Below are positions 1 to 64,000 of a DNA stretch of 64,000 nt, piece after piece (position 1 is the first letter of the stretch; every line of letters begins with the position of its first letter). The stretch is from the IMG/VR virus record IMGVR_UViG_3300049255_000202. The stretch is one strand, 5' to 3'. The translations under genes were made by a program, and so were the position numbers. The notes under the pieces are model-generated. The model saw only the letters and a program-made list of their open reading frames with translations, made no database searches and was not told the origin of the DNA. The DNA comes from an uncultured virus (IMG/VR IMGVR_UViG_3300049255_000202) (lineage: Duplodnaviria > Heunggongvirae > Uroviricota > Caudoviricetes).

Positions 1-90
1 TGGGTTCGTCTGCTCGTACTACGACGACGAGCCGGAGCCGCCGCCGGCCCTCGCGCTCGTGGACCTCGGGGACGACAAGAAAGGGTAGCC

Positions 91-792
91 GTGCGGGAAG
101 ACCTCCAGAAGCTCAACGATCACGTCGCGGGCTCGCCCGCGGGAGCGTCGACGGGGGCCGGAGAGAGGATCACGGCCTCGGCGCGCTTGGGGGCGCGGAG
201 GGCCTCGTTCTCCCGCTTGAGGCGCTCGATCTCGGCCAGCATGGCGGCGCGCTCGGGGCTCACGCGCGAACGGCTCGACGTGCGCGTGCGTGAAGCGAAG
301 CTCGACCCGAACGACCTCGATCTGAACCCGCACCTTCAGCTCGTCCACGTGGCCGATGCCGTGGTCGCGGACGTGAAGGACATGGGCTTCACGGAGGTCA
401 CGCGCGAAGAGGTCTACCTCGCGTGGCTTACGGACGTGACGGAGGCGGGCCAGCTCCCCGAGCACGAGTTCACGGGGAAGTGGGAGGACCGCTTCACGGA
501 GAAGGGCCACGCACTCACGAAGGTACTCGCCGGGGAAGCCCTCGCTCCCGTCGAGGAGGCGTTCCGCGAGATCGACCTCCGCCACCAGAAGGCGAAGCGC
601 GAGATTTGGGCGGTCAAGTACCCCGATGGGACGTGGCGTGCGCCCGACCACTTCACGAGCAGCCGCACGCCGGACCCGAAGGAAGCCAAGCCGTTCTACG
701 ACGCGAGCGGCAAGTTCGCCGCCGAGGGCTTCCAGCGCCTCTGCCCCGGCTCCGAAGTCGTTCCCCACCCGCACCCCGAGGTTTGGTCATGA
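91..792 (+). CDS. hypothetical protein
   Basis: 233 aa ORF with GC3-rich codons; overlaps the start of the next gene (ATGA at 789). Confidence 0.6.
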   Translation: MREDLQKLNDHVAGSPAGASTGAGERITASARLGARRASFSRLRRSISASMAARSGLTRERLDVRVREAKLDPNDLDLNPHLQLVHVADAVVADVKDMGFTEVTREEVYLAWLTDVTEAGQLPEHEFTGKWEDRFTEKGHALTKVLAGEALAPVEEAFREIDLRHQKAKREIWAVKYPDGTWRAPDHFTSSRTPDPKEAKPFYDASGKFAAEGFQRLCPGSEVVPHPHPEVWS

Positions 793-1253
793 ACTTCGTC
801 GCCCTCATCGACGGCAAGATCCAGATCCGATTCGCGGACGATGCTCGTCCGGTCAAGTTCAGGCCGGACGAGACGGTGCGCATGGGCAGGCACTTCGCCA
901 AGCACCGGACGTGGAACTTCATGTGCTCGTCCTCGTGCGACTTCCCCCACGAGAACGGGTTCAAGCGGAGTTTCGACGTGAGCCAGGTGCTTGGCAAGGC
1001 CGTCGAGCTTGCCCGTGCGCGCGTCGCGATCCCCTTCAAACGTGGCCCACTCGAAGGCATCAGCGCCCGACTCGACACCATCGTGAAGAAGGCGGGATTC
1101 CCGGTGTCCCTCAACTTTCTCAAGTCGGGGAAGAGGGGCGAGGACGTGGTCATCACCTTCGAGGACGAGGCCCAATTCGAGTTTTTCACCGGCGGCATCC
1201 GCTACGCCAACCGGCTCGTCAACCCGGTTGATCCCGGCCGTCGGCGCTCCTAG
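789..1253 (+). CDS. hypothetical protein
   Basis: ATG at 789 (MNFVALIDGK) coupled to the upstream stop codon. Confidence 0.6.
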   Translation: MNFVALIDGKIQIRFADDARPVKFRPDETVRMGRHFAKHRTWNFMCSSSCDFPHENGFKRSFDVSQVLGKAVELARARVAIPFKRGPLEGISARLDTIVKKAGFPVSLNFLKSGKRGEDVVITFEDEAQFEFFTGGIRYANRLVNPVDPGRRRS

Positions 1254-1274
1254 TAGGATCGGAGGACCCGCATC

Positions 1275-1634
1275 ATGGCGTGGACAACCCTCAAACGCGG
1301 AAACGACTGGGGCCACGAATACCTCGCCCCCGAGCCCCTCGACGAGCGTGGCTACGCAAGCGCCAACCGGGGCTTGAAATTCGAGAACGGCCAGACCGTC
1401 AGGGTGCGCTTCCCCGATGGCACCGAAGCGAGCCTCCCAGTCCGGCTCCGCCACACGAGCACGACTGTCGGGGACATGGGCCACACGTACCCGGTCGAGT
1501 TCGACCTCCCGTACATCGCGGTCACGACCCACGGCGTGGTGACGGAGCTTACGCTCGATGCGCCAGGGCTCCAAGTGTGGGTCTCGGATCAGGTAGAGCG
1601 CGTCGGGGCTCCCGGCGCCTCGTGCGAGGGGTGA
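1275..1634 (+). CDS. hypothetical protein
   Basis: GGAGG RBS; TTGATC-N17-TAGTAG upstream at 1228-1256. Confidence 0.65.
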   Translation: MAWTTLKRGNDWGHEYLAPEPLDERGYASANRGLKFENGQTVRVRFPDGTEASLPVRLRHTSTTVGDMGHTYPVEFDLPYIAVTTHGVVTELTLDAPGLQVWVSDQVERVGAPGASCEG

Positions 1635-1637
1635 AAC

Positions 1638-1921
1638 ATGAGCAAGATCCGCGTCGTCTACAAGCGCCCCGGCAAGCACGCCGAGATCATCCACGTCGAC
1701 AACACGCTGGAGGAGTTCCAGCGGCTCCTCGACGGCGGCTACCTCGAAGGCGTGCGTGTCTTGCAGGATGTCCACGCCTACATCGACGAGGAGGGCCGGC
1801 TCAAGAGCCTGCCGTTCAACTTCCTCCTCCCAGCGGTCGGGACCATCGTAGGACCGGCCGTCTTCTCGAAGGTGGACGCCGAGGGCGAGGACACCGGGTT
1901 CGAGTCTTTCGGCGGAACTGA
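1638..1921 (+). CDS. DUF3846-like protein, 3' end probably frameshifted
   Basis: NTLEEFQRLLDGGYLE...IDEEGRLKSLPFN...IVGPAVF pattern. Confidence 0.6.
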
Positions 1922-2160
1922 CCATGGACCCCGAGAAGAAGAAGCCCAAGACGGACGCCGAGATCCTCGAAGAGGCGCATGCATACCGGGCGAACCTCTC
2001 GAAGTACGACCTTCACAAGGGGGAGCGGTGGTGGTCCCGGCTCCTCACCATGGTCGAGGAGCGGGACGCCGAGATCGCCGCGCTGCTCCAAGCCAGGGCA
2101 AAACGGTTCCGAGCGCAGGCGTTTCGATGGTTCTCCGGTGTACGATCTAGAGGGTAGGCC

Positions 2161-4011
2161 ATGAAGTCCGGTCGCGTCGAAGGCATCCCGTACTCGTTTT
2201 CCCGGTGGACGGACGTCACTGCGGCGAAGTGGGCGTGGTTCGAGGACGCGATGCGCGAGGGCAAGATGATTGCCTTCGACCCGCGCGATGCGATCCCCTA
2301 CGAGTGGTCCCTCAAGCCCGAGGACACGCTCGGGATGGTCTTCTGGACGAAGTACCCTCAGCGGCTCGTCGCCGCTCGGTCGATGCTCGCGTCGTACAAG
2401 CTCAAGGTCCACGTGACCATCACGGGGTGGCACGAGGTCGAGAAAGGCGTGGCCTCCGTCGAGGTCCTCACGGACGCGGCGTGGTCGATCGCGGAGCAGT
2501 GGGGCAAAGAGAACGTCGTGTGGCGCTTCTCGCCGGTCCCGCTCGTCGACGACGTCCTCGCCCGGTTCGAGCGCATCGCGACCAAGCTCGCGGGCGGGGT
2601 CGATCGCGTCTACCTCTCGTTCCTCCAAGACAACGACATGCTCCCCGAGACGCGCGACCCGGACGCGAAGCTCGCGCTCATGGTGGACATGGCGAAGGTC
2701 GCCCAGAGCCGCGGGATTGCCGTTCGCCTCTGCAATGAGGACCGAACGCTCCATCGCGTCGAGGGCCTTCCCGAGAACCTCTCCGCCGGCGTGTGCGCGC
2801 CGCCCGAGGATTTCGATCAGCCGGGCGCCGGCCGTCCCCCGAGCGAGGGGTGTGGATGCGTGCTCATGGCCGACCCGTTCACGATCAACGAGACCTGCAC
2901 CTTCGGGTGCCAGTACTGCCTAGCTCCCGAAACGCTGGTCCTTTACGCGGATCAAGTGTGGCGACCCATCGGCAATGCCAAGGTTGGGGACGTGCTCGTG
3001 GGCTTCGACGAGTTCCCGACATCGGGGGTGCGCAAGATGCGCGAGACCGTCATCGAGGCGGTCAAGGTCTCTAAGCAGCCGGCGATTCGGATGATCACTG
3101 GTCAGAGTGAGGTCATCACCACGAGCAACCACGGTTGGATCAACGACCGTGGTAAATGGGTCTCCACTCGCACCCTTTGGGGGCATGGGCCAGATCGGAC
3201 GAAACTCCGACAAATGGGCATGGTGCGGGAGATGCAGATCACCGAGCCGTACAAGCTCGGATACCTCACGGCGATGTCGCTCGGAGATGGTACGATGCGG
3301 TACGAGCCCGGCCAGCGAAGCGACAAGCTGGGTTTCCCGCAAGCCTATTGGCGTGTGGCTTTGAAAGAGGGGGATGAGGCGATTCTCGGAAGATTGATCG
3401 CCTACCTCGCTTCGTTCGGCGTGGAAGCGTTCATGCGGCCTTTCAACGGTCGGGGCGCCTCCGACCCCTACGTGATGCACAAAGTCGAGATCCGAGCCCT
3501 GGGAAAGCTCGCCCGCATCCACGAATTGCTCGCCATGGAGCCAGAGCACCCCGATTACTGGCGTGGGTTCCTCGCGGGGTTCTATGATGCCGAGGGGGGC
3601 ACGTGTCGATCCAACCTTCGGGTCAGCCAAAAAGATCGGACTGTTCTCCGCCGTGTATGCGATTACGCCCGCAAATTCGGCTTCGACCTGTACGTTGAAC
3701 CTTGCAGTGAATCCATGCCGGTCGGTACGTCCCGCCTCCGGGGCTCCATTCGAGAGCGCATGCGTTTTATCCAGACCATTCAGCCTGCGCTTGCGCGAAA
3801 GTCTCCCGACTGGCTCGCGCGAACTTTCGAGGCTGATGACGACCCGGTCATGCACAAGGAGCGCATCGGAGAGCGCGACGTAGTTGACATTCAAACGTCA
3901 ACCCACACGTTTTTCGCCGCCGGGTTGGCAACGCATAACTGCTACGCGGCTGACAAGACCCTCACGCCGAAGAAGCGGAACACGACCAAGGGTCTCCCAG
4001 TGGTGCCCTGA
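2161..4011 (+). CDS. DUF1848-like / radical-SAM-type Fe-S protein containing an intein
   Basis: N-terminal SFSRWTDV and FWTKYP; after removing the intein the extein reads CTFGCQY-CYA (CxxxCxxC). Confidence 0.8.
   Translation: MKSGRVEGIPYSFSRWTDVTAAKWAWFEDAMREGKMIAFDPRDAIPYEWSLKPEDTLGMVFWTKYPQRLVAARSMLASYKLKVHVTITGWHEVEKGVASVEVLTDAAWSIAEQWGKENVVWRFSPVPLVDDVLARFERIATKLAGGVDRVYLSFLQDNDMLPETRDPDAKLALMVDMAKVAQSRGIAVRLCNEDRTLHRVEGLPENLSAGVCAPPEDFDQPGAGRPPSEGCGCVLMADPFTINETCTFGCQYCLAPETLVLYADQVWRPIGNAKVGDVLVGFDEFPTSGVRKMRETVIEAVKVSKQPAIRMITGQSEVITTSNHGWINDRGKWVSTRTLWGHGPDRTKLRQMGMVREMQITEPYKLGYLTAMSLGDGTMRYEPGQRSDKLGFPQAYWRVALKEGDEAILGRLIAYLASFGVEAFMRPFNGRGASDPYVMHKVEIRALGKLARIHELLAMEPEHPDYWRGFLAGFYDAEGGTCRSNLRVSQKDRTVLRRVCDYARKFGFDLYVEPCSESMPVGTSRLRGSIRERMRFIQTIQPALARKSPDWLARTFEADDDPVMHKERIGERDVVDIQTSTHTFFAAGLATHNCYAADKTLTPKKRNTTKGLPVVP
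2917..3939 (+). mobile_element. intein with LAGLIDADG homing endonuclease (341 aa)
   Basis: Starts CLAPETLV, ends FFAAGLATHN followed by Cys; MSLGDG and FLAGFYDAEG motifs; codon usage differs from the flanks. Confidence 0.92.
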
Positions 4012-4372
4012 TGCCCGCGCGATTCGTTCTCCAGCCTAACGGTCTCCTCGGCCGGTTCTCGTCCATCGTGGACCACTTCACGCACTACGACCTCACGAAG
4101 GAAGAGGCGATCGAGGTCGCGCGCTTGGAATGGGCCTCCGCGAGGCCGAGGAGAAGGTGGAGCGCGGCCTCAAGGACGAGATCCCGTGGAAGTCCGGCGT
4201 GTACGGGGACGGCACCGCCCGGTGGAAGGACTCCCTGGAGATGATCGAGATGGTTCACGGCAAGGCCGAGCGCCGGAAGGTCGAGGCTCTGTTGAGCCGC
4301 AAGCCGAAGGTCGCCCCCAAGCGCAAGGCCAAACCCAAGGCCGCGCCCAAGCGAAAGAAGGCCCGCCGATGA
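4011..4372 (+). CDS. hypothetical protein, frameshifted near 4128
   Basis: ORFs 4011-4244 and 4130-4372 join into one plausible protein with a Lys-rich tail. Confidence 0.5.
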
Positions 4373-4981
4373 ACGACATGTGTCTTTGCGGTCAGCCCTA
4401 CTCGGCCCACGAGGAGGGCTACTGCCAGGAATCCGGCTGCGACGAGTTCAGGGTGGACGTCGCCAAAAGCCCGCCGGTCACGCGGGAGGACGTCGAGTTC
4501 ATCGCGGACATCCTCGACCGGGACCACTCGACGATCCCGAACCAAGAGCGCGCCGACGCCATCATCGAGAAGCTCCGGCAGCTATTCCCCTGACCGGACC
4601 GCCCCTACATGAACAGCATGAGGCTCGCGCTCATCGGGGGGACCTTTGACGCGGACGGCGGGAAGCGGTCGGGCTACGTCGAGCGTCTCGCCAACGCCCT
4701 CATGGCTAGGGTCCGCAAGGCCAAGACGCTCGACGAGTAGTCTCGCGGTTCAAGGCCAACGTGGCGCGATTCGTCACGGACCCGACCATCAAGGCGGTCC
4801 AGGTGGACGTGCGCACCCCTCCTGCGCGCGAGGACGAGGAGTGGCTCCCCGACCCCGACGATGTGGGTGAGGACGACTTCGCGTGGCGCCACAACGACGC
4901 TTTGAGCGCTCGTGTGGCAGAGATGCTCGAAGGTGCGTTCCCGCGCGTTACGGCCGGTCACGTGAATGTGTGACCCTCAAG

Positions 4982-5010
4982 TTGATCGCGGGGGCCGGTC
5001 GGCCTAGTAC
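4982..5010 (+). promoter_or_regulatory. class I sigma70-like promoter TTGATC-N17-TAGTAC
   Basis: Same arrangement at 25500, 32704, 45762 and 46042; variants at 1228, 33465 and 57353 (minus); ATG follows 4 nt later. Confidence 0.7.
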
Positions 5011-5014
5011 GACC

Positions 5015-5293
5015 ATGGCAACCTTCCGTCGCAACGGTGCTGGTGAGTGGGTCGTCTTCGGCACGCCGGACGAAGTCAAGCCCGGCAAGGTGCGCGTGGA
5101 GCGCAAGGACCGCACGGTCCGTTTCGTCGACGTCGTGGGCGTCGGCCGCCCCTTCTCGGCCAACGGCCGCACGATGGTGTACGGCTACCTGACGGCTCGC
5201 GCCGACGAGGCACCGGCTCCCAAGCCCGCGCCGGCTCCCGTAGCGGAGCCCGTCGAGTCGGCGTCGCCCTTCGATTCGTCGTTCGACTTCTGA
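5015..5293 (+). CDS. hypothetical protein (probably leaderless)
   Basis: ATG 4 nt after TAGTAC; MATFRRNGAGEW. Confidence 0.65.
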   Translation: MATFRRNGAGEWVVFGTPDEVKPGKVRVERKDRTVRFVDVVGVGRPFSANGRTMVYGYLTARADEAPAPKPAPAPVAEPVESASPFDSSFDF

Positions 5294-5321
5294 GCGGAGG
5301 TTCGCGTGAGGGCAGGTCATC

Positions 5322-5807
5322 GTGATGCAAGGCGTGAGCGGGTCGGGCAAGAGCACTCTTGCCCGCCGGCTCCGCGACGCATGCCCGGCCGGGACGTGCG
5401 TGATCGTCTCCGCGGACGCTCTGTTCTTCGGTCCCGACGGCACGTACACGTTTGACCCCACGAAGCTCGACGAGGCGCACAACGAGTGCTTCCGCAATTT
5501 CCTCCGCGCCCTCGTGGACGACAACGTTCAGGTCATCCTCGTGGACAACACGAACACCCTGTCGGCGGACTGCGCGCCGTACATGCGGGCCGCGAGTGCC
5601 TTCGGGTGGAAGCCGCGCATCCTTCGGGTGGAGTGCGACCCCGCGGTGGCCCTCGGCCGCAACGGTGGCCGGGCGCCGGCCAAGGTCGTCGACGGCCAGG
5701 CGCGGAACTTGGAGTACCAGACGCTGCCGGCCTACTGGAAGGTCTCGACCGTCAAAGCCGGGGAGATTCCCGAGCCGGCCGACCTGCTCGTGTGGCCGGT
5801 GTTTTAA
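5322..5807 (+). CDS. AAA_33 / polynucleotide-kinase-like P-loop protein
   Basis: GVSGSGKST Walker A, VSAD and VDNTN motifs. Confidence 0.8.
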   Translation: MMQGVSGSGKSTLARRLRDACPAGTCVIVSADALFFGPDGTYTFDPTKLDEAHNECFRNFLRALVDDNVQVILVDNTNTLSADCAPYMRAASAFGWKPRILRVECDPAVALGRNGGRAPAKVVDGQARNLEYQTLPAYWKVSTVKAGEIPEPADLLVWPVF

Positions 5808-6539
5808 CCAAGAGGCTGCGATGACCACGACGCTCGAACTTCAAGGCATGGCTCGGGTCGTCCAATACCTTCGCGAGCGTCGCACTGGACTCGCCAGGGT
5901 GTGCGACGGCTTGACCGATCGCGACCTCGCGGATCGGCACGGCCTCAAGGCGCTCGGGGTGGGCGAAGCCGCCATGATGGTCGAGGAAGGCATCACGCGG
6001 GCGCTACGCGAGCGTGACCCATCCCTCGGACCTGGCGGCCGCTGGACCGTGTGTCCGTCGTGCGGCCACGTGCTCCAGGTCCACGGGCATCAGGAGGGAT
6101 GCCCGACGCCTTGCTACGATCCCCACATCGATCCGTGCCCGAAGTGCCATGGCTGACGACCCGAAGCGCAACCCCGGCTGGAACCGGCCTCCCGACTGGA
6201 AGTACGAGGAGGACTGGAACTCGCCCGCGTGGAAAGAGCGCATGCGTCAAGTCCGCGAGCGCTTGGCCGCCGATACGGCGGCTCACGGCTTCGAGGTGTG
6301 CCCTAAATGCGGCCAGGCGCACAACGGCAAGACGCTCCGCTGCCGCGCGTGCAACTACTACCAGCTCACGCCCAGCCGGTTCGCCACGTGGCTCTGGGAG
6401 TCAGACCGGGAACTCGGCGCGGTTCGCTTCGAGGCGGAGACGGAAGTCGAGCGGGCGAGCAAGTACCTGGAGTACGCCGAGCACTGCATGGCGAACGTCC
6501 CGCAAGTCGAGTGGCCAGGGTGCATCTTGAAGAGGCTCC

Positions 6540-7145
6540 GTGCCGAAACGTGAGCTGAGCACCTCGTGGTGGAACGTCATCCGCCGCAAGATGACGGCGA
6601 CGCCGGCCAAGGAGTACCTCACCGCCTGCCCCGACTGCGGCTCGCTCATGTGGCTCATGCGCGGCAAGTACGGCCGCTTCTACAAGTGCCGTCGGCTTGA
6701 TTGTCGCGGGACCAAGGGCGCTCACCTCGACGGCCGTCCGCGCCGCGACACGGGGCCGGAACCGCTCATTCGAGCCCGCCGACAAGCCCGCGACGCCATC
6801 CACAAGATCGTCCTCGAACGCACCCGACGCTACCGCAAGGAGAACGCGGAGGCCAAAGCTCGGGGCCGCGCGTGGTGGACGCATCACCACCTCGCGTGTT
6901 GCGAGTTCGACTTTCAGGACGTGCTCGGCATGGCAAACCTCCCTCCCGTCCCGATTCACCCGTCGCGCCGCCGTCGATGGACTCCGCCGTGGGAGCCCAA
7001 GGGCTTCAATCTGCGGAAGCGGACCATCGAGGAGTGCGAGCGAATCGCCCAGGCGGCCGATGTCGTACTCCGTCGCCTCCGTGGTCACGCCTGGGACCGC
7101 GTGCTCGTCGATGCCCTCGACGCCTCCCTGAAAGCGTTCGAGTAG
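6540..7145 (+). CDS. zinc-ribbon protein, paralog of 7678-8250
   Basis: CPDCGSLM...GKYGRFYKC...C; C-terminal AWDRVLVD tag. Confidence 0.65.
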   Translation: MPKRELSTSWWNVIRRKMTATPAKEYLTACPDCGSLMWLMRGKYGRFYKCRRLDCRGTKGAHLDGRPRRDTGPEPLIRARRQARDAIHKIVLERTRRYRKENAEAKARGRAWWTHHHLACCEFDFQDVLGMANLPPVPIHPSRRRRWTPPWEPKGFNLRKRTIEECERIAQAADVVLRRLRGHAWDRVLVDALDASLKAFE

Positions 7146-7180
7146 CTGTCAGAAGTGGCGGTGCCCAGCGTCTAGTGGGC

Positions 7181-7681
7181 ATGGATGATCGACTCGCGGC
7201 AGCACTCGTCGCAACGTGGATTCAACAGGGCGCCCGTGGGCAGGTCCCCGCGGACGTCCTCCCGGCACTCGTCGAGAAAACCATCAACCGGGCGCCTGAG
7301 CGTCCCCGGTTCTACGCCAGGGCGGTAGGATGGCACTGGACCATCACCCAGCATCGGCGGTCCGTGACGCAGGTGCGTCAGGAGCGGCTCGCTGCACTCA
7401 AACTCGCCCGCGAGGAGGCGGAGCGTGAGAGGCGCGAGGCATTCGAGGTAGCTCGGGCCGAGTTCTACGAGCTTCTCGCACGGCTCGTCCCCACGCTCCC
7501 CGAGATCCAGGTCCGATGGCTCGGGATGGTGCGGCTTGTGTGCTTCGAGGGCGTGAAGCCGCATGACACGGCGGAGCACTTCCCTGGGATCTCCAGGGAC
7601 GCGCGCTACCAGTGGAAGCGACGCGGCATCACGTTGCTCCAGCCGATGGCCTCCGACACGTTGCTCCGGTTCCTGCGTTAG
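7181..7681 (+). CDS. possible sigma-factor region-4-like HTH protein
   Basis: C-terminal FEGVKPHDTAEHFPGISRDARYQWKRRG resembles an ECF sigma region 4 HTH; weak. Confidence 0.4.
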   Translation: MDDRLAAALVATWIQQGARGQVPADVLPALVEKTINRAPERPRFYARAVGWHWTITQHRRSVTQVRQERLAALKLAREEAERERREAFEVARAEFYELLARLVPTLPEIQVRWLGMVRLVCFEGVKPHDTAEHFPGISRDARYQWKRRGITLLQPMASDTLLRFLR

Positions 7682-8250
7682 CTCCGGCGCTTCTTCTTCG
7701 GGCGCGGGTTCTCCTCGAACACGTCGTCGTCCGCGTCGAGCACGTCCCAGACCGTCCGCACGCCGGGGAATTCCGCACGGACCAATCCGACGAGCTGCTG
7801 GCACTGGTCAGCCGTGAACGTCCCGATGTGCGCCTGGTCGTCCGCGAGCTTCATCGTCTTGCGCATCCAGGCGTAGGCCGCCGAACGTGACATGCGAGGC
7901 TTCTCGCCGTTCGTGTTCGTCTTCCAGAGCCGGTCGAACACGCGGTGCGCGAAGATGCGGGCCTTGCGCGTCTCCTTGTTCCCAGGCGTACCCTTCGGAC
8001 GACCGTCGTTGAGAGCGCCGTGGCTCGCCTTGCACGCCGGGTACTTCTCGCACCCGTAGAAGAGGCCGTGCTTGCTGTTGCGGAGCTTCATCGTCGCGCC
8101 GCACTCGGGGCACACGAGGTCGAACCGCTCGCCGGGAAACCCCATCCCGAGCTTCTCGTCGCGCAGAGAGATGTCCTCCGCCGCCGGCTTCGGAGGCTCG
8201 GCGAGCTTCGTTTCGAAGAGGTCTTCGAGGATGGCTCGCGAGACAGGCAT
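7678..8250 (-). CDS. topoisomerase C4 zinc-ribbon / DUF3268-like protein
   Basis: CPECGATMKLRNSKHGLFYGCEKYPAC, AHRVFDRLWK, AYAWM, AHIG; TVWDVLDADDD tag. Confidence 0.75.
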   Translation of the reverse strand: MPVSRAILEDLFETKLAEPPKPAAEDISLRDEKLGMGFPGERFDLVCPECGATMKLRNSKHGLFYGCEKYPACKASHGALNDGRPKGTPGNKETRKARIFAHRVFDRLWKTNTNGEKPRMSRSAAYAWMRKTMKLADDQAHIGTFTADQCQQLVGLVRAEFPGVRTVWDVLDADDDVFEENPRPKKKRRS

Positions 8251-8262
8251 CTCAGTTAGAAG

Positions 8263-8805
8263 TTACACCGGGTTCGGGTCTTCGTCGTCAAGGAGCCGCT
8301 CCCACGCCGTGGTCCGCTCGTATTTGACCCCGGTCTGGTCGCTCGACATGTGAGTGATCTCCCCGTCCGCAAGGGCGACGCCATTGAGGGTCACCCGGAC
8401 GGAGAACGCAAAGGTCTCGTCCTGCCTGTATTGGTGGAGGTCTTCCCCGACGACCCACGGTACCTCGGGAAAACTCCCAGGAAGTACGACCATTTGCATC
8501 AGCTCGACGTTCGGGAAGTCGAGGGCGACGTAGAACGTCCGGCACTGGGTGGCATCGCGGCGCCCGCTGGAGAGCACGTAGACCCCGTGGTCCACGATGT
8601 CGTACTCGCGCATGACGTTCGAGCCCTGCCGAGCGCGGGCCGTCTCTTCGAGCGCGGTGGTGCGGCCTGTTCGGACGCCGTCGACGAAGCGCGCGACCCG
8701 AGACACGCTGCCTTCGGTCTCCAAAGTGCGGACCGTGACGAGGGTGTCGAGGTTGCCGTCCCCCTCGACCGTAACGGCGTGTGTGGTGAGGTCGAGCAGA
8801 ATCAT
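8263..8805 (-). CDS. hypothetical protein with C-terminal TAWERLLDDED tag
   Basis: 180 aa ORF coupled to the upstream gene. Confidence 0.65.
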   Translation of the reverse strand: MILLDLTTHAVTVEGDGNLDTLVTVRTLETEGSVSRVARFVDGVRTGRTTALEETARARQGSNVMREYDIVDHGVYVLSSGRRDATQCRTFYVALDFPNVELMQMVVLPGSFPEVPWVVGEDLHQYRQDETFAFSVRVTLNGVALADGEITHMSSDQTGVKYERTTAWERLLDDEDPNPV

Positions 8806-9806
8806 GCGCGCGGGAGGGTCCAGGCGAGTCCCGCCTCGACCTCATCCGCGAGCTTCGCATTCATGCGGCGAAGCGACGCCAACTGTCGGGGGGATGTGTC
8901 CATCCCGATCAGTACACCGACCGGCGTCTGCGCCATTCGTATCCATCGGTCAAGCGTCGTGATGAACGTCGCCATCTCACGAAGCAGACCGCGTTTCTCA
9001 GGTCGGAGGGCGCGTTCGAGACCGTCGAAACAGAGAACGTAGCGATTGAGGAGCGCGTTGTGCTCCGCGAGCGTGATGAGGAAGAAGAGGACGTCGAGTC
9101 TCTCTTGGTCCGTGTTCACACGCCGAGTGACGCCGGCTGCTTCGAGCATCGCTTGGTCGCTCGCGGAGAGGTGACTTCCCGTCATCCACCGGACCATCGC
9201 TTGGAAGAACTGGAGACTCGGCTCGAACTCCTTGTTCTCACGGAGGCGGAAGCGAAGCTCCCAGAGCACCCGGTACATCTCATGGAACAGGTAGTAGGGT
9301 TGGTCCACCATGGTGCGCAGAGGCTCCTCGACGAGGAACGTCGGCGACGCGGCGAGCGCCCAGAGGAACTCCCATCCAGAAAACGGAGGCGGGAACCACT
9401 TTGGCAGGTCCCGCCGAGCTTCGTGTGGCACCTCGGCCGAGGCGAGTCGGGCGGTCACGTTCGCGAGTACCGTCTGATTGACCCACTCGCGGGCCGGGTC
9501 GCCGATGACGTCTTCTACCGTCTCGGGTCGGAATGACGCCCACTCTTCGGAGAGGTACTTGCGGTACCAGCTCAGTCGGTCGTGAGCCGTGTCGCCAGGT
9601 ACCACGAGCATCGCAGGACGCTTGCCCTCGTCGTGGAACCGGAGGGTCCATTTGATCACCGGCTCGACCGGCGGCGGCGTTGACGCGGGCTCCTCGATCA
9701 TGCGGCGCCTCAGGGGCTTGGCCCTGACATCATCCCACGCGGAGGACACCGAGTCATCCGCAGGTGGTAGGAGGCGCAGTCGGGCAGCTTTGGCGGTGGA
9801 GTTCAT
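8802..9806 (-). CDS. degenerate BrxD/DUF2791-like ATPase-fold protein
   Basis: RWMTG...GVTRRVNTDQERLDVL...YVLCFDGLE resembles the Walker B region of BREX ATPases; no Walker A seen. Confidence 0.4.
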   Translation of the reverse strand: MNSTAKAARLRLLPPADDSVSSAWDDVRAKPLRRRMIEEPASTPPPVEPVIKWTLRFHDEGKRPAMLVVPGDTAHDRLSWYRKYLSEEWASFRPETVEDVIGDPAREWVNQTVLANVTARLASAEVPHEARRDLPKWFPPPFSGWEFLWALAASPTFLVEEPLRTMVDQPYYLFHEMYRVLWELRFRLRENKEFEPSLQFFQAMVRWMTGSHLSASDQAMLEAAGVTRRVNTDQERLDVLFFLITLAEHNALLNRYVLCFDGLERALRPEKRGLLREMATFITTLDRWIRMAQTPVGVLIGMDTSPRQLASLRRMNAKLADEVEAGLAWTLPRA

Positions 9807-10546
9807 GTCGTCTTGGGGAGGGAAAACGACGTTCGTTTCATCAGAGCCGCCAGCGCAGGGGCGACGGCTTCAATCCGAGCGAGAACTTCGGTCTCTCCAG
9901 ACCATCCCAAACAGAACGAGAGGGTCGTACCACAGTCCCCCGAGACCGCGAGCAGCTTTTCAAGGGATTTCAGGTTGCACTCGCGTCCGTTTTCAAGATC
10001 GTCAAACGCCAACTTCGCGCCTTTGAGCACCCCGAGAGCACATGCCTGGCGGAGGAAACTCACCGTGTTCACTAGGGAGTTGGCTCCGATGATCCACTCG
10101 CTCGTGAGCTGCCAGACCGCATGTGATCCGAGAGAGCCCATGTGAGGCGTAAGAAACTCGCGGAAAGGCGCGGTAAGCCGCGAGGAGTCGGCCCCCGTAG
10201 CAAGGATCGTGTCGCGAATGAGCGGACTGACGGTTTCTCCGTGGCCTCGGCTCCAACTTGCGTACTCTTTGAAGATTTCGCGAAGCGTCTCGGCCGCACC
10301 CTGACCAAAAGTCCACCTTCGGGCATGCTCACGCCGCAGCAGAACCGCCTCACCTGCGGCTTTCTGCACCGAGGCGAGCTTGTCCAGAGTTGCGAGCCGT
10401 ACCGCACTACGGCCCACCAGGGTCACAACCTGGTCGTGAGTGATCCGCCAGGCGAGATCCTCGAACCAAGGGCGAGGCTCCGCTCTCCGCGAACGCAGAT
10501 CGGCCCAAACTTCGGCCAGATCTTCATCCTGTAGTGGAGGGGTCAC
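9803..10546 (-). CDS. hypothetical protein, possible distant paralog of 8802-9806
   Basis: EWIIG...LGVLKGAKLAFDDLE; GGTGTA-N10-GTG start. Confidence 0.45.
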   Translation of the reverse strand: MTPPLQDEDLAEVWADLRSRRAEPRPWFEDLAWRITHDQVVTLVGRSAVRLATLDKLASVQKAAGEAVLLRREHARRWTFGQGAAETLREIFKEYASWSRGHGETVSPLIRDTILATGADSSRLTAPFREFLTPHMGSLGSHAVWQLTSEWIIGANSLVNTVSFLRQACALGVLKGAKLAFDDLENGRECNLKSLEKLLAVSGDCGTTLSFCLGWSGETEVLARIEAVAPALAALMKRTSFSLPKTT

Positions 10547-10553
10547 GGGCTAA

Positions 10554-11177
10554 CTATACACCGGGCCGAGCTGTACCGCCGGTTTCGGCCGGGTCGAGGA
10601 GCTTCTCTCCGAGCCACTCAGGCACCCCGTCGAACTTCGAGAACCCGAAGGCCACCCAGCGTTCTGGCTCGGCCGGAAGCGCGAGGATTTGAGAGCCCAG
10701 CATGACCTGGTGGAAGAGGGCCCCCACGTGTTTGATGGCCGAAACGCTCTTGCCGGTCTTGAGTCGGTCGAAGATCCGTTTCGCCGCGGACCGGAACTCC
10801 TCGACGACCCACTTCTCCGACCTCTCAGGTGTGAAGAAGTAGACCTTGTGAACGTGCGACTCGCCTTCGAGCTTGCCCGCTTGGAGGAGCGCGAGAATGA
10901 GCACCCCCTCGAAGAGGTGATCGTCGGTCACGCGGCTCGAGAAACCTCTCACAGTCGGGAACGCTCGGTAGAGTCTTTCGTGCATGTCACCGGGCGGCGT
11001 GCCAAGGAGGCTTCCGTGAAGTCGCTTGAGGCGCTCGAACTGGTCGGTCACACCTTCGCCTCTACACCAGCTCCTCGGCTTTGCCCAAGAAAGAGGTTTC
11101 GCGTCCGATTTGGCGGGCAGTTTGGCGAATTCTTGGGCAACCTCGATCTTGGTGACAGGACCTACACCAACCCCCAA
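10554..11177 (-). CDS. hypothetical protein
   Basis: 207 aa ORF; start uncertain. Confidence 0.5.
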   Translation of the reverse strand: MGVGVGPVTKIEVAQEFAKLPAKSDAKPLSWAKPRSWCRGEGVTDQFERLKRLHGSLLGTPPGDMHERLYRAFPTVRGFSSRVTDDHLFEGVLILALLQAGKLEGESHVHKVYFFTPERSEKWVVEEFRSAAKRIFDRLKTGKSVSAIKHVGALFHQVMLGSQILALPAEPERWVAFGFSKFDGVPEWLGEKLLDPAETGGTARPGV

Positions 11178-11269
11178 TTCTACAAAATGTATACCCCGAC
11201 GCCGGACCGGGGTCTTGATCGTCGGTTAATACACACAGGCAATTATCCTTCGATACGCGCCCCCTAAGT

Positions 11270-11710
11270 GTGAAGCGGTCGAGGGTCCTATACTTCCACA
11301 GGGAGACGAACACGGGGAAGCTCCGCGCCCTCGAAGACCTCCACACCGAGTACTCGAAGAAGGCTCCCACCATCACGGTGAACCCCGCGTACACGTCGCA
11401 GATGTGCCCCTCGTGCGGGTACGTGAGCCGGGAGAACCGGAGGGGGATCGAGTTTCAGTGCCGCTCATGCGGCCGGATTTCACATGCGGACGTGGTGGGA
11501 GCGATCAACTTGCTCGGACGTTCCGAGGACAAACAGGTTGGTCTCGACGATCGCCCCGTCCGCGTGGGGGGCACTTCTGAGAGAGCGATTTCGCGCACGT
11601 CGGCGGAACAGTTCCTCGGAAGCGCCGCGTGCTGAGCTGGCAGCTTCCAGCCGGGGGTTCACTACCGGGGGTTCTTCGCGGAGATCCTCGGCACAGCCCC
11701 GAAAGCCGAA
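11270..11710 (+). pseudogene. tnpB: internally deleted IS200/IS605-type tnpB remnant with 3' non-coding end
   Basis: About 30 N-terminal residues fused directly to VNPAYTSQMCPSCG...FQCRSCG...HADVVGAINLL (zinc finger and RuvC-III); central domains absent. Confidence 0.8.
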
Positions 11711-11798
11711 GGATTTCTCGGGCAGTCCGCCGATTAGATGGGCAACCGCGAATTTTCAGGCAAAGCCCGGCTCATCGTTCCGGTGTAGGACCCTCTCG

Positions 11799-12209
11799 GT
11801 GACGGACGAGCTGCTCGATTGTTGGCGCGACGTAAAGGCGCCGCCGCACGTGCGCACGTATGAAGGCGTGCGCACGAAGAACGGAGCGTGCGAGGTCCGC
11901 GTCACCGTAGGGCACGGTCGGCCGAGGGCGCTGCCCAAGTGCCTCAACGTGATCCGTCACAGCCCCACGGGCTTCGAGTGGGGCTACCCCGGTTCGGGGC
12001 CGGCTCAACTCGCGCTCGCTATTTTGATGGACGCGCTCGGCAAGCATCAGAAAGAGCGCGCGAGGCGACTTCATCAGGCGTTCAAGGCAGCGGTGATTGT
12101 GAACCTCCCGCATGTCACATGGACGCTCACGAGCACGCAGGTGTTCGATGCGATCTCTCGCCTTGAGGGTCCAGGGCGTGGCGGAGATCGCGGTGATCGT
12201 GGCGGATAA
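11799..12209 (+). CDS. DUF6166-like protein
   Basis: RHSPTGFEWGYPGSGPAQLALAIL motif; GGTGTA at 11782. Confidence 0.7.
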   Translation: MTDELLDCWRDVKAPPHVRTYEGVRTKNGACEVRVTVGHGRPRALPKCLNVIRHSPTGFEWGYPGSGPAQLALAILMDALGKHQKERARRLHQAFKAAVIVNLPHVTWTLTSTQVFDAISRLEGPGRGGDRGDRGG

Positions 12210-12462
12210 ACGCCTCGCGTAAGCGGTTGTTCACACATTGATGATGTATTTGTGCGTGGACTTTGGGGTTCGTCACCCAAATGTCCCCCAAATCAGCCCG
12301 CCATCCGTTTTCTTGCCCCGCGGTGGATAGTCCGCTACGGAGGCAAGCGGCTTAGCTTCCAGCGGGCTCCCACGAAACGCGAAGCTGCGTCTTGAGGGAG
12401 CTGCAATCCAACGTCCCCAAAGAGGTGAGAATCCTCGAAAGGGCACCGTCAAGGAGGCAACA

Positions 12463-13164
12463 GTGGACACAGTTATCGCATGGATCTTGGCCTTTATGAC
12501 GACTCAAGCACCGCCCACGCGGCCCGCCTACTACCCGGAGGCAAAGGAGACTCCGGCCGAGGCCACGGCACGGTACACGGAGATCGCAGAGGCCATGCGT
12601 GATGTCGCGTATGATCCCGCCGAGGCTCCTCTCTTCAAGGGACCTGACGGCCGCGCACGCACCGTGAACCTCATCGAGTCCATCGCTCTCCACGAGAGCC
12701 AGTTCCGCAAGGACGTGGACTACGGTCTCGGCAAGTCGGGCGTGGGCGACGGCGGCACCTCGTGGTGCATGATGCAGGTGAAGCTCGGTCACATGAAGGA
12801 CGGGCACACCGAGAAGCGCATCATCCTCACGCCGGATGGTGGGATCAAGTTCACGACGGACCCGACCCAGGGCTACGGCGGGGAGGACCTCGTCGCCAAT
12901 CGTCGCGCGTGCATCCGCGCGGGCCTGCACATCGTGCGGCTCTCGTTCGGGGCGTGCGCTCGGTCGCAGACCGTCGCGCACTGGCTCGACGCCTACGCCA
13001 GCGGAACGTGCGACCATGGCCAGCGCGAGAGCGAGCACCGCATGGGGCTCGCCATGAACTGGTACGCCTCCCACAAGCCGACGTTCACCGACGCCGACGT
13101 TCACGTGACGCCTCAGCAGGACGTGATCCTGACCTCGACGGCTGCCACAAACATGCAGAAGTAA
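12463..13164 (+). CDS. lysozyme-like / lytic transglycosylase with hydrophobic N-terminus
   Basis: IALHESQF (catalytic Glu-Ser) followed by GDGGTSWCMMQV; AGGAGG RBS. Confidence 0.65.
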   Translation: MDTVIAWILAFMTTQAPPTRPAYYPEAKETPAEATARYTEIAEAMRDVAYDPAEAPLFKGPDGRARTVNLIESIALHESQFRKDVDYGLGKSGVGDGGTSWCMMQVKLGHMKDGHTEKRIILTPDGGIKFTTDPTQGYGGEDLVANRRACIRAGLHIVRLSFGACARSQTVAHWLDAYASGTCDHGQRESEHRMGLAMNWYASHKPTFTDADVHVTPQQDVILTSTAATNMQK

Positions 13165-13169
13165 CGAAT

Positions 13170-13205
13170 CGCCGGGGCCTAGCCGAGGCCCCGGCGCGTT
13201 TCCTT
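13170..13205 (+). terminator. intrinsic terminator
   Basis: CGCCGGGGCCT-agccg-AGGCCCCGGCG 11 bp stem followed by a T-rich tract. Confidence 0.75.
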
Positions 13206-13223
13206 CTATCGGCCGGGGTGGGT

Positions 13224-13835
13224 ATGGTAGTCCAGCCCGCGCCGTTTCCGGCCCTCGGATTCGATTGCGTGACCGTCTTGGACGCCGGGCGGGCGTCGGC
13301 CCTCAAGGCGGCCGGGATGAAGTTCTGCCTCCGGTACCTCGGGAGCGTCACGGCCGCCGAGCTGGCGACCATTCTCGCGGCGGGCTTGATGTTCATGCCC
13401 GTCACGTTCTCGAGAGCCCCAGGCTGGGTCCCGACCCAGGCCCTGGGCACGGCGGACGGCCAGCAAGATGTCGAGCACCTCAAAGCCGCCGGCATCCCGC
13501 AAGGCTGCACGGTGTGGATCGACCTCGAAGGCGCGGCCGGAAGTGCGGCGGCCGTCGCTGCGTGGGTCAACGCTCGAGCGGTCGTCATCCGCTCCGCGGG
13601 CTACGACGTGGGCCTCTACGTGGGCGCCGGGGACGTCCTCAACGGCCAGCAGCTCTACGCCCTCGCGAACATCGACCGCTACTGGAAGTCCCTCTCCGAT
13701 GTCCCGACACCGGAGCCGTGCGGCTTCTCGATGCTCCAGCTCTGGAAGACCATCACCGTCGCGGGCACCGAGATCGACGTGGACTGCATCCAGTACGACT
13801 ACAAAGACCGTCTGCCGATGTGCGTGGGAGCCTGA
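13224..13835 (+). CDS. DUF1906 / GH25-like peptidoglycan hydrolase
   Basis: GFDC...LKAAGMKFCLRYL, VWIDLEG, GYDVGLYVG, IDVD motifs. Confidence 0.75.
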   Translation: MVVQPAPFPALGFDCVTVLDAGRASALKAAGMKFCLRYLGSVTAAELATILAAGLMFMPVTFSRAPGWVPTQALGTADGQQDVEHLKAAGIPQGCTVWIDLEGAAGSAAAVAAWVNARAVVIRSAGYDVGLYVGAGDVLNGQQLYALANIDRYWKSLSDVPTPEPCGFSMLQLWKTITVAGTEIDVDCIQYDYKDRLPMCVGA

Positions 13836-13838
13836 TCG

Positions 13839-16421
13839 ATGAGCCTCGCCCAGCGTGTTCTCCGCCGTTTCCTCGCCAAAGAAGGGCACGCACCTTCGCC
13901 CGAACCTCCGACGACGGCCCAGAAGGTCGCGGCGCGATTTCTCCAGGCGATGGAGTTCTCGACGCCCGAGGCGATGAAGGAGTACCTCCACGAGCACCCC
14001 CAGGCCGATCCGTCGAACCACTGGGTGAAGACGAAGGACGAGGCCCATGGGCCGAAAGACAACGGCGGTGGGTCGAAGGAAAAGTCGGAGGAGAAAGAGG
14101 AGGCCAAGGGGGAGAACGGCGGCTCGAAAGAGAAGCCGGAGGTTCCGAAGTCGAAGCCCCTGGCAAAGCCCAAGGAGAAGGCGCGCGTGGGCGTGGCTGG
14201 CCCCGAGGTGCCTCCGCCGCCGGCCAAGCTCCCGCGGCTGCCCAACCTCCGCGAGGACGAGAAGAAGTACGAAGAGCGCATGAACGACGCTTTCGAGAAG
14301 AACCCCGATGGGGCCGCGAAGGCGTTCTTCGAGTCGTGCGAGAAGAACAACTGGGTCTTCGAGACGGACGCGGCGAAGAACTTGCTCCCCGAGTGGTCGC
14401 GGCCGGACCTCCCCAAGGACGAGAAGACGGTCCATCCAGAACGCGCCGAGTTCCGCGGCAAGTACAACGCCGTGCTCCACCAGGCGGCGAACGCCATCGC
14501 GAAGCGAGCGTTCCTCAGTCGTCTGGACGACATCGCGAAGATGCCCGAGGAGAAGCGCAAGGTGCTCGTGACCTCGGGAGGGGTGGCTTGCCATGGCCGA
14601 GGGACACCCATCCTGATGTATGATGGAACCATCAAGCCTGTAGAGGATGTGGCCCTCGGGGATCGTGTGATGGGACCGGATTCCCGGCCCCGTACCGTTC
14701 AGGCGGTGACTCAGGGTCTTGGGCCGATGTACCTCGTGCGTCCCAAGCGAGGGGTGCCGTTCACAGCCAACGATCAGCACGTGCTGTCCCTCAAATATCC
14801 GATGAGGCATCAGCACTCGAAGACCAAGATCGTCAATCTCACCATCGAGGCTGTCCTGAGTCGAGGGGAACGCTTTCGAAAGGGGGCGTTTCTCTATCGA
14901 ACGGGCGTGCAGTACCCGACTCGTCCGGTTCCGTTGGACCCATATTTTCTCGGGCTGTGGCTTGGGGACGGTACAAGCTCCGCACCGCACATCACCTCCG
15001 CGGACCCCGAAATCGAGGTTTTCCTCCGGAGTTTTGTCCAAAAGTACCCGAGACTCCATCTGCGTAAGGGATCGAAGAAACGGAACAAGTCCTCGACCTA
15101 CGCCTTGGCTCTCTCGGGTTCTCCCATCGGCAAGAGTCCGGCCCGAAATCCGTTGACGATGGCGCTCGAGAAATTGGGCGTAATGAACAACAAGCACATC
15201 CCTGAGAAGTACCTCGTGAACAGTGAAGAGGTTCGGCTTGCGGTGCTCGCCGGTCTCCTCGACGCAGACGGGTACTATGATTCGAAACGTATAGGGTTCG
15301 AGTTCATCACTAGGTTCCCAAAACTCGCCGAGACGACCGCCTATCTGTGTCGATCTTTGGGTTTTGGAGTAAGCATGAAGGTGTGCCGAAAGAAGGCGCA
15401 GAACGGCTTCGAAGGAACTTATTACCGATTTTGGATCGCCGGAAATGACCTTCATCGGATTCCTACCCGTATTCAACGCAAACAAGCCGAAGCTAGACCA
15501 TCAATGCGCACCAACGGGCGCACATGTCGTGACGTGCTTCATACGGGGTTTACTCTTGAGCCCCTTGGAGTGGACAACTTCTACGGGTTCACTTTGGATG
15601 GGGACGGACTGTATCTGCTCGGGGACTTCACCGTCACGCACAACTCAGGCAAGGGCTCCGCACTGGCCGCCCAGCCGGACCTCGCCAAGAGCGTCGCGGC
15701 AACATGGGATGCGGCGGGCGAGCAGAATGCGACCGAGAACGAATGGCTGCTCGAGGAGTGTAAGAAGCGCGGGATTCGCCCGACCTTCCTCTTTGTCCAC
15801 GCCGATCCGAAGCAGTCCTGGCCGGGCGTCGTCGAGCGCGCCAAGGGCATCGGCCGCATGGTGGATGCCCAGCTCTTCGCGGACTCCTACGCGGTCGGAG
15901 CAAAGAACTTCGCGGACTTCCACGGCAAGCACAAGGACGAGGCCGACTTCGTGTTCGGCGTCTTCCAAGGGCGAGGCAAGCCGGCGAAGATCACGGAGAG
16001 CATGCCCGAGGAGGCACTCAAGCTCGACGTCGACGACATCTACCAGTTCGCCTCGAAGTACATCGACGAGAAGAAGGACGACCTTCCGGCGTACATCTAC
16101 GACGGCGCTACGATCGGACGGCGAGCGTTCAAGGCCGAGTCGGACAAGAACGCCAGCAGCTATTCCGAGCTATCATTCCGTGTCGCCGCCCGACACATCA
16201 GAGGACGACTCGCCATGGCCAACGCGAAGATGCCCCCGCAGGACAAGAAAGAGCTGGAGCGGATTCGGAAGCTCTTCGAGAAGGGGCTGAGCGACGCCGC
16301 CAAAGATCCGGAGAAGATGAACGAGCTTCGGATCAAGCAGGACCAGCTCGTCAAGCCGTGGGAGGACTACGTCAAGGGCTGGAAGGCCCCGAAGAAGGAC
16401 AAGGGCGAGAAGGACAAGTAG
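13839..16421 (+). CDS. zeta-toxin-like P-loop kinase protein with intein and RVAARF motifs
   Basis: Spliced P-loop reads TSGGVA-SGKGS; FVHADP...VVERAKGIGRMV; QRVLRRF, QKVAARF and FRVAARH motifs. Confidence 0.7.
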   Translation: MSLAQRVLRRFLAKEGHAPSPEPPTTAQKVAARFLQAMEFSTPEAMKEYLHEHPQADPSNHWVKTKDEAHGPKDNGGGSKEKSEEKEEAKGENGGSKEKPEVPKSKPLAKPKEKARVGVAGPEVPPPPAKLPRLPNLREDEKKYEERMNDAFEKNPDGAAKAFFESCEKNNWVFETDAAKNLLPEWSRPDLPKDEKTVHPERAEFRGKYNAVLHQAANAIAKRAFLSRLDDIAKMPEEKRKVLVTSGGVACHGRGTPILMYDGTIKPVEDVALGDRVMGPDSRPRTVQAVTQGLGPMYLVRPKRGVPFTANDQHVLSLKYPMRHQHSKTKIVNLTIEAVLSRGERFRKGAFLYRTGVQYPTRPVPLDPYFLGLWLGDGTSSAPHITSADPEIEVFLRSFVQKYPRLHLRKGSKKRNKSSTYALALSGSPIGKSPARNPLTMALEKLGVMNNKHIPEKYLVNSEEVRLAVLAGLLDADGYYDSKRIGFEFITRFPKLAETTAYLCRSLGFGVSMKVCRKKAQNGFEGTYYRFWIAGNDLHRIPTRIQRKQAEARPSMRTNGRTCRDVLHTGFTLEPLGVDNFYGFTLDGDGLYLLGDFTVTHNSGKGSALAAQPDLAKSVAATWDAAGEQNATENEWLLEECKKRGIRPTFLFVHADPKQSWPGVVERAKGIGRMVDAQLFADSYAVGAKNFADFHGKHKDEADFVFGVFQGRGKPAKITESMPEEALKLDVDDIYQFASKYIDEKKDDLPAYIYDGATIGRRAFKAESDKNASSYSELSFRVAARHIRGRLAMANAKMPPQDKKELERIRKLFEKGLSDAAKDPEKMNELRIKQDQLVKPWEDYVKGWKAPKKDKGEKDK
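14589..15644 (+). mobile_element. intein with LAGLIDADG homing endonuclease (352 aa)
   Basis: Starts CHGRGTPILMYDG, ends FTVTHN followed by Ser; LGLWLGDG and LAGLLDADG motifs; inserted in the P-loop. Confidence 0.93.
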
Positions 16422-17063
16422 TCCTATCTTCCCCTGGCCCAGACGCGGCGTAGGGCTTCGCTGACGAGCTGCCACGCGCGGAGCGCGCTCGGACCCCGAG
16501 CGAAGTTCTCCACGCGCCGGAAGTGTTCGGCCCCGTCGGGAAGCTGGAGCACGGCGTCGTAATGCCCGACCTCTTCGGTCCCGGTGCAGAGGGTCTCGGC
16601 CCGCCGCGGGTCGCCTTGTGGCCACCGTTCGAGCTTGAGGACGAGCATTACTTCTTCGCCTTCGCCAGGATGGCGTCGTAGAGGGCCTTCTCGTCATCCC
16701 AGAGCATCTCGGGGTCTCGCGCGGTCCACCCCGCGGCCACGCTCACGCGGCGCCTCTTGGGCTTCCCAGAGGCACTTGTGACGCGAACCCACGCGAATAG
16801 ACGAAGCATGGCGGCCTCCTAGAGCGTCGTGAGGTGGCGGAGGTAGCCCGCGTGCTGCTCCAACGCCTCGGCCAGTGCCCCCACGGCCCGGTCATATGTC
16901 GTCGCGTCGGTCAGGGAATGTACGTCGTGGTCACGACGGAATAGACCTCGACGACCCAGCGGGGCGAGCCGGAAACCTCGACCATGCGAGGCGGGTGCGC
17001 GACGAGACCTTTGAGTTCAGCGGCGGGGCTCATGGGCGTACTAGGCCCACGCCCTCGCCGGGA

Positions 17064-17726
17064 TCAACCTGGGTTGTCGGGCGGGGTGGGGCTGCACGAC
17101 GGGCACGGATCGAACCATACGTTGGGGGAGTCGCCGCAGTCCCCCAAGATGCGCCCCTCCCCGTGGCAGGTCGGACAGGAAGGGTCGCCCGTGAGCCCAG
17201 GCGGCCTCAGGATGGCCCTCGGAGCGGACTCTTGGGGGGTAGGCGCCTGCCCCGCGGCGGGCCGACGCGCGAGCCCACGGGCGTAGTCCATGAGCTGATG
17301 GACTATCGCCTGTAGGTTCATGTGCGCACGTTCGGCCACGGCGCGCTCGTTCTCCGTGGCACCTTCGGCCTCGGCCGCGAGGGCGGCGCGCTCGTAGTTC
17401 AGGTCCGCACGACCCATCCGGATGAGCATGGCCTCCATGATCGCGAGTGACTGGAGCCGCTGCTCCATGCCCACGCGCTTGAGGGCCATGTTCGTCCAGA
17501 AAAGCTCCGCGGCTTCGTCGGGCTTCACGCCTTCGCCGAATGTGATCTTCCCATCGGGATCGATCGTGACGATGGTCTTGCCCGAACTCGTCGCGAGCGT
17601 GAACCGACCGGGATGCGGTAGGCCGAGTTCGCGAACGAGCCGCTGTTCGATGGCCTCGGGCCGCGGCCCGAGAATGTCATCCCAGTAGTCTCTCAGCCGT
17701 TCTCCGAAGTGGTCAGAATCAGCCAT
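17064..17726 (-). CDS. hypothetical protein with C-terminal CxxCxGxG zinc finger
   Basis: CPTCHGEG...CPSC. Confidence 0.6.
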   Translation of the reverse strand: MADSDHFGERLRDYWDDILGPRPEAIEQRLVRELGLPHPGRFTLATSSGKTIVTIDPDGKITFGEGVKPDEAAELFWTNMALKRVGMEQRLQSLAIMEAMLIRMGRADLNYERAALAAEAEGATENERAVAERAHMNLQAIVHQLMDYARGLARRPAAGQAPTPQESAPRAILRPPGLTGDPSCPTCHGEGRILGDCGDSPNVWFDPCPSCSPTPPDNPG

Positions 17727-18351
17727 AGGCTTCCTCTGACACCGGGGAACTCCCGGCCAACATTTTCAGGTTGAGCGAAGCGTTCAGGTCGCGATCGATG
17801 ACCGACCCGCACTCATCGCCAAGGACGCGCGTCCACGCGGTCGGGACGCTTTCCTCGCGCTCTTTCTCTGCTTTCGTGCGCCGCTTGTGACCGCGCTTGT
17901 GACCGTACTCCGGCGGCTTCCGGTACACCACCCGTGGCTGGATTCGGGCAATGGCAGCCTCGAGGGCCTGCCGGTCCTCGGGGTTGTCGACGACGATCTG
18001 GAACGGGATCTCGTTGTTGCGAGCCATCTCGATCAGCTCCAAAAGGCGCTCTCGGACCTGCTCGTTCATTTCCTCGATGGCCTGCTGGGCGTGCTCTTGG
18101 GATTCGGTGATGGCCTGCCCTGCCTGCTCGTGCGCGAGACGGATGGTGGCCGCCCACGGCTGGACGGACGTGATCGGGATGTCCCCGAAGACCTGACGGA
18201 CGACTCGCCTCGTCACGAGCCTGGTCATGACCCTCGTCGCGAGGGTGAAGAGTCCGAGGAGGAGGATCGCCACGAGGCATACGGCTCGGGTGGGGTGGGC
18301 GTCTACCCACCCTAGAGCCTGGTGCCAGCCGTTGACGAGGAGCTGGGGCAT
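17719..18351 (-). CDS. membrane-anchored hypothetical protein with TAWTRVLGDE tag
   Basis: N-terminal hydrophobic helix; GGTGTA-N10-ATG start. Confidence 0.65.
   Translation of the reverse strand: MPQLLVNGWHQALGWVDAHPTRAVCLVAILLLGLFTLATRVMTRLVTRRVVRQVFGDIPITSVQPWAATIRLAHEQAGQAITESQEHAQQAIEEMNEQVRERLLELIEMARNNEIPFQIVVDNPEDRQALEAAIARIQPRVVYRKPPEYGHKRGHKRRTKAEKEREESVPTAWTRVLGDECGSVIDRDLNASLNLKMLAGSSPVSEEAYG
17739..17811 (-). mobile_element. tnpB: short tnpB C-terminal scar from a different subfamily
   Basis: CGSVIDRDLNASLNLKMLAGSSPVS fused in frame to the end of the 17719-18351 gene. Confidence 0.65.
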
Positions 18352-19082
18352 CGTTCCTTCCTACACCTCAGCCGAGGAAAAAAAGTCAACAACTGCGTCG
18401 CTCACACCCCCCGTAAGGGGCATGGGCAACGCAACAAAAAGCACTTTCGAGGGCCGTGGCCTGCACGAGAGGCCCCTTCCGGCACATAAGGGATCGAGGG
18501 GATCAGGAAATCGTCCGAGCGGAGCAGTTGTCCGCGAGGGTTTTCGCCGGTCCCACGACATAGGAGCGGATCGAGATCCCCTTACAACGGGTCTCCCGCT
18601 TCGACGGCCCCTTATCGCTTTGCCCCCATCCAGCGTGTTTAAGGACAGGAGGAACCATGAATCTGCGCGATTTCTAGCGCATGGCCTTGTCGCACTCGTC
18701 GTCAAGCGATCGGACTCGGCTGCCATCCGGCTCCGCAAGGCGCTCGACATCATGCAGCCGATGATCGCCCAAGCCAAGGCCCGGCTGGAGGTCCACCACG
18801 TGACGGACCTCTGGGACTACTTCCACTGGACCATCGCATGGTGCATGTGGAACGCCGAGGAGCGTCATGCGGGACGCGAGCCCGACCCGTTCGGGCCGCT
18901 GTGGATGTGCGCGCGCCGCGCACGACGTATGTCTACCCGCCGGCCCCCAAGAACCGCCGGAGCCTCGACTACCGTTGGGGCAAGGCGCAGGACCGCGCGG
19001 AGTCGTACCTCCCGAGCATGCCCATGCGCTCGGCCTGGCCGTGGTTCCCCGACGCGACGGTCTACGAGATCGCCCGAGCCGA

Positions 19083-19874
19083 CTAGCTCGAAGCGATGCC
19101 GTAGAAGTACCAGCCGATGATCTTGCCGGTGGACTTCTGCCCGGTGGCGGTGCCCTCGACCTCGTAGAGGTGCATCGACTTCGTGATGTCCCCGACGGTG
19201 AACTGGTCCGTGGTCTTGAAGCGTTCGACGACGAACTTCTGACCAGGCTGCGGATGCTCACGAAGAAGGCTCTCTTTGATGGCCTTCACGGCGTCCGCGC
19301 GAGACGCGAAGATCGGACTCCGGTCCCCGTAGAAGGTCGCGTTGCCGCCGCGAACGCGGAACCCCTCGGGACCGCCCTTCTCGATCTTCAGCTCGGGGAG
19401 CTTCCCTTCCTTGACGAGCGTGATCTTCTCGATCTTGATGTTCGTCGTCGATCCGGCCGGTAGCACGCCCTTCTCTTTGAGGGCCTTCACGATGGCATCA
19501 TGGGTGCCCACTGGCGGGTTCGTCGGAGTGCCGTACCTGCTGCTCAACGGGACCTTGAGCTTGAACTTCTTCTCTCCCGACTGCGACGACTCGCCGATCG
19601 GGATGGCGAAGGCTGGACCCCACTTGTCGTTGTTCTCCATGTCCTTGGACATGAACTCGTAGGCTTCTTCCTTCGTCATGGGATCGCGTCGCCGGATCTC
19701 GTACTCGTTCTTCTCCTTGATCGTGCCCGAGTACGATCCGTGACCGTGCTCGTGGATGGCGTCGTCGATCGCCTGGCGCCACGCCGCCTTGACGTCGGGA
19801 TTCTGGACGTACTCCTCGAACGAGGAACCGCCAGCGCGCTTGTACCGAGCGACGACCTTTTCCGCGAGACCCAT
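19083..19874 (-). CDS. hypothetical protein with N-terminal EKVVARY motif
   Basis: MGLAEKVVARYKRAGG; HEHGHGSYSGTI, DKWGPAFAI, GWYFYGIASS. Confidence 0.7.
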   Translation of the reverse strand: MGLAEKVVARYKRAGGSSFEEYVQNPDVKAAWRQAIDDAIHEHGHGSYSGTIKEKNEYEIRRRDPMTKEEAYEFMSKDMENNDKWGPAFAIPIGESSQSGEKKFKLKVPLSSRYGTPTNPPVGTHDAIVKALKEKGVLPAGSTTNIKIEKITLVKEGKLPELKIEKGGPEGFRVRGGNATFYGDRSPIFASRADAVKAIKESLLREHPQPGQKFVVERFKTTDQFTVGDITKSMHLYEVEGTATGQKSTGKIIGWYFYGIASS

Positions 19875-20180
19875 ACCCCGAGCGGCGCACAAGAAGGTTA
19901 GGCCGTAGGGGTGCCCGATTCGGGGTCCTCTTCCGTCTCGGGGTTTGTCACCGCCGCCATCACCCGTTGCGACATGGAGGCGAGCTTCTTCGTCGCCTCC
20001 ATGAGAACGGTGTCCAAGGCGCCCGCGCCTGTCTCGACAAGGATGATGGTCCCGACCGTCACGCGAACGACCCAGGCGTCCTCGTGGTCGGGGACGCCGT
20101 GGAGCGTGATTTGTACCGCCGCGCTCATCGAGCGGGCGGCCTCGCACAGGCGGCGTAGTCGCTTCATGGTTTCCTCGCGG

Positions 20181-20765
20181 TTACGAGACCGGCTGTGGTT
20201 CGTCGGGGATCGCTGCCACGGGCAAGGGAATCACGTCGGGGTTCATGTACCGCACGAGCGGCCGTCCCGCATTCGTAGACATGTCGCTTGTGCCGAGGGA
20301 GATGGCGTTGTTCGGTCGCCCTCCGCCGCAATGCTCGTCCGGCTCGGCCGTCTTCCATTCGACGTGGACATTGTTTCCGCCCCCGTCGTACCAGCAGAGA
20401 GCCCCAACCGGGATCGGGTCGCCCTTCTTCCACGGGACCCACGCGCCGAGGTCCGTGCCGATCTTCTGGAGCCACGCCACGGCCATGCCGATTTTGTAGG
20501 GCGTGGCAAGGAGCGGGTGTACGCCCCTCGCCGTGTCCACGTCGCCGCACCCGGCCGCGAGAACCCCGAGCGCCGTCGTCGCGCAGTTCGTCGAAATTCG
20601 GACGACACTCTCGGCATTCCAGTCCGTTTCGACACCGCGACATACGAGCGCCTTGAGCCGGTCCTTCCCGCTCGAGAGCGAGCAACCCACGAAATCCTTG
20701 ACGATTCTCGCGAGCCGCTGCCCGTTCGATTCCCCCGGCACGAAGGCGTACTGCGGCAAGTCCAT
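20181..20765 (-). CDS. possible CHAP/NlpC-like amidase
   Basis: TNCATTA...GALCWY...NVHVEW Cys/His arrangement; weak. Confidence 0.35.
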   Translation of the reverse strand: MDLPQYAFVPGESNGQRLARIVKDFVGCSLSSGKDRLKALVCRGVETDWNAESVVRISTNCATTALGVLAAGCGDVDTARGVHPLLATPYKIGMAVAWLQKIGTDLGAWVPWKKGDPIPVGALCWYDGGGNNVHVEWKTAEPDEHCGGGRPNNAISLGTSDMSTNAGRPLVRYMNPDVIPLPVAAIPDEPQPVS

Positions 20766-20815
20766 CTCCCCCTAATCCTTTGAAAAGTCCTCTATGAACG
20801 AGGCAAGCGAACCGC

Positions 20816-21502
20816 ATGAGTTTCCTCGGGATCAAGGTACCGAACGAGATCACCCGGCTTCTGTCCGAGGTGGACATCCCCGGCGAGAAAGTTCCTCGAG
20901 ACCAGATGCACATCACAATGTGCTACGTCGGCAAGGAAACGCCGGTCGAGACGCTCGTGCGGGTCATCCTCGCGACCTACGAGGTCACAAGCCAGACCAA
21001 GCCGTTCACCGTGCGGACGAGCCAGGTCACGAGCTTCCCGGCGAACCCCGATGACGGCGTGCCGATCATCGCGCGCATCGAGTCGAACGAACTGCACCGG
21101 CTCCGCAAGGGCGTCGTCGAGTCGCTCCAGCGGAACAAGGTCCCGTTCTCGAACAAGTACCCCGACTACAAACCGCACGTGACCCTCGGGTACTCCAAGG
21201 ACGTCGGGGTCGATTCGGACAAGGCTGCCGACAAGGACATCCCGCCCATCGAGTGGGGCGTCGGCGAGTTGGTCCTGTGGGGCGGCGATGCGGGGGACGA
21301 CAAGCTCGTGGTCACGTTCCCGCTCTCGCTCAACATGAGCAAAGAAGCCATCTACCGGGCCATCGTGCGGTTCGCGAGCCTCCGGAAAGGGCACGACGCC
21401 GAGGGTAAGTGCGACGCGAGCTGCCCGTGTCACGACGACCCGATGGTCCACAAAGTCGCCGCTCGCTTCCAGCAGGTGTACTTTCCCCAGGGACGCAGAT
21501 GA
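20816..21502 (+). CDS. 2H phosphoesterase (2'-5' RNA ligase / Acb1-like fold)
   Basis: Two HxT motifs, HITMCY and PHVTLG; C-terminal HKVAARF. Confidence 0.85.
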   Translation: MSFLGIKVPNEITRLLSEVDIPGEKVPRDQMHITMCYVGKETPVETLVRVILATYEVTSQTKPFTVRTSQVTSFPANPDDGVPIIARIESNELHRLRKGVVESLQRNKVPFSNKYPDYKPHVTLGYSKDVGVDSDKAADKDIPPIEWGVGELVLWGGDAGDDKLVVTFPLSLNMSKEAIYRAIVRFASLRKGHDAEGKCDASCPCHDDPMVHKVAARFQQVYFPQGRR

Positions 21503-22735
21503 ACCGCCGTGCCGACGACGCCCACGGGCGAAGCATCGCCCTGATGAAGTTCCTCTCCGCGGTGGCCCGCAACCTCGGGGCGGCAGAGCACGTCTACGTC
21601 GTCGGCGGTGCGGTCCGCAACTTCCTCATCGGCCAGAAGATCAAGGACATCGACGTCGTCGTCGACTCCGTGAACCTGGGAGGGCAAGGACTCGGCGTGG
21701 TTCGCCAAGGAAGTCCAGAAGGCCATCCCGGTCCGCACGAACCTCACGACCAACCAGTACGGCGTCGCCATCCTTACGGTCTCGGACTCGTGGCTCCTCG
21801 ACGGCTACGAGATGAAGGGCGAGACGATCGAGATCGCGAACGCCCGCAAAGAGTCCTACGGCGGAGCCGAGGGCAAGGGCTACAAACCGCACACGGTGGC
21901 GCCCGCTACGATCGAAGAGGATCTCGTCCGGCGCGAGTTCACGTTCAACACGCTCCTCTGGCGCCTCCTCGACCTCGAACACGGGCCGGAGCGGGCCGAG
22001 GTGCTCGACCTCACGGGGCTCGGCCGCAAGCACCTGGAGGAGCGCATCCTCTCGACGCCCGTAGACCCGGACAAGACGTTCTCGGACGACCCGACCCGAA
22101 TGCTACGCGCGATCAAGTTCGTCGCGAAGTACGGGTTCAAGATCCCCGGCGACGTCGTGGAGAGCATCCGGCGCAACGCCAGCAAGCTCAAGAGCATGCC
22201 GTGGGATGCGGTCCGCAAGATCCTCACCGACGACATCTTGGAGGGGCCGAACCCGCGCCGCTCCGTCGAGCTGATGAAACACCTCGGGCTCGCGGACGTC
22301 CTCAAAGAGATGCTCCACGAGGAGCAGGGGTTTGCTTCCGCGCTAGGACGCAGCCTGACGGAAGCCGACACCCACTTGCTGCTGGACCTTCTCGACCTCG
22401 GGTGGGTCTTCCGAACGCCCATCCACTTCCTCGACAGGGACGGCCAGCTCCGGCTCCGCGAGATCCTCCTCTCCAACGCTGAGGACCCCGCTTTCGAGAA
22501 GGCGTTCGTCGCCGCGCTTCTCAAGCCGCCCATCGACCAGCAGCGGCTCTTCACCGATTACGCCATCCCGCCGAAGGAGCGCCAGGTCGTCACGCAGATT
22601 GCGCGCAACCTGCTCCTCGCTGACCCGACCGTTCTTGCCAGCCTTGCGAATCGCGTCGAGGAGGAGATCGGTCGTCGGTACGCCCGCGCGGGTAGCGCTG
22701 AGCGGGTCGCGCGCCGGTTCCTCCTTGGCCGCTAG
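21499..22735 (+). CDS. CCA-adding / poly(A) polymerase family nucleotidyltransferase, frameshift near 21680
   Basis: YVVGGAVRN...KDIDVV, then in the next frame ARKESY, EEDLVRREFTFN, FSDDPTRMLRAIKF; C-terminal ERVARRF. Confidence 0.85.
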
Positions 22736-23095
22736 GTACTGCGTCCCATACGACGTGCGGACCCAGAGCACGACATCGTCGCGCACGAACGACTTGGCGA
22801 GGCACTTCTCTTCGAGCCACGCGAGGCAGTGCCGGAACTTGTCACCGCCGTACTTCCCGCGGTACCACGCCATGAGGTACCGCCAGTCGCGCGGTACGTC
22901 GAGCATCCGCAGGATGGGGAGGCTCCACCCCTCCCAGCACGGATCTCGCACCTGGGGCGTTTTGTAGTCCATCCAATCACGCGAACTCATCGAAGAACTT
23001 TCCGCACAACCCCAACGATCTCGCGCACTTGGCGTTCGATCATGGTTGGGCTAACCTATTGTAACTATTGACTTTTTGACGTTTGGGGGCATGTT

Positions 23096-23728
23096 TTGTC
23101 CATGCCCGACTGTGATGGTCTCCCCGAGCTGACGCCGGAGATGCTTCTCTCCTACGGGGGGATGCGGGAATTCGAAGGCGCCCAGGCCATGCGAGGCAAC
23201 CCTCCGCCGGCTCCGAACTTGGAGCGGATGTTCGAGGATACACCGCCGCCGCCAGCCGACGATTTCGGGATCTCGTTCGATCAAGACACCAGCGTGATCG
23301 ATGGGGAGAACTGGCCGACCCCGCGCGGCGGTAGCGAAGGGTACGGCCAAGAGGTCCGCTCGTTTCGGACCCCGGCTCGAGGCGAGCGCTTCAACATCAC
23401 ACGGACGACCGCGGCGGACATCCGAAGCCGTGCCGAGCCGGCTCCTCCCATGCCCCCCGACTACGTTGGCGGGCGGGCTCCGATGCGTGAGGTTGGCCGC
23501 GTCGGGCGTTTCCAGATTCTCTCGGAGCAAGACCCTCCGAGAGACTACGTGGCCGAGGCTCGCGCACGACTCGAGGACCGGGCGAACCGCGAGGCCGCAG
23601 AGCGACGACCTACGGCCCGCGAGTTGAACACCCGTCAGGCTGAGAAGCGCGACGCGGAGCATGCGATGATGCCGACGGCGTATGATCGTCTTCTCGGAGA
23701 CGATCCTTACGAAGACGACTTGGAGTGA
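23096..23728 (+). CDS. low-complexity hypothetical protein with TAYDRLLGDD tag
   Basis: 210 aa ORF. Confidence 0.6.
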   Translation: MSMPDCDGLPELTPEMLLSYGGMREFEGAQAMRGNPPPAPNLERMFEDTPPPPADDFGISFDQDTSVIDGENWPTPRGGSEGYGQEVRSFRTPARGERFNITRTTAADIRSRAEPAPPMPPDYVGGRAPMREVGRVGRFQILSEQDPPRDYVAEARARLEDRANREAAERRPTARELNTRQAEKRDAEHAMMPTAYDRLLGDDPYEDDLE

Positions 23729-23739
23729 TCCTCGAGCGC

Positions 23740-23745
23740 GGTGTA
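23740..23745 (+). promoter_or_regulatory. class II motif GGTGTA-N10-start codon (representative copy)
   Basis: About 20 copies lie 9-13 nt before start codons on both strands. Confidence 0.7.
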
Positions 23746-23755
23746 GACGCGCGCC

Positions 23756-24172
23756 ATGGAATTCGATCCGCAAAGCCTCGAGATTCTCAACACACTCCGT
23801 GACGCCGTGGCCGCCAACGCCAAGGCCAAGGGCTTCAAGGACCCGCCGAAGGGCATCTCACACGAAGTGTGGTTCAGCCCCGAACTCGACGTCATCCGCG
23901 CCGCCGTCTACACGGCGAATCAGCATGGGGAGTCGAGCGAGTTCTGGGAAGCGGCTCGCAAAGGCGCTCTCGGCAAACCGTGCGACAAGGCGGACAAGAT
24001 GGTCGAGAAGGGCCTTCCGGTGCTCACGTGCGCCGAGGAAGAGGTGGCCGACGAGATCATCCGCGCCCTCGACAAGGCCAAGGAATTCAAGGTGGATGTG
24101 GCCAAGGCCGTCGCCGTCAAGATGGCGTACAACGCCGGGCGTGCTTTTCAGCACGGGGGAAAGCTGGCTTAG
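23756..24172 (+). CDS. MazG-like nucleotide pyrophosphohydrolase
   Basis: HGESSEFWEAARK...EEEVADEIIRALD...KMAYNAGRAFQHGGK. Confidence 0.8.
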   Translation: MEFDPQSLEILNTLRDAVAANAKAKGFKDPPKGISHEVWFSPELDVIRAAVYTANQHGESSEFWEAARKGALGKPCDKADKMVEKGLPVLTCAEEEVADEIIRALDKAKEFKVDVAKAVAVKMAYNAGRAFQHGGKLA

Positions 24173-24213
24173 CGGTCCGGACGGTTTCCGGCGCGTTGGT
24201 GTAGAGATCAACT

Positions 24214-24687
24214 ATGCCCAGCCGGTTGACGCGGGAGCTGCTCGTCCAGGTGGCGCAAACCGCCTTGGAGAAGGGCCGCATGGTCTTCCTCTGTCAGAAC
24301 CTCGACCAGGCGGACCGCCTCGCGGACAGGTTCCGAAAAGCGCTCATGGACGAGGCCATCGCCCAGGGCATGAGCGAGATTTCGGCGCGCACGCGGCTCT
24401 ACCGGCCCGCAGGCGCGAACCCGAGCTTCGTCCAGCTCACGAACGGCGGGTGGGTCTTCTTCTACCCCGCGTCGGACCTGAACCCCGAGGACGACATCGG
24501 GCACGCCGAGTCCGTGTTCTGGCCGAGCGAGGGCGGGAACTACGAGAAGGTGTCCTACGATTTCTGGCGTAGGGAACGCCGCAAGGGGTGTATCTACCGG
24601 CCCGTGACGACCGCCGAGAAGGTCGACGCGCCGAAGAAAAAGAGCGGCCGACCGACGGCATGGGATCGTCTCCTCGAAGACGACTGA
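24214..24687 (+). CDS. hypothetical protein with TAWDRLLEDD tag
   Basis: GGTGTA-N10-ATG start. Confidence 0.7.
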   Translation: MPSRLTRELLVQVAQTALEKGRMVFLCQNLDQADRLADRFRKALMDEAIAQGMSEISARTRLYRPAGANPSFVQLTNGGWVFFYPASDLNPEDDIGHAESVFWPSEGGNYEKVSYDFWRRERRKGCIYRPVTTAEKVDAPKKKSGRPTAWDRLLEDD

Positions 24688-25310
24688 TGCGGATCGAAGA
24701 GAAGGGCATCTTCAAAGTCGAACCCGACGCGACTCGTCTGGAGTACTGGACGTCGCTCGGATGGCGTCTCGTCGCCGTGCTCGAAAGCCAGGCGGCGGTG
24801 CCGTTCCAAGACACGGAGAACTTCCCGAACCCGCTCGGGGGGCTCGTCAACCAGCCGACCGGCGGGCTCCAGAACTACGGGATGGGCACGGCCCCCGTGT
24901 ACACGGCCTACAGCACGCGCCACCACCCGATGCGCGCATATTCGTTCCTCCTCGTGCTAGAGGAGGATTCGGCCATCGCGCAGATGAAGGCCGAGGTTGC
25001 CCAGCGCGACGAGAAGATTCGTTTGCTGGGTGAAGTCGAGAAGCAGGTCGGTGAGGCGCGCACGTTTGCCACGAGTCTCGAAGAACGGCTCAAGAACCTC
25101 GAGGTTGCCCACGCGCGAACACTCGGTGAACTCACCGCCGCGAACAAGGCCCATGCGGACTACAAGGCCGAGGTCGCGGAGAAGATGAAGGCAGCGGCCG
25201 ACATCATCGAGAAGGACAAGGATCGAAAGCGGACGGCTTACGAGCGTCTCGTGGAAGGAGGCTACGATGATTCAGTTGAGGGTGTTGAAGAGCGGGATGA
25301 GCGGGGATGA
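24687..25310 (+). CDS. coiled-coil hypothetical protein with TAYERLVEG tag
   Basis: ATG coupled to the upstream stop codon (TGATG). Confidence 0.65.
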   Translation: MRIEEKGIFKVEPDATRLEYWTSLGWRLVAVLESQAAVPFQDTENFPNPLGGLVNQPTGGLQNYGMGTAPVYTAYSTRHHPMRAYSFLLVLEEDSAIAQMKAEVAQRDEKIRLLGEVEKQVGEARTFATSLEERLKNLEVAHARTLGELTAANKAHADYKAEVAEKMKAAADIIEKDKDRKRTAYERLVEGGYDDSVEGVEERDERG

Positions 25311-25503
25311 CGTGCTCTCGTGGCAGAAGTTCCTGAAGGCTCAGGGCTTCACCCCGACGGAGAACGGCACGTTCAACGACGACACGGTGCAGGCGACGGT
25401 GGACTTCCAGCGGTACCACAGCCTCCCGGCGACGGGCCGCGCGGACAACATGACCTTCGGCCGGGCCATGACGCTCGGGCTCCAGGTCCTCGACGAGGGC
25501 TGA
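25267..25503 (+). CDS. stand-alone peptidoglycan-binding domain (PG_binding_1)
   Basis: LKSGMSGDDVLSWQKFL...GTFNDDTVQATVDFQRYHSLPATGRAD. Confidence 0.8.
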   Translation: MIQLRVLKSGMSGDDVLSWQKFLKAQGFTPTENGTFNDDTVQATVDFQRYHSLPATGRADNMTFGRAMTLGLQVLDEG

Positions 25504-26013
25504 TCCGCCTCGCGCGGACGCCTAGTACACCCATGCCCCACAACCTGCTCGGGGCCGTGATCAGTTACCACGACTCGTGCTGGTCCGACGCAGTGAACAA
25601 GCTCCTCCGCGAAGAGGACCTGCTCACGTGGGGGCACTTTCCCGGCCGCGAGTGGTACGACATCGTCGACACGAGCCGTCTCGACCTGCCCGAGGAGTGA
25701 TGGAACCCGCCGAGATTTTCAACCGCGCCTACGACATTCTCGTGCTCCACGCCGGGGCCGTCGACGACGAGGACCATCGAACGGACTTCGTTTGCACGTA
25801 CATGGACACGCGCGCGACCGAGTACCGATTCGGCGGCAGGCTCGGGTTCGGCGGGAAATTCTGGCGCAACGATCATCGCTACTACATCTCGTGCTACCGC
25901 GAGGACTACGCGAAGGGCGAGCGGCCGACGATCATCGACAGGTGCAACACGATGCTCGCCGAGCTGCCGTACTACGAGCCCCGACGGTCCTCAGGGCGGT
26001 GTAAGGTCTCGCC

Positions 26014-26349
26014 GTGCGCAAGTCCGATTTCTACGAGTTCCTCGACGGGAACATCGAACACTCCGAGGTCATCCTCGATCCGACCGACAAGGAGAAGACG
26101 AAGCTGATGAAGGTGATCAGCGTCATCCGCAAACCGGGTGGCCGCGTAGCTCGCATTGGGCTCAACATCACGAAGCCCAAGCCGCGGGAGATCGAGATCG
26201 AGATCGACGAGGCGCTTGCCCGCGCCATTGTCCAGGTCTTCGACGACGCGCCGGAGAAGGTCGAGTCGGGCCTGACGATGGCCCAAGAGTGGGCGGAGGA
26301 AGACGCGAAGAAGGCGGAGGCCGCCGAAGCGACCCCCGCCTCCGAGTGA
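26014..26349 (+). CDS. hypothetical protein
   Basis: GGTGTA-N10-GTG start. Confidence 0.65.
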   Translation: MRKSDFYEFLDGNIEHSEVILDPTDKEKTKLMKVISVIRKPGGRVARIGLNITKPKPREIEIEIDEALARAIVQVFDDAPEKVESGLTMAQEWAEEDAKKAEAAEATPASE

Positions 26350-26353
26350 CGGT

Positions 26354-27244
26354 TTAGGCGGCGACTTTACGCCAGCCGGCGAAGTCGTCCGTGATGAGCA
26401 CGCGGAACGAGCCCCGCGGGTCGTCTTTGCGGGTCCCCGTCGTCGTGTCGCGCTTGTTCATCCAGAAACGGAAGACGCGACCCGGCACGTAGTGGCAGAG
26501 CCATACGAAGAAGCACGCGCTCCCCGGCACGTCCTTCTGCATCGAAACCGCGCGGCCGTGGAAGTGAACGAGCACGTTCTCGTCGCACTCGCGGATCTTC
26601 TTGGCCGCCCCGGTCGTCGCGTTGATGTTGATCGACGTCTCGCCGTTCGGCCCGTGGACGACGGCGGTCCCGATGACCGTGTACTTCTTACCGTCGATCT
26701 GCACCGTGCGCACGTAGGGGTGCTTGCGCGTCGTCGCCCACTCGTCGAGGGCGGTGGCGAGTACGCCGCCCGTCTTCGTGTACGGGTTCTCGGGCTCCGG
26801 TTCGAGGTCGAAGTCGGATAGGCCGAAGTCCTCGGCCGAGAGCGCGGGCTCCTCGCCGGTCATCGGGACCACGACGTCCGGTTTGGGACCCGCGAACGGG
26901 CAAGGCTTGTCGAAGCCCTCACCCTTGCCGTCGCGCACCCAGGCGCCACATCCGGCCGTCTTGCACACGTTGCGCCCGTGGCCATCCCACGAGAACTCGT
27001 GCTCGCGGGCGGGGACCTCGACGGGCTTGGTCGAGAACATGCGCTCGAGGATCGTGCCCTCGTGCCGCATGAACTCTTTGGGGCTCTCCGCGACTCGCGG
27101 GTTCTTCATCAGCTCCGCGTGGAATTCGATGCGGAGCGCGGCGGCCTTCGCCGGGTCGATGGCGCCGAGGCGCCCGATCACTTCCGTCAGAGTCTTGAGA
27201 AAGAGGCCGTCAGCCCCCTCTCCGGTGGCAACCTTGCGTGACAT
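26354..27244 (-). CDS. hypothetical protein
   Basis: AAGGAG RBS before MSRKVATG. Confidence 0.65.
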   Translation of the reverse strand: MSRKVATGEGADGLFLKTLTEVIGRLGAIDPAKAAALRIEFHAELMKNPRVAESPKEFMRHEGTILERMFSTKPVEVPAREHEFSWDGHGRNVCKTAGCGAWVRDGKGEGFDKPCPFAGPKPDVVVPMTGEEPALSAEDFGLSDFDLEPEPENPYTKTGGVLATALDEWATTRKHPYVRTVQIDGKKYTVIGTAVVHGPNGETSININATTGAAKKIRECDENVLVHFHGRAVSMQKDVPGSACFFVWLCHYVPGRVFRFWMNKRDTTTGTRKDDPRGSFRVLITDDFAGWRKVAA

Positions 27245-27370
27245 GGGACTCTCCTTGCGATGCGTTGCGCTGCATCCCGACGCCTCCTCGTGAGGCTTGC
27301 CGGGCGTTCTTTGGCCGCCGCAACCGGGCTGTCGCCTCCGAACGCGCTCGTTATACACCAGCTCGAGGAT

Positions 27371-28030
27371 TCAGTCCTCGTCGTCCGCAAGCACGTGGTC
27401 CCACGACGTTTTCGTAACAGCCTGCTCGGGCACCACGTAGGGCTCGAAGAGGCTCACGAATTCCTCGAGCCAGATCGTGCGCGGCGGCTTGGACGTGCTG
27501 ATCAGATCCACGAGGTCGAGGGTCACGCCGCTTCGGGCGTTCACGTGCATGCCGGCGATGCGCACCACCTCGTCCTCGCCCTTGAGGCGGTAGGTCTCGC
27601 CCGTGCGCACCCACGCGGGGCACGAGAGCATGTGGGCGAGCCCGTCCCCGACCGGCGCCTGCAGGGCCTCCATGACACCCTGGATGGCCGCCTCGGCGTT
27701 GATCCCGCGGATGTTCGGCATCCTCCACCGACCCGGATTTTCGGGAGGCGGCGCGGGCTCCATCATCTGGATCACGCGCTCCAGGTGCGTCACCCGCGTC
27801 CGGTACATCGCGTCCGCGAAGCGAAGCTCCTGCGAGTCAGGCCGGTCGAACCCCTCGCGGAACTCGACGCGCATGAGCATGGAGTACGGCTCGTGGGCAC
27901 GATCCGAAGCTGTGACCTGCTCGACGTGCCTGTCCTGCCGGAGCACCTCGACGTGGTGCCGGAACGTCGTCATCTGCTCGGGTGTGACGAACGGGTAGTT
28001 GAGATTCCATACTACTCGCTGAGCCGGCAT
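27371..28030 (-). CDS. hypothetical protein with TSWDHVLADDED tag
   Basis: 219 aa ORF. Confidence 0.65.
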   Translation of the reverse strand: MPAQRVVWNLNYPFVTPEQMTTFRHHVEVLRQDRHVEQVTASDRAHEPYSMLMRVEFREGFDRPDSQELRFADAMYRTRVTHLERVIQMMEPAPPPENPGRWRMPNIRGINAEAAIQGVMEALQAPVGDGLAHMLSCPAWVRTGETYRLKGEDEVVRIAGMHVNARSGVTLDLVDLISTSKPPRTIWLEEFVSLFEPYVVPEQAVTKTSWDHVLADDED

Positions 28031-28737
28031 TGGCGGTCCTCAAGTAGGTGCTGCCACGCCGCAAGCCGAACGTCGAGGGGAAGTTCCCCGACGGCCATGG
28101 CCTCGAGACGGCCGTAATCGTGGCAGTCTGGGTCGTAGCCGATGTGGGTGAGGATTGTCGGCAACTGTGACCAGTCCGCCCAGGGCTGCTCGACCGTGAT
28201 CTCCCAGTGGCGGGGGCCCGTCTCGAACACGCTCACGGTCCACGACGCGACTTCCCACAGGTCCGCGTCCTCGAACTCACTCCCAACCCGGTACGCACTC
28301 GTCACCGCGAAATCCGTCTCGGTGCCGGGCTCGAGCAGATTGCGGCGGATGACGTATTCGTGGACGGTGGTGCCATCGCCCATGCACTCGGCGGGCGGAG
28401 CGGCGTGTAGTTTTCGCGGAACTGCCACCAGGAAGAGGGCCACCCCATGGTCCGTGTACTTCACGTGGTAGGCGATCCAGCCGGGCCGCATGTCAACGAC
28501 GACGGCGAACAAGTAGGTGAGGTCGGGGTGGGTGGTCTTGAACGCCGTCTTGGGCTTGACCCACCATCGAACCGTTCCTGCGCTACGTTGCGGACGATGC
28601 TGCCCTGAATGGCGGGTTCACTCTCGCCGAGAGTCCGCTCATCATGCTTGGGCTCCGGGCCGATGGTAGTCCGACCCCCAAAGAAATCCGAGCCGGTCGC
28701 AGAGCCAGCCCAACGGTGTACAGAGGAAGGGAGCCCA

Positions 28738-30009
28738 ATGAAGCTGCCCGATGTCGTCCAGTCAGCCGCGACCGCGAAGATTCAGGCCGAATGGAAGCCG
28801 GTGTCGGACAAGCTATCGAGGTTGAGGGCCGTCATCGACGCCTACGAGGCTCTGGCGAAGCAAGACGTCGAGCGAAGGGTGTCGAACTCGCTGCTGGCCG
28901 CACTCGGTATGCCCGAGGTCCCTGCGGACCAAACCTTTGAGACTGCTGCGAAGGACTTGCGTGAAGCCCTGCTCCCGGTCGCGGAGTTGATCAACCTCCC
29001 TTTTCTCGTGATGACGGAGGTGCCCGTCAGGGAGGTCACGCTGCCCCCGTCGCCCGCCGCGACGACCGAGCCAGCCCCACCGCCTCCCGAGACCGAGGTT
29101 TCCCCCGCTAGCGAGCCGGAGCCGCCGAGCGTGAGCGGCCCGACCTTGACGGAAGCTCTCGCCACGCTTCCGGCTACGGCGGCCCAGCCGACGCCACCGG
29201 CCGCCGCCGCCCCGCCGGTCAAGATCCCGCGCAAACTCCGCCAGGAGGACATCGCGCACGCCAAGAGGCTCATTACGGAGGTCACGGAACTCCGGGGCAC
29301 TGTGAGGCAGCACCACCCGGTCCGCTTGTCGCCGCTGATCCAGGCCATCGTGGCTGAGGTGCGCTTCCTCCTCAACCGGCTTCCCGAGGACAACCACCTG
29401 CACGAGCGCCTCGGAGACCTCATCCCGGTCCTCGGCGCGCTCCGTAGCGAAGGTGGCGTCGACGACTTCATCAAGGGCCTCGCGTTCCATCACGACGCCG
29501 ACTGGGAGCGCCTCGCGTTCAAGAACCGGCGTCGCGTCGCGGACTACGACCGTGATGCCGAGCAGGGTCCGCCGAGCGGACGCGATCACAAGCCGAAGAA
29601 GTCCGAGGAGACGAACGGCCACACGAACGGCAACGGCAACGGGAATGGGCACGCGCACCAGTGGCCGAGCCTCCCGCACCTGCGGTCCCTTCCGAAGACG
29701 ATCCTTCTCGCGGGCGGCATCCTCGTGCCCGAGAAGCTCAAGAGCATCCACGAGCGCTTCGGCCTCGACGTCGAGTGGCACGAGATCGACCACGACAACC
29801 CGCGGGCGAGTCAGACGCTCCTCCAGCGCGTCCGCGCGGGCAAGGTCGGCGCCGTCATCTTCTTGGAGGGTGTGATGCGCCACACGACGTGGAAGCCCGT
29901 GAGCGAGGCTTGCACGCAGATGGGCGTCCCCTACGCGATGGCCGACAAGGCGGGCACCGCGAGCTTGCAGACGGCATTCGCGGATCTGGAGCGCCAGCTC
30001 GGCGCCTGA
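28738..30009 (+). CDS. protein with C-terminal DUF2325-like domain
   Basis: ILLAGG...AVIFLEGVMRHTTWKPVSEACTQMGVPY; Pro-rich linker. Confidence 0.6.
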   Translation: MKLPDVVQSAATAKIQAEWKPVSDKLSRLRAVIDAYEALAKQDVERRVSNSLLAALGMPEVPADQTFETAAKDLREALLPVAELINLPFLVMTEVPVREVTLPPSPAATTEPAPPPPETEVSPASEPEPPSVSGPTLTEALATLPATAAQPTPPAAAAPPVKIPRKLRQEDIAHAKRLITEVTELRGTVRQHHPVRLSPLIQAIVAEVRFLLNRLPEDNHLHERLGDLIPVLGALRSEGGVDDFIKGLAFHHDADWERLAFKNRRRVADYDRDAEQGPPSGRDHKPKKSEETNGHTNGNGNGNGHAHQWPSLPHLRSLPKTILLAGGILVPEKLKSIHERFGLDVEWHEIDHDNPRASQTLLQRVRAGKVGAVIFLEGVMRHTTWKPVSEACTQMGVPYAMADKAGTASLQTAFADLERQLGA

Positions 30010-30471
30010 GAGGAAGGGTCATGGCCGACGAGAACAAGAGCGTGAAGGTGTTGTTCGATCAGGGCGAGACCGGATGGGGCGAACTCATCGACCCGTGCCG
30101 CGTGCGGATCAACAACATCCCCTGACGGACCGGCTCAACATCGACGACCTCGTGGAGGTCGGGCCGACGCCGGGACGCACCATCCTCTCGATTACGCGCG
30201 TGCTCAAGCGCAACTTCGATGCAAGACGGCGCTCGACTACGACGCGCCCCACCGGGAGACCTACGCCAAGATCTGGGATGCCGTGCGTGCGGCCGGCATG
30301 AAGCGGGACGCGCGCCACAGTGGCAAAGCCCTTGCGCGCGGTTCGCCTGCCGTCGTTCGCGGCACTCTGTCGCGTGACACCGTAGACAGAGCGGCTGCAT
30401 CTTGATGACGCCGCGAACACTGACGAAGTTGTCGGTCGTGGCGGGCAGATCATCACCGCATCGCCGGCATT

Positions 30472-31212
30472 TCATGCGCTCGAGGATACGCTCGAACGCC
30501 TAAAACACAAGAAATATGAATGCGCTTTGCGCGCATGCTTCTGCTTCACGAGGCGGCTCACGGTCGGGAGGTTCGTCGAGACCACCACGAAGAGGTCGTC
30601 GCAGTAGAACCCGAGCTTCTCGTACTCGTGGATGATCTCCACGTGCGTCAGGCGCTGTTTGTGCGCACACACCTCGTCCTGGCACTTCACGATGAGGATG
30701 CCCTTGGGCTTGAGGATGCGAGCCGCTTCGCGGGCCGCCTCGACGTAGAGCCCGAGCACGGCGTCGTGGTACTTGAGGCCCTCGGGCGCCTCCGTGTCGT
30801 TGTTGCGGTAGCTCGCCTCGAACCCCGGCATCGACTCGTAGGCCGTGCCGCCGGGCGTGTGCATGTATGGCGGGTCGAGGATCACGGCGTCGAACGAGGC
30901 GTCCTCGTAGGGGAGGCGGCGGCAGTCGAACTTGCGGACTCGAGCGTCCTCGGCGTCCTTGCCCGTGTTCAAGTCGCTGAACACGACGTCGTAGCGACCG
31001 TTCGGCACGAACTTCCAGAACGCCCCCTTGCCGTAGGTGACGTCCGCGATGCGGGCGCCGTCCTTGACGTGGAGCTTGAGGATGGCCGGGAAAATCTCCG
31101 CGTTGAGACCGACGTGCGCCGAGTAGATGAGCCGCACCGGCTCGGACGTGCCGCTCTTCGTCGGAGCAAGCAAATCGTAGAGGTGCAGCAGATCCGCGTC
31201 GTCCTCGCTCAT
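30472..31212 (-). CDS. DNA amino-methyltransferase
   Basis: DVTYGKG SAM-binding region and ILDPPY catalytic motif. Confidence 0.8.
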
Positions 31213-31285
31213 GTGCGCGTGCTCTACACCATGCCGGCGCATCGAAGTTTCAGGCAAATGTTCGGTGGTGTAGACGCATGCTCTG

Positions 31286-31585
31286 ATGCCGACTGCGAAG
31301 AAGACTGACTTGCAGGTTCTTCGCGCGCTCCTTTCGATGCCAGCCGGGAAGCTGACGCCGAGCGAGAAGCGCGTCTTCCAAGAGATGTACGACAAGCTCG
31401 CGACGGGGCACATCTTGAATCTCTCCCCGAAGCAGCGCATGTGGGCGGACTCGATCTACGACAAGCACGACCTCGACAAGGAGCGCCCGCCGGCGAGGAC
31501 CATCGCCATCGTGGACAAGAGCCTCGCGGTCAAGCACCCGCTCGACAAGCTCGCGCTCCCGAAGCGGCCCCCCGGCAAGAGCTAG
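31286..31585 (+). CDS. hypothetical protein
   Basis: GGTGTA at 31267; 99 aa. Confidence 0.6.
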
Positions 31586-32397
31586 CGGCGCCTGTGGCCG
31601 CCGACGCGCGCCTTCGCATCTTGGAGGCGGCGGTTGCGGTCCATGGCCGAGGCACGCTTGCGGTCGCGCGGGTCGTCGAGCAGTTCGTCTAGCTCAACCG
31701 GCTCGGGCGGCGAGGCCGGGGGCTTCACGGGTTTGTAAGTCGGGCGCTCGAACAGCTCGTCGTCGAGGATGCGATCGTAGGCGGTCGGGAGCCGGAGACG
31801 CTTCTCCTCGGCGGACTTCTCCTTGGCGACCCGCTTGACCACGACGTCCTTCTTCGTGTGCGGCAAGACCACGAAGAGGCACCACACGGCGTAGTGCGTG
31901 AGGCACGCCTTGCACGTCGGCGTCTCCCCGCGCGCAAAGTGCTCGTCGTAGTGGGTCTCGAACTGATTCGTTGTGACGTTGAGGTGCTGGTGAAGGTACT
32001 CGCTGATCCCGCAGAATGTGTACGGGTTGCGCGCTCCAGTGTTGTGCGCGACGCCGTGCAGCACTTCGTTGCGACGGAGGCACACCTGCGTGCGAGCGGT
32101 GCGCAACGGCACGAGGAAGAACTGGTAGACTTGCACGGTGCCAAGACGCACGGGCTCGACGTCGAACGTCCGATCGCTCACCTCGACGCGGTAGCGCGCC
32201 TTTTTCTCGGGGATGTGCCGGCTCCATGCCCCGTGGATGCGCTTGACGTTGTAGTCGTCGCCGCGGAAGCGAACGCCCTCGCTGTAGGGCAGCACGAGCA
32301 CCCCGGACTGCGAATGCAGCTCGGTGATGGTCCCGAGTCCATCGTTCGTGGGCGCGTGCCACCCGACCGGAATCCAGTAGGAGGGTCGGGCGCTCAC
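31582..32397 (-). CDS. hypothetical protein with TAYDRILDDE motif
   Basis: H...C...CKAC putative zinc site; GTG start inferred. Confidence 0.6.
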   Translation of the reverse strand: MSARPSYWIPVGWHAPTNDGLGTITELHSQSGVLVLPYSEGVRFRGDDYNVKRIHGAWSRHIPEKKARYRVEVSDRTFDVEPVRLGTVQVYQFFLVPLRTARTQVCLRRNEVLHGVAHNTGARNPYTFCGISEYLHQHLNVTTNQFETHYDEHFARGETPTCKACLTHYAVWCLFVVLPHTKKDVVVKRVAKEKSAEEKRLRLPTAYDRILDDELFERPTYKPVKPPASPPEPVELDELLDDPRDRKRASAMDRNRRLQDAKARVGGHRRR

Positions 32398-32736
32398 GAC
32401 GGCGGGTCCTTCATCGCGGCGAGCATGAGGTCGTACTCCCCGCAGGCGACGGCGTCGACGATCTCGTTCCTCTCGTCCTGCGTGAGCCGGATGCGCCAGT
32501 TGTCCTGCTCGACCTTCTTCGCGATGCTCCGCCACAAGCCGAGGAGGGACTTGCACTCGTCCACCCGGATGCCCTTGGCGCCCTCGCTCGCCTGGCGGAG
32601 CCGGCTCTCGTGGACGTGTGATCGTCCGCGAGGGCCTTGATTTGCCGGGCATTCAGCTTGTCGAGCGTGAAGTCGTTCACGGATCTAAAGTACACCGGGC
32701 CGATTGATCGCCCGGCCGCCATGACGTAGTACGGCC

Positions 32737-33033
32737 ATGATGCCCGATTGGATGGAGCCGGTGGACCCCCGCGAAGAGGCGGAGGAATTCGAGCGTGGTT
32801 CCGAGGACATGGAGCTTCGTGCGATGCGCCTGGAGGCCGAGCGTGAGGCCCGATGCGACGCCGAGTGCTACGAGTGGGCGGCGTACCAGGATTACCTCGA
32901 CGCCACGGCGGAGCGCGGTACGACGGAGCCGGTTCTCACCTTCGAGGAGTTCATCGCGCGCCCGGCCGATCCCGTTCTTCCTCCGGCCGAGCCTGTCGAG
33001 GTGGACTTCGGCGAGGACGGCATCCCGTTTTGA
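32737..33033 (+). CDS. acidic hypothetical protein ending DGIPF (SSB-like tail)
   Basis: Class I promoter at 32704-32732; C-terminal EDGIPF. Confidence 0.6.
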   Translation: MMPDWMEPVDPREEAEEFERGSEDMELRAMRLEAEREARCDAECYEWAAYQDYLDATAERGTTEPVLTFEEFIARPADPVLPPAEPVEVDFGEDGIPF

Positions 33034-33587
33034 GGGTCGGTGTACCCTGATCGTATGAGGACGTTCACGTTCAAGGGGCGCGCGTACTACCGCTCGGGCA
33101 GGGTCGGCGACGGGCACGCACTTCACGCACTCGACACGGTGGTGACCGTCGAGGCCCCGTCGCTTCGCATCGCCCGGCAACTCGTGCCGGCGGGCATGCG
33201 CCACGTGCGCAGCCCACGGAAGTAGCTCGTGTTCGTCTGCGAGTCGTGCCTCCGGTCGAAGTACACGAACGAGCCGAGCTTCTCGCAAAGCGAAGGACCG
33301 TGCGAGCTTTGCGGCAAGCACCGCGCGTGCTCCGACATCCCGAGCCGAGCGCTTCGGCCCCGAGGCGCCGTCGACACCGCGACGAAGCGTGTCCGTGAGG
33401 AGCAGACGGTTCAGCCGGAGTCGCCTTTGGAGCGGATGGACAGGCTTTTGGGCGACGACGACGATTGATCGTCCCGTGGCCGGGTCCTAGTGGCGTAGTT
33501 AGCGTCCTGGTGTATATGTCGAATGCCCCACCAGTCCGGTAGGGCATTGCAACGGGCGGTCAAACCCGTCGCAGAAAGGACCATACC

Positions 33588-36260
33588 ATGGCTATCGCAT
33601 TGGACGATTCCGTCTTGGGCTCGAAATGGCCGGCGTGTCCGGCGCTCCCGAACATGCCGAAGACGCCCGAACAGTTGTTCTGGGCGCTCGGAGGCACGGT
33701 CAAGAATGATCGCTACGCCTGGCCGTGGCTCGGCTGGAATGGGTGGCGTGACGCGGGCTCGCGGCTCCTCTACTTCCTCAACCACAACCCCGACGCGAAG
33801 TGGTGCGACTTCAACGACTCCTCCTCGAACGAGGGGATCATGACGGCGCCCTCCGAGCCGGATAAGGCGCTCGTCGAGAATTTGATGAACGGGTTCGACG
33901 CGAAGCTGGAGCAGCTCGCGATCGAGTACCTCGAAGCGAACAAGGGCAAGACGTCGTTCGCCATGCCTGGCTCGCCGCTCGAAGCGGTCAAGATGTGGTC
34001 CGGCGGGTTCGCCGCCGACCAGCTCCCGTTCATGTCCGACGCCGCCATCGAGACGCTCGCGAAGAACTCGCTCATCGTTCGTGTGTTCTCGATCCCGAAA
34101 TCGGATACCAAGGGGTCGAACGAGGAGGCCCGCTGCGTCGTCGACATTCGCGACCCCGGCTGCGGCATTCCCGCGGTGACGGAGGCATGGAAGAAGACGA
34201 TCCTTTCTCTCAATCGCTCGGGGCCGACATCGAAGAAGCTCAAGCTCTACCTGAGCGGTAAGCACGGCCAGGGCGCCGGCGGTACTTACCAGTACGCTCA
34301 ACTTTCGCTCATCGCGAGCCGCGTGCGCGGAACCTCCACGGTCGCGTTCACCATCGTGTCGCGCCAGTTCGACAACGACACCGTCAAGACGCCGACATTC
34401 AAGTACCTCACGCTCGGCGGTGAGATTATGACGTTTGAGCTGCACGACGAGGAGGCGTTCGCGCCCGGTCTGCTCATGCGCCACATCGGCTACAAGGGCG
34501 ACATGATCACGGACAAGGGGGGCGCCAAGTCGATGTTCGGCTTGATCCAGCGCGCCCTTCCAACGCCGCTCTATCCGGTGCGCCTGGAGCACCATGTGAT
34601 GGCGACGAGCCATCACGAGCACCGCACCCACGGCCCGGGCTACGGGTACAACCACCACGTCTATGGCTGCGTGAACCAGCTCATCCGCGCCGCTCACCGC
34701 ACGGCGAACCCTCCGGCGAAGACAAAGGCGCAAGAGTTCCGCCCGACGCACCAGACCCAGGAGATCATCCCGATCGGTAAGTACGACTTCGGCGGCATCG
34801 AGGGGATCGGGATGACCGGCGTGGCTGATGCCGGGTACGTCACCATGACAGCCTGGGCCATCGACCCGCGCAAGTACGACGAGACGGGAACGCTGACGGA
34901 GATTTCGGACCGCGGCGACGTGCTCAAGAACTACGTGAATCCGAACAAGCCCATTCTCTTCACCCTCGACGGGCAGACTCACGACGAGAAGAGCCTCACG
35001 TACATCACGAACCCGGATTCGGGCGCCGGTCTCTGGCGCATCGGCCAGTACATGGTCGTTCAGGTTGATTGCGCCGGGCTCACCCGCGATGGCCGGTTCG
35101 AGCTGTTCAACGCGCTCCGCGACGCGACGAAGAAGACTCCCTTGGAGCGCAAGATCATGGAGGAGATCGTCTACCGCCTCAAGAACACGCCGAAGTTCCA
35201 GCAGCTCCAGGCCGACCTCGCGGCCACGGCGCAGCCTGACAAGCAGCAGGACGAGGACTGGGCCAAGGGGTTCCGCGATTACTGCAAGCGTAGCGACATC
35301 CCGCTCGAAAAGATCGGGGTGAAGACGCGCGGATGGCGATGGATCTGGGAGAAGCAGCTCGGGAATGTGGAACGCAAGAAGAAGGGGCCGCCCGTCGCCA
35401 TCGACCCCAAGGAGCCGCCGACGTTCATCCGCTGGGACATCAAGGACACCACGGTGCTCCCGCTCAAGATGCACCCTGGCCAGACGTATAGCTGGACGCT
35501 CATTACGGACGCGCACCCCAGCTACTTCATCCGCACGAACCCCGCGAAATCCAAGATCCGCATCACGACGGTTGGCATCGCGGATCTCATGGGGGACGCG
35601 GAGTTCGTCGGCGGGCGTCTTATCTGCCGTTTCCGCTGCCCTGACGACGCGGAAATCGGCTCGAACCGCCTCATCATCGCGACGTGCGAGGGCCTTCCGC
35701 CCGCGGAGTTGCCGATCATCGTCGTCGCCAAGCCGGCCAAGCCCGAGCCGCCTGGCGGGAAAAACAAGCCGCTCCGCGAGGGCGTGAAGGACGGGACCTC
35801 CAAGGAATACGTCATGGTCCGCCGCAAGGTGAAGGATGGCGACATCCACAACCTCCCGTTCGTTCGCCCCATCGCCGTGACGCGACACGACCCGGTTGGT
35901 CAATGGAACCTGCTGGGATGGGACGATCCCGACGAGTGTGGTCTCACCGTTCGCGCTGAGCAGAACGGTGTGTGCGTCTTCTACAACGCCGAGTTGCCGA
36001 AGTACCTGGAACTCAAAGCGGAAGCCGCTAAGCGCGGGGGCGAGGCACTCTACATCCAGACATACGAATACAAGCTCGTCATGTACGCCATCTTCCACCT
36101 CAACAACGAGGTGGTCATGGAGACGAACGTGTCCGACCAGGAGCAGCTCAAGCAGCTCCGCACGATCTTCACGTCTGTGGCCGAGGACTTGGCCTATGAG
36201 GCGCTCCGCGAGACGAAGCGCCTCATCGACATCAAGCTCGACATGAAGACCAAGCTCTGA
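33588..36260 (+). CDS. large GHKL (HATPase_c) family ATPase
   Basis: ALVENLMNGFDA, DIRDPGCGI and GKHGQG Bergerat-fold motifs. Confidence 0.75.
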   Translation: MAIALDDSVLGSKWPACPALPNMPKTPEQLFWALGGTVKNDRYAWPWLGWNGWRDAGSRLLYFLNHNPDAKWCDFNDSSSNEGIMTAPSEPDKALVENLMNGFDAKLEQLAIEYLEANKGKTSFAMPGSPLEAVKMWSGGFAADQLPFMSDAAIETLAKNSLIVRVFSIPKSDTKGSNEEARCVVDIRDPGCGIPAVTEAWKKTILSLNRSGPTSKKLKLYLSGKHGQGAGGTYQYAQLSLIASRVRGTSTVAFTIVSRQFDNDTVKTPTFKYLTLGGEIMTFELHDEEAFAPGLLMRHIGYKGDMITDKGGAKSMFGLIQRALPTPLYPVRLEHHVMATSHHEHRTHGPGYGYNHHVYGCVNQLIRAAHRTANPPAKTKAQEFRPTHQTQEIIPIGKYDFGGIEGIGMTGVADAGYVTMTAWAIDPRKYDETGTLTEISDRGDVLKNYVNPNKPILFTLDGQTHDEKSLTYITNPDSGAGLWRIGQYMVVQVDCAGLTRDGRFELFNALRDATKKTPLERKIMEEIVYRLKNTPKFQQLQADLAATAQPDKQQDEDWAKGFRDYCKRSDIPLEKIGVKTRGWRWIWEKQLGNVERKKKGPPVAIDPKEPPTFIRWDIKDTTVLPLKMHPGQTYSWTLITDAHPSYFIRTNPAKSKIRITTVGIADLMGDAEFVGGRLICRFRCPDDAEIGSNRLIIATCEGLPPAELPIIVVAKPAKPEPPGGKNKPLREGVKDGTSKEYVMVRRKVKDGDIHNLPFVRPIAVTRHDPVGQWNLLGWDDPDECGLTVRAEQNGVCVFYNAELPKYLELKAEAAKRGGEALYIQTYEYKLVMYAIFHLNNEVVMETNVSDQEQLKQLRTIFTSVAEDLAYEALRETKRLIDIKLDMKTKL

Positions 36261-36270
36261 AGGCGCCGCG

Positions 36271-36302
36271 GCCCCCCGTGTCTCACCCAGAGACCGGGGG
36301 GC
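36271..36302. terminator. hairpin between convergent genes
   Basis: GCCCCCCG(T)GTCTC...GAGACCGGGGGGC stem. Confidence 0.55.
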
Positions 36303-36305
36303 GCT

Positions 36306-37553
36306 TCACTCCATGTTCATCATCAGGTCGAACATGGCGCGCTCGGCCTGCCACTCGGCGGGCTTGCGCACTCGCTCCTCGATGAGCTTGAGGTAGTCGG
36401 GGTTCAGCTCGACGCCCACGTAGTCGCGGCCGAGGAGCTTCGCCACGGCGAACGTGGTCCCCGAGCCGGCGAACGGGTCGAGCACCACGCACGGCACGGG
36501 TGGGGCCTCGGGGCACTTGCATGTGGGCCCCCAGCCCAGCTCCCGCCGTGGGGCCGCGTAGAGGCTCGGCATCGTGCCGTTCTCCGTGAGGGTGGGTCCG
36601 CCGCGGGTCGTCCAGCCCTTGGCCTTGGCGTCGTCCTGCATCTCGGTCCAGTGGCGCTCGCCCTTGATCTCGGCGTAGTGGGACTCGCCCCTCTCGATGA
36701 TCCGCTTCCAGGGAGCCCCACAGCGCGAGCACGAGCCCTTTTCGCTCGAGGCCGCCGCGATGGCGAGCTTCGGGATCTCCTCGGGCATGGTGGCGAAGTG
36801 TGCGCCACGGTAGGGCTTGGCGTTGATGTTCCACACGTCCCGCTTGTTCCGGCTCGTGATGGGCTTGCGGGCGAGCCCCGTCGTCGGCTTCCCGAGCTTG
36901 GCCTGGAACGCCGGCTCGTCGGGGGAGCGCTCGACCTCTTCGGCGCCCTCCTGATAGCGCGGGTCGTCCTCCACCCAGTCGCCGGCGGGCTCTCGGATGG
37001 CGTCCGCGTCGTAGAAGTAGTCGGCGTCCTTCGTGAGCAGGAAGATGTGCTCGTGCGACCGCGTGGGGCGGTCCTGCACGCTCTCGGGCATCGGGTTGCC
37101 CTTGGCCCAGATGATGTCCGACCGGAGATACCAACCGTCGTCTTGGAGGGCGAGGGCTACCCTCCATGGAATCCCAATCAGGTCCTTGGGCTTGAGCCCC
37201 GTCGACTTCTTCGTGCGGCCGACCGACGAGTTCCCGTGGAGTGCGATCGCGTGCTTGCCGCCGGTTGAACCGCCCCACTTGCCGTCGTTGGCGTAGGTGT
37301 CCCCGAGGTTGAGCCACAGGACCCCATCGGGGCGAAGCACACGGTGGACTTCGCGGAAGACTTCGACCATCTTGGCGACGTACTCCGCGGGCGTCTGTTC
37401 GAGGCCGATCTCTTTGGCCTTGTCGGGGCTTTCGCCGGGAAGGTACGAGCGGAGGCCGTAGTACGGCGGGCTCGTGACCACGCACTGGACGAAGTTGTCC
37501 GGCAGCTCTTTGAGCTTCTCGAGGACGTGGCCGTGAAGAACTTGGTTACGCAT
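36306..37553 (-). CDS. N4-C/N6-A DNA methyltransferase (beta class)
   Basis: VTSPPY and [10 protein letters not shown] motifs. Confidence 0.92.
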
Positions 37554-38682
37554 CGTCCATCATCGCGTCGAAGATGCCTCGCTCGGCCTCGAGCGTCATG
37601 GCACCTTTGACACGCTCCTCGACGATCTTCGCGTACTCGGGGTTGAGTTCGATGCCGAGGAAGTCTCGACGCATCTCTTTGGCGACCATGAGGGTTGTGC
37701 CCGACCCGGCGAACACGTCGAGGACGACGCACGGGACCGGCCCGGCATGGACGCACTCGCACGTCGGGACCCATCCGGTCGTTTTGTAGGTCGGGCGCCC
37801 GTGCGTCTTGTACGCGGTCGAGAACACGCCACCTCCGGCCCGGTTCGAGTGACCACTCGCGCGAACGGCGCGATCTGACTCGGCAGCTCGGCCGATGACC
37901 GAAGGCCCCTCGGAGTTGATGTGCTCCTCGAAGGTCTCCGAGACCTTGATGTTCTTCACGTGGTCGCCCTTGGGGCCGCCGATGCGGTCCACCTCACGCT
38001 TGTACGGGGCGCCGCACACGGGGCAGCACCCAGCCTCGGAGGTCCCGGCCTTGATGCACGTGCGCGGGATCTCGACCGGCCACGTCGCGAAGTGAAACTC
38101 CTTGGACCCCTTCGTCGCCATGTGCCAGACGGTCCACAGGTTGTGTCCACCGCCTTCGGTGTCCGTGCGCACGGCGAGGTGGTCGTAGAAGTAGCGAGCG
38201 CTCTTGGTGAGCATGAAGATGTGCTCGTGCGTGACGACCGGCCTGTCTGTCACCGGCTCGGGCATGCTGTTCTTCTTCGACCAGATGACGCTCGAGCGCA
38301 CGTACCAGCCGTCTTCCTGAGCCGCGATGGCGAAGCGGAACGGGACCATGATGAGGTCCTTGACCTTGATCGACCCGTCCGCTCCGCCCAGCCGCGCGTC
38401 ACTCGCGAAGGTGTCTCCGAGGTTGACCCAGCAGACGCCAGTCGGGTGAAGGACTCGACGGGCCTCGCGGAACACGGCGACGAGGCGTTCGATGTACTGC
38501 TGCGGCGTTTGCTCGAGGCCGATCTCTTTGGACTTGTCGGGTGAGCCGTCGGGAAGGTACGAGCGAAGGCCGTAGTACGGCGGAGAGGTGCAGATGCAGT
38601 GGACGGAGTTCTCGGGAAGCTCTTTCAGCTTCTCGAGAACATCGCCTTGGAGCACTCGGTTGCGCACATCTACGCGGTCCAT
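37546..38682 (-). CDS. N4-C/N6-A DNA methyltransferase (beta class), tandem paralog
   Basis: CTSPPY and [10 protein letters not shown] motifs. Confidence 0.92.
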
Positions 38683-38735
38683 CGAACCTCCATCGGCCGC
38701 GTTCTACACCACCGCCGCCGGTGTACTCCTCTTAT

Positions 38736-39311
38736 ATGCTCTCGAAGAAGCCCGAGAAGGCGGCCAAGGAATACGCCCGAAAGACTCCACCCGAGGACCG
38801 AGCCCTGGCCCGCGTGGTGAGCGGGGACCAGGTGCGACCGGGGCCGTACAACGTCTTGCCCATCCTCGGGTCGCTCCACAAGGGCAAGAACACGGCTTTC
38901 GTACACCTCTCCACGTTCCTGCTCCGCATTGCGGACGACGAGCACGTGGGCGTGATGAACTGGGTGCTCCCGTTCAACATCCGCACCGAGAAGTCCATCG
39001 TGCGCCTCCTTGCCTCCCTCGGATGGGACGGCCGCGTGTGGCCGGCGGACGAGGGGTGGCCGGGCGATACCAAAGAGGCCAGGGGCCTGCGCGAGCTTCT
39101 CCGAGGGCAGAACCTTCTCTCGACCCTCACGTTCCCGCCCGATGGGGAGAACGGCAACCGGGTGATGCGGCTCGACGTCCTTCGCACGAGCGGTGAGTTT
39201 CCGCTGAGCCCCGAGTTCGGGGAGGGCGGCATACCGCCGCAGTCCGGCATGCTCGACAAGCTCCGCGAGCTGGCCAACGACCCGTGCGTGTTCGGGATGG
39301 GCGGCTTCTAG
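38736..39311 (+). CDS. hypothetical protein
   Basis: GGTGTA-N10-ATG start. Confidence 0.65.
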   Translation: MLSKKPEKAAKEYARKTPPEDRALARVVSGDQVRPGPYNVLPILGSLHKGKNTAFVHLSTFLLRIADDEHVGVMNWVLPFNIRTEKSIVRLLASLGWDGRVWPADEGWPGDTKEARGLRELLRGQNLLSTLTFPPDGENGNRVMRLDVLRTSGEFPLSPEFGEGGIPPQSGMLDKLRELANDPCVFGMGGF

Positions 39312-39543
39312 TCGTCTCCCCGAAGTACGCGGTCCCACGCGGTTGGGTAGCGCGCCTCGCGAAGCGCTTTCGTAGCGTAGTCCTTGCCCGCTTGGAGCAG
39401 CTCTTCGGGCGTGAAGTCGCGGTGCGTGTACTCCGGTCCAGCTACCGTGTGTTCGGCTCCGCAGGCTTCGGCCCACATTTCGGTACTGGTCAGGTTTGAA
39501 ATGACGCACCCCAGGCGAGGCGACGCGGCCCCACGATGAGGAT

Positions 39544-39873
39544 ATGCCGCCGCCTGTCCTCACCGCTCCCGTCGTCTGGAAGAAGCCGCGTCCGTCCGAC
39601 AAGGTGCGACGTTCGTCCGACCTGACCCCAGAGGAGATGGCCTACGCCAAGGTAGCGCTCCGGGTCCTTCGACTCCGGGTCGGCACCACCCGCCAACTCG
39701 CCACCGAACTCTCCGCTAACCCGAAGACGCTCGCGGCGGCTCTGTCGAAGAAGGGCAAGCCGACCGCAGGGCTCATGCTTCGGGCGGCTCGGATCGCGGG
39801 GGTGCCACTCGAAGAAATCCTATCGGGAGCCTGGCCGAAGCCCAATTCTTGCCCGAGGTGCGGAAGATCCTGA
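39544..39873 (+). CDS. HTH transcriptional regulator (cargo)
   Basis: TTRQLATELSANPKTL...AARIAGVPLEEIL; C-terminal CPRCG. Confidence 0.65.
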   Translation: MPPPVLTAPVVWKKPRPSDKVRRSSDLTPEEMAYAKVALRVLRLRVGTTRQLATELSANPKTLAAALSKKGKPTAGLMLRAARIAGVPLEEILSGAWPKPNSCPRCGRS

Positions 39874-40129
39874 CGACGAGCGACGGCCTATGATTGTCCA
39901 CGTTGCGAACTATCTGACCTTGGTGTTCACGGCGATGTCCGCCAACGCCATGAGTCCTTCGCCCATCGCGGCGACGAGGGTACCCAAGGCGTAGAGCCCG
40001 ACCCCGAGGGCAAACAAACATGAGCGACAGGTACGACAATCTTCTCTCGGTCAGCTCAGGTCTTCAGACCCAAGGGGGCATCCTCAAGGTCATCGGCCTC
40101 ATCCCGGTCATCGCAGCCTTCGTTGGGGG

Positions 40130-40762
40130 CTACTTGATGAGAGACAGCCTCGGTTTCGCAGCCGTGGCTTTTGTGGTCGGCCTTCGCTCCTCTACTTCGG
40201 GCAGCAAAAGCTGTTGTCGTTCGGCGAATGGTAACCATGTGTTTGCCGAAGAGGTGGACGCACCTGTCGGCGAGCGCAACCTGTTCATTCTCGTCGTAGG
40301 TCCCGCCCTCATAGTCCCTGGCGTCGGCGGCTTACCCTCGGCAAGGCACCTGCTGTCGGGCTTGTTGTCGTAGGCGAACAAGCCCTTCACCCGGCGTCGA
40401 AGATCGGTCACGGCTGCCTGGCGAGCTTCAGCCTCGGCCTTTGCCTGAACTGCACGAGCTTCAGCCTGAGCCTTGGCCTGCACGGCATCGGCGGCCCTCT
40501 TTGCTTCGGCTGCGGCAGCGGCCTTCGCATCTTGATCGGCTTTCCATGCGTCATACTTCGGCTTGATCTCGGCCAGCTTCGTGGCAGCCGCCTTCCCCGA
40601 GGTCGAGTTGGGGTCGGCCCCGATGGCATCGGAGCAAGCCTTGACGGCGCCCGCCAGGTCCCCCGTCGTGTCCGCCTGGACGCACTTCGCGTAGTCCGGC
40701 TGTGCCTTGTCGGAACAGGCGGTCAGCACGATGAACACGATCCCGAACGTGAAAGCTCTCAT
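40130..40762 (-). CDS. putative lipoprotein (cargo), 3' end probably frameshifted
   Basis: Signal peptide with LTAC lipobox; Ala/Lys-rich helical linker. Confidence 0.6.
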   Translation of the reverse strand: MRAFTFGIVFIVLTACSDKAQPDYAKCVQADTTGDLAGAVKACSDAIGADPNSTSGKAAATKLAEIKPKYDAWKADQDAKAAAAAEAKRAADAVQAKAQAEARAVQAKAEAEARQAAVTDLRRRVKGLFAYDNKPDSRCLAEGKPPTPGTMRAGPTTRMNRLRSPTGASTSSANTWLPFAERQQLLLPEVEERRPTTKATAAKPRLSLIK

Positions 40763-40845
40763 GTTCTCCATGGAGCCCGAGGGTCGGGCGTAATTCAAGA
40801 GGTAACTTTATTTATGGAGATGGCCGGGGTCCGCAGCGTGAGGGG

Positions 40846-41118
40846 GTGCGAGCCCTCGATCCCGAACGTGTAGCGAAGGACATCGGGCGGCGCATCGCCG
40901 AACTTCGTCGTGACCGTGGTCTCACCCAAGAGCAGCTCGCCGTGAAGTTGGGGACGACCTTCCAGTGGCTCGCCCAGGTCGAGGCCGGACGGAACGCGAC
41001 GGTCTTCACGCTGGTGAAGATGGCAAACGCCCTCAAGGTCCCCGTCGCGGAACTTCTCGTGGCTCCAAAGCCGGGAAGCCGTGTGGTTCGTCGGGGACGA
41101 CCTCCAAAGACGACCTGA
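40846..41118 (+). CDS. XRE-family HTH regulator (cargo)
   Basis: IGRRIAELRRDRGLTQEQLA...VEAGRNATVFTLVKMANAL. Confidence 0.85.
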   Translation: MRALDPERVAKDIGRRIAELRRDRGLTQEQLAVKLGTTFQWLAQVEAGRNATVFTLVKMANALKVPVAELLVAPKPGSRVVRRGRPPKTT

Positions 41119-41421
41119 CCCCCAACAACAAGTTGGTGGTCAGGTCGTCAACAAGTTAATCGACAACTTGAACGACGATTTTTCTTTCGAAACTCGGCCT
41201 TAAGCCCGTAGGCTCGCCCGTGTAAGCGGGCAGGAATGTCCTGGTCGCTTACAAAAGCGAAGAGGCCCAGGTCTTGATCCCCTGAGCCTCTTCCCCGTCG
41301 CTCACGCGGCGGGGGGCGCCCATCGAGGTTCCACCCTCGGCACGCCACGTCTGATCACTACACCGACGAAAGGAGGCCCCATGGCCCGACGCGCGTAATC
41401 TTTTGTCTGTAACCTCATTCT

Positions 41422-41580
41422 CGTCCCCGTTTGGGGGAGGACGCGAAGAGCGTCGTGTTCACGCTTCGTCTCACGGAGACGGAGCGTGACGCCCTCGTCG
41501 AGACCGCCGAACGCGAAGGGAAGCCCGTGACGGCGTGGGCGAGGGAGACTCTGATCGAGGCGACGATCACTCGTCCGTGA
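41422..41580 (+). pseudogene. ribbon-helix-helix protein fragment (cargo)
   Basis: Own translation RPRLGEDAKSVVFTLRLTETERDALVETAEREGKPVTAWARETL; no clear start codon. Confidence 0.5.
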
Positions 41581-42462
41581 AAATGTATCCGGGCATCATG
41601 AGACCAAGGAACTCGTTGAGTTGTTCCGGTTCGACCCCAACGCGGATCACGGTCCCGTTGGGTGCTCGAAGATGGAGGAACGCCGTCCGACCGTCCTTCT
41701 TCGGGACCAGCTTCCCAGACTCATCGCGCTCTGGTTCAAACTCGACGAACTCCTCGTGCTTGACGACTTCGAGGAAGAGCCGCCGCATCTCATGGGCGAC
41801 TGGCGAAGCGGCCCATGGGGGTGTGTAGGGGACAGTTTCGGGGACCACCGCACAGGGTGGAGCGGGGTCGAGTTCAACGGGCTCCGACGCATCGGCGTCG
41901 GTGATGAGTGGTTGTTCGGACAGCATGCACAAGCACTTCAACAAGGAAACCTTCCCCCTCGATCCAGCGTACCACCCAGTGGCGCGACGGCTTCAGACAG
42001 GCGTAGGCGCGGGTGGCCCCCAACGGGTGCCCCGTGAGGGCGAAGACCTTAACGGCGCCCTGCCAGACGACCTTGCCGTCGAGGCGCTCGTCCACCTCGA
42101 CGGCTTCGATGAAGGTCGCGGGGACGCCGTGAAGGTACTCCACCCACTCCTTCAGCTCGTCGATGGAAACGTCGTCGTCCATCCCGCCAGCGTAGTCGGC
42201 TCCCGTGCCAAGATCACGGGACGCAGCGCGTCACGGACGTTCAAACCTGACCAGTACCCACATTTCCCGTTGGGGGACTTTCATCCCTTCCCCGAAACAC
42301 CACCCGATGTTGGACCGTAGAACGCGCTCTGGGTCCGTGATCTCTGGATGGTTGGCGCGAAGGCGCGTCAGCTCGGACTCCCAGAACTGACGCGCCTCCT
42401 CGCGCGTTGTGATGGTGAGCACGCGATTGACGAACGTCGCGATGTCCCTTTCCCTGGGCATG

Positions 42463-43053
42463 CTATTCCCCGTCGTCGTCGAGAAGGCGCGTCCAGGCGT
42501 TCGTCGTCGGATGGGCCTTCTCTTTGATGGCCCGAGTGAGCGGCAGCGGGTCCTCGTACTCGGGGTCTGGATTGAGCGTCGATACCGCTATGGTAGAGAG
42601 GGTCATCCCCGTGGTCGCGTCAAGGATCGACACAACCCACGGGCATCGCTTCATCTTCTCGACGCGCTCGATGCGCAACCCGATGCGCCACGAGGAAGAG
42701 ACGCCGGTCACGGGATCGATGCAGACGGTGGCGACCTCGAAAGGCTCGGGGGCGATGTTGACCTTGGTCGGCTCGACGTGCCGCTGATACCGCGGAGCGG
42801 GTCCGCGACCCCACCGGGACGCGGGTCCCCACGCGGGGCCTTGCTCCATGGAAGGGTTCGGCCGAAGTGGTAGTCGGGTCTCGTAAAGGGTCCGGCCGCC
42901 GCGAGCGATGCTCGCCGTGGCCTCCATGGGTTTCGAGGGGCCAACCGTCAAAAGCCCCGTCACCACGTGATCCCCGATCGAGCGGACCACCACGGACGTC
43001 GGGCACTCCTCGGGCATGATGATGAGCGGCTTGCGAGTCAGATCGATGAGCAC
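42463..43053 (-). CDS. hypothetical protein with NAWTRLLDDD tag
   Basis: 196 aa ORF. Confidence 0.65.
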   Translation of the reverse strand: MLIDLTRKPLIIMPEECPTSVVVRSIGDHVVTGLLTVGPSKPMEATASIARGGRTLYETRLPLRPNPSMEQGPAWGPASRWGRGPAPRYQRHVEPTKVNIAPEPFEVATVCIDPVTGVSSSWRIGLRIERVEKMKRCPWVVSILDATTGMTLSTIAVSTLNPDPEYEDPLPLTRAIKEKAHPTTNAWTRLLDDDGE

Positions 43054-43409
43054 GTCGTCACCTGTGGGCCGCTTCTACCATCGCCTTGTAGACGTCCGGG
43101 TGCTTGTCTTTCAACTCGCGGAGCCACACGAGGGACGTGTTCGTCCAGAAGCGACGGGCGTAAACCCGCACCCCGGCTCGACCATGAGGTACGTGTAGAC
43201 GTGGATGTTGCCCTTGTCGTCGGGGACCAGATCGATGTCGGTCACGTGCGGGATGGCCGACTCGCTCGCCCAGACGGCTTCGCCTCGGACGCGATCCCAA
43301 AGCGTCGCATCCGGAAAGCGTTCGGCAATGGCGCGCTCGGCTTGGAGCTGTTTCTCGCGGTCCTCGACACCCTCGCGGATGGAGTAGGCCATACAGCGGA
43401 TCTACACCG

Positions 43410-43889
43410 CTAGAAGTCGAAGTCGTCGGCGTCGATCCGCTGCCACGAGGTTCGGCGCGGCCCCGTGTACGGTGGCGGCGCCGGCGGACCGAGCGGGATC
43501 TCCGCACACGGGTTCGTCGATCCGTAGCTCCGGTCCATCAGGTTGTACCGGCGCCGCTGGATCTCGTGGAGGTTGATGTTCGGGTTCGACGCGATCTCGA
43601 ACTCGGGCACTCGGACGCGCTGCCCGCGAATCGGAAGTCGCTCGTCGGGGTCCAAGAGCCGCGCGTCGAGTTCCCGTCGACGGGTCGCGATGTCCTGCCG
43701 ACGTACCGGCGGGAGCGGGTCAAGGAACGGATCGCCCTGGGCCGAAGCACTCCGGTACGTGGCCGCGTGAGGTTCCCCGGCAAACTCGGACCGAAGCCGT
43801 TCGACCGCGCGAGTGTTCACGACGACTTCGCCGGGCTCCTCGCTCGCCATGAACTGGCCCTGGTATTCCTGGGTGCCGGTCCGCAACAT
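43410..43889 (-). CDS. hypothetical protein with TSWQRIDADD tag
   Basis: 5' end abuts the tnpB mini-element; start uncertain. Confidence 0.55.
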   Translation of the reverse strand: MLRTGTQEYQGQFMASEEPGEVVVNTRAVERLRSEFAGEPHAATYRSASAQGDPFLDPLPPVRRQDIATRRRELDARLLDPDERLPIRGQRVRVPEFEIASNPNINLHEIQRRRYNLMDRSYGSTNPCAEIPLGPPAPPPYTGPRRTSWQRIDADDFDF

Positions 43890-43920
43890 CGCGTGAGCTA
43901 GCTCGTGCCTCTCCCCTGGG

Positions 43921-44154
43921 TCGACGGTACGAGCGCGTTCTGTACTGACTCTCCCAAGGAACTCGTTCGGCAATGTGCCCGAAATCGCTCTCTCAGCAGT
44001 GCCTTCACTGCGGACGGGCGATCGTCAAGACCAACTTGTTTGTCCTCGGAACGTCCGAGCAAGTTGATCCCTCCCACCACGTCCGCGTGAATAAGTAGCC
44101 TAGTTACCATCCGAGCGGTGTCAAACAGGTTTGAGAGTCAACTGAGCTGACCCT
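43921..44154 (-). mobile_element. tnpB-derived mini-element, copy A (3'-truncated)
   Basis: 234 bp near-identical to 50908-51141 (about 4 mismatches); encodes HADVVGGINLLGRSEDKQVG. Confidence 0.85.
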
Positions 44155-44156
44155 AT

Positions 44157-44192
44157 CAACAAAGCCCGGCCACCTTGTGAGGTGGCCGGGCT
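44157..44192 (-). terminator. intrinsic terminator
   Basis: AGCCCGGCCACC-N6-GGTGGCCGGGCT perfect 12 bp stem, then TTGTT on the minus strand. Confidence 0.75.
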
Positions 44193-44328
44193 AGTCGGGG
44201 AGGTCGGATTTTCACACGACAACCACTCGGTCCAAGAGCCGAGCGCACCGTAGTTGTGCTACTCCCCGGTTTGCCGATCGAGACGTGGGTCGAACCCATG
44301 CGCGTAATCGGCACCGCGCATGGGAGGA

Positions 44329-45717
44329 CTATACACCAGCCGGACGGGCCGCGAGAGCGAAACCGCTCTCGTCGCGATCGATTTCGACGTCCGGCACGTC
44401 GCCCTTGAGACCCTTGCCCGAGAACACGCCCGCCTTGCGGAGCGTCGCCGCGAGGTACGGCGAGGACACCGCGACCCCGTGGACAAGCTCCGGCGTCGGG
44501 CGGAACTCGGCCGCCTTCTGGTCCTTCTTGCACCCGGTCCACTTCTGGGGCTCGACCCCGTGCGTGGCGCAGACCATCTCGACGTAGGACCGCGTGCAGG
44601 ACTTCTCGCCACGCACGACCTCCCACGGCGCCGGCACGTCGTACCAGACCTTCGTGTCCGGATGGACGTCGCCCCCGCTCGCCATGTGCCAGCGCATGAC
44701 GTCGGCCGCCATGAGGCGCATGACCTTGCCGGGGCACACCTCGTTGAGGAGGGCCTCCATGCCCATCGCGTGGAGCAGGGAGATCCAGTTCTCGCGCGCC
44801 TTGTTCCACCCTCCCGCGACCTGGTTCCACGTCGAGGAGTCGTTGCCCCGGTGGACGACCATGAGGCGGCGGTCGAAGTTCGACGTGCGGTACACCTCGT
44901 GGAGCATGTCGGCCATGTCCGTGAGGAGCGACCACCACGTGCCGAGCAAGCGGCCCTTGGCCTCGTCGTCGACGAGGCGCTTGAGCACGCGCTCCTGCGG
45001 GATGACGCACGCGATGACATCCCAGCGGGCGTCCGGGTCCTTCTCGCACTTGTCGAGGAGCATTTCCGCGATCTCGTCGAACGCGCGCTCCTGCGACCCG
45101 TTCGTGAAGACTGAGCGCATGCTCATGCGAGCCGACTGGTATGCAACGAGGCACGCCGTCGTGAGGTTCGCCTCGAAGTCCTCGGGGCGGATCTTCGTCG
45201 CGAGCGCGCTCTTGCCGACGCGCGTGAACTCGTACTTGCGCGTGTTCCACGCGAGGCGCGTGATCTTCTCCTCCAAGTGGCAGAGGATGCGGTAGCGCTT
45301 GTTGTACCAGCGCTGGCACTTGTAGATGCCGGCCTCACGGCGCTGCTGCTTCGTGAGGTGCGTGTGGATGCCGTATGCCTTCGAGATGATGGCTCCGAGG
45401 CGCTTGGCAAACGCCTCCACCCGCTCGGGGTTCATGCACTCGGCCGCGCTCGGGGCCGTGAACGCCTCGGGGGCGCCGATGGAGAACACCATCGCGGCCG
45501 TGCGTGCCTGCTTCTCGGCCGACACGGGACGCATGAAGTCCGCCGCCATGGAAGAGTAGGCGTAAGCCGTCTTCTTCAGCGAATGGCGAGACGCCTTGGC
45601 GATCTTCGCCTTTTCGGCACTCGACATCGGCAACGTGTCCTCGATGAGCTGGGCCACGTCTTCCGGTCGCGGGCGCGTCTGCACCGCGTCGTAGAGGGCC
45701 TGGAACTTCGCGTCCAT
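44329..45717 (-). CDS. hypothetical protein (462 aa)
   Basis: Long ORF with GC3-rich codons; GGTGTA-N9-ATG start. Confidence 0.75.
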   Translation of the reverse strand: MDAKFQALYDAVQTRPRPEDVAQLIEDTLPMSSAEKAKIAKASRHSLKKTAYAYSSMAADFMRPVSAEKQARTAAMVFSIGAPEAFTAPSAAECMNPERVEAFAKRLGAIISKAYGIHTHLTKQQRREAGIYKCQRWYNKRYRILCHLEEKITRLAWNTRKYEFTRVGKSALATKIRPEDFEANLTTACLVAYQSARMSMRSVFTNGSQERAFDEIAEMLLDKCEKDPDARWDVIACVIPQERVLKRLVDDEAKGRLLGTWWSLLTDMADMLHEVYRTSNFDRRLMVVHRGNDSSTWNQVAGGWNKARENWISLLHAMGMEALLNEVCPGKVMRLMAADVMRWHMASGGDVHPDTKVWYDVPAPWEVVRGEKSCTRSYVEMVCATHGVEPQKWTGCKKDQKAAEFRPTPELVHGVAVSSPYLAATLRKAGVFSGKGLKGDVPDVEIDRDESGFALAARPAGV

Positions 45718-46074
45718 GAGGTGATGTACACCGGCCGGGGAATGTAGGTAAGGGTGGGCGGTTGATCGGGCCGGGTCGCGGGCCTAGTACGACCATGAAA
45801 AACGCCTCGCCGCAAGCGCTCGAAGATCGTGACCTACGCCTCCGTCGTCGTGGGGACCGACATCTGGATCGACGTGGGTGAGCAGCGGGAGTACCCGAAC
45901 GGCACGCGCGACACGATCAACAGCGCGACCCACGAGTTCAAGACGCCCGAGGAGCTTGTGCGCCTCGCGACGCGATGCCTCGAAGCGGCCGAGATCATGC
46001 GGACCCGCAAGGCCGCCCGCCGAAGCCGCAAGGCCCGGTGATTGACCAACCCCCAAGCGGAGCCTAGTACGCCC

Positions 46075-46343
46075 ATGCCTACCCGCGTTTCTCTCGGCCG
46101 CGTTGTCTCGACCCCCGGCGCCCTCGCCACCTTCTCCACGGAGGAGTACAGCGGCTGCCTCCAGCGCCACGCGCGGGGCGACTGGGGTGACCTGGTGATG
46201 ATCCAAAGGTTGCGGCCGTCCGCGAACTTGTAGGACGAGAGAAGCCGCTCGCCGGCCGTAACGGCGCGGTCGTTCGCCTCGCGGTCCTCGTCGCCGAGTG
46301 GGATCGCTCGGTCACGACCCTCTTGCTCCCCGAGGAGTACTGA
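46075..46343 (+). pseudogene. small HxxGDWGD-motif protein with its centre inverted
   Basis: RHARGDWGDL on +, GDEDREAN...LWIIT on - (46194-46295), then EWDRSVTTLLLPEEY* on +. Confidence 0.8.
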
Positions 46344-47671
46344 CGTGGACCGCATCTTTAGGCGGGCGAGGATCGCCGCCGCTTTTCACGCGATCATGGC
46401 CATGCGTCGAGGCGATGTGCCCACCGCGCAACGGTTTGCCCGATGTGGCGGCGCATGCGTGGGCAATATCATCCGCATCGCAGTGCGGGACCTCTAGCTA
46501 GTCGCCAAACAAGAGGGCGAGGGCGAGGTCGTAGCCGGGTCCCACGCCGTGCGGTAGTGCCGGATGGACGCGAACATCCACAACGACGGCGTCCTCACGG
46601 CGGCGGTCTCACCGTGGGCAACATCGGACTCGGCTTCGGCGCCGTCGAGACGAGCAACTCGGCGTCAGCGCCGCTGCTCGCGGTCGTCGTCGCGACCGCG
46701 TTGGAGGCCAGGAAGTACATGGACGACGGGTGCCCCGCTCTCATGGGGGCCCCTTCCCGACGCCTCGAAGAAGCCGCAGCAGTGATCAGGCGGCGAGGAA
46801 GTCCGCGTTGACGACCTCGAAAGACGTCTTGCCGACGTAGCGGTACCCAATGACCGCTTTGGGGTTGAAGAGGACGACGCCGCGCTGAGAGCCCGACTCG
46901 ACGACGCGCCCGACCGCTTCCGGGTCGGACACGGCGATGCGACACCCGAGCGGGATGAGATGGTGGTCACTGCTCGTGAGGATGCGGCAGCAGGGGAGGT
47001 TGCGCTTCTGGAAGTCCCAGTCGGCCTCCTCGTAGGCGCTCCGGTTCTGCCAATCGCCGGCTTTCGCGGCCTCGAGCAGGAGGAGCACGCAGCGGTCCTC
47101 CAGCTCGACCGGAGTGAAGTCGTAGAGCGGGACGCGGACGCACGCCTTGCCTCGCTGGCTCTGAACACCGAAGCGCGTCGCGTAGTACGTGTGGACCTCG
47201 CGCTCCGCCTCGTAGACGGCTAGGTACGCGCCTTCGGTGTTGTCGACCATGAAGCAATCGGTGATTTTGCTCATCGCTTGGACCACAAGCCTTTGACGTG
47301 TTCGAGGGTGTCGGTCATGGGATCACGCTTCGCCGCCGCGTTCGCGAGCCCGAGGAAGAGAGAGACCGGCGGAGTCGTGAGGCTGCCAGCCGGGCGGAGC
47401 TTCACGGAGCGTGGTGGCCGGTACACCCGAGCCCGCCAGCCCCCACGACGGCAGGAAGCCCGCTTGAATGAGAGCGAGGTCCACGGTGGTGAAGAAGCTC
47501 ACCCACTCCTCGACGCGGTCAGGCCACGGGATTTTCCGCGCCTCGTGGGCCGCGACGAGAATGAGGGAGAGGATGAAGCGGCTCATCCGCACCGCCCGCT
47601 GCCGCGGGGCAATCCGCGACTTCGTTGCATTCCGCTACGTGGCGACTTTGCCATCGGCGGCGTCTACACCG

Positions 47672-48073
47672 CTACTTCGACGGGGACGGTTCGGGCGCGG
47701 AATCGGCCGCTTCCTGAAGGATCTGCGGGCAGTTGTCGGTCGAATAGTTGTCGGCCGTGATGCCCGCGGCAGCCGACGCGAGACCGGCGAGGACCGCCGC
47801 GACGGCCGCGCCGATGGCGACATCACGCTGAACATTCGGGTCCGACGACACGGCGGACATGGAGCCCGAGAGACCGCCGGCGCCGCCGAGGACTGTGCCG
47901 GAGAGGACCCAGACGTTGTGCCACGTGCGCTCGGTCTTGCACGCAGACACCTTGGCCGGGTCGGGAGGAGGCGTGGCCTTCTCCGGGGCTCCGCCCATGA
48001 GGTGCGAAGCCACGGGCTCGTGGATGCACCCGACGAGCAACGCAAACACGGGGACGCAAAACAGAGCCTTCAT
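47672..48073 (-). CDS. putative lipoprotein with two Gly/Ala-rich hydrophobic helices
   Basis: LLVGC lipobox. Confidence 0.55.
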   Translation of the reverse strand: MKALFCVPVFALLVGCIHEPVASHLMGGAPEKATPPPDPAKVSACKTERTWHNVWVLSGTVLGGAGGLSGSMSAVSSDPNVQRDVAIGAAVAAVLAGLASAAAGITADNYSTDNCPQILQEAADSAPEPSPSK

Positions 48074-48128
48074 GCTTGAGTCGCTCGACAAGAGAACTAG
48101 CCGTCCGGGCAAAGACGGATGAGCCTCG

Positions 48129-48323
48129 ATGGTGGCTGCGAGAGCCCCGACCTACTACCGGCTGCTCGAACGCATCCTCGACTCGTGCGAGCTTCCCGAG
48201 GACTTGAGGGAGGTCGTCGAGATCAATCTTTGGCGGGGCGCCCCGGACCTTCGGCAACAGCCCGTTGTGCGGGCGAGGACGCGGAAAACGGCGTGGGCGC
48301 ATCTTCTCGACGAAGACCTGTGA
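48129..48323 (+). CDS. small protein with TAWAHLLDED tag
   Basis: 64 aa ORF ending in the shared tag. Confidence 0.55.
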   Translation: MVAARAPTYYRLLERILDSCELPEDLREVVEINLWRGAPDLRQQPVVRARTRKTAWAHLLDEDL

Positions 48324-50219
48324 CCTGCTCGGCCGCCGCGAGGTCCTGACCGACGGCGGCCCAGTCCCCGCCGATGGCCTCCCAGTCGCTCGCAAGGGCC
48401 TCGGCGTCGGTCCTATGCCGCCTCCTGGGATCGCTCAACTCGAGCGATGTACGGCGCTGGCTCGTACATCCCGTTCGAAACGGTCCAGACTTCGCGCGTC
48501 GGGTGTGGCATGCTCTAGCGGTACGACGAGGCGCGCTTGATCGCCCGACGTACTCCCTTGCGAACGTAGGGCACGATTTCGGTATCACCCGTCGTAAACG
48601 TCTTGCCGGCGTTCTTGCACTTGTACGGGCGACCATTTTTGTCCACGCCGCTCGGGTGGTAGAACTCGCCTCTCGAACTGAAAGGTTCGATGTCGCGCAT
48701 GACCACGTGGCAGCGCTTTGCACACGGCGCGATCGGTACGGTCGACGGGCGTGGGCCGGACGTTGAGGGGCATCACCACTCCTTGGGGACGGTTGGGATG
48801 TAGCCCGTGAAGACGGCGATGACCTTGCCGTCCGAGATGCGGATCACTTCCGAGGGCAGGACTTTGCGGGCTCGGGCCATCGCAGCGCTCGGGTCGGCGT
48901 AGAGCGTGGGCTCGCCCTTGACCTGGAACTTGTCCCCGTCGACCGTCGCGATGTGTTTGGGGCGCTTTTTCTCCGCGCGCTCTTCTGCCCTCTTCATCGT
49001 GCCCTTCGAGGTCCGTACACCGTCAAGTGCTGCCGCCCCGTGTTTCATGCCCGGGAAGACCGCCCGGTAAGGTCGGGAAAGAACCGGGGTCGCGTAATCT
49101 CTACGCGCACCATGCAGGGCGGCAGCAGCTCGCGTTCTACACCGTCACCGCTCGCGCTCCTAGCGCTTCGATGAGTCTCTCGGCCGTGTCGTAGGGGTAG
49201 AACGGATGCACGCTCTTGCGCTTCCCACACCCACGACACCACTCGGTCAGGCCATCCTCGACGTTGCATGCGTTGCCGATAGATCGCCCCACAATCGCGG
49301 CACCCTCGGCAGGCGCTTGTTCGTAGGCGTCGATGCGGGCGAGAATCCCCGGCCCGAGCATGGCCCGAAGACGGTCCAGTTCGGCACTCATGGAGTCACT
49401 CCGCAGCGGGCGGCTCGTCGTCGGGCTTGCCCATGGCGCGCTTCATCGCCGCACGAACCTTGGGGTCGTCGACGATGTGCGGGTTCTTGCCCAGCTCGTA
49501 CTCGGCGGCGAGTTTCTCCTCTTCCTCTGGACTCATGGACGTCTGCGTCGTCCCAGGCGTGACGAGGGTGCGGACTTGATCCGCTTTCGGGGAGAACTTC
49601 GCCACCTCCATGACCTCCTCGGCCGGCTCGTAGAGAAGGCGGAAACGAACGCCGTCGATGCGGCGCCCGGTGAGATCCACGTAGGTGTCGGCCGGGATCG
49701 GGTCGCCCTCCGGGACCGGCTCGATTCTCTCGTACCATGCGGCGAGGAACGGCTCGGCGTCCTTCCCGTTCTTCGGGCGCCAGTAGCCGATCTGGCGCGT
49801 GATCTTCGCCGTCGTAGGCCCGCTCACCTTTCGATGCGCGATGGGCCGATTGACCGGGACGGTGACGCCCGGACCTTGCGCCTTCTTTCTCGAGACCCAG
49901 TAGGACCTGGCGACGAGGAAGAAGATGACGAGCGAGACGGCGAGATTGAGGACGGTGAGAGCTTCCATGGGACCTCAGTCGAGAGGGAAATGTTCGTCGC
50001 TGACGGCGGTGAGGATCGGGACGCCAACGATCTCACTGGGCACATGCTTCGTGTCCGATTTGGTCGCGACGTTGACCTTGATGAAGTGCGAGCCGGCCTT
50101 GTCCATCCCGATTCCCATGCCGCGGAACCACGGGGCGTTGACGCGCGTGAGTGACGGGTCTCCGAGCCCTAGCTGGGTCCGCAGCGTGATCTTGGCAGCT
50201 ATTGCACGCTCGCGCGAGA

Positions 50220-50486
50220 TCACGGGTCCTCATCCTCGAGCACGCGGTCCCATGCGTTCTGGGGCTTTTTCTTCGGGAGGAGGTAGGCGTTGTCTTTCTC
50301 GGCCTCCTCCCGCGACTTGCCTCGCTCCATCGCGTACTCGACGCGAGCCCGGAACTTGAGCCGGCCGGCGTGCTCCCCGTAGCAGTCGGGGGAGCTGCCT
50401 CCGACGCCGTACTTGTACTCGACCTTCTCGCCGTACTTCTCGCCGAGGGCCTCGTAGTTGTGGCCGTTCTGTCCGCTCATCACCAA
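50220..50486 (-). CDS. small protein with NAWDRVLEDED tag
   Basis: 88 aa ORF ending in the shared tag. Confidence 0.6.
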   Translation of the reverse strand: MVMSGQNGHNYEALGEKYGEKVEYKYGVGGSSPDCYGEHAGRLKFRARVEYAMERGKSREEAEKDNAYLLPKKKPQNAWDRVLEDEDP

Positions 50487-50810
50487 AGCGGCGGCGCGAG
50501 TAGATTATTGGCCTCGATCTTCTTGGGGGTTACGACAGGAGCCGGGCGACGGACGGGGCTTCTTCCCCTGCTCATCCATCCACTGGAGGATGCCTGGCAT
50601 CTCGCGAATGAGCGCGTTGCGGAGCTTCTGAGCCTGATTGCGAGTGAGCGGCCCGTCTTTGACCTGCTTGAGCAGCTCCATGACGTCGCAGCGCCGGTCG
50701 GCCACGTGCATCATCCATTCGAGCGTCGCTTTCACAACGGACCGAACGCTCGTGTCGTCGTAGAACTTGGGCCGCGTTAGCGTCGGATGGGAACGTAGCT
50801 CGTGCATCAA

Positions 50811-51141
50811 ACCGTACTCGGGAAGTTGCTCAAAGTTGGTCACTGGTCAACCACCTGATTTGAGGCTGTGCCGGACCGTAGAGGTACTCCGGTAGTAAGC
50901 CTCCGGCTCGACGGTACGAGCGCGTTCTGTACTGACTCTCCCAAGGAACTCGTTCGGCAATGTGCCCGAAATCGCTCTCTCAGCAGTGTCTTCACTGCGG
51001 ACGGGTGATCATCAAGACCAACTTGTTTGTCCTCGGAACGTCCGAGCAAGTTGATCCCTCCCACCACGTCCGCGTGAATAAGTAGCCTAGTTACCATCCG
51101 AGCGGTGTCAAGCAGGTTTGAGAGTCAACTGAGCTGACCCT
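50811..51141 (-). mobile_element. tnpB-derived mini-element, copy B (promoter plus putative omega-RNA end)
   Basis: TTGACA-N16-TAGGCT (51111-51084) followed by tnpB 3' sequence; last 80 bp shared with 54792-54871. Confidence 0.85.
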
Positions 51142-51776
51142 TGCACCCTGGAGCCGGATCTGGAAGGACAAGACGGAACGCCGTTCGGTTCGCACTGCAA
51201 CTGCCCGCGTTGCGAGCGGTTCGAGGAGATGCGCCTGCTTGCTCAGGAGCACAAGGAACGGTGCATGTGGGGGCTGGGTGCATGACCGACGTCGTTCACG
51301 AGTGCGACTACTCTGACCACCGGAGCTTGCACATCAAGTGCGACAACACGTGGACCGAGCCCACGTGGGACGAGGTTCGCGTTCGTCTTCCGCGCGGAGT
51401 GTACATGAGTGACGACCGACGAATGTACACGTTCGAGCCGGAGAAGGTCACGTGCCCCAAGTGCAAAGCTCATGGTGTAGAGCACAACTCATGAGCGACA
51501 GGCCCGAGACCGGCGCCATGAAATTTGGCGACGATTGGACCGGCATCTTCATCCGAGGCGACAGCGCGCCCTACTACGCGATCACGCTCAAGACCTTTCT
51601 CGAAAATACCCCTCAGGACGCCGAGAACGTGCTCGGTCACATCATGCTCAAGGGCCTGGCCGAGCTGCTCTTCTCGTGCGAGGAGGGCAAAGACCCCAAC
51701 GTGCAGACACTCCATGCGTGGGATCAATGCCGGACGACGAAGAAGTAGTCGGCGAAGATCCTTCAGGACGACTAGA

Positions 51777-52031
51777 ATGTCGGAGAAGAAGCCAAAGCCC
51801 AAGAAAGACGTGTGGACGGTGAGGGTCACGTGCGACCTGACGCCTCCGCACAATTTCCTCCGCGAGACCCGGCACACGAGCGAAGAGACGGCGATCAAGG
51901 CCGCCGAGAAGGCGCACAAAGAGTTCAAGGGGACGCCCGGCTTGAAGGTCGAGATGCGTCAGCCCGAAGACCCTGACACGCCCCGCCGGACCTCGTGGGA
52001 GCGGATCGTCGCGGCGAAGCCCGTGGTGTAG
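51777..52031 (+). CDS. small protein with TSWERIV tag
   Basis: MSEKKPKP...PRRTSWERIVAAKPVV. Confidence 0.55.
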   Translation: MSEKKPKPKKDVWTVRVTCDLTPPHNFLRETRHTSEETAIKAAEKAHKEFKGTPGLKVEMRQPEDPDTPRRTSWERIVAAKPVV

Positions 52032-52214
52032 ATAGCGGTCCGTGGCGACGGACCCCGTTCACTACGACGAGACGGACAAAGCCTGGTACTTCTGGGACGA
52101 GACGTGGGCGCACCGTCATGGTCCGTTCCCGTCTCGAGAGAAGGCCGTCGAGGCGTGCTCTCGCTACGCGCACTCGCTCGACAATTACCGAGGCTTGGAC
52201 GAGGAAGAGGAAGG

Positions 52215-52766
52215 ATGAAGATCAAAGAAGAGGCACTCCCGCTTGGCGCCGAGTGCAAGTACGACTGTGCGCCGAACGTCGTCGTCATGTTCATCAACCC
52301 GGCCAAGCAGCTCGCGCGCATGGGGCCAGGCTTGGCGTACTTCGCGCCGCCGCTCATCCCGAACCTCTCGAAGGCCGAAGTCGGCCGGTTCTGCGGCGAG
52401 ATCCACAAGGCGAACCCGAACGCGGAGATCACCGTCGTTACGGGCACGACCGGAGTCGCCATCTTCGCTTCATCCGTCGACGCGGCGTGGAAGCCTCCGG
52501 CACCTGCGGCAACTCGGTCGGACGAGTGGGACAAGCTCGGGGTCGACTACCCAGGCGAGGATGTCGCTGCTCGAGCTGTGTTCGACGTGCTTGCCCCCGT
52601 CGATCCCGAATACAACCGCCGGTTCGCGTGGTACGAACTCGGCCACGAGACAACTCCGGAGCCGTCCGAGGTGTGGGACGCGGCTCAGAAGTGTGCCCAG
52701 GCCGTCATCGCCGCGCTTCGTTCGAAGGTGGCGGCCGAGAAGAAGGCGAAGAAGGCCGAGCCGTGA
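52215..52766 (+). CDS. hypothetical protein
   Basis: Purine-rich RBS before MKIKEEAL. Confidence 0.6.
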   Translation: MKIKEEALPLGAECKYDCAPNVVVMFINPAKQLARMGPGLAYFAPPLIPNLSKAEVGRFCGEIHKANPNAEITVVTGTTGVAIFASSVDAAWKPPAPAATRSDEWDKLGVDYPGEDVAARAVFDVLAPVDPEYNRRFAWYELGHETTPEPSEVWDAAQKCAQAVIAALRSKVAAEKKAKKAEP

Positions 52767-53759
52767 CCGTGGACGAGCTGGGCCTCACGCTATCGAACGA
52801 GAAGCTCTCGGACGTCGACCGTTTTACGCTCGAGAACGACGCGCTTCGTGCGTGTGTCCAGCAGTTCGCGAGGTGGCGGGACGAGAACCCGTCCGTGATG
52901 CGTGCCATCGAGAAGTGCCGCCGGGAAACGAATGGAACAAGCGCGGGTGCCCCGATGGCCGGCGCGGCAAGATCCTCAAAAGGGCGATCCTCCATGAAGA
53001 CTAGAGTCCCCATCAAGAGCCAGTTCGACAAAAACGTGGAGTACCCGGCGGGCACCGACGTCGTCATCGTCGAGCAACTCGACAAGCACACCGTTCTCGC
53101 GGAGGTCCGCATCCCGGACGAGACCCTCGTGGGTGGGGCGCGCTTCGACACGGTGCAGATCCCCAAGAGCTACTTGGAGCCGTAGCCGTGCTCATCGATC
53201 TCAGCTCGGAGCGCACGGTCATCGACCCGAGTCGGTTCGCCGGGACCCTCGCCATCCAGATCGACAACGGCGGCACGCCTGTGGAACCGCGCGGTCGACC
53301 CGAGTGTGGTGTCTTCTCCGGCCGCGGGCCTGGGACGAACGAGAGCGAGATGGAGCGCCGGCAGCCGGAAGTGGTCCATGACCAAGACCCAGATTTTGCC
53401 GAGACCGGCATCCACATCTACCTGATCGATCGGCCAGAGCGACGCGCTGGACTCAACACGGTCTACCAGCACCACTACGTGGCGGTGACGTGGCGGCATC
53501 ATGTCTACCTCAGCTACGCCCAGCCCTTTGAGATCACGCTCTCGGAGCGCGGTCCGATGCACCTCGAACAGGACAGCGACATCGTGCCCGACGAGCCCGC
53601 GAGCTGGGACGTGGCGATCCACGGGCTCGGATGGATCATCCTGCCGGACTACGAACCGGGGCATCTTGCCCGAGGTCGCGCCCGCCTGATTTAGGATCTC
53701 CCGATGCGCCGTCTCTTGTGAGCGGGAGATGTAATCCCGCTGGTACCGGGAGACTACAC

Positions 53760-53960
53760 GTGACGCAGAAGGAGAAAGTCAGGGACTACGTCGAGAAGAA
53801 CCCTGGCAAGACGGCAACGGAGATCGCTGTGGCGATCGACATGCGGTCGGCCACCGTCTCGTCTGTCCTCGTGAAGGGCTTTTACGCGGGCCTCTTCCGG
53901 CGGGAAAAGCCCGAGGGCGCCAAGGGCTGGCTCTACTACATCGCGAAGCCGGGCGAGTGA
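53760..53960 (+). CDS. small winged-HTH protein
   Basis: YVEKNPGKTATEIAVAIDMRSATVSSVL...GWLYY. Confidence 0.65.
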   Translation: MTQKEKVRDYVEKNPGKTATEIAVAIDMRSATVSSVLVKGFYAGLFRREKPEGAKGWLYYIAKPGE

Positions 53961-53964
53961 GCCG

Positions 53965-54190
53965 GGCCTCGGGGCTGAGTAAAGCACTGATTGTGGACCG
54001 TAACCGCTTAGCTTCGCTTAGGAAAACGCCGGGTTCAAATCGGCCCAGTCGGACCTGGCCATCAGAGTTTTGCAAGTCCTTGCACGCGCTCGGGTTTCGC
54101 GTCTACGCACTCTGAAATACCCCGAGAAAACGTGGGGCGTAAGTCACGAACCTCGAGTTCAAAACTTGAAGTTCTGATGGACGGCCATTT
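53965..54190 (+). ncRNA. candidate structured RNA
   Basis: Lower-GC intergenic stretch with GGTTCAAATC T-loop-like motif and nested inverted repeats (54059-54077 with 54164-54180; 54090-54100 with 54115-54126). Confidence 0.3.
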
Positions 54191-54748
54191 AGCGTGCGTC
54201 TGAACTGACGGATCGAGAGTTGAAGACGGTCGCTTGGGCCATGGGCCTCGAGATTCGCGGGTACACACGCGCCCAGATCGAAGAGATGGTCGAGGCGTGG
54301 CCGCACGGACTCGACCAGCCGCGTCCCGCCGTGGAGCTGGGGCCCGAGCCCGAAGAAGCCGCCGATACCGAACCGGATAGTGTAGCGCCGAAACGGTGAG
54401 GCGACAGTTCCCTCTGGCCGGCGCGGAGCGCTCCGTGAAGAGGTTGGCCGACGGTGTAGTACCGCGCCATGACACTGAACGACTTCCTCAAGAAGTACCG
54501 CAAGCTCTCCGCGACCGAGGAGAACGCGAAGCTCGCGCGGATGCGCATGCTCGTGGACCTACGCCCGCTCAGCGTCGTGTGGTAGCTTCGCGTCGTTCGA
54601 GCAAGCCATCGGGCTGCTCAAGAAACGCGACATCGACATCATCGGGGCGGACGCCGCCGTCGTCATCGCTCGCATCGAGCCGCACCTCCGCGAGCCCGTG
54701 CTCAAGCGCGTCAAAGCGCAAGAAGGCCGAGAAGGTAGCTGTGGCCCA

Positions 54749-54871
54749 GTGAAGAAGTCCCGCTTTCTCTACCTGCACACAGAGGCAAATGGGAGTACCT
54801 CTACGGTCCGGCACAGCCTCAAATCAGGTGGTTGCTCAGTAACCAACTTTGAGCAACTTCCCGAGTACGGT
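54749..54871 (+). mobile_element. tnpB-derived mini-element, copy C (first codons plus right end)
   Basis: VKKSRFLYLHTEANG resembles the 11270 N-terminus MKRSRVLYFHRETN; 54792-54871 matches 50890-50811 with 3 mismatches. Confidence 0.8.
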
Positions 54872-55543
54872 AATGAGCCGCTCTACCCATGCCACCAGCT
54901 CGGATTCACTCGCGAATTGTGGGTAGAACCGGGTCGCGCCCCCGGCGTCTCCGAACCTGTGGAAGGTCCGTTCCCGTCCCAGGTGGTAGCTCGTGGCGTC
55001 GTACCCGAGGCCAGCCGGTCGGCCGGCGATGGCCCCTCCCGCCCCGTGGATGCCCATTTCCTCGCTCAGGGCATCGAGGACGGGCACCGGGCACCCAGGG
55101 GTGCATGACCACGCGGCAACGGTCTCGAGCCCGTGCTCGTCGGCGTACCCGATGTCCTGGCGCAGCTCGGGGTTGGCCCTCCCGAAGCCGTAGTGCCCGC
55201 CCGTCTTGCCCAGGTTGTGCCGGACGGCCACCCCGGTCGGAATGCGCCGGGAGCCCTCCTGGCGGCACCCAGGGGCATGAACGAGCACGACGTTCGGAGG
55301 CCACCTGCCCGACCCGACCCGAGTGGCGTCGACGTGGATGGCCCCCGTCCCGGTCGCCAGGACCTGCCCCGCAACCGTGGACTCCTCGAGCGGATGTCGG
55401 AAGAGGAACACGAAGCCGGAGCGAGGCCCAGGCCGGAGCACGAGGATCGTGTCACGAAGCTCGAGGCCACGCAGGCGCCCCTCGACCGCGCCGTAAGGCG
55501 AATCGGAGAAGAGTGCGACATGTGCGCCCGGCAGCCCTGTCAC
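54836..55543 (-). CDS. MTase-derived protein lacking catalytic motifs, paralog 1
   Basis: LPGAHV, ELRD, ATGTGAIHVD, GRWPPNV, ETVAAW.C..GCP, GGATRFY; last codons come from mini-element C. Confidence 0.65.
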   Translation of the reverse strand: MTGLPGAHVALFSDSPYGAVEGRLRGLELRDTILVLRPGPRSGFVFLFRHPLEESTVAGQVLATGTGAIHVDATRVGSGRWPPNVVLVHAPGCRQEGSRRIPTGVAVRHNLGKTGGHYGFGRANPELRQDIGYADEHGLETVAAWSCTPGCPVPVLDALSEEMGIHGAGGAIAGRPAGLGYDATSYHLGRERTFHRFGDAGGATRFYPQFASESELVAWVERLITVLGKLLKVGY

Positions 55544-56397
55544 GGCCACTCCGGCGTGATGAGGCGAGCCACCCACCCGAGCAGCTCGTCGATGTCCGCG
55601 AACTGGGGGAAGAACCGGCTCGCACCTCCCGAGTCGTTTGGAAGGCTCCGGCTCGCCCTGTCGGCCCACCCGCCGCCGAAACCGGGGCTCGCGGCCGTGT
55701 GGGCTTGCCCAAGGGCAGCCTTGCCGCTCACTGGACGCTCCCCCGAGAGGGCATCGAGGGCTCTGGCCGGGCAGCCCAGCTCGCAGTCCCAGGCCGCAAC
55801 CGTCTCCGTCCCCGAGGGGTCCGTGTAGCCGGTCTTCTGGTACCCGACCGGCTTGCGCGTGAACCGGATGTCGCCGTCGGCTTGCTCGCGCACGGGGCCC
55901 ACCCGATGTCCGTCCTTGGGCTTGACCTCGCGTGTGCCGGCGCGCTTGCACGCGGAGCCGTGAACGAGGAGCACGTTGGGCGGCCACCGACCGCTCGCGT
56001 GCGGGATGCTCACCGTCTTCGTGGGCATCGAGTCCTCGTAGCCGTAGTTGGCCATGTGGGGCTCGGCCCATTTCCGACCGGCGAATCCCTGACTCATCTT
56101 GAGCATCTCGGCGCGATCCTCGGCCGTCGTCGCCACCCGGCAAGCGTCAACGTTGACCCCACCCGTCCCGGTCGCGAGGGTTTGCGCCGCCACGGTCGCC
56201 TCTGTGAGCGGTGCTCGAAAGAGGAACAGGAAGGCCGTCCGAGGTCCCGCACGGAGGATGAGGAACGTGTCCCGAAGCTCGTACCCACGGAGACGCCCCT
56301 CGAGGCTCGCCGTGGGGGACTCCAAGATAAGTGCCACGTGCGCCCCCGGCAGGGACGTAGCATTCCACCGGGTCGAGTGCAGGAGTTTAGGAACCAA
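55540..56397 (-). CDS. MTase-derived protein lacking catalytic motifs, paralog 2
   Basis: Same blocks as paralog 1; no DPPY/SPPY or FxGxG motif. Confidence 0.65.
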   Translation of the reverse strand: MVPKLLHSTRWNATSLPGAHVALILESPTASLEGRLRGYELRDTFLILRAGPRTAFLFLFRAPLTEATVAAQTLATGTGGVNVDACRVATTAEDRAEMLKMSQGFAGRKWAEPHMANYGYEDSMPTKTVSIPHASGRWPPNVLLVHGSACKRAGTREVKPKDGHRVGPVREQADGDIRFTRKPVGYQKTGYTDPSGTETVAAWDCELGCPARALDALSGERPVSGKAALGQAHTAASPGFGGGWADRASRSLPNDSGGASRFFPQFADIDELLGWVARLITPEWP

Positions 56398-56630
56398 GCC
56401 GCGGTGATGCTACACCGCGCGCTTCCATAGGAACGCGGCCGAGCGCCATGTGCGGTTGCTCGGGCCGTCGCAGCATCCCTCGATGTGCTGGACCGAGACG
56501 AGGCCGCCTTCCACCCCGACGACCTTCCCCTCGTGGCGGATCGGTCCGTCGTAGCCCGAGGTGCTCACGACTGGATCGCCTTCCTTGAGGCGAACGCCGT
56601 CGACGTCGAGCGGGACCTTGAACGTGCGCT

Positions 56631-57319
56631 TCACTCGCGTCCCTTCCGTACCTTGTCGAGGATAGCCTGGATGGCCTTGAACCGCCGATGGCTCGTCTCC
56701 CCGAGCTTGGCGAGGTCGAGCGGCTTGACCTTGGCGTCCACCCACGCAGCGAGGGACTCGGGCGCGTCGTCGCCGAAGTACACGAAGTGCGGCTCGACCG
56801 GGAGCAGCTCACGCACGAGAGCCCGGCTGTGGGTCACGATGAACGCGCCGTAGGTCATCTTGGGCAGGTCCGCCGCGAACTCGCGGAGGGCCACGCCAGC
56901 CCCAGCCGCCCACCCGTCGGACAGGCCGAGGTCGGGCTCGTCCCAGAACACGACGTGCGGTGTCTCGCGCGAGCGGCACGTCGAGATGCCGGCGAGAACC
57001 GTGTGCGCCGAGTTCTCCCCGGTCGATTGCCACGACTCGTCGCCGTAGATGAACCCGCGGAGGCCGCCGTACTCCCCGCCTCGGCCTTCCATCGAGATCG
57101 GCATCGCTTCGACCTTCGCCTCGCGGCAGATGGCGGTCACGAGCCGGCGGAAGAAGCTCTTGCCCGAGGCGTTCTCCCCAGGCACACGACGAAGTTGCCC
57201 TTCCCGCGAACCCACGTGTGTTCGATCGCGACTTTGCCCTTGTCGTTCGGGTGGAAGTAGTCGAGGTCGAACACGTGCGGAAGGAGGGTCTCCACCGACG
57301 TGAACTTGCGCTCCTTCAT
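56631..57319 (-). CDS. ABC-type P-loop ATPase, frameshift near 57180
   Basis: GENASGKS, STGE, FWDEPDLGLS and IVTHS motifs. Confidence 0.75.
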
Positions 57320-58457
57320 GGGGTTACTACGGCGGCGCGTGGGTGGCGATCAACTACCGAACATGACGCAGCCGAGGTAGATGACGCCTCCGAACAAGAG
57401 CGCGAGGACCGAGCAAATGAGCTTGCAGTGGCATTGGCGCATCGGCCAGCAGATCTCGCAGCCGGTCACGCGCTCGTAGATGCCGCTGTGCTCGGGCATG
57501 GAGGAGAGGGACGATGCTCGGGGTCGCGATGCCCGCGGGGAAGTCCGAGAGGCAGTCCTCCTGCCACTCGTTGAACTTCATGCCGGGGAGCTGTTCACGA
57601 ACCGTGCGGAGGTACTCCGCCTCGTAAGCCCGAGCGCGTTTGATGGCCTCTTTGGACTCGTGGGCGATGCGGCCGTTGTATAAGTCCACGGCCTGAGAGC
57701 CCACGAACGTGATCGCCCCGAGCTGATAGCACGGGTCTTCCTTGACCATCTCGCACCATCGGTGCGGGACGAAGAGGATCGCTTGGGGGAGCGCCGGGTT
57801 GCCGTGGACGGCGATGGTGAGGGTCGGCACGTTCGGCCCCATGGCGATCGGGACGATCCGGTGCCCCAAGATGTCCCATACCATCGAAGCGAGATCGCGC
57901 ACGACCGGGTTCGGGAACATCTTGAGGGTCGCGACACCGACCGTGAACGTATCGCCCATGGCCTGGGCCGTGACCCGGAGCGGATCGTCCTTGGGGAGGT
58001 TCTCAACCCGCTCAGCGTTCTCCGTCTTGAACGCCGCGAGCATCTCGGCAACGGTCCGGATGTCCATGCTACGAGCCGGGATTCTTCCAGCCCTCCTGGG
58101 CTCGAATCTCCATGATCTGCTCGATGGATAGCTTGGCCGCGTCCTCCGGCCACCCTTTGGTTCGGCAGTACGCCATCGCACGAGCAGAGGAGCCCGACGC
58201 ATGACCTCAAGAGGATGCCCCGCCGGCTCGAACATGGGCATCACGTCGTAGAGGCGCCACTTGAGCCATTTGTCGGCGCCTTTCTCGCTCGTGTGGAAAG
58301 ACCAGTCCTCGTAGTTGATCCTCCGGACCGTCAAGATGCGAGGCCTGGCCAACGGCTCGAGAAACTTGAGGTCCGCCTCCCGAAACCACGGGTATGCCTT
58401 CGCCAACACGGCGAGGAACTGAGACCGTAGCGGTTCGGGAGGCGGACCGGGCACGCG

Positions 58458-59921
58458 CTACTCGGCGTCACCGAGTGCGTCGAGCTTCTCCCACGACGTC
58501 TTGCCCCACTGGGCGAAGGCACTGGAGATGGCCTCGGGCGTGAAATGCTCGACGCGCTTCATGGCGATGTCCTCGACGTAGCTGGACGGGCCGAGCTTCC
58601 GGCTCACGGCGTCGGCATACATCGAGAAGCACCCTTCCTTCGTCTCGTAGAGCTTCGGGCTCACCTTCATGCGGGCCAGCTCTTTCGCGGACTCGTGAGC
58701 GAGGGCCGTGTCGATGCCGAGGGTGAACCAGTGCTTCTCCTCGTGGAGCTTCTCGATGACCTTCGTCCAGTCTTTGTAGGGCTCCGGCTTGAACGATCCG
58801 CCGCGCCCCGTCGTCTTGTACCCGAGGAGCGTGATACGGAGGTCTGCCTCGACCGCCTCTCGGATGATCTGCTCGAACTGGTACATGTTCTGAGCGCCCA
58901 TCACGACCTGTACGTTGCATTTCGCGGTCGGGATGTCGTTCAGTTCGAGCAAGGCCGCGAGCTTCTTCACGTCGTCTCGGTCGGAAACCGAGAACGCGAA
59001 CGCGCCGATCAGTTCCATGACTTTCGGCCATACGGCCGGGTCACGAAGCCACGCGAGGTTCTTCGTCGTGAAGTTGGGCACAATGCCCACGTGCTTGAAG
59101 ACCGAGAGGATTTCGAGGAACTTCGGGTGAAGCGTGGGCTCCCCGCCGCCGATGGCGACCTCGAAGACGCGCATCCCGCCGAGCGTGTACGCGAGCTTCG
59201 AGATCGCGTCGTAGTCCGCGTGCTTCCCGTCGTGCGTCGAGCCCTGGTAGCAGAAGGCGCAGCCGAACGGGCATTGGTCCGTGATCTTCACGTCCACGAG
59301 TTCGGGAGCGAACGCCTTGACGATCTGGCGCTTGCTCGTCGGGTCCTCGAACGAGAACCGGACTTTCGTGCCGTTCACACGGTCGAACACAACCCAGTAG
59401 TTGCCCTGGGGGTCCTTGCGCGCCACGAGACCACCACCCCGGCAGTCGCGCGGGAGCGGGAGCACGAAGTCGTGGTCCCCGGCAAGCGGGTGCTCGGCGT
59501 CGTCATTGTCGTTCCCGCCGAGAATCACGACGTCCTCGCGCATGAAGAACGCGCGGAATTCCTCGAAGAATTCCTTGTCGACGCCCTTGCCGTTCCACGC
59601 GGTCGGCAAGTCGTAGACGGACTGGTGGTCGACGTAGCCGTCCGGCGCCGACTCGTTGCCTTTGACGTGGCCGGGAGTCCAGGCGTCGCACACCGCGTTC
59701 GCGATGTCGTCTCCGACCTGGGAGCGGAGCGCGTGGTGAAGGTGGATCGCGACGTACTGCCGCTTGGCCGCTTCCGAGGCCGCAGTGAAGTAGGACCATC
59801 CGAAGTCGAACCCCGCCGCATCGGCGTCGTCCGTGACCTTCTGAGAAGGCTTCACGAACACGATGGAGTGCGTCGAGCTGGAGTTGGTCGCGAAACCGAG
59901 ACGAGCTTTGTGGACGAGCAT
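58458..59921 (-). CDS. radical SAM protein with N-terminal GFATNSSS domain and TSWEKL tag
   Basis: CPFGCAFCY and GGGEPTLHP motifs. Confidence 0.85.
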   Translation of the reverse strand: MLVHKARLGFATNSSSTHSIVFVKPSQKVTDDADAAGFDFGWSYFTAASEAAKRQYVAIHLHHALRSQVGDDIANAVCDAWTPGHVKGNESAPDGYVDHQSVYDLPTAWNGKGVDKEFFEEFRAFFMREDVVILGGNDNDDAEHPLAGDHDFVLPLPRDCRGGGLVARKDPQGNYWVVFDRVNGTKVRFSFEDPTSKRQIVKAFAPELVDVKITDQCPFGCAFCYQGSTHDGKHADYDAISKLAYTLGGMRVFEVAIGGGEPTLHPKFLEILSVFKHVGIVPNFTTKNLAWLRDPAVWPKVMELIGAFAFSVSDRDDVKKLAALLELNDIPTAKCNVQVVMGAQNMYQFEQIIREAVEADLRITLLGYKTTGRGGSFKPEPYKDWTKVIEKLHEEKHWFTLGIDTALAHESAKELARMKVSPKLYETKEGCFSMYADAVSRKLGPSSYVEDIAMKRVEHFTPEAISSAFAQWGKTSWEKLDALGDAE

Positions 59922-59986
59922 ACGGAGGTGATTGTACACCGGAGCGGGGTGCGTCCGGGCTGGGGTCCGTGGTGTATGCCACGCCC

Positions 59987-60802
59987 ATGCCCGAGGACGA
60001 TGATTTCGATGAGTTGTCGAGAACTTTCTTCCCCGATACCTCCGTGCATGCACCGTCTCCCGTGCGGCTCGACCACAACGCAGGGACGCCCGAGGAGCAG
60101 TTCGACGAGATCCAAGCCCGGCACCAGCCCCGCCAGACCTTCCCCGCAGCACTGGACATCGTCGACGACGCCATGCACCGGGAGATCGAACGGGTGCTGC
60201 GGCACCTCCACGTGGTCCTCACCGAACCCGTGACGAGCCATGTCGCGGAAGGGATTCTCCGCCAAGCGGCCGTAGACGTCGGCCATCCCGTCACAACCCC
60301 ACCGGCAGGCAATCCTGGGTGGGATTTCATTCTCCACGGCCAAAGGATTTCCCACAAAGCCCAGACCGGGAAGACCACGCGCCGAAACGCCGTCGCCCTC
60401 TCTCAGCTCGCCGTGCTCTACGACGGAGCTTCATGGGGCCACGAGGAGGCGCGACGAGATGCAGTAGCCAGGCGGGTCGTACAAGGGCTGCGCGACGACT
60501 TCGACCGCTTGGTCATCCTCCGTGCATTCTCATGCCACCGGGAGGTCATGTACCAACTGGTCGAAATCCCCAAAGAGCTTCTTCTTCGCGCCGAACACGC
60601 CATCCCAGACGGCCTCGTATGGGCGGGGGATGAGAGGAAGGCCGACCGGACGTTCAATCTCGTCGCTCGTGCCACCGCCGGCGACGTCTTGTTCACCCTC
60701 CAATTCGAGGGCGACCGGAAGAAAGTGTCGTTGAGGGGCCTGGGGGTCGACTCGTGCGTGTCTCACGGGACGTGGACGATCCCTCTCGGAGGTCACGCCT
60801 GA
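59987..60802 (+). CDS. putative PD-(D/E)xK restriction-endonuclease-like protein
   Basis: GNPGWDFIL...ISHKAQ; GGTGTA-N10-ATG start. Confidence 0.45.
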   Translation: MPEDDDFDELSRTFFPDTSVHAPSPVRLDHNAGTPEEQFDEIQARHQPRQTFPAALDIVDDAMHREIERVLRHLHVVLTEPVTSHVAEGILRQAAVDVGHPVTTPPAGNPGWDFILHGQRISHKAQTGKTTRRNAVALSQLAVLYDGASWGHEEARRDAVARRVVQGLRDDFDRLVILRAFSCHREVMYQLVEIPKELLLRAEHAIPDGLVWAGDERKADRTFNLVARATAGDVLFTLQFEGDRKKVSLRGLGVDSCVSHGTWTIPLGGHA

Positions 60803-61215
60803 CTCAAGGGCGCCGCTCCTGCTCGTCCATCCGGAGCGTTCTGGATGAGAGCCTCCCCATAGCCCCGGCGCCAAGCGGCGACGGCCTCTCGGATGCGGAT
60901 GTACTCGTCCCGAGCCGCGTTTCCACGGGAGCACCCTGGTCGAACCTCGGGCGAGCACGCGGCGGCGATGTAGACGGCTTGGGCCTGGCTCGACCCCGCT
61001 TTGGCCGCACGCTGCCGCTCACGGAACGGGTGGATGTCCCGCCCGCACGCGACACACGGCATCGTGAGCCGGAGAGCCTTGAGCCGCACCTCGAACGGTG
61101 TCGAGTCCCGCAGTTCGATCCGGTACCGCGAGTGCTGGTGGGCGTCGTAGTACGCCTGGACCAGGATGTGCGGCACGAGATCCGCGAACTCGGGAAGGGC
61201 GGTCAGGCCGGGCAT
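60793..61215 (-). CDS. hypothetical Cys-containing protein
   Basis: GGAGG RBS; CVACG motif. Confidence 0.6.
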   Translation of the reverse strand: MPGLTALPEFADLVPHILVQAYYDAHQHSRYRIELRDSTPFEVRLKALRLTMPCVACGRDIHPFRERQRAAKAGSSQAQAVYIAAACSPEVRPGCSRGNAARDEYIRIREAVAAWRRGYGEALIQNAPDGRAGAAPLSQA

Positions 61216-61250
61216 CGAGCACCTCCTGCCTACACCCGTGCTCTCGAGGA

Positions 61251-61466
61251 TTACCGGATACGAGTGAACTTATAGCCCGCGACCCTGATGTGCGTGTGGA
61301 AGGCGTGGCCCACGCCCGGGGCGTCGAGCACGTCGCGGTACACCTGTTTCGGGACCTGCGCGTAGTGGTACTCGGCACCCGAGTTGAAGATGACGCCCAT
61401 CATGCTTCGCTCGTCATCGTAGCCGAGAGCCATGATCGTGCTCGAGGTCACATTCGTGTAGTCCAT
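61251..61466 (-). CDS. KTSC domain protein
   Basis: VTSSTIMALGYD...IFNSGAEYHYAQVP..VY...L.A.GVG..F...IR. Confidence 0.85.
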   Translation of the reverse strand: MDYTNVTSSTIMALGYDDERSMMGVIFNSGAEYHYAQVPKQVYRDVLDAPGVGHAFHTHIRVAGYKFTRIR

Positions 61467-61491
61467 TTTGATCTCTTTCCGATTTTGCCGC

Positions 61492-63678
61492 TCAGCGATT
61501 CAGGAACCGGGCGGCGACTCTGCTCGCAAGCACGGGCTTGCGATACGTCTCGTCTTTCTTGCCCACGTACTCGATGAGGCGAACCGTGACGTGCGTGGCG
61601 CCCTTCATGATTTGGGCGGCGATGCGCGTGTGTTCCTGGGCGAAGATTCGCCCGTCCGTGTGCTTCACCACGAGGGGAAGCTCGGCCGGCGGGTGCTCGA
61701 CGTACTGCTTGAGCACGTCCCGGTTGATGAAGTCTTGGACGGGGTAGATGTCTTTGACCGGCAGCGACGCCTTCACCGCGAGCTTCAGATCCTTCCGCTT
61801 GAACCCGTAGATCGCGTAGACGACAGGTTTCGAGAAGATGTCCGTAGCCCGCACGCAATCGGCGCTCGGGGCGCATCCATCCCCTACGAGCTTGGGTAGT
61901 GCGTCGATCCTCTTGAGCACTTCGCTGTGCTCCTCGGAGGCGGTTTTCGTGAGCACGGACTTGAACGACTCGAGCTGGTCGCGGTTCATGTCCTGGCCGA
62001 TGACGTAGTAGGCAAAGACCTCCGCGAACGCCTCGTCGATGTTCGAGCCGCCGTACTCCGTGACCGGCAACACGGGGCGCTCGTCCTTGGGATCGAACTC
62101 CCGCTTCGTCACCTCTTGCACCTTGTTGAGGTACTTCTGCGCGCCCTCGCCCATCTCTTTCACGTAGATGCGGGCGTCGTGGAGCCACATGCGGAACCCC
62201 TCGCCCCAGTTCCCGTTCGCGTCGTAGTACTCCTTGAGGTCCTTGAGGATGGTGCGACTCAAGAGGAAGCGGCGTAGCTTGACCTCGGGCGAGTTCTCCG
62301 TCCCCGTGTAGAACTCGGCCATCGCTTTTTGCAGCTCGGGGTAGTCGTACTCGGAGACGGTGCTCGTCAGAGCGTCGTAGACGGGGTCCTTCTCGGTCAC
62401 GAGCTTCTCGAGCATGGGCGCCCACTTGTCGATGCACGCCTTCTCGTCGGCATCCGTGTCTTTCCAGACGAACTCCTTCTCGAACTCGTCGAGAGCGTCT
62501 TGGAGTTTGTGGACGCGCTCCCACACGACCTCGCGGGCGTCTTGGATCTTCTTTGCCGGCGGGCGCTTGCCATTCTGCGGGTAGGTCTTGACCAGCGCCT
62601 CGAACTTGCCGCGCTGGGTCTCGGACATGAACTTGAACCAGAAGCGATGGCCGAGTTCGTGCGCGAGCAGCTCGACGATGAAATCGCTCGGGCGGGAGTA
62701 GACGTTCACGACGTCGGGGCCGATGGGGTAGTCCCCGCCGGTCCCGCCCCCGGTGTGCGGGTTGGCTCCGCCGCACTCCTTGCACCGGATGAAGAGGGTG
62801 CCGTACCAGATCTTCGTGAGGCCCTTCGCGCGGAGCCGCTCGTAGGTCTCGTCGAAGTAGTGGACGTAGCGCTTGATGTCCATGGCATCGACGGTCGAGT
62901 CGTCGACGACCACCTTCATGCCGTAGAGGTCGAACTCCGTGAACTCCTCCGGCCCTTCGCCGTAGACGGTGGCGAACACCTCTTGGAGGAAATCGATCCA
63001 CTTGAGCGGGTCGAGCTTCGAGTGCTTCGTGTCGACCGTGATGAGGCGCTTGGCGAGAAGGTCGAGCTTCTGCGTGCCAAACCACCGCCACTTGATGTCC
63101 GTGACGTGATCGGGGGCGTAGCCGAGCGCCTGGTCGTACTTGACCTCTTCCTCCAGGGCCGCGAGGACCTCGGGTGGCGCCCTCTTGACGAGCCGCTGGG
63201 CGAGCGAGACGACGAGACGCGCGTCCGAGTGCCACTTGCCCTTGAGGGCGTCGCGCAGGGTCTTGATCTTCTCCTCGAAGACGGATGTCATGCGCGACGT
63301 GATGGCCGAGATCACTTCGTCCTCGGCGGTCTTGGCCGGGTAGCGGCCCGTCGTCGCGATGTCGAACGTCGTGTAGCTTGTCGCGAACTCCTCGACCTGC
63401 TTCTTGATCGCCTCGATCCGGTCTTGAACGCTCTGCTCGACGAAGCGGTTCATCCCGAAGCCGAGGAGCTGTTTGTGGAACTGCTCGAAGAACGGGAGGA
63501 GCTTGTCGCGAAGCTGGTAGGACACGCCGCTGGGCGTGCGGTCGCGCAGTTCTTCGAGCAGCATCTTGCGGAGGGTCGCCTTCGACTCCCGCCAGAACTT
63601 GTCGGGGATGAAGCCGGCCTCGCGCACAAATCTGTGGGCTACTCGCTCCGACTGATCGGGTATTTCTGCGGTGTCCAT
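61492..63678 (-). CDS. multidomain zincin-like metallopeptidase with RVAxRF motifs at both ends
   Basis: LAHELGHRF (HExxH) and EAFAEVF; possible ParB-like C-terminal domain; N-terminal ERVAHRF, C-terminal SRVAARFLNR. Confidence 0.7.
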   Translation of the reverse strand: MDTAEIPDQSERVAHRFVREAGFIPDKFWRESKATLRKMLLEELRDRTPSGVSYQLRDKLLPFFEQFHKQLLGFGMNRFVEQSVQDRIEAIKKQVEEFATSYTTFDIATTGRYPAKTAEDEVISAITSRMTSVFEEKIKTLRDALKGKWHSDARLVVSLAQRLVKRAPPEVLAALEEEVKYDQALGYAPDHVTDIKWRWFGTQKLDLLAKRLITVDTKHSKLDPLKWIDFLQEVFATVYGEGPEEFTEFDLYGMKVVVDDSTVDAMDIKRYVHYFDETYERLRAKGLTKIWYGTLFIRCKECGGANPHTGGGTGGDYPIGPDVVNVYSRPSDFIVELLAHELGHRFWFKFMSETQRGKFEALVKTYPQNGKRPPAKKIQDAREVVWERVHKLQDALDEFEKEFVWKDTDADEKACIDKWAPMLEKLVTEKDPVYDALTSTVSEYDYPELQKAMAEFYTGTENSPEVKLRRFLLSRTILKDLKEYYDANGNWGEGFRMWLHDARIYVKEMGEGAQKYLNKVQEVTKREFDPKDERPVLPVTEYGGSNIDEAFAEVFAYYVIGQDMNRDQLESFKSVLTKTASEEHSEVLKRIDALPKLVGDGCAPSADCVRATDIFSKPVVYAIYGFKRKDLKLAVKASLPVKDIYPVQDFINRDVLKQYVEHPPAELPLVVKHTDGRIFAQEHTRIAAQIMKGATHVTVRLIEYVGKKDETYRKPVLASRVAARFLNR

Positions 63679-63719
63679 CCAAGGACGTCCTCCTATCAAA
63701 CGCTTACCGCCGGTGGGGC

Positions 63720-64000
63720 GTGACACCCGGCGCACACGTCGTCGTTTTGTCCGATCGGGCCACGGTCGGGGTCGAGGGGCGTCTTCGGCCGGGTCCGACC
63801 TCGGGGTTCGCGTTCCTCTTCAGGGCTCCGCAGACCGTGGCGGCCCAGGTCCTCGCCACCGGGACCGGCGCCATCAACGTCGACGGGTGCCGCATTCCGA
63901 GCGGCGGCGAGCACTTCCGCTCGACCGTGAAGGGCCGTAGTGGCGGCACGCTCAGCGGACGACCCGCGCGAAGGCGCCTCGCTCGGGATGTTCCAGGCGG
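63720..64000 (+). CDS. MTase-derived paralog 3 (runs off the window end)
   Basis: Own translation VTPGAHVVVL...EGRLRPGP...FLFRAPQTVAAQVLATGTGAINVDGCRI. Confidence 0.65.
   Translation, partial: MTPGAHVVVLSDRATVGVEGRLRPGPTSGFAFLFRAPQTVAAQVLATGTGAINVDGCRIPSGGEHFRSTVKGRSGGTLSGRPARRRLARDVPG

What the first reader, a model, noticed from the sequence alone, without database searches (positions are those of the whole stretch)
6540..59921. About 17 unrelated proteins share a C-terminal T(A/S)(W/Y)xR(L/V/I)LxDD peptide tag
Seen in the translations: AWDRVLVD (6540), TVWDVLDADDD (7678), TAWERLLDDED (8263), TAWTRVLGDE (17719), TAYDRLLGDD (23096), TAWDRLLEDD (24214), TAYERLVEG (24687), TSWDHVLADDED (27371), TAYDRILDDE (31582), variant RMDRLLGDDDD (33229), TAWDRVLRGDD (split gene, 39308), NAWTRLLDDD (42463), TSWQRIDADD (43410), TAWAHLLDED (48129), NAWDRVLEDED (50220), TSWERIV (51777) and TSWEKLDALGD (58458). 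The motif usually sits at or near the C-terminus after a Lys/Arg/Pro linker. Carriers include zinc-ribbon, membrane-anchored, coiled-coil and radical SAM proteins. Codons differ between copies, so the conservation is at the protein level and is not a DNA repeat. Inference: a genome-wide docking or addressing signal, a short amphipathic helix plus acidic tail, that recruits diverse cargo to one partner such as a phage compartment, RNA polymerase, replisome, protease adaptor or export machine. I know of no named family for it.
Basis: partly seen in the sequence, partly recalled or inferred. Interest (0 to 1): 0.92.

Follow-up and report, generated by a model that had tools for sequence, protein, structure and literature searches.

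The report
Shared C-terminal docking tag, huge phage
About one in five proteins on this piece of an uncultured huge phage, otherwise unrelated to each other, carry the same short helix with an acidic tail near their end, which looks like a portable address label read by one partner that is still unknown.

Summary
A core pattern [T/S/N]-[A/S/V]-[W/Y]-x-[R/H/K]-[L/V/I] gives 18 six-frame hits, 13 of them within 12 residues of a stop; random sequence gives 4.6 and 0.8. A stricter pattern with the acidic tail gives 11 hits against 0 in every control.

Synonymous codons vary freely. The carrier bodies are unrelated except for one zinc-ribbon pair. In 18 orthologues of one carrier the tag is invariant while the linker drifts. 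In a second family 23 of 30 homologues keep the core, and the most distant ones lack any tail.

An AlphaFold model shows a globular domain, a disordered linker and a short terminal helix. A related 13-kb contig has four tags on unrelated proteins. Five complete relatives and 185,579 cell genomes show no such usage.

My reading is a portable docking helix for one shared reader, probably phage-encoded. Three paper searches found no description. This scan noted the same tag earlier on other DNA (e1-6032191). A second recurrent peptide ([R/K]-V-A-x-R-F) marks other proteins here.

The parts
7086..7115 (+). Tag in zinc-ribbon protein 6540-7145 (His in place of the N-cap Thr)
   Evidence: Pfam Zn_ribbon_Top1 hit. 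Core ends 13 aa before the stop.
7726..7755 (-). Variant tag (V in place of R/K) in DUF3268 zinc-ribbon protein 7678-8250
   Evidence: Same register as the orthologues' tag. Coordinates are computed from residues 166-175.
8281..8310 (-). Tag in orphan 8263-8805
   Evidence: (profile score 20.7).
17812..17841 (-). Tag in protein 17719-18351, which has a hydrophobic N-terminal segment; 34 aa follow the tag
   Evidence: The trailing 34 aa weakly match the Cas12f1-like_TNB (TnpB C-terminus) model, E 0.009, below Pfam's cut-off.
23675..23704 (+). Tag (Tyr form) in orphan 23096-23728
   Evidence: (19.4).
24655..24684 (+). Tag in the 157-aa protein 24214-24687 (P0038)
   Evidence: 22.6; invariant in 18 orthologues apart from one L-to-V; helix 149-155 after a disordered linker.
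25233..25262 (+). Tag (Tyr form) in helix-rich protein 24588-25310; 19 aa follow
   Evidence: (13.8).
27380..27409 (-). Tag (His in place of Arg) in orphan 27371-28030
   Evidence: (20.6).
28033..28062 (-).
   Evidence: (16.0).
31756..31785 (-). Tag (Tyr form) in 31582-32652; 61 aa follow, including a second acidic Leu-Leu stretch
   Evidence: (16.5).
33433..33465 (+). Weak variant without an aromatic residue at the end of the 79-aa Cys-rich protein 33229-33468
   Evidence: Profile score is only 4.1, so membership is doubtful.
39314..39343 (-). Tag at the end of a short ORF (56-83 aa) at 39308-39559
   Evidence: (20.8).
42472..42501 (-). Tag (Asn cap) in orphan 42463-43053
   Evidence: (18.3).
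43422..43451 (-). Tag in orphan 43410-43973; the tail ends in an aromatic residue
   Evidence: (21.2).
48288..48317 (+). Tag in the 64-aa protein 48129-48323
   Evidence: (19.2).
50229..50258 (-). Tag (Asn cap) in the 88-aa protein 50220-50486
   Evidence: (20.2).
51990..52019 (+). Tag core without an acidic tail in 51525-52031
   Evidence: (17.3).
58470..58499 (-). Tag (Lys form) at the end of radical SAM protein 58458-60152
   Evidence: Radical_SAM; 12.9.

Best explanation
The tag is a portable short linear docking motif. It is a two-turn amphipathic helix with these elements:
- an N-cap Thr/Ser/Asn, often preceded by Pro or Lys/Arg;
- Trp or Tyr at position i, an aliphatic residue at i+3 and Leu at i+4, which together form one hydrophobic face;
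- a conserved Arg at i+2;
- two to four Asp/Glu residues after the helix.

It sits on a flexible, often basic tether at or near the C-terminus of otherwise unrelated accessory proteins.

I infer that the hydrophobic face fits a groove, and the acidic tail a neighbouring basic patch, on one common cytoplasmic partner. About a fifth of the proteins encoded here would then be brought to the same place or machine.

I infer that the partner is encoded by the phage rather than the host, because the tag is missing from cell genomes and changes or disappears between phage lineages.

Shown: the motif, its enrichment, its position, its protein-level selection and its portability. Inferred: that it binds a partner, that there is one partner, and that the partner is phage-encoded.
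For: - Enrichment and C-terminal position far beyond the controls.
- Synonymous codon variation.
- Carrier bodies are unrelated. Only 1 of 153 pairs aligns over the body; the rest gave nothing at E<=10 or only short, weak matches.
- A mean charge of +1.06 in the 10 aa before the core and -2.69 in the 8 aa after it, against a background of about 0 (SD about 1.5).
- The AlphaFold2 model of carrier P0038 has a domain at 1-130 (block pLDDT mostly 74-85, with a dip to 53-62 around residues 51-70), a linker at 132-144 (pLDDT below 50) and a helix at 149-155.
- In 18 orthologues of 71-83% identity the ten tag residues are invariant apart from one L-to-V change, while the linker varies.
- In the DUF3268 family 23 of 30 homologues keep the core. 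The five most distant, shorter homologues lack any tail, and two carry a different tail.
- The DUF3268 gene matches 427 records of GenBank phages, and in none does the match cover 80% of the query. In the 25 rows listed it stops at residue 154-177, at or before the start of the tag, which begins at residue 166.
- Related contig L010 has four tags in 13 kb, on proteins with no BLASTP match (E<=1e-5) to any window ORF.
- Evidence against a cellular hub motif: the back-translated tag gave 16 matches in 185,579 species genomes, 13 of them internal to larger proteins and 3 C-terminal.
- Lineage specificity: 0 pattern matches in five huge-phage records that share the 462-aa protein (three of them 100% complete) and 0 in LR745208.1. 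A de novo tail scan re-finds the tag in the window but finds nothing in the complete 241-kb relative G005.
- One carrier has a hydrophobic N-terminal segment followed by basic residues, and another is a radical SAM enzyme.
Against: - No partner was identified, so binding itself is untested.
- Three of 16 core tags lie 19-61 aa from the end, and two listed copies are degenerate, so the requirement for the C-terminus is loose.
- The cell-genome scan used one narrow pattern (exact Thr-Ala-Trp, CGN Arg and CTN Leu codons), so a looser host motif could have been missed.
- Absence from the five relatives was tested with a single pattern, plus one de novo scan of one genome.
- Only 64 kb of this phage could be read.
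- Gene calls are my own heuristic based on GC at codon positions.
Confidence: 0.55

Rival explanations
1. The tag is a degron or adaptor-docking peptide. It would deliver the carriers to an AAA+ unfoldase-protease, of host or phage, for timed removal, in the way SspB's tethered C-terminal peptide docks on ClpX (recalled).
For: - It is a tethered C-terminal peptide on a floppy linker.
- The carriers are mostly small orphans of the kind expected to act early.
- Earlier notes from this scan named the same analogy.
Against: - The last residue is not conserved (E 5, D 3, G 2, V 2, others 1 each, in 16 tags), and 0 of 16 end in a non-polar Ala-Ala type tail.
- The tail is strongly acidic.
- No unfoldase or ClpP-like gene is recognisable in the window.
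Confidence: 0.15
2. The tag is a virion-loading signal. It would bind the inside of the procapsid (scaffold, portal or shell), so that accessory proteins are packaged and injected with the DNA, as the capsid-targeting sequence of T4 internal proteins does (recalled).
For: - It is a portable label on many small orphans.
- The clade encodes an HExxH peptidase-like protein that occurs fused to other enzymes in relatives (L004 1387 aa, L007 1519 aa).
- A second peptide marks module boundaries.

Both of the last two points fit processed, delivered proteins.
Against: - One carrier appears membrane-anchored, and another is a radical SAM enzyme that needs cytoplasmic cofactors.
- No structural genes lie in the window.
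- The known capsid-targeting sequence is N-terminal and cleaved.
Confidence: 0.12
3. The tag is a replisome or ssDNA-binding-protein type docking tail. It would tether the carriers to a phage sliding clamp, a polymerase or an SSB-interaction site, like the T4 clamp-binding peptides, the T7 acidic tails or the SSB C-terminal tip (all recalled).
For: - The tag is hydrophobic plus acidic, near the C-terminus.
- Two carriers are Topo-I-type zinc-ribbon proteins.
- 15 of 30 DUF3268 homologues end in an acidic stretch tipped by Phe.
Against: - 0 of 16 tags fit the beta-clamp motif Q-phi-x-[L/M]-[F/L] or its hexamer form as defined in PMC11139829 (passages read; test).
- 0 of 16 fit a PIP box, and only 1 of 16 ends in an aromatic residue.
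- The recognisable DNA and RNA enzymes of the window (four methyltransferases, the CCA-adding enzyme, the 2H phosphoesterase, the MazG-like enzyme, the kinase, the SmaI-like nuclease) lack the tag.
Confidence: 0.1
4. There is no dedicated reader. The helices would associate with each other or drive a condensate through basic lead-ins and acidic tails. Alternatively, the tag is a hitch-hiking 3' cassette spread by recombination with no function.
For: - The charge asymmetry around the helix.
- Weak 27-31-nt DNA families at the tag sites.
Against: - A helix of 7-8 residues is short for stable bundling.
- DNA similarity stops at the tag and synonymous sites vary.
- The tag is invariant in 18 orthologues while the adjacent linker drifts, which argues for selection on the peptide.
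Confidence: 0.06

Closest known systems
Sliding-clamp-binding C-terminal peptides of phage T4 proteins gp43, gp55 and gp33 (recalled; named in earlier scan notes)
   Same: A short hydrophobic and acidic peptide sits at the C-terminus of several unrelated phage proteins and is read by one phage-encoded hub.
   Different: - The sequence differs: there is no Trp-x-Arg-Leu-Leu core.
- T4 has a handful of carriers, all in DNA synthesis or transcription. Here there are 18 carriers in 64 kb, mostly orphans.
- No clamp gene is recognisable in the window.
Bacterial beta-clamp binding motif Q-phi-x-[L/M]-[F/L] or Q-phi-x-[L/M]-x-[F/L] (PMC11139829, passages read)
   Same: It is a short linear motif, often in disordered C-terminal tails, shared by many unrelated partners of one hub.
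   Different: The motif is defined by Gln and a terminal Phe/Leu. 0 of 16 tags fit it.
Acidic C-terminal tails of T7 gp2.5 and gp4, and the SSB C-terminal tip (recalled)
   Same: An acidic tail with a hydrophobic element docks on a basic patch of a partner. Close orthologues of the DUF3268 carrier end in D-x-[D/E]-[L/P/I]-F.
   Different: In those systems the very last aromatic residue and the carboxylate are read. Here the conserved element is the upstream helix, the trailing residues vary, and only 1 of 16 tags ends in an aromatic residue.
SspB C-terminal ClpX-binding peptide on a flexible tether (recalled; named in earlier scan notes)
   Same: The architecture is the same: folded body, floppy linker and a short terminal docking peptide.
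   Different: That peptide is basic and hydrophobic, not acidic. It occurs on one adaptor rather than on a fifth of a proteome.
Capsid-targeting sequence of T4 internal proteins (recalled)
   Same: It is a portable address label shared by unrelated phage proteins.
   Different: That label is N-terminal and is removed by the prohead protease. This tag is C-terminal and also occurs on an apparently membrane-anchored protein.
Eukaryotic aromatic-x-x-aliphatic motifs with acidic flanks (LIR/AIM, and the kinesin light chain W-acidic motif) (recalled)
   Same: The core is [W/Y]-x-x-[L/V/I] with acidic neighbours. All 16 tags have this core, and 12 of 16 have an acidic pair within six residues after it.
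   Different: Those readers (Atg8, TPR of kinesin light chain) are eukaryotic. This is a resemblance only, and membership is not proposed.

Membership tests
Beta-clamp binding motif (CBM) | Q-phi-x-[L/M]-[F/L] or Q-phi-x-[L/M]-x-[F/L] (PMC11139829) | tested here: not met
   0 of 16 tag tails match. The definition is taken from passages read.
PCNA PIP box | Q-x-x-[aliphatic]-x-x-[aromatic]-[aromatic] (PMC11139829) | tested here: not met
   0 of 16 match.
SSB C-terminal tip or T7-type acidic tail | An acidic run ending in a hydrophobic or aromatic last residue with a free carboxylate (recalled) | tested here: not met
   0 of 16 end in [I/L]-P-F and 1 of 16 ends in an aromatic residue. However, 15 of 30 DUF3268 homologues end in Phe.
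SSB C-terminal tip or T7-type acidic tail | Binds a basic patch on a replisome protein | not testable with these tools
   No replisome gene of this phage could be read. Only 64 kb are held.
ssrA-like or ClpX C-terminal degron | A conserved non-polar extreme C-terminus (recalled) | tested here: not met
   0 of 16 end in [L/V/A]-A-A. The last residues are E 5, D 3, G 2, V 2 and others 1 each.
T4 capsid-targeting sequence | An N-terminal position with removal by the prohead protease (recalled) | tested here: not met
   13 of 16 tags lie 4-13 aa from the C-terminus. Cleavage could not be tested.
Short linear docking motif (generic kind) | A short conserved peptide in a disordered region, shared by unrelated proteins, under selection | tested here: met
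Short linear docking motif (generic kind) | Binds a defined partner domain | tested here: inconclusive
   One three-chain complex job gave no answer. No other candidate could be tested.

The most novel reading that the evidence does not exclude
A clade of uncultured huge phages runs its own intracellular protein-addressing system with at least two labels.

The first is the C-terminal [T/S/N]-A-[W/Y]-x-R-[L/V]-L acidic helix, carried by about a fifth of the accessory proteins. One dedicated phage receptor reads it and gathers these proteins at a single site or machine.

The second is the [R/K]-V-A-x-R-F peptide at module boundaries of enzymes. It is linked to a conserved HExxH peptidase that releases or sorts them.

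Together this would be a phage-encoded sorting code comparable in logic to organelle targeting signals.
Probability: 0.2. Interest if true: 0.9.

Novelty: new variant of a known kind. Interest (0 to 1): 0.66.

Why it matters
If one receptor reads this label, a fifth of the dark-matter proteins of these huge phages would share a common destination. That gives a handle on proteins that have no homologues and no predicted function.

It would also give a natural, transplantable 10-residue tag plus reader pair. And it would show that large phages organise their proteomes with address codes rather than by diffusion alone.

This scan has now met sequence-different tags of the same build in several huge phages, so the principle may be general.

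Tried and rejected
- **Complex prediction.** I folded the 462-aa conserved protein P0037, the HExxH core (residues 255-610 of the 747-aa protein) and the last 40 aa of P0038 together. The score was 0.00 in both runs, the verdict was 'no answer', and the controls were not run. This is no evidence either way.
- **P0037 as a dedicated reader.** Its homologues occur in five huge-phage records with 0 tag-pattern matches, so its presence is not coupled to this tag. Its confident model (pLDDT 96.4) has no clear PDB match (Foldseek best E 0.18; VIA best Z 7.0, rmsd 5.1 over 130 residues).
- **Whole genome.** None is held. Metagenome records cannot be searched whole.
- **Relatives with the tag in IMG/VR.** The strict tag pattern gave 0 hits. 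The P0038 family gave none.
- **GenBank phages.** The 890-aa protein, P0037 and P0038 gave no match. The 747-aa protein hits one uncultured 485-kb record, which lacks the tag pattern.
- **RNA genes.** Rfam and tRNA scans found nothing.
- **Paralogy of the two 334-aa operon neighbours of tagged genes.** There is none.
- **Earlier-notes look-ups by place or by sequence.** Nothing was found.
- The motif tests were run on tags read from the window file instead.

Full report
**What the window is**

The window is 64 kb at 63-67% G+C, with no N. No whole genome is held.

I called genes with a simple model of G+C by codon position. It gave 71 ORFs covering 70% of the window, and I added 7 ORFs by hand.

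Most products are orphans. The recognisable ones are:
- four DNA methyltransferases;
- a SmaI-like nuclease;
- a CCA-adding/poly(A) polymerase-type enzyme;
- a LigT/Acb1-like 2H phosphoesterase;
- a MazG-like pyrophosphatase;
- an AAA_33 kinase;
- a DUF1848 protein and an 860-aa protein, both with Hint/LAGLIDADG inteins;
- a radical SAM protein;
- two Topo-I-type zinc-ribbon proteins.

Two larger orphans place the window in a clade of uncultured huge phages:
- A 747-aa HExxH protein has 36 database relatives, on contigs of up to 469 kb. Its own contig is at least 128,790 bases.
- A 462-aa protein (P0037) has 418 representative clusters. Its relatives lie in IMG/VR records of 241-436 kb with terminal repeats and 100% estimated completeness.

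The DNA is held by moss-metagenome runs.

**The observation**

I found an 18th in 28012-28512(-).

| Measure | Observed | Control |
|---|---|---|
| Core pattern, six-frame hits | 18 | mean 4.55 in 60 Markov sequences |
| Core pattern, within 12 aa of a stop | 13 | mean 0.83 |
| Strict pattern with acidic tail, six-frame hits | 11 (9 near a stop) | 0 in 60 Markov sequences |
| Strict pattern in 71 predicted proteins | 9 (7 near the end) | 0 in 500 residue shuffles |

Further checks:
- A reduced-alphabet de novo scan of the last 20 residues re-finds the tag as the top 5-mer and 6-mer.
- 13 of 16 core tags end 4-13 residues before the stop.
- One of the three exceptions (17719-18351) is followed by 34 residues that weakly match the C-terminus of TnpB-type proteins (E 0.009, below cut-off). 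I suspect a secondary fusion there.
- Codons differ freely: only 42% are identical at identical non-Trp residues.
- At DNA level the tag sites form only 27-31-nt families at 71-89% identity, with no flanking similarity.
- Among the 153 carrier pairs, only the two zinc-ribbon proteins align over their bodies (E 1e-10). The other pairs give nothing at E<=10 or short, weak alignments, and the better-scoring of these sit on the linker and tag.

**Anatomy**

- The consensus is [K/R/P]-[T/S/N]-[A/S]-[W/Y]-x-[R/H/K]-[L/V/I]-L-x-[D/E]-[D/E].
- Nine of 16 tags have Pro, and 13 of 16 have Lys/Arg, in the three residues before the cap.
- Mean charge is +1.06 before the core and -2.69 after it, against about 0 for random positions.
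- The AlphaFold2 model of the 157-aa carrier P0038 (18-row alignment) has a folded domain to about residue 130, a linker at 132-144 with pLDDT below 50, and a helix at 149-155.

**Selection and portability**

- In 18 orthologues of P0038 (71-83% identical) the ten tag residues are invariant apart from one Leu-to-Val, while the linker just upstream varies.
- The DUF3268 zinc-ribbon carrier gives a divergence series of 30 homologues:
  - 23 keep [T/N/S]-[A/V/I/M]-W-[D/E]-x-[aliphatic] in the last 40 residues.
  - Close orthologues end in an acidic stretch tipped by Phe.
  - The window copy has Val in place of Lys/Arg, in the same register.
  - Two homologues carry a different tail.
  - The five most distant, shorter homologues stop right after the domain.
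- The same gene matches 427 GenBank phage records. In none does the match cover 80% of the query, and in the rows listed it stops at or just before the tag.
- Contig L010 (13 kb), which carries a 70%-identical P0037, has four tags on proteins with no match to any window ORF.
- L007, L009 and L001 carry Tyr/Phe variants.

**Where the tag is not**

- The strict back-translated tag has 0 hits in IMG/VR.
- It has only 16 hits in 185,579 species genomes. Of these, 13 are internal to larger proteins and 3 are C-terminal.
- A degenerate pattern has 0 hits in five huge-phage records that share P0037, and 0 in LR745208.1.
- The complete 241-kb relative G005 shows no enriched tail motif in 279 predicted genes.

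So the tag is lineage-specific and is not a general cellular motif. That is why I favour a phage-encoded reader. The patterns used were narrow, which limits this argument.

Candidates in the window were:
- P0037. Its model has pLDDT 96.4 with no PDB match.
- The HExxH protein.
- An 890-aa protein that the ESM Atlas places with GHKL/Hsp90-like ATPases. Its feature score is 0.99 to clusters in which 14-30% of members carry HATPase_c_3, and its structural TM-score to HtpG clusters is 0.36/0.48.

Nothing links any of them to the tag. The one complex job gave no answer (see Tried and rejected).

**Comparison with known systems**

- The tag fails the sequence definitions of the beta-clamp motif and the PIP box.
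- It lacks a conserved last residue, unlike SSB/T7-type tails or ssrA-type degrons.
- It is C-terminal, unlike the T4 capsid-targeting sequence.
- It works most like these tethered docking peptides, but it is a member of none.
- Three full-text searches found no paper describing such a tag in phages. I saw only the listings and abstracts, plus passages of PMC11139829.

**Verdict**

This is a real, selected, portable C-terminal docking tag carried by about 18 of about 78 ORFs.

Noticed in passing
window 21452-21469(+), 22703-22720(+), 61504-61521(-), 13923-13940(+), 63628-63645(-), 19842-19859(-); also L001-L020: A second recurrent peptide, [R/K]-V-[A/V]-x-R-[F/Y].

- It lies near the C-termini of the 2H phosphoesterase, the CCA-adding enzyme and the HExxH protein.
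- It also lies about 30 residues from the start of the HExxH protein and of the 860-aa intein protein.
- It gives 8 six-frame hits against 0.75 expected (maximum 3), and 6 hits in 71 proteins against 0.12 in shuffles.
- In relatives it sits 10-25 aa from the start of the HExxH homologue.
- In the L004 fusion protein it sits at the module junction and at the very end.
- It may be a processing or recognition site of the HExxH enzyme.
   Followed up: partly
window 44329-45717(-): The 462-aa protein P0037 is widely conserved in huge phages (418 representative clusters). Its AlphaFold2 model is very confident (pLDDT 96.4) and mostly helical. It has no clear match in the PDB by Foldseek or VIA-align.
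   Followed up: partly
window 33588-36260(+): The 890-aa protein has no Pfam, PHROG, NCBIfam or PDB sequence hit. The ESM Atlas places it with GHKL/Hsp90 (HtpG)-like ATPases. It lies beside two divergently oriented DNA methyltransferase genes.
   Followed up: no
window 61492-63735(-); L004 1-4164; L007 7814-12373: The HExxH (H-E-L-G-H ... E-A-F-A-E) peptidase-like protein is conserved across the clade. In relatives it is fused to a CCA-adding enzyme (L004, 1387 aa) or embedded in a 1519-aa protein (L007).
   Followed up: partly
window 43913-44154, 50900-51141, 11483-11622, 50811-50890 / 54792-54871: A repeated element of about 240 nt (97% identical direct copies, plus 92-96% inverted copies) overlaps a transposase-fragment ORF at 11270-11635 that has PHROG transposase hits. 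These are probably IS or TnpB-type remnants or a MITE-like element.
   Followed up: no
window 2161-4011(+) and 13839-16421(+): Two intein-bearing genes. One is a DUF1848 protein with a LAGLIDADG insert. The other is an 860-aa protein with Hint and homing-endonuclease domains, whose host protein is unidentified.
   Followed up: no
window 31582-32652(-), last 61 aa: After its tag, this carrier has a second acidic Leu-Leu stretch resembling the aromatic-less variant at 33229-33468. This may be a tandem or degenerate second copy.
   Followed up: no
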